Assembly: GCF_030684315.1 (NCBI RefSeq)
Contig: NC_081391.1
Coordinates: 20,110,629-20,174,628 of the forward strand
Direction: 5' to 3'
Origin: Stegostoma tigrinum
Lineage: Eukaryota
Length of the DNA: 64,000 nucleotides
In this document: piece after piece, positions 1-64,000 of the stretch
Position numbering within the stretch: position 1 is the first letter of the stretch
How the letters are laid out: every line of letters begins with the position of its first letter
The notes under the pieces: generated by a model
Databases searched by the model: none
The model's input: the letters and a program-made list of their open reading frames with translations, nothing else
What the model was told of the DNA's origin: nothing
Made by a program: the position numbers and the translations under genes

Positions 1-214
1 TCAGCCTTCTGAAGTGGCAGCGTGGGGGTGGATGGTAAGAGACAAGACACATCACTTAAAACGCAAGAAACCAGTGAAAAAAGCAACAAGATCTCCATCC
101 CATTAAGAGAGTGTACAACAGCCAAGAGATTATATCCAAAGCATTAAAATGAAATAATGTTCTAGGCTTAAAGAGGTCTTCATCAGGACAAGATCACATT
201 CCATTAAACCCAAC

Positions 215-1191
215 CTTGATGTCCTACAGGAGGACCCAGCACCCACATTCATTCTGGAATGCCATCAGTTTCTCAGCTGTTCCCATTCCTTCAAGGAGTA
301 GTCCCATGAGAACTCAGCAAAGTGACACAGGGCAACATCTTCCCAGTAAAAGTGAAAGGATTGTAAACAGGGAAACCCATTGGGGTTTGCTGTTAAAGAT
401 CCTTCTCTACTTGAAATGCTTCTTCAGTCAGGCCTGCAGGTTCTGGAAGGGAAAGCCTCCCTTGTCAATCACAACAAAAACAACACCAGAATATGTGGAG
501 GCTCTTTCCTTGTAAAGCAGGAGGGAAGGGAAACAAGCATCTTCCTACAAGTTGGGGGGGGGGGGGGGGGGGCGGCGGCGTGAATATTTCATACTTGACT
601 CCAAATATTAAGCATTAAATGACACCTCATCATTCTGAAAGGCCATATGGTTTAGTGAAAATGGCTCAGCTTCAGTGAGGAAACCTTCCAACACAGAACA
701 GAGTTCCCCACTCTGAAGTGAACTTACAAAGTTTACTAGTAAAGTATTGACAGCAAATAGACCCAGAGATTGAGAGTGTTCCTTCCTCTGGGATTGGAGG
801 TCTTGGGTCACATATGTTCTAGAAGTAAGAGATCAGGTCTCTGGGCAGATTGACTTACTCTAACTATTCAATAGAATAAATCCAATTACATTGAACAAAA
901 GAAAAACAAACAGACTTCTCAGGTCAGACATCAAGATCAAACCATTGAAAGATTATTCACTTCTCAACGTCAGGGGAAGGCCACAGAAGATTCTAACATG
1001 AATTGAATGATGCAGAGAGATCCTACACCCACAATACAAGGAGACCACAGCTTTAAATCTGAAATAAATCCAGAGAACACCACAATCACCATGGAGAGAT
1101 AAACATGGGAGAAAGAAAGCACCAGGTTGATCTGCTTGTTAACAACACCCTCACAGTCCTTGTGGTAGCTCTGATGCACCTGGGAGGCCAT
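215..1191 (-). pseudogene. Ferritin locus A, pseudogene (exons 1-2 visible; exons 3-4 would lie left of the window)
   Basis: Exon 1 at 1191-1090 reads [34 protein letters not shown] (ferroxidase Glu24 changed to Val), followed by a GT donor. Exon 2 at 360-215 is 146 nt instead of 147. Its acceptor reads CAA rather than CAG, it carries a 20-bp inversion at 290-309, and a 1-bp deletion near 277 leads to TGA. Confidence 0.9.
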
Positions 1192-1260
1192 CCTCACTAT
1201 TGCTGCTCACAATCACTTGGACAACTCTAGAACTGAGTCTCCCTCCCACAAGCTCTTGTA

Positions 1261-1415
1261 TTTATACTCCAGAGACCATCCTGCACCAACCAGGGAATGA
1301 CATCACTAACAATGATTGACAATCTCTGACAGCCAATCAGGAATCTGCAAGAACCCAGTCACCAATGAACAGAGGAGGAGGAGAGTGGGGCAATGTGCTC
1401 AGACCCAGAGTCAAT
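1261..1415 (-). promoter_or_regulatory. Promoter of locus A (TATA box plus inverted CCAAT-type boxes)
   Basis: TATAAA at 1266-1261, 75 nt from the ATG. Plus strand carries GGGAATGACATCA and AGCCAATCAG, homologous to the other promoters. Confidence 0.7.
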
Positions 1416-2084
1416 CAGAGATTTGGGTAACAGTCAGGTTGAGATTATTATTCTGTGATAACGAGAGCACTCAGCCTCTCAAACCTGTTCCCCAATTCAA
1501 CTGGATCGGTGCGAGTCTGAGTCTTCATTTAATACCTTTGCCTGGGTTCTGCATCGCATCATATTGCGAACTAACACAGCTCAACAAATCAGTTTCGAAA
1601 TGTCCCAGTGGCTTGCAGAATGTTGGGAGTGATAATGTAATGTTTGAGATTAAGCATCATCACTGATTACCATAGCTTTGATCTGAAGATTATTCCCCCT
1701 TTTCCAGGATTACTTCGCCACAGGAAACAGTACATTGTCTAACGGCACGATTAGATCCATTAATAATCCAAAGTACCTGGATAATATTCGTTCTCGAGTC
1801 TTCCACACTCTTGCAAGGACAAGGCTAGTTGATGTAAACTGTATTCATAACGTAACCAGCTTGGGGCTGAGAAAATGCTGGTGAATCTGTGCTAAGGTCC
1901 CTCAAATAACCCTGTCAGAGCTCAGCACAGCGCTCCAAATGTGCTCTGATGCCACGTCTATGCTGTTGTATTACAACACATGCTGTTTTGTTGTCCAGCC
2001 GGCTTGGGGGGAAACTGAGCACGTTCTGGCCTTTTTAATTCGGCTTTCATATCTGCCCACTGCCACACGGTTATTACGGTGCTG

Positions 2085-2685
2085 ATGGTGACCATTCGGC
2101 CCATCGTATCCACCACCAACTCGCTGAGCGTTTCACCTCTTGCCATTCTCCTGCACTGTCCCTGTAATCTCCATGTTATTCCCTTTCAGATATCAGTCCT
2201 ATTCCCTTTTGAATGCGTGAATTGAACCTGCCTCCAACACACTCTCGGACTATACATTTCACACCCTATCCACTCGCTGTGTTGGAAGGTTTTTATTTTC
2301 GCAGATCACTTCAGCTTCTTTTGCCAATTTTAAACCTGTGCCGTCTTGCACCTGACCTTTTCACAAATGGGAACATCGTGCCACTGTTTGTTCTTTCTGG
2401 ATCCGTATTTGCGCCATGTGCTTTCCAGAGAGACAAGTCCCAGCTTCTCCAATATATCCTCACACCTGAAATTCCTCATTCCTGGAGCCATTCCAGGAAG
2501 CCTCTTCTGCACTCGCTCCTATACCTCCACTCTTTCCTTCAGTGTGATGTGCAAAACGAGACACAGTATTCCTGTTGGGGGTCAAACTTAAGCAGGTTCA
2601 GCATAATCACCTTGCTCTTGTACACTTGCCCCTACTAATAAAGCTCAGGGCACAGGGTGCTTTATTAACGATTCTCTTAAACACT
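2085..2685 (-). mobile_element. Degenerate CR1-type LINE 3' fragment (copies at about 20800-21395 and 54825-55425)
   Basis: Minus-strand remnant VLETVQRRLPGMAPGMRNFRCEDILEKLELFSLE (seen in the 55 kb copy) matches the CR1 ORF2 C-terminal motif LERVQRRFTRM..G......RL..L.LFSLE. Confidence 0.75.
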
Positions 2686-2688
2686 CCT

Positions 2689-4090
2689 CAGAGATAATGG
2701 GAACTGCAGATGCTGGAGAATCTGAGATAACAAAGTGTAGAGCTGGATGGACACAGCAGGTCAAGCAGCATCTCAGGAGCACAAAAGATGATGTTTTGGG
2801 CCCAGACCCTTCATCAGCAAAGGGGGATGGGGAGAGAATTCTGAAATAAATAGGGAGAGAGGGGTAGGCAGACTGAAGATGGATAGAGAAGGCAGTTGGA
2901 GAGGAGAGTATGGGTGTGGAGGGAGAGAGGGATAGGTCAGTCCGGGGAGGTCGGACAGGTCAAAGGGGCCGGGTGAGGTTAGGAGGTAGGAAATGGAGGT
3001 GTGGCTTGTGGAAGGAGGAGGGGCTAGGTGAGAGGAAGAACAGGTTAAGGAGGCTGGGACAAGCTGGGCTGGTTTTGGGATGCGGTGGGGGCAGGGGACA
3101 AGCTGCGCTGGTTTTGGAATGCAGTGGGAGGAGGGGAGATTTTGAAGCTGGTCAAATCCACAATGATACCATTAGGCTGCAGAGTTCCCAAGCGGAATAT
3201 GAGTTGCTGATCCTGCAACCTACGGGTGGCATCATTATGGCACTGCAGGAAGACCAGGATGGACATGTCGTCACAGGAACGGGAGGGGGAGTTGAAATGG
3301 TTCACGACTGGGAGGTGCAGTTGTTTACTGCAAACCGAGCGTAGGTGTTCGGCAAAGTGGTCCCCAATGTGGAGGAAGCCACGCCATGTACCGCAGATGC
3401 CGTTTCCCACATTGACGGATGTGCAGGTGAACATCTGCTTGATGTGGAAAGTGATCTTGGGGCCTGGGAAGGGGGCGAGGGGGCAGGTGTCGCACTTCCT
3501 GCGATTGTAGCAGAAAGTGCTGGTGGTGGAGTTGGATTGTAGATGGTGGAAAGTGCCTGGTGTGGTGGGGTTGGACGGGAGTGTGGAGCGGACAAGGGCG
3601 CCGCGGAGGGAGTGGCGTCCCTGAAGGCAGACAATGGTGGGGATAGAAAAATGTCTTTGGTGGTGGAGTTGGATTGTAGATGGTGGAAGTGTCGGGCGAC
3701 GATGCGTTGTTTCCAGAGGTTGGTTGTGTGATGTGAGGACAAGATGGATCCTCTTGGGGAAGTTATTGCGACGGTGGTGAGGGATGAATTACGGGTAATG
3801 TGGGAGATGAGATTGAGGATGTTCTCACCCAAAGCAACGAGGAATTGGCAAGTGGCGGTCCTGTAAGAACGAGGACATCTGGGATGTGCAGGAGTGGAAT
3901 GCCTCTCCTTGGAGCAGAGGTGAAGGAATTGGCAATAGGGGATGGAGTTTTTGCAGGAAGGTGGGTTGGAGGGGGCGTATTCCAGGTAGCTGTGGGCTCG
4001 AAATGGACATCCGTTTGTAGGTCGTTGCCTGCGATGGAGACAGAAGGTCTGGGAAGGTGAGGGGTGTGTTGGTGGTGAAAGGACCATCTC
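2689..4090 (-). mobile_element. Penelope-like retroelement, 5'-truncated and degenerate
   Basis: Minus-strand remnants KNSIPYCQFLHL, FTCTSVNV..., HFAEHLRS...PVVNHFNS and LIFRLGTLQPNG resemble the Penelope-like RT C-terminus and GIY-YIG endonuclease. The 3' end contains a CTGATGAAGGG...CCC motif. Confidence 0.8.
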
Positions 4091-5804
4091 CAATGACGTC
4101 ATGCAATTACACCATGCAGTTCACGCACTCCTGCACCCTCTTTAGAAATGCACCTTTTATTTTGTATTGTCTCTACATGCTTTTCCCCCCCATTTTTTGT
4201 GCTTTGAACTTCACCTGCCACTTGCTTGCCGATTCCACCAATATTTCTGTGCCGTTTTGAGGTTCTACGCCATTGCCCTCATGCTAGGTTTCTTATCTTG
4301 TACAAACTCTGAAATTGCATCCTTTATGCCAAGGTCTAAGTCATTAGTTTGCTTTTGAAAAAGCCTGGCTCCTCCCCCTAACCTGTGGAACTCCACTACA
4401 AACCATCCCCCTCGTCCAAAGAGCATCCATTCGCATCACTTATGTTTCCAGTAATGCAGCCAACTCCATATCCCTGTCACTGCGCTGTCGTTCATTACAG
4501 GGTCTTTAACGTTGTTCACAAATCTACAGTGTGGCACTGCATTACTTGTCTTTAGGAAGCCCATGTAGACCCCACAAACAACAGCCCTCTCGCCTAACTC
4601 GTCAAAGTACTTGTGCTAGATAGTTAAACGTGATTTTCCTTTTGAGGAGATCGGGCATGGATGTCCCAAAGATTCACCTTCATCCATGTAACTATTATGC
4701 AATTTTCTACTCACCTCCCTTACTTGCTGTCTTCCACTCCCCAACATCACTCATGGAAATGCCAGGCGTCTACTCCTTCACTTATCCCATTTGGAAATGG
4801 AACGAAAAGCTGCTGCTAAAGGACAATGCATCTAGAAGTTAATGCCTCTTCTCAGTATTCATAATTTATTGCACCTACTAATTTCCAATTTCAAAACTAT
4901 TTCTCAAGTAGATTTAAAAGATCCACTCCCCACCCAAGGCCCCGAACCTGCCATTTCCAAATACATGCTGTATATGTTGCTTGGCTTCTATTCATGGAGA
5001 GCTTAGCAATGTTGGAGCTGTAAGAGTTTGCAAATAGGACCTCTCCTCAGCAATTTCTGTACCCTGTTCCCCTGCTGAGAGCTTCACTTCAGACAAACAA
5101 GAGGAAAAGAAGTGACCCCAACAATGTTTGACTGCTGTGTATATAAAGCTATTGGGAGGTATGGAAGGGTAGGAGGAAGTAAGTAGTAGTTTGTTGGGGG
5201 GGGGGGGGTGGTGGGTGGGGTACAGTGTTGAAGAAGAAAGACAAAAGCTTGGAATCCAACTCCGCCTCCTTTTGTTATTCATCTGCTAAAAACTTCAGTC
5301 CCCCCAAAAAAAAGCAGAACAAATCCACAAGCTGCAGCTGGGAGGTTGGGGCAGCCCTTGCAGCCTGCAAACTTACAAAGAGTTCACTTGACCCTTGCTG
5401 CTGTTGGAAGAAGGGCAGATTAGACACTAGGTGCTTCCTCTGTCCTAAAGAGATCCAGAGAGCAAAGTCACGTCACTAAGTGGTGCACACCTGGAAGGCT
5501 AATGTAACACTAAAAAGGAAAGGGGAAACACCTCATTTACAAATTTGCCATGAAAAATGTATGTTCCATATGTGCATAAAATTTCTGCTACCTTTGGAGG
5601 AAGATATAGAAGTAAGTGACATTTCTATTGTGGATTTTTTCAGTCAAGTTTCCTGGTTAGCTGTTGGTAATTTAGTTACTTTAAAAAACAAAGAGCCAAA
5701 ACCCAATTCCACAAAGACTTGTATTTCCATTTGGAATGGCAGACAGAGGCAAAGTGGTCTTCAGAATTAGGTCAGGAATGGACAAAGTTCTTCCATAACC
5801 CCAT

Positions 5805-8900
<3,096 letters not shown>

Positions 8901-8967
8901 CTTCACACCTAATTACAAAAAGCAAACTCAAACAACAGCCTAACCCCACCTCCCATGAGCTCTAGTA

Positions 8968-9120
8968 TTTATGTGAATGGGAATCTGCATTCCAACAGGA
9001 AATGTTATCACCAATAGTGCTTGGCTATTAGGGATTTCCAATCAGCAGCCTCCCATGAATACAGGCATTAATTAGGGAGAGGTGCTGGGGGGAGCTATGT
9101 ACAAAGCAGAGCCAATCGGA
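8968..9120 (-). promoter_or_regulatory. Promoter of locus B (CATAAA TATA variant, CCAAT boxes); homologue at about 42423-42575 for H
   Basis: CATAAATA occupies the TATA position, and CCAAT occurs three times upstream on the plus strand. Confidence 0.6.
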
Positions 9121-9329
9121 GCAGTGGGAAACCAGCAGGTTTCAACAGTTTGGGCCATGGGAACAGGAGGAGACCATTCAGCCCCTCAAACCTATTTCAG
9201 TATATAATTGGATCTTGGCTGGTCTGCTTTTCAGTTCCATATGAACAACCTTCTTCCATAAAGCGGAATCATAGAATCCCATCACAAATTCACCAAAGAT
9301 CCTCAGATTGCACCTTTCAAGCAGATGAC

Positions 9330-10285
9330 CATTTCCATCCAGACAGACAAGGGCAGCAGACACGTGAGACCACCACCAACTTCAAGCTCCCCTCCGAGCC
9401 ACTCACCATCCCGACTTGGAAATATGTTGGCGTGCCTTCAGTGTCTCTGGGTGGAAATCCTGGAATTCTCTCTGTACGGCCATCGGGGTCGACATGGGCT
9501 TCATGAAGGCAGTTGAACCCCACCTTCTCAAGGGGAATCTAGCAATGTACAATAAATGCTGGCCCAACCCATGACTGCCCTTGTCCCGCAAGTGAATACT
9601 CAAAAAAATTACAGTGCCGTAGGAGGCCATTTGGCCAATTGTGCTGCACCAGATCCATTGTGCTCATCTCTTGCCATGTCCCTGCACATCACCACGATCA
9701 CAAAAGAAAACCCAATGCTCTCTTCAAAGCTCTTCAAAGCTTCAATTGTATGTGCCCTCCCCACGTCTCCAGGCAGCACATTGCACATACTCTCCACATT
9801 CTGTTTAAAAATGTTTTTTTTTTCTCACTTTACCCTTGCTTTGTTTGCACATCACTTTAACTTTTTCTCTCGTTGACTCTATCAAATCAATTAATCAGCT
9901 TCAAATCTTAATAATAATTCTTCCTTGTTCTTCTACACTCACAGGAACTTGAGGTTTTAAAAAATGTTGTTTTGGGATGTTGGCATCACTGGCGGGGTGT
10001 GTATTTATTGCCCATCCCTAGTTTCCTCTTGAGAAGGTGGTGGTGAGTTGCCTTTGTGAACAGTTGCAATGTCCATCTGGTGCAGATAGACTCAGATTGC
10101 CCCTAAGGAGAGAATTCCAGAAATCTGACTGATTTAACACTGCAGTGACACTGAAGGGACGGTAATATATTTCCAAGCCAGGATGGTGGATGGCTTGGAG
10201 GGGAACCTGCAGGGGGTGGTGTTCCCACGTATCTACTGCCCTTGTCTGAGCAGATGGAAGTGGATGTGGCTTTGGAAGGAGCTGT
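9330..10285. mobile_element. Two oppositely oriented 3' fragments of one LINE family (+ about 9330-9600; - about 9970-10285); duplicates at about 42785-43060 and 44010-44325
   Basis: cagacaagggcagcagacacgtg...gacttggaaatat is mirrored by atatttccaagccaggatgg...cacgtatctactgcccttgtctg. The family (possibly L2) is uncertain. Confidence 0.6.
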
Positions 10286-11499
10286 CAAAATACCTGAATT
10301 TCATCTTCAATGCAAATTGCCTTCATTGTTTAACCCTTTCGACCTGTTGTCATCCTGTGCTGCATTCCCTCAAAGACTCAGAGATCGAGACCTGAATACA
10401 GTATCATAGATATGCACTCACTGGCATTTAATAAATGGTAGCAAAACTGTCCGATCAATAACATGGGGGCATCATTTTAAGGTGAAGAGCAGTAGGTTTA
10501 GAGGGGATTTGCCAAAAACATTTTTCACCCAGATGGTGTGATGGGAATCTGGAATGCACTGTGTGGGAGGGTAGTAGAGATGGGAAACATCACAACTTTT
10601 GAAACGTACATGGATGGGCACTTGAAGTGTCATTACACTCAAGGCTATAGGTGAAGTGCTAGAAAGTGAGATGAGTGTAGATAGGTCAGCACAGACCTGA
10701 TGTCTATGGCCCGAATGTCGATCTCTTTGTAATCCAGACAATTCTGTGCCTGTCCACCAGCTCTTGCAATTTCTGCAGATGGATCCCATAACCTTATGGT
10801 CACCACCAATTCTGTTCCCCGAATGTCACAGTTTAGCTAATTTCTCTTTCTTGTTCCGAAGTGCATGGCCTCACTCTTCCTCACATTGAGGCCTGCCTGC
10901 TGCTGTTTGCTCATTCATTTCAACAATGGCTTGTTGCAAACTTTCAGGTCCCATCCACACCATCCACTTTGTCGCTTAACTTTGTTTTGTCAGGAAATTT
11001 GGACATATATCTCTCGAGTCCTTCATCTACGTCAATCTGTCAATGTGAAACTGAAGCCCAAGTGGAGATCCCTGGGAGTGAGAGTCAAATTTTGTCAATC
11101 AAAGTTGGCAGCCATTCTGTCAGCCACCTTCCCCCTTCCCAATTCCCAACCCATGTCCAACAGTAACTTCCTATTGTACGCGCATGCATTTTTCCTAATT
11201 ATGTCATGGATACTCGTCATTGTGGGAATTGATTTTAGTTGCTTTGACTGTTCTCAAACTGATAGCATCAGTCCTCCAGGTCAGAGCTCCCCAATTCACC
11301 TTAGGGTTTGACGAGTTTGTAAATGAATATTTCTCCCTGTACATGATGTCGAATTAAATGACATCTGAAGGTTTGAAGCATCTCTCATCTGATCCAGAAG
11401 AGGTCAGGGACACTGACACTGATCACAGCAGTTGAGGATATTACCCTGCACGAGATAGCCTGCAGCAAATCTGCAAATCCACCAGTCACACTGGGAAAA

Positions 11500-11595
11500 C
11501 AGAGATAATGGGAACTGCAGATGCTGGAGAATCCAGGATAACAAAGTGTGGAGCTGGATGAACACAGCAGGCCCAGCAACATGTCAGGAGCACAA
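11500..11595 (-). mobile_element. Short Penelope-like 3' terminal insertion with a target-site duplication (duplicate at 45540-45635)
   Basis: Begins cagagataatgggaactgcagatgctggag and is flanked by acactgggaaaacag (11488-11502) and acactgggggaaacag (11595-11610). Confidence 0.75.
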
Positions 11596-12922
11596 CACTG
11601 GGGGAAACAGACAGGATGCCTCTATCGGAATCCTATCACTCCCATTGCTGTTAAGTTTCATGTAAAGCTTTATCCGATCAAGCTCAGGAGCTCTATCATC
11701 CATTCCTTCTTCTGTAAGGAAGTTGCCTGTTGGATTTCTCTTAGATTTGAGAAAAAAAATATGAAAAGCAGTATTAATCTCAGGACGAGAATCAATTCTT
11801 TTGGTATTTCCTGACACCAGAAAATATAGTCCTTTCAATTTAGAGTGCAGGAAATTGTTAAACAAATTGCAGCACGAGAATCGATGTCCAGTACCAGATT
11901 TAAGTCCTGCATGATAATGTCTCACTTCTGCACCCCTGCCCTCCTCAGGACTGACTCTGAGCACTGCAGCATATGGAAAATGACTATTCAGTTAGTTTGC
12001 GACATCCAGGGTAAGCACCAGGATTCCTTACTCATTTAATTGCATGCTTGTGACAAAAAAAAATGGGAGGTAGCGTCCACGTGGCGGACTCCCAGTGCAA
12101 TGGCCACCTACCTCTGTACAACAGAGACTATCACTGGTGTGTCTCGCAAGCCAGCCGGCAAGCAGGCTGTTGTTTGGATAATGAGTGCTTTCCTGAAGTT
12201 TGGCAGAGGGCACAGTTGATTGTCATAAACTCAGCTGTGTTAGCTGTTAATTGCCAGTGCCGAGGGCAGAAAGTAAAAGGAAGCATCAGCCCACCCACTA
12301 TTAAACTTGGGGAGAAAAAAAAAAAGAGTTTTCTAACCACGTGCCAGCAGAATGTATTTCACATGTGCACCAACTACATTGCTGAGATGCTCGAGTCACA
12401 CGTAGGCCAGATCAGGTAATGGTAGCAGATTTCACTCCTCAAGAAAGATTAGTCAAACAGAAGAATGGTAGATATGCAAAACTGTCAGATAGTAAACTGC
12501 CCTGATACACCGGCTGTCTCTTTAGGTCTTTAAGGATTCTGCAAGCTCTCAGCTCACATTTGGAAGAAAGTTGAGCACCGGCTGCCAAACCTCAGTAAAG
12601 TAAGGAACTGCAAAAGCATGTTTAAGAGAAGTGTTGTGTAGTGACAGCATCGCTAGACCAGGGTGGTCAGATTTGAGCCCCACCTGAGAGGTGATTAACA
12701 TCCAAAAATGAATTGATTAGCAGAGGGTTCAACTGTGTCAAAAGGTGACAGAAGCACCTGCCATACAACCTAGATATGATGGATCTGAACAAAAATCAGT
12801 TATTCAATTTCACTAAAAGTGTTTCTTCATTATGGAGATTTTAGTTTCCAATTCAACAAGGGTAGATAAAGTTTCTAAAAGACTAATCCATTTACAGCAC
12901 TGATGGGATTCTAAAATCCCAC

Positions 12923-15243
12923 TCAGCTGAGTGTGAGCCTGTCAAACAGGTACTCTCCCATGCCATTGTCAGGGGCTCCCAGTCTCTTCAGGTTGGTGAT
13001 GTGATCTCCCAGCTTCTTGATCATCTTCTCTTGCTCATCCAAGTAGTGCCTCTCCAGGAAGTCACACAGCTGGAACAAACAGCCAGAATGTAAAGTTAGA
13101 GCAGACATAAACATGAAGAATCACACCATTGCATTTTTGAAGTGATTATAGGTGTGTACAAGTGCATTTATTTGCGAGCAGCTTGCTCTCCAGAAACAAT
13201 GAATAGACTGGAATAGCTTTATTGGCAACTATGCTATTTTAGAAGTGGTTATAGAAAGCCCGGTTTGCCCACAGGGGTCAAACTGTCATTTTTCTGAATT
13301 GTGTGGAAGTTTGTAAATACATGAACCTCACACCAAGTCAGCAGGGCACCTATCAGTGCCTGACATCTATGGTCACGATGGCTGCTTCTCGAGTACTGGA
13401 GAACAGCAAGCCTATGCTAATAGAAGAGCAAGAGCAGATTCCCATGTCACCTTCAGCTCCCTCGAAACATTCATCCCATCAGGAACACACATGAGGGTCT
13501 GTGTTGCCAGAGGCGAGTTTGTGCAGATCCAGCAGACTCTGGTTCACATCCTTCTCCATCTGCAGAGCTGTCTGCATTGCCTCCAGACCACTGCCCCACT
13601 CATCCTGCTCTGGCTTCTGGAGGGAGAAAGCTAGTCATTTGTGTGGTTAGAAGGTCCAAGACTCATATGAGAGCAAGGAAATGGAGACATCTGGTAATCT
13701 GTGCTAAATCCAAACAAAGCATGAAAATCAATTCAAAATTCAGATAAGGTCATGGAGACCATTATCAGACATTTGATCCATCATGAAGAACTGCTGACAG
13801 ATCAGGATTTAAAAACTGGCTGAAACAGTTGGACAACATTACCTGTATTCAGGCAAGTCTACAGTAATGTGTCATAGTCTAAACTGACATTTGGGCCAGG
13901 TCAGTGCTAAAACCCTTTCATTCTGAGCATTCAGATTTGTTGCTTTTTAAGAAAGGCGAGAATTAGCAAAACCAACTCATAACAAGCTGAGACTTTCTAT
14001 CAAGACGCTTCACTCATCTCCACACAAGATGTACAGGGGAGTCTAGAACAGCAAGGCCATTGTACAAGCAGGAAACTACACAATTTACATTTACTCTACA
14101 AGACAGAATCCAACCTTGATGTCCTGCAGGAGGACACGGCCTCCACGTTTATTCTGGAATGCCAGAAGTTTCTCAGCATGTTCCCATTCCTCATGGGACT
14201 GCTCCTTGAAGAAATCAGCAAAGTGACGCAGGGCAACATCATCCTGGTCAAAGAGAGAGAACTGTGTAAAAAGAAACAAAGTGGGAAAGTTGCTCAGTCA
14301 CCGAAGTGACCGTCCATCAGAAAGTAACCCAGTCACCATCATGAATCATCAGAGTTAGGTGAGGGAATGGAGGAATGTTGGCAGGACAAAAGCAGAGAAA
14401 TCATCCCCGTGGAATATGGCCCAAATAGCAGGCATTAGGTTTAGTTTTCCATGAGGGAAGTAAAAGCCAACTGCAACCACTGGCCTGACAGTGCCCTATG
14501 AAGTCAGTTAGTCACAGCCATGAGGCATCCCTATTGCTCAGCACTGGAAGCTGGTCCGGACATGACCAACTGAGGCAGGATGTTGGCTTGTCGACTAACA
14601 GAGCCAGAAGTCTGTCAGCTCCCTCATCAACAAATCTAGTTTCGAGTCTATTCGGCATGGATGCCCAAGTAGAAAATCATACTTGGCATGCAGATTTTCA
14701 ATCAAAATCAAATAGCAACACTTCATCCTCATATTCAGTAGCTAGTAGTCTTTTGCTCCTCAAAAGAGAAGGAGCCAGGTTAATTTGGCAACTTAAAAGG
14801 TAGAAGTTGATGGGAGAAAGTTTCAACAAGCAGAGTGATTTTTATAAGTTCTTCAGCCAATAAAATAGGGTTAAAGTTAGCAGCAAAGCCAGCTTACCCC
14901 TCTGTAGCACCAGCCATACACTGTCCAGAAGAACAATAAGGGCAGGGGACCCTCAAGGGTGAGTTTCAATTTAAGAAACACCTACATTTAAGTGTTCAGT
15001 ATTAAGTGTGTTAGCTGGATTCAGTCAGGGAAGCAGGAGACTCCAGATACATTCTGCAGGTAGTTCATTGAACCAGAAAACACCAAAAGCCTCATCACAA
15101 TTATAATCACAGCCTTAAGTCTTGAAGCAATCAAGCTTCACCACAGAGAGGTAAACATAGGAGGAATAGAGCTCCAGGTTGATCTGCTTGTTAACAGCAT
15201 CCTCACAGTCCTTGTGGTAGTTCTGACACACTTGGGAGGCCAT
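12923..15243 (-). CDS. Ferritin heavy/middle-subunit-like, locus C, intact, 173 aa
   Basis: Exons 15243-15142, 14261-14115, 13616-13491 and 13069-12923 with GT-AG junctions and an open frame. Variants include SHEEWEH and DEQEKM. Confidence 0.93.
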
Positions 15244-15312
15244 TGTCACTCTCCCTGCTCACTATCACCTAGACAGCTCTCATATCAAGTCTTTGTACCA
15301 CAAGCTCCAGTA

Positions 15313-15475
15313 TTTATACTCCTGGGACATCCTATGTTCAACGAGGGAATGACATCACCAATGATGACTGACATTCCCTGAAAGCCAATTCGGAATCTCC
15401 CATGAATTTAGCCCCGCCTCTGCCCTCCCACCAATTAGAGAGAGGGTGTGGGTGTATGAGGCAGAGCTGATCAGA
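15313..15475 (-). promoter_or_regulatory. Promoter of locus C (TATA, TGACATCA, CCAAT, GC box, CACCC box); homologue at about 49350-49512 for I
   Basis: TATAAA at 15318-15313. Plus strand carries GGGAATGACATCACCAAT, CCCCGCCT and AGGGTGTGGG (CCCACACCCT on the gene strand). Confidence 0.7.
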
Positions 15476-15756
15476 GGTGCAGATTGTTGTCAAGTCTGGA
15501 TGGTTATTCTGTGATTGGATCAGCAGTCGGTCATTTAGAATCTCCAATCTGCTGGAACTCTCTATCGGGTCATGGTTAGTTTGAACAAAAAACTAGATTT
15601 GGATTTGGAAAGCTTTTCTTTTTAAACTAAGCTTGTTGTGACCAACTGCAGGAGGTGCTCAATGAAGGAGAATCAGTTTCTGAGCATGTTCTGCTGGGAT
15701 ATTGGAGAGAAAGGTAGGAGATTGATGGTAGTTCATAGAAATTTGTGACAGAAACA

Positions 15757-16520
15757 AACAGGACAAAGACAGGAAAGATGTTTCTGATGACCAATGCGCC
15801 CAGAACCAAGGGTCACTGTCTAAGGATAGAGAATAGTCTGTTTGGGATTGAGATGAGGAGAAATGTCTTCAGCCATACAGTGGGGAGTCTGTTGTATTGT
15901 CTGGGACAGGAAACAGTTGAGGCCAAAAGACTGAAGGTTTTGAAGAGTTAGATGTAGCTGATAGGGCTATGGGGATCAAAGGGTATGGAGAGAGAGTGTG
16001 AAGATGGTACGGAGTTAAGGGATTACCCATCATCATATGGAATGTCAGAGCAGGCTGGAAGGGCTGTATCAAAATGGTTCAAAATTTTGAACATTTCAAT
16101 CAGGTCATCTTCTAATCGTCTCTGCTCCAAGGAGATAAGGCCAATTTTTAAAATCTTTCCTGGTATCATTCCAGCAAATCTCCTTTGCACCGTGCCCAGG
16201 GCTTTAATGCCGTCCCGTAGAAACAGTGCCCAGAATTGAACACAATACTCTAATGCGGTCTGACCAATGGTGTGCAGTGGTGTAGCGTTACTACCTTGGT
16301 TTTATACTCCATGGCTCTCCTTAAAAACACAAGATTCCTATAAGCCTTCTTCATGACTGTTTCATCTTGCCTGGCCACCTTCAGGGAATTGTAGTTTTAA
16401 ATCCTGAGGGCTCCCTGCTCCTGTACTCACCTTGACGTTGTTCCATTGTACCTGTATTATCTCTTCATGTCTCCATGTTTCTTCGACCAAAATGCATTTC
16501 TTGCATTTTTTTGTGTTGAA
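15757..16520. mobile_element. Old CR1 fragments (+ 3' end about 15757-16065; - fragment about 16080-16520); duplicate at about 49783-50545
   Basis: gagatgaggagaaatgtcttcag and ggggatcaaagggtatggagag resemble the CR1 3' region; cccagaattgaacacaatactc is antisense to an EYCVQFW-type motif. Confidence 0.6.
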
Positions 16521-17569
16521 ATTATAAAGTGATTGCCAACATCAAATCTTACCCAATAAAAATCAAGAGATGCAAATTTTGAAGTCTTCAACTGACACCG
16601 GACATGTGTGTGTGTCCACTACCCACTATCCTTTCTGTGAAGAGGCTGTTTCTGACATTATCCTGGGCCGTTTAGCACTAATTTGAAGATTCTATATCCG
16701 TACCATACCTTAAGTCCTAGAAGACCCATTGAGAAGAAACAATTCCTCTGAATCTACCCTGTCAAGTCCATTAATGGTCTTAAAACTTTCAAGTACTGCC
16801 ATCTCTTAACCTTCCATACTGAGGGACTCGGGCAAGCTGCCATCATCATTTAACCAGCTCTTTATCTCTGAGTTGATTCTGGAAATTCTCTGCTGCACCA
16901 TCTTCAGGCCCAACCTGCCGAAAATGAGATCTCCAGGGATGGTTGAACCAGAACTTGACAATTTCATAAAAAACTCCACCCAGAGGTGTTCAAATCCCTT
17001 AGAGATCAGGACTGACATTGAATTAATTTCTTTGTTCAGTGTTTTTATATCTCGTCTCTAGTTTCAATACATTTCTGTCCACTTGTCTCAGTTTCATTTT
17101 GATCATTAGTTTTGACAACCCAGCAGAAGATGTCCCCATTTCTAAAACACTCTGACTCACCTTTCTTGGTCAGGAGTGGATAACTTCGCACTTCCCCTTA
17201 TTGAACTGTATCAGCCAGTCTTCCCCACTCCATGGAAGTTTGAAACATTCCACTGTCATGATAAAGTGCCACTTGATGTAATGCCATCAGCAAATATTTG
17301 AATTGTGGCTGTCCATTTCTTCATCTCGAACATTTATAATCCAAGGAAAATTTAAGGCCCCAGTTTCTCTCCTTGGGGAAAGTAATCACATCTTGCTTTT
17401 TCTTTTATTACCTCATGGGATGAAGGTGTTGTTGGCTGGCCCAGCATTTATTGTACTTCCCTAATTATTATTGTCTTCTTGAATTGCTGTTGTCCATTTG
17501 GTGTAGGGAGATCCATAATGCCATTTTGGACAGAATTCCAGGATTCAGATGGTATGACTGTAGATTGAG

Positions 17570-18520
17570 TTTTGCCTCATGAGCTTCATTGAGTATTTTG
17601 AAGAAGTGATGAAGAGCAATGATGAGGGCAGAGTGGTGGGCGTGATCTACATGGGCTGTAATGAAGCGTTTGACAATGTTGCTCATAGTAAGCTGTTTAG
17701 CAAAGTGAGATCACATGGAATCCATGGAGAATTATCCATTTGGATACAGAAATGGCTCAAAGGTGGAAGGCACAGGGTGCCGGTAGAGGCAACAAAGTGT
17801 GGAGCCGGAGGAACACAGCAGGCCAGGCAGCATCAGAGGAGCAGAAAAGCTGCTGTTTCGGGCTGAGACCCTTCAGAAATTGGGAGGGGGAGGGGAAGCT
17901 CAGAAATAAGGAGGAGGGGTGGGACTGGGGATGGTAGGTGGGATGGTGATGGGTGAGTGCAGGTAGGGAGTGGTCAGTGAGGTGGGAGAGAAGATGAACA
18001 TGAACAGGTCAAGGAGGTGGGGATTGGTCATGGGATGAGGAGACTTTGAAGTTAATAAGGTTAATAAGGTCCACATTTAGTGTCTTGGGCTATAAGCTCC
18101 CAAGGCAGAATATGAGGTGCTACTCCTCTAGTTTGAGGATGACATTGGTGTGATACTGGAGGATGCCCAAGATGGACAGGTCAGCCATGGAGTGGGAGGT
18201 GGGGTGGAAGTTAAAACATTTTGTGATTGGAAAGTGTTGTTGTTTGTTTCTCATTGAGCGCAGATGCTCTAGAGAAACTGTCTCCCTCATGGTGGCTACA
18301 TTGGGTGCAGCCGATACAATAGACCAACTTGAAACAGGTGCAGGTGATCTGTGTCTGATGCCGAAGGTTTGTTAGTTTTTATTTTGAATGGAGACACGGG
18401 GTGGATGTGGTGGTGGGGCGAGGGGGTCAGGGAATGGTGTAGCTGTTCCTGCAGTTGCAGGGAACAGGGCTGGGGTTAATGGGGAGAACAGAGTGGATGA
18501 GAGAGTGGCAGGGATACCAG
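17570..18520. mobile_element. CR1 RT fragment (+, about 17570-17790) joined to an older Penelope-like fragment (-, about 17790-18520); duplicate at about 51596-52546
   Basis: IEYFEEVMKSNDEGRVVGVIYMGCNEAFDNVAH resembles the CR1 motif FFE.VT...D.G..VDV.Y.DFSKAFDKVPH. The following sequence resembles the Penelope-like 3' region. Confidence 0.75.
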
Positions 18521-19806
18521 CGTAGAGGTACTGGGGTGTCCACAGTAAGAGGGGCTATGCCTGCTTCTGTCGGATATGTGGAACAGTCCCTCTTCTGCTG
18601 CTCCACTGGCACTATCCCCTACCTTTTCCTTACTCAAAGATTAACAGTAAATAGCCAGCTACATTGCTGTGTGGGTGGTGAGTCAGCTGTTGGCCAACTG
18701 CTTTCCTTCCCTGAAAGGGTTAGAAAAGTTTAGAACTGCTGAGAGTTGGTCTTTCTGCAAATTAAGTGAAGTGTCTCTTCTACTCTGACCCGCCCCAACC
18801 GAAGCCGAGATGCTATGAAGGGAACTCTGCAGATAAAGAAGGTGAACCAGAGTCTCCCGGATCCCCTTGTCTGCAAATGTAGCTTTAATTGCACCAGCTG
18901 TCCTCAGCAGTTGATTGCTGGAGCAAGAACAGGGACTATGCCACGTTTGTCCCACACGCGACAAGGTGGGCATTGAGGATAGGAGACACTGTTACAGGAG
19001 AGAGCAGATTCCTCACTCAGTCTCCTACAGTGGAGACTTGTTAGAAAATCCAATTCCTTAGCTTTGGAAACTAGAACAGTGGTGTATTGCTTGCTCAAAG
19101 AAGCATGGAGAAAAAGCAACTTGCATGCCAGATGCTATTGCTGTTACAGTCTTATTAAGGAATATTTTGAATGCTTAGATTCTACCAGTAAAGTTAACAG
19201 AATATTACTGGCAAAACTGAGGCCTGGCAGCACCTGGGGACAGACTTCAGTTGTGGAGTCACCAGACTCAAAGATTAACTGGTTTAATCAACACACATCC
19301 AGAGTTCCACCTGCACCTCCCCCGCCACCCGGCAAACCCCAGCAATTTCTATTTTGTTTGATCCCAGCTTTTAGGAAAGTTGGAGCATTGCTCGGGACAG
19401 GGCACCAGTTAAGTGGCTAACAGTTAGATAGAGTGGAGCAATTTTGGTGAAGCTATTCACGAGAGACTACTCTTACAGAATTGTCACAGTGAGGACAAGA
19501 CAGATAGTGAGCATTGCGAACAAGCCAAAAGCTTAACAGTTGTGATTTCCGCAACAATTACTCACTTCAAAAATTCTTCTGACTCTGGATTCAGAAGCTG
19601 AACAAAAATAGCCAGGGCAAGCATTGATTCAATGCAGAGAGCAAAAAGCCGAAGGGACTGAATAATCAGATAATAAACAGCCAAATAAATGAAGCAGTTA
19701 CTTAAAGTAGTCAGATACATGGGAAATGTTTTCATTGACTTTTTTGTGCACTCTGCACTTGCACTAGAACACCAGTGTGCAACAGATGGAGTTGTTGAAT
19801 CCCCGT

Positions 19807-19951
19807 TCAGCTCAGGCTGAGCCTCTCAAACAGATACTCTCCTTTGCCCTTCTGAGGGGCTCCCAGTCTCTTCAGGTTGGTGATGTGATCTCCCAGCTTC
19901 TTGATCATCTTCACTTGCTCATCCAAGTAGTGCCTCTCCAGGAAGTCACAG
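19807..19951 (-). pseudogene. Ferritin locus D, orphan exon 4 with a 2-bp deletion
   Basis: Ferritin exon-4 sequence ending [18 protein letters not shown]. It is 145 nt (plus strand gtcacagctg versus gtcacacagctg in other copies). No exon 3, 2 or 1 lies between it and the 3' flank of locus E. Confidence 0.9.
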
Positions 19952-20270
19952 CTGGAAGACAAGACAAGTTAGTTGAGTCCATTGAAGACATTTGGAAGTG
20001 ACCCTCAATTCAGATCTTACAAATCACTGCCAAGTTGAGGGAGAGGGGCACTCTGGTGATTCATTTGGACTGTTGTAGATTTAACAGTCTGCAGGAGGCA
20101 GTTATGAGACAATTGTATTCCCCCTCCCCCCAGGAGTAGACAAACAGATCACTTTCAGGTTAGAAACATTCATCTTTCCTGTAATTTGAAAGTCATCCTG
20201 GTAGTTTGTTGCTCTGAAGGCCATCAGCCCCACATGCTGAATTTAGCAGTGGATGGCAAGGAAGCACACA

Positions 20271-20696
20271 ACCAGCCCAGCTCTTCCCCTCCACCCACTG
20301 CATCCCAAAACCAGTCCAACCTGTCTCTGTCTCCCTAACCTGTTCTTCCTCTCACCCATCCCTTCCTCCCACCCCAAGCCGCACCTCCATCTCCTACCTA
20401 CTAACCTCATCCCACCTCCTTGACCTGTCCATCTACCCTGGACTGACCTATCCCCTCCCCACATCCCCACCTATACTCTCCTCTCCACCTATCTTCTTTT
20501 CTCTCCATCTTCGGTCCGCCTCCCCCTCTCTCCCTATTTATTCCAGAACCCTCTCCCCATCCCCCTCTCTGATGAAGGCTCCAGGCCCGAAACGACAGCT
20601 TTTGTGCTCCTGAGATGCTGCTGGGCCTGCTGTGTTCATCCAGCCTCACATTTTATTATCTTGGATTCTGCAGCATCTGCAGTTCCCATTATCACT
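20271..20696 (+). mobile_element. Penelope-like element 3' fragment (duplicate at about 54298-54723)
   Basis: Reverse complement of the 2689-3100 terminus, ending cagcatctgcagttcccattatcactg. Confidence 0.8.
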
Positions 20697-21399
20697 GTTT
20701 TGTTGTCCAGCCGGCTTGGGGGGAAACTGAGCACGTTCTGGCCTTTTTAATTCGGCTTTCATATCTGCCCACTGCCACACGGTTATTACGGTGCTGATGG
20801 TGACCATTCGGCCCATCGTATCCACCACCAACTCGCTGAGCGTTTCACCTCTTGCCATTCTCCTGCACTGTCCCTGTAATCTCCATGTTATTCCCTTTCA
20901 GATATCAGTCCTATTCCCTTTTGAATGCGTGAATTGAACCTGCCTCCAACACACTCTCGGACTATACATTTCACACCCTATCCACTCGCTGTGTTGGAAG
21001 GTTTTTATTTTCGCAGATCACTTCAGCTTCTTTTGCCAATTTTAAACCTGTGCCTTCTTGCTCCTGACCCTTTCACAAATGGGAACATCATGCCCCTGTT
21101 TGTTCTTTCTGGATCGGTATTTGAGCCGTTTGCTTTCCAGAGAGAAAAGTCCCAGCTTCTCCAATATATCCTCACACCTGAAATTCCTCATTCCTGTTGC
21201 CATTCCAGGAAGCCTCCTCTGCACTCGCTCCTATACCTCCACTCTTTCCTTCAGTGTGATGTGCAGAATGAGACACAGTATTCCTGTTGGAGTCAAACTT
21301 AAGCAGGTTCAGCATAATCACCTTGCTCTTGGACACTTGCCCCTACTAATAAAGCTCAGGGCACTGCGAGCTTTGTAAACGATTCTCTTAAACAGTCCT

Positions 21400-22745
21400 C
21401 AGAGATAATGGGAACTGCAGGTGCTGTAGAATCTGAGATAACAAAGTGTAGAGCTGGATGAACACAGCAGGTCATGCAGCATTTGGGCCTAGACCCTTCA
21501 TCAGAAAAGGGAGATGGGGAGAGAATTCTGAAATAAATAGGGAGAGGGGTAGGCGGACTGAAGAAGAATAGAGGAGAAGGTAGGTGGAGAGGAAAGTATG
21601 GGTGGGGAGGTAGGGAGGGGATAGGTCAGTCCGGGGAGGTTGGACAGGTCAAAGGGGCCAGGTGAGGTTAGTAGGTAGGAAATGGAGGTGTGGCTTGAGG
21701 TAGGAGGAGGGGCTCGGTGAGAGGAAGAACAGGTTATGGAGGCTGGGACGAGCTGGGCTGGTTTTGGGATGCAGTGGGAGGAGGGGAGATTTTGAAGCTG
21801 GTCAAATCCACATTGATACCATTGGGCTGCAGAGTTCCCAAGCGGAATATGAGTTGCTGTTCCTGCAACCTATGGGTGGCATCATTATGGCACTGCAGGA
21901 GGACCAGGATGGACATGTTGTCTCAAGAATGGGAGGGGGGAGTTGAAATGGTGCACGACTGGGAGGTGCAGTTGTTTACTGCGATCTGAGCGTAGGTGTT
22001 CTGCAAAGTGGTCCCAAGCCTCTGCTGCATTTCCCCAATGTAGCGGAAGCCACACCGTGTACAGCAGATGCAGTATACCACATTGGCGGATGTGCAGGTG
22101 AACATCTCTTTGATGTGGAAAGTCATCTTGGGGCCTGGGATCGGGGTAAGGGAGGAGGTGTGGGGGCAGCTGCAGCACTTCCTGCGGTTGTAGCAGAAAG
22201 TGCTGGGTGTGGTGGGTTTGGACGGGAGTGTGGAGCAGACAAGGACGTCGCAGACAGAATGGTCTCTCCGAAAGCAGACAATGGTGGGGATAGAAAAATG
22301 TCTTTGGTGGTGGAGTTAGATTGTAGATGGCAGAAGTTTCGGAGGACGATGCGTTATATCCAGAGGTTAGTGGGGTGGTATGTGAGGACTAGGGGATCCT
22401 CTCGGGGAAGTTATTGCGAGGGTGGTGTGTGAGGGATGAGTTGTGGGAAATGCGGGAGACACGATTGAGGACATTCTCGCCCACTGCAAGGGGGAAGTGG
22501 CGGTCCTGTAAGAACGAGGACATCTGGGATGTGCAGGAGTGGTATGCCTCTCCTTGGAGGAGATGGGGCAGAGGCAAAGGAATTGGGAATAGGGGATGGA
22601 GTTTTTGCAGGAAGGTGGGTCGGTTGAGGCGTATTACAGGTAGCTGTGGGAGTCGGTGGGCTCGAAATGGACATCGGTTTGTAGGTGGTTGCCTGCGATG
22701 GAGACAGAAAGTCGAGGAAGGTGAGGGATGTGTTGGAGATGGTCC
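21400..22745 (-). mobile_element. Penelope-like retroelement with a GIY-YIG remnant
   Basis: FTCTSANVVYCICCTRCGFRYIGEMQQRLG (VVY...YIGE) at 21923-22126 with frameshifts. Paralogous to the insertion at 2689. Confidence 0.85.
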
Positions 22746-24439
22746 TTCCACCTTCAATGATGTAATGCAAATACACCATACAGTTCACTCACTCCTGCAC
22801 CCTCTTTAGAAATGCACCTTTTATTTTGTATTGTCTCTACATGCTTTTCCCACTTTGAACTTCATCTGCCACTCGCTTGCCGATTCCACCAATATGTCTG
22901 TGCCCTTTTGAGGTTCGACACCATGGTCCTCACTCTAAGTTTCTTATCATGTACAAACTCTGAAATTGCATCCCTTATACCAGGCTATATGTCATTAGCT
23001 AAGTTTAGAAAAGCCTGGCTCCTCCCCATAACCCATGAAACTCCACTACAAACCACCCCCTCGTCCAAAGAGCATCCATTGGCATCACTTATGTTTCCAG
23101 TAATGCAGCCAACTCCATATCCCTGTCACTGCGCTGCCGTTCATTACAGGGGCTTGAACATTGTGTGGCACTGTATTATATGTCTTTAGGAAGCCCACGT
23201 AGACCACACGAACAACAGCCCTCTCGCCTATCTCCTCAAAATACTTGTGCTAGATAGTTGAAAGTGATTTTCCTTTTGAGGAGATCTGGCATGGATCTCA
23301 AAAAAGATTCATATTCATCCATGTATCTATTACGCAATTTTCAACTCATCTCCATTACTTCCTATCTTCCACTCCCCAGCATCACTCATGGAAATGCCAG
23401 GCGTCTACTCCATCACTTATCCCATTTGGAAACTGAATGAAAAGCTGATGCAAAAGGACAATGCATAGAGAAGTTGTTGCCTCTTCTCAGTGTTCATAAT
23501 TTATTGCAGCTACTAATTTCCAATTTCAAAACAATTTCTCACACAGATTTAAAAGTTCCACTCCCCACCCAAGTCCCCTAACCTGCCATTTCCACATACA
23601 TGCTGTATATGTTGCTTGCCTTCTATTGAAGGAGAGCTCAACAATGTTGGAGCTGAAAGAGTTTGCAAATAAGACCTCTCCTCCTCAGCAATTTCTGTAC
23701 CCTATTCCCCTGCTGAGAGCTTCACTTCAGACAAACAAGAGGAAAAGAAGTGACCCAACCAATGATTGGCTGCTGTGAACATGAAGCTATTGGGAGGTAT
23801 GGAAGGGTAGGAGGAAATAAGTAGTAATGAGAAATCAGGGGGAAAGAGGGGGGTGGTGTTGAAGAAGAAAGAAGGAAGACAAAAAATGCTTTGAATCCAA
23901 CTCTGCTTCCTTTAAATCATTCATCTGCTAACCCTCAGTCCCCAAAAGAAACAAAACAAGTCCACAAGCTGCAGATGGGGGCAGCCTTTGCAGTCGGCAA
24001 ACTTCGAAAGAGTTCACTTGACCCTTGCTGCTGTTGGAAGGAGGGCAGAGGAGGACAGAGGAAGCACCTAGTGTCTAATGTCATCCGGAGAATAAAGTCA
24101 TGTCACTAAGCGGTACACACCTGGAAGGCTAATGTAACGCTAAAAGGAAAGGGGAAACGCCTCATTTACAAATTTGCCATGAATAAAACGTACGTTCCAT
24201 ATGTGCATGAAATTTATGCTACCTTTAGAGGAAGATATAGAAGTGTGTGAAATTTCTATTGTGGATTTTTTCAGTCAAGTTACCTGGTTAGCTGTTGGTA
24301 ATTTAGGTTGTTTAAAAAACAAAGATCCAAAATCCAGTTCCACAAAGACTTGTATTTCCATTTGGAATGGCAGACAGAAAAAGGTAAAGTGGGCATCAGA
24401 ATTAAGTCACAAATGGACCAATTTCTTCTATAACCCCAC

Positions 24440-26673
24440 TCAGCTCAGTGAGAGCCTGTCAAACAGGTACTCTCCCATGCCATTGTCAGGGGCTCCCAGT
24501 CTCTTCAGGTTGGTGATGTGATCTCCCAGCTTCTTGATCATCTTCACTTGCTCATCCAGGTAGTGCCTCTCCAGGAAGTCACACAGCTGGAACAAGGAGC
24601 CAGAATGTAATGTTAGAGCAGACACATCAACAATCACACCATTGCGCTTTTGCAGTGATATAAGTGTGAACAAGTGCTGGTATTTGAGAGCAGCTTGCTC
24701 TCCAGAAACAATGAACAGACTGGAATAGCTTTATCTGCAACTTTGCAAATGCAGAAATGGTGACAGAAACCTGAGTTTACCCACCAGGGATCAAACTGCC
24801 ATTTCACAGAATTGGGTGGAAGTTCTAAACACTTACGCCTCTCACCAAGTCAGCAAAGCACATATCAGTGACTGACATCTATGTTCAGGATGGCTGCTGC
24901 TCTCAAACACTGGGACAATAGCAAGCCTATGCTTGTAGAACAGGAATAGCAGATTCCCATGTCACCTTGAGCTCCCTCGAGACATGCATCCCATCAGGAA
25001 CTCACATGAGGGTCCGTGTGGCTAGAGGCGAGTTTGTGCAGATCCAGCAGACTCTGGTTCACATCCTTCTCCATCCGCAGAGCTCTCTGCATTGCCTCCA
25101 GACCATTGCCCCACTCATCCTGCTCTGGCTTCTGGAGGGAGAAGACAGTCATTAGTGAGGTTAGAAGGTCCAAGACTCGTACAAAGGCAAGAAAATGAAG
25201 ACATGTGGTAATCTGTGCCATATCCAAACCAAGGATTAATAACAATTCACAATTCACAGAAGGTCATGGAGACCATTATCAGACATTTGATCCATCATTA
25301 AGAACTGCTGACAGATCAGGGCTAAAGACTGAAACATTGGGATGAAGTTACCTGTATTCAGGCTAGTCTACAGTAATGTATCAGTCTAAACTGTCATTGG
25401 GGCAAGTTCAGTGCTAAAACCCTTTCATTCTGATTTGTTGATCTTTCAGAAAAGGAAAGAATTAGCAAAACCAACTCACATCAAGCAGAGACTTTCCATC
25501 AAGACACCTCACTCATCTCAACACAAGATGTACAGGGGAGTCTGGAACACCAAGGCCATTGCACAAGCAAGAAACAACACAATTTGCATTTACTACAAGA
25601 GATAGACCCCAACCTTGATGTCCTGCAGGAGAACACGGCCACCACGTTTATTCTGGAATGCCATCAGTTTCTCAGCATGTTCCTGTTCCTCATGGGACTG
25701 CTCCTTGAAGAACTCTGCAAAGTGACGGAGGGCAACATCATCCCGGTCAAAGTAAGAGAACTGTAAGCAGAAGGGAACAGAAGGCAAGACTAAAATTTCA
25801 TCACCAGCTAAAAGAGTAAAATAGTAAGCTATTTAACAACTGACTGTATCACAAGTCACTTAAAAAATAAACAGGTGACAATTGATCACAGCATTGATGT
25901 TACACATCATCTCCAGACAAACATTCCTCTCCTCCTTCCCCCACCACCCTACTCAAGTCAGCAACACTAGCTCCTCCCCAAAAGGAACCCAATAATTAGA
26001 GACTATAATCTAATCTAATACTGTAATTGCTTCATGGAAACATCCAGTATTAAACATGGACATGAACATGAGACTTTTCCTGACACCATACACTTCAGAA
26101 CATAAAAGACAGAGGAGGATGCTAACCAATTGTGCAGTAAGGCTCAGCAGTTAGCACTACTGCCACACAGTGCCAGGGACCAGGGTCTGATTGAAACTGT
26201 GCATGTGAAGTTCACACATTCTCTGCAAAGATGTGGGTTTCCTTTCACTGCCCATATATGGGCAGATGATGTTGACCAGCTATGCTAAATTGCCCATAGT
26301 GGCCAGGGCAGGTGGGTTAGCCATGGGAAGTGCAGGGTCACAAGGGTACAGTAGGTGGGAGTGCTCTTGAGATGGACTCAATTGGACAAGTGACCTATAT
26401 CTACATTATGCAGATGCTAATGATTATGATACCCAGCCAAAGAGAACCACTCTCAGAAGGAGTAATTTAGATTTCAACACTCTGCTTATTAAAGAGGAGA
26501 ACTTCTAGGTCTTATCAGATTTACATTTAAGTGCATTGTCTCATTTTACAATGCAGACAATCAAGCCTCACCATGGAGAGGTAAACATAAGAGGAATAGA
26601 GCTCCAGGTTGATCTGCTTGTTAACAGCATCCTCACAGTCCTTGTGATAGTTCTGGCACACTTGGGAAGCCAT
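24440..26673 (-). CDS. Ferritin heavy/middle-subunit-like, locus E, intact, 173 aa
   Basis: Exons 26673-26572, 25760-25614, 25131-25006 and 24586-24440 with GT-AG junctions and an open frame. Variant SHEEQEH. Confidence 0.95.
26133..26425 (+). mobile_element. Degenerate HE1/V-SINE-like element in intron 1 of E (duplicate at about 60166-60460 in K)
   Basis: ggctcagcagttagcactactgcc...gctaaattgcccatagt...gtgggttagccatggg is similar to the element at 37287. Confidence 0.7.
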
Positions 26674-26742
26674 CTTCACTACTCCTGCTCACTATCACCT
26701 CAACACCTCCAGAACTGAACTCCTTTCCTACGAACTCTTTTC

Positions 26743-26875
26743 TTTATACTCCTGGGTCATCCTGCAATCAACCAGGGAATGACACCACCAATGATGACAG
26801 CCAATGAGGAATTGGCATGCATCCAGGCACCAATGAGGGGAATGGGGTGGAGTGAGATACTCAGAGCCAATCAGT
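26743..26875 (-). promoter_or_regulatory. Promoter of locus E; homologue at about 60777-60910 for K
   Basis: TATAAA at 26748-26743, four plus-strand CCAAT motifs and a GGGGTGG (CACCC) box. Confidence 0.7.
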
Positions 26876-28260
26876 TTTGAAATGGCAGCAAATCTGTGAT
26901 TGGTCCCAGGAGCTGAAGGAAGCCTGAAGGTGACTGGGGGCCAAAAGCAATGTGTTGACTTTTATCTTGCTTCTGGAATGGGGTCAGGCCACTCGGCCTA
27001 ACAGCAATTATGAATGGATATCAGTGGTTGGCATCATGAGCAACAGCCATATTCTATGAAATGACTGAAACAAAACTCACTCCAGGGCCAAAATCAGAGT
27101 AATATACTCCACATATAGTATATTCTGTACTGCATACAATATTGACATAGCCTGTACATTCTAGTCTTCTCCCTCCATCGAGATGATGACTAAACTGCTG
27201 TGAGCCTTTTCAGTTCAATTTTGCTGCAGACTGTGAGTTTTTAAGTCATTTCTACACATGGTTTCCTAACTCTGTGCTTTTCTTCAGTTCCTAGCTCTGT
27301 TGCTTTGAAAAAACTCTCATTTATCTTGGTGCAAGTTTGCTTTTCCTCACATGTTATTGATGTTGTTGATAATATTCTGCCTGTTTATGGTACTATCGTG
27401 CCAACTAATAGAATGCCATCAGGAAGCGTGAGAGAGATCTCTATTCTTTTGTCAATGTCACATGGAAATATATGGACGTCAGAGGACCCTGTGGGGAAGA
27501 GAGAGAAACATCGAAACCTAGAACACAAGGGCAGGCGGAGGCCATTCAGCCGTTTGAGCCTGCTCCACCATTCTATATGATCATGGCTGATCCCAGCAAA
27601 CCCAACAGTGTGTTCCTGCTTTCCCTCCATATCGTTCGATCCCTTTAGCCCCAAGCACTAGATCCAACAATTTGAAATCAATGCTTTGGTCTCAACTGTG
27701 TACCGTGGTTGCAGATTCCACAGGCTCTCCCACTGTCTTGGTGAAGAAATGTAATAGCCCATCCATGACACCAGGTTACACACAAATTGCCGATCGACAG
27801 TCAGATACCGACCTGTTTCGGAGAGTCCACAGTCAGTGTGTATCAGTTTGCTGTTTGGGATGATAAGTATTTTGACTAAGTAACACATGCATTTCTGCAT
27901 TGACTGGAGATTAATGAAGCTTAGGGCTTGACGAGTAAAGTTGCCAGCAGCAAGGAATCAGATGTCGCCCTGGCCAAAGATGTTTCACAGTTAGTGTCTG
28001 CGAAATGATTAGAACTTTTGGCAATCCTGGTGGGTTGATGCCAATCTATTATGTAAACACCTGACTTACACACTGTCCCCCACGCCCTTGCAGAGTGAGC
28101 CTGAAGCAGATTTGTCCCAGACCCTGAATGCGGTAACAAGGTCCTTCCTGATCTGTTACTACTTAACATTGCAGCTGACAGAGACAGATGGGGATCAAGA
28201 GCAGAGGAAACATTCAACTGTGTTCTGAAGCGTCACCGTACTTGAAATGCTTACTCGGTG

Positions 28261-28285
28261 TCTCTCTCTCTCTCTCTCTCTCTCT
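28261..28285. repeat. (TC)n microsatellite inside a degenerate repeat (shorter copy at about 62297)
   Basis: A run of TC dinucleotides is directly visible. Confidence 0.9.
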
Positions 28286-29413
28286 GTATGGATGCTAGCG
28301 GACTAGCTGAGTTTCTCCTATAACCTGTTTTGTCTCCAGGTTGTCAACATCCACAAATCTTCAGTCCCACTTGCAACGCTTGGGAATTCCCAACAGATCC
28401 GAACAAAGACTGTAGTCACAAGCTAATGACATTATCATTAAATGGTGAATGCAGAAAGTCACCTATGAATTATACTGCAACTTTGCATTCATTTCAGCTA
28501 CTTTGGAACTAGTCTAACGATGACCACAAAGCTGTTGTTGGAGAAAGCCCACCTTATCGACTCATGTCCTTGACCGATAGAGTGAGGATATGGAGTTAGG
28601 CCAGTAAAAGGAAGCAGCTTGTATTCTACAAGAGAAACCCAGTAGAAGAGAAACCTGGGTCCCCTCAGGCATGAATTGAGCAAAGCTCCGATTGAGATAT
28701 TAAGCATTTCCCTTTGCTTTTATGACCAAAGGATCAGAGTGTGGAGGCTGATACAGCGGCAAGAGTATCGCACACTGTGCCCCTAAGAATAACGTAATTC
28801 AAACTCTCCTGAGAGTAAGCTGGAATTTTTGAAAATGAAAAAAAGGCACTCTTTCATCTCCCTCATTTAAACTCTTACTTGCTAAGGTTTCAGAAGGATG
28901 TGCGTAGCTCTGATTGTTGAGCAAGATATGCAAGCAGATTGTCCAGTTAGAGCCTTGTGGCTCAAGTTAAGGGATACCCTAGCCAGCTTATGGCAAAGGA
29001 GAGGTTTAACCTCCGGCACTAGCATTCGTTAGGCTGGAATGCAGTGGCTACTGAATGAAAAGAAAGCTGAACCAATTAAAGGAAGAGACAGATGTGCAGT
29101 CAGGTTTTCAGGAGCTGAGAAAAAGGCAGATGCACTAGTGGTGTGGAAGGAAAACCTGCAGGATTGTATTAAATGGCAGACAGGAGTCAAGGAAGCTGAT
29201 GGCCTACATTCAGACCCCTGCCTTGTACTTCACTGTAGCCACATCACGGGGGAGGTGGGGGGGAAAAGGTAAATGTTTGATGATCAGTCTAGGAATTAGT
29301 TACACAGGAGAACGTAGTTGAGTGAATATTTTATTTCCACATGCAGCAATAGAGAAACCGATACAAATAATTCTGCTTTCATGTACAATAGTGAAGCAAT
29401 TCCAAACTGCCAC

Positions 29414-29933
<520 letters not shown>

Positions 29934-30159
29934 CTGGAGGGAGAAGACAGTCATTAGTGATGTTAGAAGGTCCAAGACTCGTACAAAGGCAAGAAAATGA
30001 AGACATGTGGTAATCTGTGCCAAATCCAAACCAAGGATTAAAAATAATTCACAGAAGATCATGGAGACCATTATCAGACATTTGATCCATCATTGTAGAT
30101 GGAAGGATCAGACCTTGAATTGTAGTATGAAGTCATTTTATTCAGATGGCTTTACAACA

Positions 30160-31470
30160 GGATTCAGATGGTATGACTGTAGATTGAGTTTTGCCTCATG
30201 AGCTTCATTGAGTATTTTGAAGAAGTGATGAAGAGCAATGATGAGGGCAGAGTGGTGGGCGTGATCTACATGGACTGCAACGAAGCGTTTTACAATGTTG
30301 CTCATAGTAAGCTGTTTAGCAAAGTGAGATCACATGGAATCCATGGAGAATTATCCATTTGGATACAGAAATGGCTCAAAGGTGGAGGGCAAAGGGTTCC
30401 GGTAGAGGCAACAAAGTGCGGAGCTGGAGGAACATAGCAGGCCAGGCAGCATCAGAGGAGCAGGAAAGCTGTTGTTTCGGGTTGAGACCCTTCTACCGAA
30501 ATTGGGAGGGGAGGGGAAGCTCAGAAATAAAGAGGAGGGGTGGGACTGGGAAGGTAGATGGGATGGTGATGGGTGAGTGCAGATAGGGGGTAGTCAGGAA
30601 TGGCCAGTGAGGTGGGGGGGATGCAGATAGGTGGGAGAGAAGATGGACAGGTCAAAGAGGTGGGGATGAGAGGGAGAGAGGGGATTGGTCATGGGGTGAG
30701 GAGATTTTGAAGTTAATAAGGTCCACATTTAGTGTCGTGGGCTGTAAGCTCCCAAGGCAGAATATGAGGTGCTTCTCTTCCAGTTTGAGGATGACATTGG
30801 TGTGATACTGGAGGATGCCCAAAATGGACAGGTCATCCAGGAATGGGAGCGGGAGGGAAGTTAAAACATTTTGCGATTGGAAAACGTTGTTTTTTGTTGC
30901 ACATGTCTTTATTAGATTACCACATGTCTTCATTTTTTTGTGTGGATGGGAGTGTGGAGCGAACAAGGATATCGCGGAGAGAATGGTCTCTCCGAAAGCA
31001 GACAATGGTGGGATAGAAAAATGTCTTTGGTGGTGGAGATGGATTGTAGATGGCAGAAGTGTCGGAGGACGATGCATTATATCCAGAGGCTAGTGGGGTG
31101 GTATGTGAGGACTAGGGGGATCCTCTTGGGGAAGTTATTGCGAGGGTAGTGTGTGAGGGATGAGTTGTGGGAAATGCGGGAGACACGATTGAGGACATTC
31201 TCGCCCACTGCAAAGGGGGAAGTGGCGGTCCTGTAAGAACGAGGACATCTGGGATGTGCAGGAGTGGAATGCCTCTTCTTGGAGCAGATGGGGGAGAGGC
31301 AAAGGAATTGGGAATAGGGCATGGAGTTTTTGCAGGAAGGTGGGTTGGAGGAGGCGTATCACAGGTAGCTGTGGGAGTTGGTGGGCTCGAAATGGACATC
31401 GGTTTGTAGGTGGTTGCCTGCGATGGAGACAGAAAGTCCAGGAAGGTGAGGGATGTGTTGGAGATGGTCC
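30160..31470. mobile_element. Composite of CR1 fragment, older Penelope-like fragment and younger Penelope-like fragment
   Basis: About 30160-30900 matches 17540-18250, and about 30945-31470 matches 22220-22745. Confidence 0.8.
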
Positions 31471-33180
31471 TTCCACCTTCAATGCTGTAATGCAAATACA
31501 CCATGCAGTTCACTCACTCCTGCACCCTCTTTAGAAATGCACCTTTTATTTTGTATTGTCTCTACATGCTTTTCCCACCATTTTTTCTGTTTTGAACTTC
31601 ATCTGCCACTTGCTTGCCGATTTCACTGATATCGGTGCCCTTTTGAGGTTCTGCACCATGGTCCTCACTTGAAGTTTCTTATGTACAAACTCTGAAATTG
31701 CATCCTTTATACCAGGACATAAGTCATTACTTTACTTTTGTAAAGCCTGGCTCCTCCCCATAACCCGTGGAACTCCACGACAAACCATCCCCCTCGTCCA
31801 AAGAGCATCCATTAGCATCACTTATGTTTCCAGTAACGCAGCCAACTCCGTATCCCTGTCACTGCGCTGCCATTGATTACAGGGGCTTGAACATAGTTCA
31901 CAAATCTAACGTGTGGCACTGCATTACATGTCTTTAGGAAGCCCACGTAGACCACACGAACAACAGCCCTCTCGCCTAACTCGTCAAAATACTTGTGCTA
32001 GATAGCTAAAAGTGGTTTTCCTTTTGAGGAGATCTGGCATGGATCTCAAAAAGATTCATATTCATCCATATAACTATTATGCAATTTTCTACTCATCTCC
32101 ATTAGTTCCTGTCTTCCACTCCCCAACATCACTCATGGAAATGACAGGCATCTACTCCATCACTTATCCCATTTGGAAACTGAATGAAAAGCTGATGCAA
32201 AAGGACAATGCATCTAGAAGTTGTTGCCTCTTCTCAGTGTTCATAATTTATTGCAGCTACTAATTTCCAATTTCAAAACAATTTCTCACACAGATTTAAG
32301 AGATCCACTCCCCATACAAGTCCCCTAACCGGCCATTTCCACATACATGCTGTATGTGTTGCTGGGCTTCTATTCAAGCAGAGCTTCACAATGTTGGAGC
32401 TGTAAGAGTTTGCAAATAGGACCTCTCCTCAGCAATTTCTGTACCCTGTTCCCCTACTGAGAGCTTCACTTCAGACAAACAAGAGGTAAAGAAGTGACCC
32501 AAACAATGATTGGCTGCTGTGTATATAAAGCTATTGGGAGGCATGGAAGGGTAGGAGGAAGTAAGTAGTAGTTGCGGGGGGAGAGGTGGTGGGGTACAGA
32601 GTTGAAGAAGAAAGGCAGAAAAGCTTGGAATCCAACTCTGCCTCCTTTTATTATTCATCTGCTAAACCTCAGTCCCCAAAAAAGCAGAACAAATCCACAA
32701 GCTGCAGCTGGGAGGTTGGGGCAGCCCTTGCCGTCTGCAAACTTAGAAAGAGTTCACTTAACCCTTGCTGCTGTTGGAAGAAGGGCAGGTGAGGACAGAG
32801 GAAGCACCTAGTGTCTAAAGTCATCCAGAGAGGAAAGTCATGTCACTAAGTGGTACACACCTGGAAGGCTAATGTAACACTAAAAAGGAAAGGGGAAACA
32901 CCTCATTTACAAATTTGCCATGAAAAAAATGTATGTTCCACATGTGCATAAAATTTATGCTACCTTTGGAGGAAGATATTGAAGTGAGTGAAATTTCTAT
33001 TGTGGATTTTTTCAGTCAAGTTTCCTGGTTAGCTGTTGGTAATTTAGTTAGCTTAAAAAACAAAGATCCAAAATCCAGTTCCACAAAGACTTGTATTTCC
33101 ATTTGGAATGGCAGACAGAAAAAGGCAAAGTGGTCATCAGAATTAGGTCAGGAATGGATAAATTTCTTCCATAACCCCAT

Positions 33181-36147
<2,967 letters not shown>

Positions 36148-36214
36148 CTTCACTATTCCTGCTCACTTTCACCTGGGCAACTCCAGAACTCAGCCTCTCA
36201 GCCACAAGCTCTTG

Positions 36215-36362
36215 TATTTAACCTCCTGGAACATCCTGCACTGAACCAGGGAATGACATCACCAATGATGATTGACAATCCCTGATAGCCAATCAGGCAT
36301 CTCCATGAGTGCAGGAGCCAATGAAGGGCATGGGGTGGAATGAGATCCCCAGAGCCAATCAG
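36215..36362 (-). promoter_or_regulatory. Promoter of locus G
   Basis: TTAAATA at the TATA position, TGACATCA, CCAAT at 36262, 36289, 36318 and 36355, and a GGGGTGG box. Confidence 0.65.
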
Positions 36363-37286
36363 AGCTTTGGAACTGAGGCATATTTGGAACATTCAGTGAT
36401 TGTCGCTGATGAACAGGAGGTGGATGTTCTGCCCTGTCCTGCCACCCAATTGTGTCAAGCCTGGTCTGTTGCTTCCTTACGCTCTTCCTACATTGGTCCT
36501 GTGTTCCTGTCACACCATGAACGAACAAACATCCAACTGTCTCACATCTGAGCAGTTTATTTGTTCCCAATATTTCTGGGAAAAAGATTGCAGAGTTCTG
36601 AATCCATTTCCTGAGGAAATGATTCCTGGCACCTGCCCTGGATGGCCACAGCATAATGATGGCATTGTACTCCTTGGTCACGCTAAAATAATTTCTCTCC
36701 CTCTGGCTCCTCAAACCCGATTGTTATTTTCCAAACTTCAATTGTAGTCAGCCCTAAATCTTCATTACCCAAGTGAATGCAAGTACACTCTTTGCAAATT
36801 GTCCTCACAATTTAAGCCTGTTAGTCCTGGGATCGTTCTGGTGAATGCACACTGTAGCGCGACGATGGTGTTGTTGCTGTGCTAGTCACAGAGAGGCTCG
36901 GATTAACACCACGAGGGCAATAAGTGCTGACCTTAGTCAGCAATGCCCTCGTCCCATGAATGAACTGAAGAAAACTATCATTGATTGCCTTGGAAATCAA
37001 TCTGGTTCACTGATATCTTTCAGGGAAGGAAATGGACTCCACGGCCTGTATATGACTACAGACCCACAGCAATATCACTGACTCCTAACTTGCGTCTGAG
37101 ATGGTCAGAAACCTTTTAATTCAAGGGCAGTGAGAGAGGAGCGACAGGGCTTGGTCTTGCCAGTGACATTCTCCTCCATGAAATCATTTCAAAAACACTT
37201 GCTCCAAGGCCGATATATCAGAACTGAATACTGTTCTCCAGGTGGGGTTCACCCTACACTTTCCACCAGTGTAGCACAACCTTTCT

Positions 37287-37598
37287 GGTGGCTCGGTGAT
37301 TAGTACTACTGCCCCGGAGCGCCGCAGACCTGGGTTCAATCCCATCTTCGAGTGGCCGTTTGTGCATTCTCCCTGGGGCTGTGTGGGTCCCCTTCAGAAG
37401 CTCTGGGTTCTTCCCACAGTCTAAAGACGTGCACAACAGGTGGACTGGCCGTGCTATGTTGCCTTTAGCAAGCAGGCTAGGTGGGTTAGCCATGGGGAAA
37501 TGTGGGGTTAGAAGGATGGGGTGGGCCTGGGTGCAATGCTCGTCAGAGGATCAGTGTGGGCTGAATGGCCTAGTTCCACACTGTAGGGATTCACTGAT
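37287..37598 (+). mobile_element. tRNA-derived SINE (HE1/V-SINE-like)
   Basis: Pol III A-box-like GGTGGCTCGGTG and B-box-like GGGTTCAATCCC, a V-domain-like tgcattctccc...cccacagtctaaagacgtgc segment and a tgtagggattc tail. Confidence 0.8.
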
Positions 37599-38139
37599 TT
37601 ATATTCCAGCTCCACTGCCTTGCAATGAACATTAAAATGCAATTAGCATTTTAAAAACATCTCATTTACTCTCTACAAGTTGTTAATAATTTCTGCACGC
37701 AGATCCCCAAACACACTCTGCGCCTATTTAGCTCCTCGCACTACACTATTTCAGAACACACTGATGTGTGTGTCTTGGTCTGAAGTACTCTTCCTCAGAT
37801 TAAATTCTACTGGTCAATATTGTCTATTTGCTTTATTAGTGCCATCTGGTTCTGTGTGGCAGAGGCAGGTTTATTATTGGCAGTGTTCAAGAGGCACTGG
37901 GTAATTAAACAGGAACAACTTGCCAGTTTATAGGGAAAGGCAGAAGATTCACAGAAAGGGTAAAGTGCTCAGAGACCGAGTGCAAATGAGACAGTCTGAT
38001 GGGCCGTCTTCTACAGTATGATAATGCTGTTGCGCTTCCATCAGGATGAGCTGGCTCACCTCCTCGGGAAACATGAAGACAACCAATGTGAATGAATTAA
38101 CTACCACTAGATCAAGGGCAGACCTTGAGACAAACCAAG

Positions 38140-39487
38140 ACATCAGTTGTTGGTAAAGTGTTGGAAAATGTTCCAAGAGATAGGATTTATAATCATCTAG
38201 AAAAGAATAATTTGATCAGGGATAGTCAGCACGGTTTTGTGAAGGGTAGGTCGTGCCTCACAATCCTTATTGCGTTCTTTGAGAAGATGACCAAACACAT
38301 AGATGAGAGTAAACCGGTTGATGTGGTGTATATGGTTTTCAGCAAGGCTTTCGATAAGGTTCCCCACAATAGGCTATTTACAAAATGCGGAGGAATGGAA
38401 TTGTGGGAGATATAGCAGTTTGGATCAGAAATTGGCTTGCTGAAAGAAGACAGGGTGGTGGTTGATGGGAAATGTTCATCCTGGAGACCAGTTACTAGTG
38501 GTGTACCACAAGGGTCGGTGTTGGGTCCACTGCTGTTTGTCATTTTTATTAACGGCCCGGCTGAGGGCGTAGATGGATGGGTTAGTAAATTTGCAGACGA
38601 CACTAAGGTCGTTGGAGTTGGGGATAGTGACAAAGGATGTTGTAGGTTATAGAGAGACATAGATAGGTAAGCTGCAGAGCTGGGCTGAGAGGTGGCAAAT
38701 GGAGTTTAATGCGGACAAGCGTGAGGTGATGCACTTTGGTAGAAGCAACCGGAATGCAAAGTACTGGGCTAATGGTAACATTCTTGGTAGTGTAGATGAG
38801 CAGAGAGATCTCGGTGTCCATGTACACAGATCCTTGAAAGTTGCCACCCAGGTTGACAGCGTTGTTAAGAAGGCATACAGTGTTTTAGCTTTTATTAATA
38901 GAGGGATCGAGTTCCGGAACCAAGAGGTTATGCTGCAGCTGTACAAAACTCTGGTGCGGCCGCACTTTGAGTATTGCATGCAGTTCTGGTCACTGCATTA
39001 TAAGAAAGATGTGGAAGCTTTGGAAAGGGTGCAGAGGAGATTTACTAGGATGTTGCCTGGTATGGAAGGAAGGTCTTACGAGGAAAGGCTGAGGGACTTG
39101 AGGCTGTTTTCGTTAGAGAGAAGCAGGTTGAGAGGTGACTTAACTGAGACATAAGATAATCAGAGGGTTAGATAGGGTGGATAGCGAGAGCCTTTTTCCT
39201 AGGATGGTGACAGCGAGCATGAGGGGGCATAGCTTTAAATTGAGGGGTGAAAGATATAGGACAGATGTCAGAGGTAGTTTCTTTACTCAGAGAGTAGTAA
39301 GGGTATGGAACGCTTTGCCTGCAACGGAAGTAGATTCGCCAACTTTAAGTACATTTAAGTCGTTGTTTGACAAGCATATGGACGTACATGGAATAGTGTA
39401 GGTTAGATGGGCTTCAGATTGGTATGACATGTTGGCACAACAGAGGGCCAAAGGGCCTGTACTGTGCCATAATTTTCTATGTTCTAT
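38140..39487 (+). mobile_element. CR1-clade LINE, 5'-truncated, RT and C-terminal region with frameshifts
   Basis: Motifs [57 protein letters not shown] and FFTQRVV..WNALP, with a 3' tail ttctatgttctat. Confidence 0.95.
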
Positions 39488-40200
39488 AAACATCTATCCC
39501 ACGAGCTCCAGATTTAACCAGGAGCTGGAAAAAAAAACCAAACCCCATCCTCTCCAAGTCTGCTATTAGAAGGTCAGAGTAGAAGCTGATATCTTTTTAT
39601 ATCAGCTCACTAAAGCCTTAATTTAGGGAGGGTGGGGGTCTTAGCCTTTCTAAAAGAGAAATGACTTGCTGCCTGCCAGATGTAGTGTAAGGGAAGTCAG
39701 GTACTGAGCAAAAAAAAAAAAAAAAACTAAATAGATGCTTCAAATGTGGGAAGCCTCTGAACATCTAAGGGATGAGTCAAGCTTTCCTCAAAAAGTAAAT
39801 AGGCACCACAAGAGTGCTATTGACCTCTGGCTTTGAGAGCTGATTTCAATATTTTATCAGTACTGCTGCAACATTTTGCTGAAGATAAACTTGGTTGCTC
39901 GTACTGCTGCAAACAAGGGGCAATTGCCCCATATATAGCCAAATGCTTGTCCACTCACTGACTCCAAGTATCTTTGGACATTCATCCCTGTTGACATTAT
40001 CCAGCTGGTCCAAGCAATTGGACCAAAGTCAGCAAACCATATCCAAGTTGTTGGGAATGGACAAAATCCTTGGAAGATATTGGATAGGCTTTGGGCTGCA
40101 GAATTACAGAAAGCTAGACAGCTTAGGTTCAATGATTTTTATTTCATATTCCAGTACAAGCAAAAGAGAATGCAAGGACCAAGTGATTGTAAAATCCCAC

Positions 40201-42355
<2,155 letters not shown>

Positions 42356-43344
42356 CTTCACACCAAATTACAAAAAGCAAACTCAAACAACAGCCTAACC
42401 CCACCTCCCATGAGCTCTAGTATTTATGTAAATGGGAATCTGCTTTCCAACAGGAAATGTTATCACCAATAGTGCTTGGCTATTAGGGATTTCCAATCAG
42501 CAGCCTCCCATGAATACAGGCATTAATTAGGGAGACGTGCTGGGGGGAGCTATGTACAAAGCAGAGCCAATCGGAGCAGTGGGAAACCAGCAGGTTTCAA
42601 CAGTTTGGGCCATGGGAACAGGAGGAGACCATTCAGCCCCTCAAACCTATTTCAGTATTTAATTAGATCTTGGCTGGTCTGCTTCTCAGTTCCATATAAA
42701 CTACCTTCTTCCATAAAGCGGAATCATAGAATCCCATCACAAATTCACCAAAGATCCTCAGATTGCACCTTCCAAGCAGATGACCATTTCCATCCAGACA
42801 GACAAGGGCAGCAGACACGTGAGACCACCACCAACTTCAAGCTCCCCTCCGAGCCACTCACCATCCCGACTTGGAAATATGTTGGCGTGCCTTCAGTGTC
42901 TCTGGGTGGAAATCCTGGAATTCCCTCTGTACGGCCATCGGGGTCGACATGGACTGCTGCGGTTCATGAAGGCAGCTGAACCCCACCTTCTCAAGGGGAA
43001 TCTAGCAATGTACAACAAATGCTGGCCCAACCCATGACTGCCCTTGTCCCGCAAGTGAATACTCAAAAAAATTACAGTGCCGTAGGAGGCCATTTGGCCA
43101 ATTGTGCTGCACCAGATCCATTGTGCTCATCTCTTGCCATGTCCCTGCACATCACCACGATCCCAAAAGAAAACCCAATGCTCTCTTCAAAGCTTCAATT
43201 GTATGTGCCCTCCCCACGTCTCCAGGCAGCACATTGCGCATACTCTCCACATTCTGTGTAAAAATGTTTTTTTTTCTCACTTCACCCTTGCTTTGTTTGC
43301 ACATCACTTTAACTATCCCCTCACGTATCTACTTTTTAAAATTT

Positions 43345-43690
43345 GTTGACGGGTTGAGGGCATTGCTGACTAGGCAGCATTTATTGCCCATCCCTAATTG
43401 CCCAGAGGGCAGTTAAGGGTCAACCACATTGCTGTGGGTTTGGAGTCTCATGTTGGCCATTTGGCAGTTTGGTAAATGGCGGTTTTTTTCCCTAAAGGAC
43501 ATTAGAGGACCAGATGGATTTTTCCAGCGATTGACAATGGACTCATGGTCATCGTTAGATTCTTAAACTCCAGATATTTATTGAAATCAAATTCCACCAT
43601 TTACCATGGTGGGATTTGAACCAGGGTCCGCAGAACATGATCTGGGTCTCTAGATTAACAGTCCACAATCATACCACGGGGCCATCGCCA
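43345..43690 (-). mobile_element. tRNA-derived SINE (DeuSINE-like), present only in duplication copy 2
   Basis: Minus-strand head GGCGATGGCCCCGTGGTAT...GGTTCAAATCCCACCATGG and a tail gggatgggcaataaatgctg shared with the LINE ends near 9550 and 10010. Confidence 0.7.
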
Positions 43691-46600
43691 AGTAGAAAAT
43701 AAATGGGTTACTTAACAACAGCCAAGAATCTTGGATTTGAATGTTCAATTTATTCCCAAGGTTTTGGCAGAGCAGGGTTTAGATTTCCAGCATTGTGTGT
43801 GTGAGGAGCACCGTCCCTAATGGATGAGCTCGAACCTTTAGGTTATGCTGCTGTCTACACCGACTTCCTCTTGTCCGAAAATATCACACCCGAGAACATC
43901 GTTTTTCTCTCGTTGACTCTATCAAATCAATTAATCAGCTTCAAATCTTAATAATAATTATTCCTTGTTCTTCTACACTCACAGGAACTTGAGGTTTTAA
44001 AAAATGTTGTTTTGGGATGTTGGCATCACTGGCAGGGTGTGTATTTATTGCCCATCCCTAGTTTCCTCTTGAGAAGGTGGTGGTGAGTTGCCTTTGTGAA
44101 CAGTTGCAATGTCCATCTGGTGCAGATAGACTCAGATTGCCCCTAAGGAGAGAATTCCAGAAATCTGACTGATTTAACACTGCAGTGACACTGAAGGGAC
44201 GGTAATATATTTCCAAGCCAGGATGGTGGATGGCTTGGAGGGGAACCTGCAGGGGGTGGTGTTCCCACGTATCTACTGCCCTTGTCTGAGCAGATGGAAG
44301 TGGATGTGGCTTTGGAAGGAGCTGTCAAAATACCTGAATTTCATCTTCAATGCAAATTGCCTTCATTGTTTAACCCTTTCGACCTGTTGTCATCCTGTGC
44401 TGCATTCCCTCAAAGACTCAGAGATCGAGACCTGAATACAGGATCATAGATATGCACTCACTGGCATTTAATAAATGGTAGCAGAACTGTCCGATCAATA
44501 ACATGGGGGCATCATTTTAAGGTGAAGAGCAGTAGGTTTAGAGGGGATTTGCCAAAAACATTTTTCACCCAGATGGTGTGATGGGAATCTGGAATGCACT
44601 GTGTGGGAGGGTAGTAGAGATGGGAAACATCACAACTTTTGAAACGTACATGGATGGGCACTTGAAGTGTCATTACACTTAAGGCTATAGGTGAAGTGCT
44701 AGAAAGTGAGATGAGTGTAGACAGGTCAGCACAGACCTGATGTCTATGGCCCGAATGTCGATCTCTTTGTAATCCAGACAATTCTGTGCCTGTCCACCAG
44801 CTCTTGCAATTTCTGCAGATGGATCCCATAACCTTATGGTCACAACCAATTCTGTTCCCCGAATGTCACAGTTTAGCTAATTTCTCTTTCTTGTTCCGAA
44901 GTGCATGGCCTCACTCTTCCTCACATTGAGGCCTGCCTGCTGCTGTTTGCTCATTCATTTCAACAATGGCTTGTTGCAAACTTTCAGGTCCCATCCACAC
45001 CATCCACTTTGTCGCTTAACTTTGTTTTGTCAGGAAATTTGGACATATATCTCTCGAGTCCTTCATCTACGTCAATCTGTCAATGTGAAACTGAAGCCCA
45101 AGTGGAGATCCCTGGGAGTGAGAGTCAAATTTTGTCAATCAAAGTTGGCAGCCATTCTGTCAGCCACCTTCCCCCTTCCCAATTCCCAACCCATGTCCAA
45201 CAGTAACTTCCTATTGTACGCGCATGCATTTTTCCTAATTATGTCATGGATACTCGTCATTGTTGGAACTGATTTTAGTTGCTTTGACTGTTCTCAAACT
45301 GATAGCATCAGTCCTCCAGGTCAGAGCTCCCCAATTCACCTTAGGGTTTGACGAGTTTGTAAATGAATATTTCTCCCTGTACATGATGTCGAATTAAATG
45401 ACATCTGAAGGTTTGAAGCATCTCTCATCTGATCCAGAAGAGGTCAGGGACACTGACACTGATCACAGCAGTTGAGGATATTACCCTGCACGAGGTAGCC
45501 TGCAGCAAATCTGCAAATCCACCAGTCACACTGGGAAAACAGAGATAATGGGAACTGCAGATGCTGGAGAATCCAGGATAACAAAGTGTGGAGCTGGATG
45601 AACACAGCAGGCCCAGCAACATGTCAGGAGCACAACACTGGGGGAAACAGACAGGATGCCTCTATCGGAATCCTATCACTCCCATTGCTGTTAAGTTTCA
45701 TGTAAAGCTTTATCCGATCAAGCTCAGGAGCTCTATCATCCATTCCTTCTTCTGTAAGGAAGTTGCCTGTTGGATTTCTCTCAGATTTGAGAAAAAAAAT
45801 ATGAAAAGCAGTATTAATCTCAGGACGAGAATCAATTCTTTTGGTATTTCCTGACACCAGAAAATATAGTCCTTTCAATTTAGAGTGCAGGAAATTGTTG
45901 AACAAATTGCAGCACGAGAATCGATGTCCAGTACCAGATTTAAGTCCTGCATGATAATGTCTCACTTCTGCACCCCTGCCCTCCTCAGGACTGACTCTGA
46001 GCACTGCAGTATATGGAAAATGACTATTCAGTTAGTTTGCGACATCCAGGGTAAGCACCAGGATTCCTTACTCATTTAATTGCATGCTTGTGACAAAAAA
46101 AAATGGGAGGTAGCGTCCACGTGGCGGACTCCCAGTGCAATGGCCACCTACCTCTGTACAACAGAGACTCTATCACTGGTGTGTCTCGCAAGCCAGCCGG
46201 CAAGCAGGCTGTTGTTTGGATAATGAGTGCTTTCCTGCAGTTTGGCAGAGGGCACAGTTGTTTGTCATAAACTCAGCTGTGTTAGCTGTTAATTGCCAGT
46301 GCCGAGGGCAGAAAGTAAAAGGAAGCATCAGCCCACCCACTATTAAACTTGGGGAAAAAAAAAGAGAGTTTTCTAACCACGTGCCAGCAGAATGTATTTC
46401 ACATGTGCACCAACTACTTTGCTGAGATGCTCAAGTCACACGTAGGCCAGATCAGGTAATGGTAGCAGATTTCACTCCTCAAGAAAGATGAGTCAAACAG
46501 AAGAATGGTAGATATGCAAAACTGTCAGATAGTAAACTGCCCTGATACACCGGCTGTCTCTTTAGGTCTTTAAGGATTCTGCAAGCTCTCAGCTCACATT

Positions 46601-46962
46601 TGGAAGAAAGTTGAGCACTGACTGCCAAACCTCAGTAAAGTAAGGAACTGCAAAAGCATGTTTAAGAGAAGTGTTGTATAGTGACAGCATCGCTAGACCA
46701 GGGTGGTCAGATTTGAGCCCCACCTGAGAGGTGATTAACATCCAAAAATGAATTGATTAGCAGAGGGTTCAACTGTGTCAAAAGGTGACAGAAGCACCTG
46801 CCATACAACCTAGATATGATGGATCTGAACAAAAATCAGTTCTTCAATTTCACTAAAAGTGTTTCTTCATTATGGAGATTTTATTTTCCAATTCAACAAG
46901 GGTAGATAAAGTTTCTAAAAGACTAATCCATTTACAGCACTGATGGGATTCTAAAATCCCAC

Positions 46963-49280
<2,318 letters not shown>

Positions 49281-52200
49281 TGTCACTATCCCTGCTCACT
49301 ATCACCTAGACAGCTCTCATATCAAGTCTTTGTACTACAATCTCTGGTATTTATACTCCTGGGACATCCTATGTTCAACGAGGGAATGACATCACCAATG
49401 ATGACTGACATTCCCTGAAAGCCAATTAGGAATCTCCCATGAATTTAGCCCCGCCTCTGCCCTCCCACCAATTAGAGAGAGGGTGTGGGTGTATGAGGCA
49501 GAGCTGATCAGAGGTGCAGATTGTTGTCAAGTCTGGATGGTTATTCTGTGATTGGATCAGCAGTCAGTCATTTAGAATCTCCAATCTGCTGGAACTCTCT
49601 ATCGGGTCATGGTTAGTTTGAACAGAAAACTAGATTTGGATTTGGAAAGCTTTTCTTTTAAAACTAAGCTTGTTGTGACCAACTGCAGGAGGTGCTCAAT
49701 GAAGGAGAATCAGTTTCTGCTGGGATATTGGAGAGAAAGGTAGGAGATTGGTGGTAGTTCCTAGAAATTTGTAACAGAAACAAACAGGACAAAGACAGGA
49801 AAGATGTTTCTGATGACCAATGCGCCCAGAACCAAGGGTCACTGTCTAAGGATATAGAGTAGTCTGTTTGGGATTGAGATGAGGAGAAATGTCTTCAGTC
49901 AGACAGTGGGGAGTCTGTTGTATTCTCTGGGACAAGAAACAGTTGAGGCCAAAATACTGAAGGTTTTGAAGAGTTAGATGTAGCTGATAGGGCTATGGGG
50001 ATCAAAGGGTATGGAGAGAGAGTGTGAAGATGGTACTGAGTTAAGGGATTACCCATCATCATATGGAATGTCAGAGCAGGCTGGAAAGGCTGTATCAAAA
50101 TGGTTCATAATTTTGAACATTTCAATCAGGTCATCTTTTAATCTTCTCTGCTCCAAGGAGATAAGGCCAATTTTTAAAATCTTTCCTGGTATCATTCCAG
50201 CAAATCTCCTTTGCACAGTGCCCAGGGCTTTAATGCCCTCCCTTAGAAACAGTGCCCAGAATTGAACACAATACTCTAATGCGGTCTGACCAATGGTGTG
50301 TAGTGGTGTAGCGTTACTTCTTTGCTTTTATACTCTCGGGCTCTCCTTAAAAACACAAGGTTCCTATAAGCCTTCTTCATGACTGTTTCATCTTGCCTGG
50401 CCACCTTCAGGGAATTGTAGTTTTAAATCCTGAGGGCTCTCTGCTCCTGTGCTCACCTTGACGTTGTTCCATTGAACCTGTATTATCTCTTCATGTCTCC
50501 ATGTTTCTTCGACCAAAATGCATTTCTTGCATTTTTTTGTGTTGAAATTAAAAAGTGATTGCCAACATCAAATCTTACCCAATAAAAATCAAGAGATGCT
50601 AATTTTGAAGTCTTCAACTGACACCGGACATGTGTGTGTGTCCACTACCCACTATCCTTTCTGTGAAGAGGCTGTTTCTGACATTATCCTGGGCCGTTTA
50701 GCACTAATTTGAAGATTCTATATCCGTTCCATACCTTAAGTCCTAGAAGACCCATTGAGAAGAAACAATTCCTCTGAATCTACCCTGTCAAGTCCATTAA
50801 TGATCTTAAAACTTTCAAGTACTGCCATCTCTTAACCTTCCATACTGAGGGACTCGGGCAAGCTGCCATCATCATTTAACCAGCTCTTTATCTCTGAGTT
50901 GATTCTGGAAATTCTCTGCTGCACCATCTTCAGGCCCAACCTGCCGAAAATGAGATCTCCAGGGATGGTTGAACCAGAACTTGACAATTTCATAAAAAAC
51001 TCCACCCAGAGGTGTTCAAATCCCTTAGAGATCAGGACTGACATTGAATTAATTTCTTTGTTCAGTGTTTTTATATCTCGTCTCTAGTTTCAATACATTT
51101 CTGTCCACTTGTCTCAGTTTCATTTTGATCATTAGTTTTGACAACCCAGCAGAAGATGTCCCCATTTCTAAAACACTCTGGCTCACCTTCCTTGGTCAGG
51201 AGTGGATAACTTCGCACTTCCCCTTCTTGAACTGTATCAGCCAGTCTTCCCCACTCCATGGAAGTTTGAAACATTCCACTGTCATGATAAAGTGCCACTT
51301 GATGTAATGCCATCAGCAAATATTTGAATTGTAGCTGTCCATTTCTTCATCTCGAACATTTATAATCCAAGGAAAATTTAAGGCCCCAGTTTCTCTCCTT
51401 GGGGAAAGTAATCACATCTTGCTTTTTCTTTTATTACCTCATGGGATGAAGGTGTTGTTGGCTGGCCCTGCATTTATTGTACTTCCCTAATTATTATTGT
51501 CTTCTTGAATTGCTGTTGTCCATTTGGTGCAGGGAGATCCATAATGCCATTTTGGACAGAATTCCAGGATTCAGATGGTATGACTGTAGATTGAGTTTTG
51601 CCTCATGAGCTTCATTGAGTATTTTGAAGAAGTGATGAAGAGCAATGATGAGGGCAGAGTGGTGGGTGTGATCTACATGGGCTGTAATGAAGCGTTTGAC
51701 AATGTTGCTCATAGTAAGCTGTTTAGCAAAGTGAGATCACATGGAATCCATGGAGAATTATCCATTTGGATACAGAAATGGCTCAAAGGTGGAAGGCACA
51801 GGGTGCCGGTAGAGGCAACAAAGTGTGGAGCCGGAGGAACACAGCAGGCCAGGCAGCATCAGAGGAGCAGAAAAGCTGCTGTTTCGGGCTGAGACCCTTC
51901 AGAAATTGGGAGGGGGAGGGGAAGCTCAGAAATAAGGAGGAGGGGTGGGACTGGGGATGGTAGGTGGGATGGTGATGGGTGAGTGCAGGTAGGGAGTGGT
52001 CAGTGAGGTGGGAGAGAAGCTGAACATGAACAGGTCAAGGAGGTGGGGATTGGTCATGGGATGAGGAGACTTTGAAGTTAATAAGGTTAATAAGGTCCAC
52101 ATTTAGTGTCTTGGGCTATAAGCTCCCAAGGCAGAATATGAGGTGCTACTCCTCTAGTTTGAGGATGACATTGGTGTGATACTGGAGGATGCCCAAGATG

Positions 52201-53830
52201 GACAGGTCAGCCATGGAGTGGGAGGTGGGGTGGAAGTTAAAACATTTTGTGATTGGAAAGTGTTGTTGTTTGTTGCTCATTGAGCGCAGATGCTCTAGAG
52301 AAACTGTCTCCCTCATGGTGGCTACATTGGGTGCAGCCGATACAATAGACCAACTTGAAACAGGTGCAGGTGATCTGTGTCTGATGCCGAAGGTTTGTTA
52401 GTTTTTATTTTGAATGGAGACACGGGGTGGATGTGGTGGTGGGGCGAGGGGGTCAGGGAATGGTGTAGCTGTTCCTGCAGTTGCAGGGAACAGGGCTGGG
52501 GTTAATGGGGAGAACAGAGTGGATGAGAGAGTGGCAGGGATACCAGCGTAGAGGTACTGGGGTGTCCACAGTAAGAGGGGCTATTCCTGCTTCTGTCGGA
52601 TATGTGGAACAGTCCCTCTTCTGCTGCTCCACTGGCACTATCCCCTACCTTTTCCTTACTCAAAGATTGAAAGTAAATAGCCAGCTACATTGCTGTGTGG
52701 GTGGTGAGTCAGCTGTCGGCCAACTGCTTTCCTTCCCTGAAAGGGTTAGAAAAGTTTAGAACTGCTGAGAGTTGGTCTTTCTGCAAATTAAGTGGTGTCT
52801 CTTCTACTCTGACCCGCCCCAACCGAAGCCGAGATGCTATGAAGGGAACTCTGCAGATAAAGAAGGTGAACCAGAGTCTCCCGGATCCCCTTGTCTACAA
52901 ATGTAGCTTTAATTGCACCAGCTGTCCTCAGCAGTTGATTGCTGGAGCAAGAACAGGGACTATGCCACGTTTGTCCCACACGCGACAAGGTGGGCATTGA
53001 GGATAGGAGACACTGTTACAGGAGAGAGCAGATTCCTCACTCAGTCTCCTACAGTGGAGACTTGTTAGAAAATCCAATTCCTTAGCTTTGGAAACTAGAA
53101 CAGTGGTGTATTGCTTGCTCAAAGAAGCATGGAGAAAAAGCAACTTGCATGCCAGATGCTATTGCTGTTACAGTCTTATTAAGGAATATTTTGAATGCTT
53201 AGATTCTACCAGTAAAGTTAACAGAATATTACTGGCAAAACTGTGGCCTGGCAGCACCTGGGGACAGACTTCAGTTGTGGAGTCACCAGACTCAAAGATT
53301 AACTGGTTTAATCAACACACATCCAGAGTTCCACCTGCACCTCCCCCGCCACCCGGCAAACCCCAGCAATTTCTATTTTGTTTGATGCCAGCTTTTAGGA
53401 AAGTTGGAGCATTGCTCGGGACAGGGCACCAGTTAAGTGGCTAACAGTTAGATAGAGTGGAGCAATTTTGGTGAAGCTATTCACGAGAGACTACTCTTAC
53501 AGAATTGTCACAGTGAGGACAAGACAGATAGTGAGCATTGCGAACAAGCCAAAAGCTTAACAGTTGTGATTTCCGCAACAATTACTCACTTCAAAAATTC
53601 TTCTGACTCTGGATTCAGAAGCTGAACAAAAATAGCCAGGGCAAGCATTGATTCAATGCAGAGAGCAAAAAGCCGAAGGGACTGAATAATCAGATAATAA
53701 ACAGCCAAATAAATGAAGCAGTTACTCACAGTAGTCAGATACATGGGAAATGTTTTCATTGACTTTTTTGTGCACTCTGCACTTGCACTAGAACACCAGT
53801 GTGCAACAGATGGAGTTGTTGAATCCCCGT

Positions 53831-53977
53831 TCAGCTCAGGCTGAGCCTCTCAAACAGATACTCTCCTTTGCCCTTCTGAGGGGCTCCCAGTCTCTTCAGG
53901 TTGGTGATGTGATCTCCCAGCTTCTTGATCATCTTCACTTGCTCATCCAAGTAGTGCCTCTCCAGGAAGTCGCACAG
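53831..53977 (-). pseudogene. Ferritin locus J, orphan exon 4 (duplicate of D), frame and acceptor intact
   Basis: 147 nt reading [48 protein letters not shown], preceded by a TTGTCTTCCAG acceptor. It has no upstream exons of its own. Confidence 0.85.
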
Positions 53978-54595
53978 CTGGAAGACAAGACAAGTTAGTT
54001 GAGTCCATTGAAGACATTTGGAAGTGACCCTCAATTCAGATCTTACAAATCACTGCCAAGTTGAGGGAGAGGGGCACTCTGGTGATTCATTTGGACTGTT
54101 GTAGATTTAACAGTCTGCAGGAGGCAGTTATGAGACAATTGTATTCCCCCTCCCCCCAGGAGTAGACAAACAGATCACTTTCAGGTTAGAAACATTCATC
54201 TTTCGTGTAATTTGAAAGTCATCCTGGTAGTTTTGTTGCTCTGAAGGCCATCAGCCCTACATGCTGAATTTAACAGTGGATGGCAAGGAAGCACACAACC
54301 AGCCCAGCTCTCCCCCTCCACCCACTGCATCCCAAAACCAGTCCAACCTGTCTCTGTCTCCCTGACCTGTTCTTCCTCTCACCCATCCCTTCCTCCCACC
54401 CCAAGCCGCACCTCCATCTCCTACCTACCAACCTCATCCCACCTCCTTGACCTGTCCATCTACCCTGGACTGACCTATCCCCTCCCCACATCCCCACCTA
54501 TACTCTCCTCTCCACCTATCTTCTTTTCTCTCCATCTTCGGTCCGCCTCCCCCTCTCTCCCTATTTATTCCAGAACCCTCCCCCCATCCCCCTCT

Positions 54596-54623
54596 CTGAT
54601 GAAGGGTCCAGGCCCGAAACGTC
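54596..54623 (+). ncRNA. Minimal hammerhead-ribozyme-like core in a Penelope-like terminus
   Basis: CTGATGA-A-GGG-TCCAGG-CCC-GAAA-CG-TC contains the CUGANGA and GAAA boxes, a 3-bp stem II, a palindromic ACGT and a GUC triplet. Stem I pairing is weak. Confidence 0.5.
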
Positions 54624-55426
54624 AGCTTTTGTGCTCCTGAGATGCTGCTGGGCCTGCTGTGTTCATCCAGCCTCACATTTTATTATCTTGGATTCTGCAG
54701 CATCTGCAGTTCCCATTATCACTGTTTTGTTGTCCAGCCGGCTTGGGGGGAAACTGAGCACGTTCTGGCCTTTTTAATTCGGCTTTCATATCTGCCCACT
54801 GCCACACGGTTATTACGGTGCTGATGGTGACCATTCGGCCCATCGTATCCACCACCAACTCGCTGAGCGTTTCACCTCTTGCCATTCTCCTGCACTGTCC
54901 CTGTAATCTCCATGTTATTCCCTTTCAGATATCAGTCCTATTCCCTTTTGAATGCGTGAACTGAACCTGCCTCCAACACACTCTCGGACTATACATTTCA
55001 CACCCTATCCACTCGCTGTGTTGGAAGGTTTTTATTTTCGCAGATCACTTCAGCTTCTTTTGCCAATTTTAAACCTGTGCCTTCTTGCTCCTGACCCTTT
55101 CACAAATGGGAACATCGTGCCACTGTTTGTTCTTTCTGGATCCGTATTTGAGCCATTTGCTTTCCAGAGAGAAGAGTTCCAGCTTCTCCAATATATCCTC
55201 ACACCTGAAATTCCTCATTCCTGGAGCCATTCCAGGAAGCCTCCTCTGCACTGTCTCCAGTACATCCACACTTTCCTTCAGTGTGATGTGCAGAATGAGA
55301 CACAGTATTCCTGTTGGAGTCAAACTTAAGCAGGTTCAGCATAATCACCTTGCTCTTGTACACTTGCCCCTACTAATAAAACTCAGGGCACTGCGAGCTT
55401 TGTAAACGATTCTCTTAAACAGTCCT

Positions 55427-56772
55427 CAGAGATAATGGGAACTGCAGGTGCTGGAGAATCTGAGATAACAAAGTGTAGAGCTGGATGAACACAGCAGGTC
55501 ATGCAGCATTTGGGCCTAGACCCTTCATCAGAAAAGGGAGATGGGGAGAGAATTCTGAAATAAATAGGGAGAGGGGTAGGCGGACTGAAGAAGAATAGAG
55601 GAGAAGGTAGGTGGAGAGGAAAGTATGGGTGGGGAGGTAGGGAGGGGATAGGTCAGTCCGGGGAGGATGGACAGGTCAAAGGGGCCAGGTGAGGTTAGTA
55701 GGTAGGAAATGGAGGTGTGGCTTGAGGTAGGAGGAGGGGCTCGGTGAGAGGAAGAACAGGTTATGGAGGCTGGGACGAGCTGGGCTGGTTTTGGGATGCA
55801 GTGGGAGGAGGGGAGATTTTGAAGCTGGTCAAATCCACATTGATACCATTGGGCTGCAGAGTTCCCAAGCGGAATACGAGTTGCTGTTCCTGCAACCTAT
55901 GGGTGGCATCATTATGGCACTGCAGGAGGACCAGGATGGACATGTTGTCTCAGGAATGGGAGGGGGGAGTTGAAATGGTGCACGACTGGGAGGTGCAGTT
56001 GTTTACTGCGATCTGAGCGTAGGTGTTCTGCAAAGTGATCCCAAGCCTCTGCTGCATTTCCCCAATGTAGCGGAAGCCACACCGTGTACAGCAGATGCAG
56101 TATACCACATTGGCGGATGTGCAGGTGAACATCTCTTTGGTGTGGAAAGTCATCTTGGGGCCTGGGATCGGGGTAAGGGAGGAGGTGTGGGGGCAGGTGC
56201 AGCACTTCCTGCAGTTGTAGCAGAAAGTGCTGGGTGTGGTGGGTTTGGACGGGAGTGTGGAGCAGACAAGGACGTCGCAGAGAGAATGGTCTCTCCGAAA
56301 GCAGACAATGGTGGGGATAGAAAAATGTCTTTGGTGGTGGAGTTAGATTGTAGATGGCAGAAGTTTCGGAGGACGATGCGTTATATCCAGAGGTTAGTGG
56401 GGTGGCATGTGAGGACTAGGGGATCCTCTCGGGGAAGTTATTGCGAGGGTGGTGTGTGAGGGATGAGTTGTGGGAAATGCGGGAGACACGATTGAGGACA
56501 TTCTCGCCCACTGCAAGGGGGAAGTGGCGGTCCTGTAAGAACGAGGACATCTGGGATGTGCAGGAGTGGTATGCCTCTCCTTGGAGGAGATGGGGCAGAG
56601 GCAAAGGAATTGGGAATAGGGCATGGAGTTTTTGCAGGAAGGTGGGTTGGAGGAGGCATATTACAGGTAGCTGTGGGAGTCGGTGGGCTTGAAATGGACA
56701 TCGGTTTGTAGGTGGTTGCCTGCGATGGAGACAGAAAGTCCAGGAAGGTGAGGGATGTGTTGGAGATGGTCC
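55427..56772 (-). mobile_element. Penelope-like retroelement (duplicate of 21400-22745)
   Basis: Same GIY-YIG remnant at 55950-56153 and a PYSQFLCL motif. Confidence 0.85.
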
Positions 56773-58469
56773 TTCCACCTTCAATGATGTAATGCAAATA
56801 CACCATGCAGTTCACTCACTCCTGCACCCTCTTTAGAAATGCACCTTTTATTTTGTATTGTCTCTACATGCTTTTCCCACTTTGAACTTCATCTGCCACT
56901 CGCTTGCCGATTCCACCAATATGTCTGTGCCCTTTTGAGGTTCGACACCATGGTCCTCACTCGAAGTTTCTTATCATGTACAAACTCTGAAATTGCATCC
57001 TTTATACCAGGCTATATGTCATTAGCTAAGTTTAGAAAAGTCTGGCTCCTCCCCATAACCCATGGAACTCCACTACAAACCACCCCCTCGTCCAAAGAGC
57101 ATCCATTAGCATCACTTATGTTTCCAGTAATGCAGCCAACTCCATATCCCTGTCACTGCGCTGCCGTTCATTGCAGGGGCTTGAACATTGTGTGGCACTG
57201 TATTATATGTCTTTAGGAAGCCCACGTAGACCACACGAACAACAGCCCTCTCGTCTATCTCCTCAAAATACTTGTGCTAGATAGTTGAAAGTGATTTTCC
57301 TTTTGAGGAGATCTGGCATGGATCTCAAAAAAGATTCATATTCATCCATGTATCTATTACGCAATTTTCAACTCATCTCCATTACTTCCTATCTTCCACT
57401 CCCCAGCATCACTCATGGAAATGCCAGGCGTCTACTCCATCACTTATCCCATTTGGAAACTGAACGAAAAGCTGATGCAAAAGGACAATGCATCGAGAAG
57501 TTGTTGCCTCTTCTCAGTGTTCATAATTTATTGCAGCTACTAATTTCCAATTTCAAAAGAATTTCTCACACAGATTTAAAAGATCCACTCCCCACCCAAG
57601 TCCCCTAACCTGCCATTTCCACATACATGCTGTATATGTTGCTTGCCTTCTATTGAAGGAGAGCTTAACAATGTTGGAGCTGAAAGAGTTTGCAAATAAG
57701 ACCTCTCCTCCTCAGCAATTTCTGTACCCTATTCCCCTGCTGAGAGCTTCACTTCAGACAAACAAGAGGAAAAGAAGTGACCCAACCAATGATTGGCTGC
57801 TGCATACATGAAGCTATTGGGAGGTATGGAAGGGTAGGAGGAAATAAGAAGTAATGAGAAATCAGGGGGAAAGAGGGGGGGTGGTGTTGAAGAAGAAAGA
57901 AGGAAGACAAAAAAATGCTTTGAATCCAACTCTGCTTCCTTTAAATCATTCATCTGCTAACCCTCAGTCCCCAAAAGAAACAAAAACAAGTCCACAAGCT
58001 GCAGATGGGAGCAGCCTTTGCAGTCGGCAAACTTCGAAAGAGTTCACTTAACCCTTGCTGCTGTTGGAAGAAGGGCAGAGGAGGACAGAGGAAGCACCTA
58101 GTGTCTAATGTCGTCCGGAGAATAAAGTCATGTCACTAAGTGGTACACACCTGGAAGGCTAATGTAACGCTAAAAGCAAAGGGGAAACGCCTCATTTACA
58201 AATTTGCCATGAATAAAACGTACGTTCCATATGTACATGAAATTTATGCTACCTTTAGAGGAAGATATAGAAGTGTGTGAAATTTCTATTGTGGATTTTT
58301 TCTGTCAAGTTACCTGGTTAGCTGTTGGTAATTTAGGTCGTTTAAAAAACAAAGATCCAAAATCCAGTTCCACAAAGACTTGTATTTCCATTTGGAATGG
58401 CAGACAGAAAAAGGTAAAGTGGGCATCGGAATTAAGTCACAAATGGACCAATTTGTTCTATAACCCCAC

Positions 58470-60707
58470 TCAGCTCAGTGTGAGCTTGTCAAACAGGTAC
58501 TCTCCCATGCCATTGTCAGGGTCTCCCAGTCTCTTCAGGTTGGTGATGTGATCTCCCAGCTTCTTGATCATCTTCACTTGCTCATCCAGGTAGTGCCTCT
58601 CCAGGAAGTCACACAGCTGGAACAAGGAGCCAGAATGTAATGTTAGAGCAGACACATCAACAATCACACCATTGCGCTTTTGCAGTGATATAAGTGTGAA
58701 CAAGTGCTGGTATTTGAGAGCAGCTTGCTCTCCAGAAACAATGAACAGACTGGAATAGCTTTATTTGCAACTTTGCAAATGCAGAAATGGTGACAGAAAC
58801 CTGAGTTTACCCACCAGGGATCAAACTGCCATTTCACAGAATTGGGTGGAAGTTCTAAACACTTACGCCTCTCACCAAGTCAGCAAAGCACATATCAGTG
58901 ACTGACATCTATGTTCAGGATGGCTGCTGCTCTCAAACACTGGGACAATAGCAAGCCTATGCCTGTAGAACAGGAATAGCAGATTCCCATGTCACCTTGA
59001 GCTCCCTCGAGACATGCATCCCATCAGGAACTCACATGAGGGTCCGTGTGGCCAGAGGCGAGTTTGTGCAGATCCAGCAGACTCTGGTTCACATCCTTCT
59101 CCATCCGCAGAGCTCTCTGCATTGCCTCCAGACCATTGCCCCACTCATCCTGCTCTGGCTTCTGGAGGGAGAAAACACAGTCATTAATGAGGTTAGAAGG
59201 TCCAAGACTCGTACAAAGGCAAGAAAAAGACGACATATGGTAATCTGTGCCAAATCCAAACCAAGGATTAATAACAATTCACAATTCACAGAAGGTCATG
59301 GAGACCATTATCAGACATTTGATCCATCATTAAGAACTGCTGACAGATCAGGGCTAAAGATTGAAACATTGGGATGAAGTTACCTGTATTCAGGCTAGTC
59401 TACAGTAATGTATCAGTCTAAACTGTCATTGGGGCAAGTTCAGTGCTAAAACCCTTTCATTCTGATTTGTTGATCTTTCAGAAAAGGAAAGAATTAGCAA
59501 AACCAACTCACATCAAGCAGAGACTTTCTATCAAGACACCTCACTCATCTCAACACAAGATGTACAGGGGAGTCTGGAACACCAAGGCCATTGCACAAGC
59601 AAGAAACAACACAATTTGCATTTACTACAAGAAATAGACCCCAACCTTGATGTCCTGCAGGAGAACACGGCCACCACGTTTATTCTGGAATGCCATCAGT
59701 TTCTCAGCATGTTCCTGTTCCTCATGGGACTGCTCCTTGAAGAACTCAGCAAAGTGACGGAGGGCAACATCATCCCGGTCAAAGTAAGAGAACTGTAAGC
59801 AGAAGGGAACAGAAGGCAAGACTAAAATTTCATCACCAGCTAAAAGAGTAAAATAGTAAGCTATTTAACAACTGACTGTATCACAAGTCACTTAAAAAAT
59901 AAACAGGTGACAATTGATCACAGCATTGATGTTACACATCATCTCCAGACAAACATTCCTCTCCTCCTTCCCCCACCACCCTACTCAAGTCAGCAACACT
60001 AGCTCCTCCCCCAAAAGGAACCCAATAATTAGAGACTATAATCTAATCTAATACTGTAATTGCTTCATGGAAACATCCAGTATTAAACATGGACATGAAC
60101 ATTAGACTTTTCCTGACACCATACACTTCAGAACATAAAAGACAGAGGAGGATGCTAACCAATTGTGCAGTAAGGCTCAGCAGTTAGCACTACTGCCACA
60201 CAGTGCCAGGGGCCCAGGGTCTGATTAAAACTGTGCATGTGAAGTTCACACATTCTCTCCAAAGATGTGGGTTTCTTTTCACTGCCCATATATGGGCAGA
60301 TGATGTTGACCAGCTATGCTAAATTGCCCATAATGGCCAGGGCAGGTGGGTTAGCCATGGGAAGTGCAGGGTCACAAGGGGACAGTAGGTGGGAGTGCTC
60401 TTGAGAAGGACTCAATTGGACAAGTGACCTATATCTACATTATAGAGATGCTAATGATTATGATACCCAGCCAAAGAGAACCACTCTCAGAAGGAGTAAT
60501 TTAGATTTCAGCACTCTGCTTATTAAACAAGAGAACTTCTAGGTATTATCAGAATTACATTTAAATGCATTGTCTGCATTGTAAAATGAGACAATCAAGC
60601 CTCACCATGGAGAGGTAAACATAAGAGGAATAGAGCTCCAGGTTGATCTGCTTGTTAACAGCATCCTCACAGTCCTTGTGATAGTTCTGACACACTTGGG
60701 AAGCCAT
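58470..60707 (-). CDS. Ferritin heavy/middle-subunit-like, locus K (duplicate of E), intact, 173 aa
   Basis: Exons 60707-60606, 59792-59646, 59161-59036 and 58616-58470 with an open frame. Variant LGDPDNG. Confidence 0.95.
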
Positions 60708-63457
60708 CTTCACTACTCCTGCTCACTATCACCTCAACACCTCCAGAACTGAACTCCTTTCCTACGAACTCTTTTCTTTATACTCCTGGGTCATCCTGCA
60801 ATCAGCCAGGGAATGACACCACCAATGATGACAGCCAATGAGGAATTGGCATGCATCCAGGCACCAATGAGGGGAATGGGGTGGAGTGAGATACTCAGAG
60901 CCAATCACAGTTTTGAAATGGCAGCAAATCTGTGATTGGTCCCAGGAGCTGAAGGAAGCCTGAAGGTGACTGGGGGCCAAAAGCAATGTGTTGACTTTTA
61001 TCTTGCTTCTGGAATGGCGTCAGGCCACTCGGCCTAACAGCAATTACGAATGGATATCAGTGGTTGGCATCATTAGCAACAGCCATATTCTATGAAATGA
61101 CTGAAACAAAACTCACTCCAGGGCCAAAATCAGAGTAATGTACTCCACATATAGTATATTCTGTACTGCATACAATATTGACATAGCCTGTACATTCTAG
61201 TCCTCTCCCTCCATCGAGATGATGACTAAACTGCTGTGAGCCTTTTCAGTTCAATTTTGCTGCAGACTGTGAGTTTTTAAGTCATTTCTACACATGGTTT
61301 CCTAACTCTGTGCTTTTCTTCAGTTCCTAGCTCTGTTTCTTTGACAAAACTCTCATTTATCTTGGTGCAAGTTTGCTTTTCCTCACATGTTATTGATGTT
61401 GTTGATAATATTCTGCCTGTTTATGGTACTATCGTGCCAACTGATAGAATGCCATCAGGAAGCGTGAGAGAGATCTCTATTCTTTTGTCAATGTCACATG
61501 GAAATATATGGACGTCAGAGGACCCTGTGGGGAAGAGACAGAAACATCGAAACCCAGAACACAAGGGCAGGCGGAGGCCATTCAGCCGTTTGAGCCTTCT
61601 CCACCATTCTATATGATAATGGCTGATCCCAGCAAACCCAACAGTGTGTTCCTGCTTTCCCTCCATATCGTTCGATCCCTTTAGCCCCAAGCACTAGATC
61701 CAACAATTTGAAATCAATGCTTTGGTCTCAACTGTGTACCGTGGTTGCAGATTCCACAGGCTCTCCCACTGTCTTGGTGAAGAAATGTAATAGCCCATCC
61801 ATGACACCAGGTTACACACAAATTGCCGATCGACAGTCAGATACCGACCTGTTTCGGAGAGTCCACAGTCAGTGTGTATCAGTTTGCTGTTTGGGATGAT
61901 AAGTATTTTGACTAAGTAACACATGCATTTCTGCATTGACTGGAGATTAATGAAGCTTAGGGCTTGACGAGTAAAGTTGCCAGCAGCAAGGAATCAGATG
62001 TCGCCCTGGCCAAAGATGTTTCACAGTTAGTGTCTGCGAAATGATTAGAACTTTTGGCAATCCTGGTGGGTTGATGCCAATCTATTATGTAAACACCTGA
62101 CTTACACACTGTCCCCCACGCCCTTGCAGAGTGAGCCTGAAGCAGATTTGTCCCAGACCCTGAATGCGGTAACAAGGTCCTTCCTGATCTGTTACTACTT
62201 AACATTGCAGCTGACAGAGACAGATGGGGATCAAGAGCAGAGGAAACATTCAACTGTGTTCTGAAGCGTCACCGTACTTGAAATGCTTACTCGGTGTCTC
62301 TCTCTCTCTCTCTCTATGGATGCTAGCGGACTAGCTGAGTTTCTCCAATAATCTGTTTTGTCTCCAGGTTGTCAACATCCACAAATCTTCAGTCCCACTT
62401 GCAACGCTTGGAAATGCCCGACAGATCCGAACAAAGACTGTAGTCACAAGCTAATGGACATTATCGTTAAATGTTGAATGCAGAAAGTCACCTATGAATT
62501 ATACTGCAACTTTGCATTCATTTCAGCTACTTTGGAACTAGTCTAACGATGACCACAAAGCTGTTGTTGGAGAAAGCCCACCTTATCGACTCATGTCCTT
62601 GACCGATAGAGTGAGGATATGGAGTTAGGCCAGTAAAAGGAAGCAGCTTGTATTCTACAAGAGAAACCCAGTACAAGAGAAACCTGGGTCCCCTCAGGCA
62701 TGAATTGAGCAAAGCTCCGATTGAGATATTAAGCATTTCCCTTTGCTTTTATGACCAAAGGATCAGAGTGTGGAGGCTGATGCAGCGGCAAGAGTATCGC
62801 ACACTGTGCCCCTAAGAATAACGTAATTCAAACTCTCCTGAGAGTAATCTGGAATTTTTTAAAATGAAAAAAAGGCACTCTTTCATCTCCCTCATTTAAA
62901 CTCTTACTTGCTAAGGTTTCAGAAGCATGTGCTTAGCTCTGATTGTTGAGCAAGACATGCAAGCAGATTGTCCAGTTAGAGCCTTGTGGCTCAAGTTAAG
63001 GGATACCCTAGCCAGTTTATGGCAAAGGAGAGGTTTAACCTCCGGCACAGGTCATGCACTAGCATTCGTTAGGCTGGAATGCAGTGGCTACTGAATGAAA
63101 AGAAAGCTGAACCAATTAAAGGAAGAGACAGATGTGCAGTCAGGTTTTCAGGAGCTGAGAAAAAGGCAGATGCACTAGTGGTGTGGAAGGAAAACCTGCA
63201 GGATTGTATTAAATGGCAGACAGGAGTCAAGGAAGCTGATGGCCTACATTCAGACCCCTGCCTTGTACTTCACTGTAGCCACATCACGGGGGAGGGGGGG
63301 GGGGGCAGGAAGGTAAATGTTTGATGATCAGTCTAGGAATTAGTTACACAGGAGAACGTAGTTGAGTGAATATTTTATTTCCACATGCAGCAATAGAGAA
63401 ACCGATACAAATAATTCTGCTTTCATGTACAATAGTGAAGCAATTCCAAACTGCCAC

Positions 63458-63978
<521 letters not shown>

Positions 63979-64000
63979 CTGGCGGGAGAAGACAGACAGT

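What the first reader, a model, noticed from the sequence alone, without database searches (positions are those of the whole stretch)
1191..60782. All eight visible ferritin promoters lack an iron-responsive element
Seen: in A, C, E, I and K a TATAAA starts exactly 75 nt upstream of the ATG, with variants at the same place in B, G and H. That leaves a predicted 5' UTR of about 45 nt, with no CAGTGN loop and no IRE-like stem between TATA and ATG in any copy. Known: canonical vertebrate H, L and M ferritin mRNAs carry a cap-proximal IRE bound by IRP1/IRP2. Inference: the whole family has escaped IRP translational control and is set transcriptionally, which fits a specialised iron-independent role.
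Basis: partly seen in the sequence, partly recalled or inferred. Interest (0 to 1): 0.8.

Follow-up and report, generated by a model that had tools for sequence, protein, structure and literature searches.

The report
Shark ferritin array without iron switch
These genes belong to a very large shark cluster of iron-storage (ferritin) genes that lack the RNA switch tying ordinary vertebrate ferritin production to iron levels, while the animal's two everyday ferritin genes keep it, probably so that ovaries can mass-produce ferritin on a developmental schedule.

Summary
Confirmed. None of the eight ferritin leaders has an IRE. The window is a slice of a 1.6-Mb tandem array with at least 127 exon-1 copies on its contig. 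No IRE was found in 86 of 86 sampled array promoters; the single-copy H and M genes of the same genome each carry a canonical one. Two clean retrocopies begin 43-48 nt before the ATG, at the initiator about 30 nt after the TATA box; one has a poly(A) remnant and a target-site duplication. That argues against a hidden upstream IRE exon. The 'iron-independent role' is not supported: ferroxidase residues are intact and dN/dS is below 1. The array belongs to a shark-and-ray-wide clade. A Greenland shark preprint already reports a ferritin expansion expressed in ovary, without mentioning IREs in that section. Best reading: germline, probably oocyte, iron-storing ferritins whose synthesis is set by promoter and copy number rather than by IRPs. 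IRE-less ferritins are known (mitochondrial, snail yolk). Loss across a vertebrate array was not found in ten searches. No RNA or binding data were obtained.

The parts
58470..60707 (-). Intact 4-exon ferritin gene, 173 aa (exons 60606-60707, 59646-59792, 59036-59161, 58470-58616)
   Evidence: open frame, GT/AG sites; ferroxidase residues intact
60708..60750 (-). Predicted 5' leader of about 43 nt, purine-rich, no IRE; start inferred from initiator and retrocopies
60777..60782 (-). TATAAA at -75, with several inverted CCAAT (ATTGG) boxes in the 200 nt upstream
46963..49355 (-). Intact ferritin gene (ATG 49280) with TATAAA at 49350-49355; IRE-less leader
40201..42428 (-). Ferritin gene (ATG 42355) with a frameshift in exon 2; CATAAA variant at -73; IRE-less leader
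33181..36222 (-). Intact ferritin gene (ATG 36147); GTTAAA variant at -75; a stemless CAGTGC at -96 lies upstream of the TATA box
24440..26748 (-). Intact ferritin gene (ATG 26673), duplicate of the 60707 gene; TATAAA at 26743-26748
12923..15318 (-). Intact ferritin gene (ATG 15243), duplicate of the 49280 gene; TATAAA at 15313-15318
5805..8973 (-). Intact ferritin gene (ATG 8900); CATAAA variant at -73; 5' part of the 42355 type, 3' UTR of the 36147 type (recombinant)
215..1266 (-). Ferritin pseudogene (ATG 1191, exon 2 broken); TATAAA at 1261-1266; IRE-less leader
63458..63981 (-). Exons 3-4 of a further copy whose exons 1-2 lie just right of the window (L004:1599 and 623); its promoter is also IRE-less
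29414..29939 (-). Orphan exons 3-4 (no exon 1-2 found between it and the 36147 gene)
53831..53977 (-). Orphan exon 4 (its duplicate lies at 19810-19950)
9862..29950 (+). 20-kb block repeated at 43902-63995 (98.5% identity; period about 34 kb)

Best explanation
The window is part of an elasmobranch-specific array of ferroxidase-competent, M/H-type cytosolic ferritin genes that lost the 5' IRE before the array expanded. Step 1 (shown in sequence): each copy has a compact promoter of 2-6 mostly inverted CCAAT boxes, a TATA box and an initiator, CpG-poor, unlike the IRE-bearing H and M genes. Step 2 (indirectly shown by retrocopies): the mRNA starts 43-48 nt before the ATG and has no IRE. Step 3 (inferred from the IRE/IRP mechanism): IRP1/2 cannot block its translation, so output is set by promoter activity times gene dosage (more than 127 copies). 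Step 4 (inferred from germline retrocopies here and ovary expression in another shark): the genes are switched on in the ovary, most likely in growing oocytes. There they build ferritin ahead of iron arrival, when low free iron would keep the H and M mRNAs repressed, to stock and detoxify iron for a large egg and a long embryonic development. The job is still iron storage; only the trigger is developmental. The housekeeping H and M genes keep iron-responsive control for somatic cells.
For: No IRE in 86 of 86 array promoters (600 nt each; 69 distinct leaders), against 2 of 2 controls. A genome-wide pattern of the ferritin IRE core with <=2 mismatches gave 9 hits (3 for the reversed control): exact only at the H and M genes, none inside the array. 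ATTGG occurs 200 times proximally versus 32 distally in 76 promoters. The TATA box lies 73-77 nt before the ATG in 63 of 76, with 40 initiator matches at TATA+31 to +34. Retrocopy C11 (L084) starts at -46/-48, its flanks matching two consecutive parts of one host repeat. Retrocopy C43 (L108) starts at -43/-44, has an A-run and a 14-of-17 target-site duplication ending 2 nt before that start (1 of 2000 random 30-mers reach the score). Ferroxidase residues are intact and dN/dS is below 1. The clade spans sevengill, saw-, horn, cat-, mackerel and carpet sharks and a sawfish (SH-aLRT 98). All 6 intronless copies examined are of the array type (5) or the 13-Mb type (1), none of the H or M type; fixed retrocopies require germline mRNA (established knowledge). 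Greenland shark preprint 10.1101/2024.09.09.611499, section 6 read: 155 FTL + 179 FTH1 copies, largest cluster expressed specifically in ovary. Ferritin mRNA is the predominant transcript of a subtracted primary-growth ovary library in coho salmon (PMC2262088, passages). Three aconitase-family loci exist, compatible with IRP1, IRP2 and ACO2 but not individually identified.
Against: The ovary expression comes from another species, and that cluster's orthology to this array is inferred, not shown; ovary could mean follicle or epigonal cells rather than oocytes. Oocyte-type signals were not found: the Figla-type E-box CAGCTG in 1 of 76 promoters, and no 3' region with both a CPE and a poly(A) hexamer among 10. 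The link between CCAAT/Y-boxes and oocyte promoters is recalled, and the one search for it gave no supporting passage. Retrocopies can be 5'-truncated: 2 of 5 clearly are, and a third is too decayed to place better than -26 to -44. 4 of 76 promoters (the 8900 type) have an acceptor-like AG 8 nt before the ATG. Many copies are broken and dN/dS between paralogues is only moderately low (median 0.36), so part of the copy number may be neutral.
Confidence: 0.55

Rival explanations
1. IRE-less and transcriptionally set, but somatic: an immune, stress or secretory-tissue ferritin (for example epigonal lymphomyeloid tissue, which adjoins the shark gonad, or uterus or shell gland) that withholds iron from microbes or limits oxidative damage.
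For: IRE loss suits any cell that must make ferritin regardless of iron. Mammalian mitochondrial ferritin lacks an IRE and responds to oxidative stress (PMC13010531, passages). Bulk 'ovary' RNA in sharks can include epigonal tissue (recalled).
Against: ARE-like motif in 0 of 76 and MRE-like motif in 2 of 76 proximal promoters. The retrocopies need germline transcripts. No signal peptide: the proteins start with the standard cytosolic N-terminus.
Confidence: 0.17
2. The IRE was lost once by accident in an ancient duplicate, and the array grew by neutral unequal crossing-over; the copy number has little adaptive meaning and most copies are dispensable.
For: Recent near-identical 34-kb duplication, recombinant genes, orphan exons and pseudogenes (2 of 8 exon-1 genes in the window are broken). 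Some paralogue pairs have dN/dS of 0.55-0.79.
Against: The clade is kept across sharks and a ray. The preprint reports clusters syntenic between Greenland and white shark. Promoter boxes and the ferroxidase site are conserved.
Confidence: 0.13
3. One reading: the array proteins have moved to a role that does not involve iron (structural yolk or storage protein, crystallin-like filler, amino-acid reserve).
For: Extreme gene dosage is typical of bulk structural or storage proteins (established knowledge). Ferritin is a yolk protein in snails (PMC10799875, passage).
Against: Seven of seven ferroxidase residues are kept in 6 of 6 intact window genes and 22 of 28 homologues; the three-fold channel Cys/Asp/Glu are kept too (residue roles recalled, checked against frog M ferritin).
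Confidence: 0.08
4. The absence is only apparent: real transcripts begin further upstream or splice in an IRE exon, or a non-canonical element binds IRP.
For: No transcript was seen directly. An acceptor-like AG occurs in 4 of 76 leaders. A bare CAGTG occurs in the last 50 nt of 4 of 86, without a stem.
Against: No retrocopy extends beyond -48. No IRE lies inside the array by genome-wide pattern or Rfam (which scored only 82 candidates). A wider list of 17 loop variants gave 0 of 86. Copies lie in both orientations, so they cannot share one leader exon.
Confidence: 0.07

Closest known systems
Ferritin expansion of Greenland and white shark (bioRxiv 10.1101/2024.09.09.611499; section 6 read)
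   Same: Hundreds of tandem ferritin copies in a few clusters, ancient in sharks; probably the same array (inferred from the clade)
   Different: That section labels copies FTL/FTH1 by human similarity and reports ovary expression; it says nothing of IREs, promoters, leaders or a separate clade. Its supplements were not seen.
Vertebrate ferritin M (frog, teleost) and H chains
   Same: 4 exons, 173 aa, ferroxidase site; exon 2's best PDB matches are frog M ferritin; 71-75% identical to the genome's own M and H
   Different: All five salmon H and M isoforms carry IREs (PMC4117605, passages), as do this genome's H and M; the array has none and forms its own clade
Snail yolk ferritin (Lymnaea, Biomphalaria; PMC10799875, passage) and schistosome ferritins (reference title only)
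   Same: IRE-less ferritin serving the egg, alongside ordinary soma ferritins
   Different: Snail yolk ferritin has a signal peptide and a 42-aa insertion; the shark proteins have neither and come from a very large intron-bearing array
Mammalian mitochondrial ferritin FTMT (PMC13010531, passages)
   Same: Vertebrate, ferroxidase-bearing, no IRE, controlled by transcription
   Different: Intronless gene with a mitochondrial leader, likely a retrocopy; the array genes keep all introns and are cytosolic
Mouse Fthl17 family (PMC2887969, passages)
   Same: Clustered ferritin paralogues with early-embryo expression
   Different: Seven X-linked imprinted genes; IRE status was not addressed in the passages seen; intronless and ferroxidase-poor (recalled)

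Membership tests
Canonical IRE-regulated vertebrate ferritin mRNA (H, L, M) | 5' IRE: CAGWGH loop, 5-bp upper stem, C bulge, near the cap | tested here: not met
   0 of 8 window and 0 of 86 array promoters; 2 of 2 controls positive
Canonical IRE-regulated vertebrate ferritin mRNA (H, L, M) | IRP1/IRP2 binding and iron-dependent translation | not testable with these tools
   needs gel shift or reporter
Ferroxidase-active ferritin subunit (H/M type) | Ferroxidase residues equivalent to human H E27, Y34, E61, E62, H65, E107, Q141 (numbering recalled) | tested here: met
   E24, Y31, E58, E59, H62, E104, Q138 in 6 of 6 intact genes; the same set in frog M P0097
Ferroxidase-active ferritin subunit (H/M type) | 4-exon/3-intron gene, about 175 aa, Pfam Ferritin | tested here: met
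Ferroxidase-active ferritin subunit (H/M type) | Measured ferroxidase activity and 24-mer assembly | not testable with these tools
   no assay; no structure prediction was run
Orthologue of FTH1 or of ferritin M | Groups with the species' own H or M gene in a tree | tested here: not met
   The array forms a separate 35-row clade (SH-aLRT 98); H groups with chimaera P0115 (97) and M with catshark P0111 (99). Quick tree, no bootstrap. The C20 gene lies about 40 kb from a bestrophin gene, as FTH1 does (recalled).
Orthologue of FTH1 or of ferritin M | Descent from the M locus rather than H | tested here: inconclusive
   The M gene lies about 50 kb from the array end and dS is lower to M (1.0-1.2) than to H (1.8-2.2), but the tree leaves the branch open
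Yolk ferritin (gastropod type) | No IRE | tested here: met
Yolk ferritin (gastropod type) | Signal peptide and 42-aa insertion | tested here: not met
   173-aa proteins with a standard N-terminus; no in-frame upstream exon is implied by the retrocopies
Yolk ferritin (gastropod type) | Accumulates in oocyte yolk | not testable with these tools
   only the ovary expression reported for Greenland shark
Mitochondrial ferritin (FTMT type) | Intronless gene with N-terminal targeting peptide | tested here: not met
   window genes have introns and no extension

The most novel reading that the evidence does not exclude
Sharks and rays evolved a dedicated vertebrate egg-iron system convergent with invertebrate yolk ferritin. 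Two gene clusters on one chromosome share one CCAAT/TATA germline promoter type and both lack the IRE. One is the ferroxidase-active array of more than 127 copies; the other is a cluster of at least 7 copies at 13.4-14.0 Mb whose subunit has Lys and Glu in place of two ferroxidase residues (L-chain-like). Together they would build oocyte-specific H/L-like heteropolymer cages outside IRP control, with gene amplification replacing translational induction.
Probability: 0.25. Interest if true: 0.72.

Novelty: new variant of a known kind. Interest (0 to 1): 0.5.

Why it matters
Cytosolic vertebrate ferritins are the textbook case of IRE/IRP translational control. Here an intron-bearing, catalytically intact clade of more than a hundred genes, shared by sharks and a ray, appears to sit outside that control while the H and M genes stay inside. 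That gives the shark ferritin expansion, so far only counted, a testable logic: programmed over-production for the egg instead of iron-triggered production. It also warns that annotating these copies as FTH1 or FTL, or reading them as a general anti-ageing iron defence, may mislead. In humans, losing the FTL IRE causes disease (hyperferritinaemia-cataract; PMC11719527, passage), so tissue-restricted transcription is predicted to be what makes the loss tolerable. Tempering this: IRE-less ferritins and the expansion itself are already in print.

Tried and rejected
(1) IRE relic. By eye the leader resembles the M gene's TATA-to-IRE stretch with the 5' arm removed, but the tests did not support it. 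Median z was 1.3, with 3 of 61 leaders at p<=0.01 against shuffles. The majority leader's score against the M region was reached by 78 of 686 unrelated windows and a profile HMM gave no hit. One leader (L033) did beat 686 of 686 windows, and the majority leader scored higher against the H region (reached by 3 of 686), mostly outside the IRE. How the IRE was lost is unresolved. (2) Expression: no RNA holder listed. The four runs laid (one sample) cover introns evenly and behave as DNA; exon bins were far deeper than flanks, but the tool states this is no copy number. (3) GYS1-based synteny for the M/L locus: glycogen synthase loci are on C20 and C33, none on C50 (stricter first look), so FTL orthology by neighbourhood is not shown. 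(4) Oocyte signals: Figla-type E-box 1 of 76; CPE and poly(A) hexamer together in 0 of 10 3' regions. The literature search for CCAAT-driven oocyte promoters gave 2 papers; the one opened had no supporting passage. (5) L-chain identity of the 13-Mb cluster by PDB search was inconclusive: exon 2's best matches were chains named only 'Ferritin', with an 'L ferritin' eighth; for exon 4, M and L chains scored within 1 bit. (6) Earlier findings of the scan: none. (7) Ten paper searches listed no paper on IRE status of shark ferritins; the library lacks most subscription journals. A second Greenland shark preprint has 0 occurrences of 'ferritin' (10.1101/2025.02.19.638963). Passages of PMC13007054 and 10.1101/2020.05.01.071498 added nothing. 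(8) The tree is the quick IQ-TREE result because the careful search did not finish; it used 62 of 120 listed homologues, chosen as roughly full length, plus 12 own gene models. (9) Promoters of other sharks could not be examined: no tool here holds their genomes.


Full report
Observation. The window holds eight ferritin first exons on the minus strand (ATG at 60707, 49280, 42355, 36147, 26673, 15243, 8900, 1191). TATAAA begins 75 nt upstream in 5 of 8, and variants sit at -75 or -73 in the other three. None has CAGTG between TATA and ATG, and no IRE geometry was found in the stretch scanned upstream (up to 3 kb). Rfam reports nothing at gathering score and no IRE among 9 weak matches at E<=10. 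Six genes are intact (173 aa, GT/AG introns), 42355 is frameshifted and 1191 is a pseudogene. A 20-kb block is duplicated at 98.5%, so the eight are about five independent promoter types.

Context. The window is G000:C50:20.11-20.17 Mb. The closest named proteins are from carpet sharks. An exon-1 search gave 150 matches of at least 91% identity from 150 scored of 419 candidates; by hand count 127 lie on C50 and 23 on the small contig C216. This is a floor, since searches list further places. The array runs from about 19.95 to 21.56 Mb in both orientations. Beyond its right end lie a divergent ferritin gene, a ferritin with a long N-terminal extension and, at 21.609 Mb, an M-type gene with a canonical IRE ending about 96 nt before its ATG. 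A second IRE-bearing gene on C20 lies about 40 kb from a bestrophin gene, the FTH1 neighbourhood as I recall it. These two are the only Rfam IRE matches in the genome search (82 candidates scored). They are also the only exact hits of a ferritin-IRE core pattern, whose 9 hits at up to 2 mismatches (3 for the reversed control) include none inside the array. Three aconitase-family loci are present, compatible with an intact IRP system but not identified one by one.

Family-wide test. I scanned 600 nt upstream of 86 array first exons spread over the array and C216 (69 distinct leaders; includes the 8 window genes). There were 0 canonical IREs and 0 hits with a wider, recalled list of 17 loop variants, against 2 of 2 controls. 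Four of 86 have a bare CAGTG in the last 50 nt with no stem. The 7 sampled genes of a second cluster at C50:13.4-14.0 Mb also lack a canonical IRE; they show one non-canonical loop hit more than 130 nt upstream, beyond their TATA box.

Is the short leader real? Three lines say yes. First, promoter anatomy: the TATA box lies 73-77 nt before the ATG in 63 of 76 promoters, 40 initiator matches fall at TATA+31 to +34, and 71 of 76 have two or more CCAAT boxes within 200 nt upstream, against 0.55 expected. ATTGG occurs 200 times proximally and 32 times distally. Second, retrocopies record mRNA 5' ends. The C11 copy (L084) is intronless and has a poly(A) signal and an A-run. Its flanks match two consecutive parts of one host repeat, so the 5' flank is host DNA and not an extra exon; ferritin homology starts at -46 to -48. 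The C43 copy (L108) starts at -43/-44, at the initiator, ends in an A-run and is framed by a 14-of-17 direct repeat that ends 2 nt before that start (1 of 2000 random 30-mers score as high). The C23 copy is decayed (-26 to -44), and the C5 and C2:140 Mb copies are truncated. None of the 5 passes -48. Third, an acceptor-like AG occurs in only 4 of 76 leaders and is lost in the close copy 42355. No transcript was observed directly.

Is the protein still an iron protein? Yes, by sequence. The seven ferroxidase-site residues (roles recalled, positions checked against frog M ferritin) are present in 6 of 6 intact window genes and 22 of 28 clade homologues. dN/dS is 0.17-0.79 in 15 of 15 window pairs, median 0.36. 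Exon 2's best solved relatives are frog M ferritins. There is no signal or targeting peptide.

Age and identity. In a quick IQ-TREE tree of 74 rows (SH-aLRT only; 62 of 120 listed homologues plus 12 own gene models), the array genes form a 35-row clade (98). It contains proteins named from sevengill, saw-, horn, cat-, hound-, white, basking, whale, bamboo and zebra sharks and a sawfish, and is separate from the IRE-bearing H and M genes. The family thus predates the shark-ray split if those rows are placed correctly. Whether the other species' copies lack the IRE could not be tested. Descent from the M locus is suggested by adjacency and by lower dS (1.0-1.2 to M against 1.8-2.2 to H) but is not resolved. 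A tempting IRE relic in the leader failed its tests.

Where it acts. The Greenland shark preprint (10.1101/2024.09.09.611499, section 6 read in full; supplements not seen) reports 155 FTL and 179 FTH1 copies in clusters syntenic with white shark, the largest expressed specifically in ovary. In this genome, all 6 intronless copies examined derive from the array (5) or the 13-Mb cluster (1), none from H or M. That points to abundant germline mRNA, though H and M retrocopies were not searched for separately. Ferritin mRNA is abundant in zebrafish follicles and coho primary-growth ovaries (PMC1488847 and PMC2262088, passages), and snail yolk ferritin lacks an IRE (PMC10799875, passage). Against an oocyte reading: the Figla-type E-box occurs in 1 of 76 promoters, and no CPE-plus-hexamer pair occurs in 10 3' regions. 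Against a stress reading: an ARE-like motif in 0 of 76 and an MRE-like motif in 2 of 76.

Mechanism. Shown: IRE-less CCAAT/TATA/initiator promoters, intact catalytic residues, large copy number, IRE retention in H and M. Indirectly shown: a 43-48-nt leader and germline transcription. Inferred: escape from IRP repression; oocyte expression; a role in pre-building iron-storage capacity for a large egg and long development. I put that whole chain at 0.55. The rivals are a somatic or immune programme (0.17), neutral amplification (0.13), a non-iron role (0.08) and a hidden IRE (0.07).

Novelty. IRE-less ferritins are known: mitochondrial ferritin (PMC13010531, passages) and snail yolk ferritin. 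The shark expansion is in a preprint. Salmon H and M isoforms all have IREs (PMC4117605, passages). IRE loss across the shark array, its promoter type and the retrocopy-defined start were not found in ten searches of a library that lacks most subscription journals. Verdict: a real feature, a new variant of a known kind, interest 0.5.

Noticed in passing
L070:5988-6257, L071:4667-4999, L001:1-46 and 1255-1410 (G000:C50, about 21.59-21.60 Mb, + strand): Intron-bearing ferritin gene with a 60-aa N-terminal extension (10 Arg, 10 Leu, no Asp or Glu), a CpG-rich promoter and no IRE. It looks like a mitochondrial ferritin that arose independently of the intronless mammalian FTMT; a review passage says FtMt is known only from mammals, Drosophila and some plants. 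Targeting was not tested.
   Followed up: partly
L075-L077, L093-L096 (G000:C50:13.39-14.05 Mb): Second cluster of at least 7 near-identical ferritin genes with the same promoter type (TATA at -93; TGATGTCATT motif in 7 of 7), no canonical IRE, and Lys59 and Glu138 in place of ferroxidase Glu and Gln. L-chain-like by recalled criteria; PDB searches were inconclusive.
   Followed up: partly
L069:4854 to L068:5226 (G000:C50, about 21.57-21.58 Mb, - strand): Single divergent, intact, IRE-less ferritin gene between the array and the M gene, on a long branch and with several changed ferroxidase-region residues.
   Followed up: partly
window 5805-8973: The 8900 gene is a recombinant: promoter and 5' part of the 42355 type, 3' UTR of the 36147 type, a mark of unequal crossing-over.
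   Followed up: partly
array promoters, about 28-40 nt upstream of TATA (window near 36250 and 15345): Conserved CRE-like motif TGATGTCATT (<=1 mismatch in 33 of 86, against 1 distally); binding factor unknown.
   Followed up: partly
L020 and L046 (G000:C50:20.419 and 20.864 Mb): Two first exons with promoters only 390-450 nt apart, that is, tandem duplication of promoter plus exon 1 within one gene.
   Followed up: no
window leaders of 49280 and 15243: An upstream ATG about 40 nt before the start opens a 4-codon frame very near the predicted cap; 19 of 86 leaders have an ATG in the last 48 nt, some directly before the start.
   Followed up: no
L084 (G000:C11:45.82 Mb): After the retrocopy's A-run come about 50 nt resembling a shark LINE/SINE 3' end (recalled), suggesting template switching. 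The host repeat encodes a GIY-YIG/Penelope-like frame (recalled) and also occurs in the window at 22061-22658 and 56088-56685.
   Followed up: no
G000:C216 (267 kb): Small contig made largely of array copies with spacing similar to C50:21.0-21.5 Mb; it may be an unplaced or alternative haplotype piece, so it should not simply be added to the copy count.
   Followed up: no
window 58470-60707, 33181-36147, 24440-26673, 12923-15243, 5805-8900: No AATAAA or ATTAAA within 400 nt after the stop codon in 5 of 6 intact genes; 15243 has a one-base change at the site that 49280 keeps. Poly(A) sites lie further out or are non-canonical.
   Followed up: no
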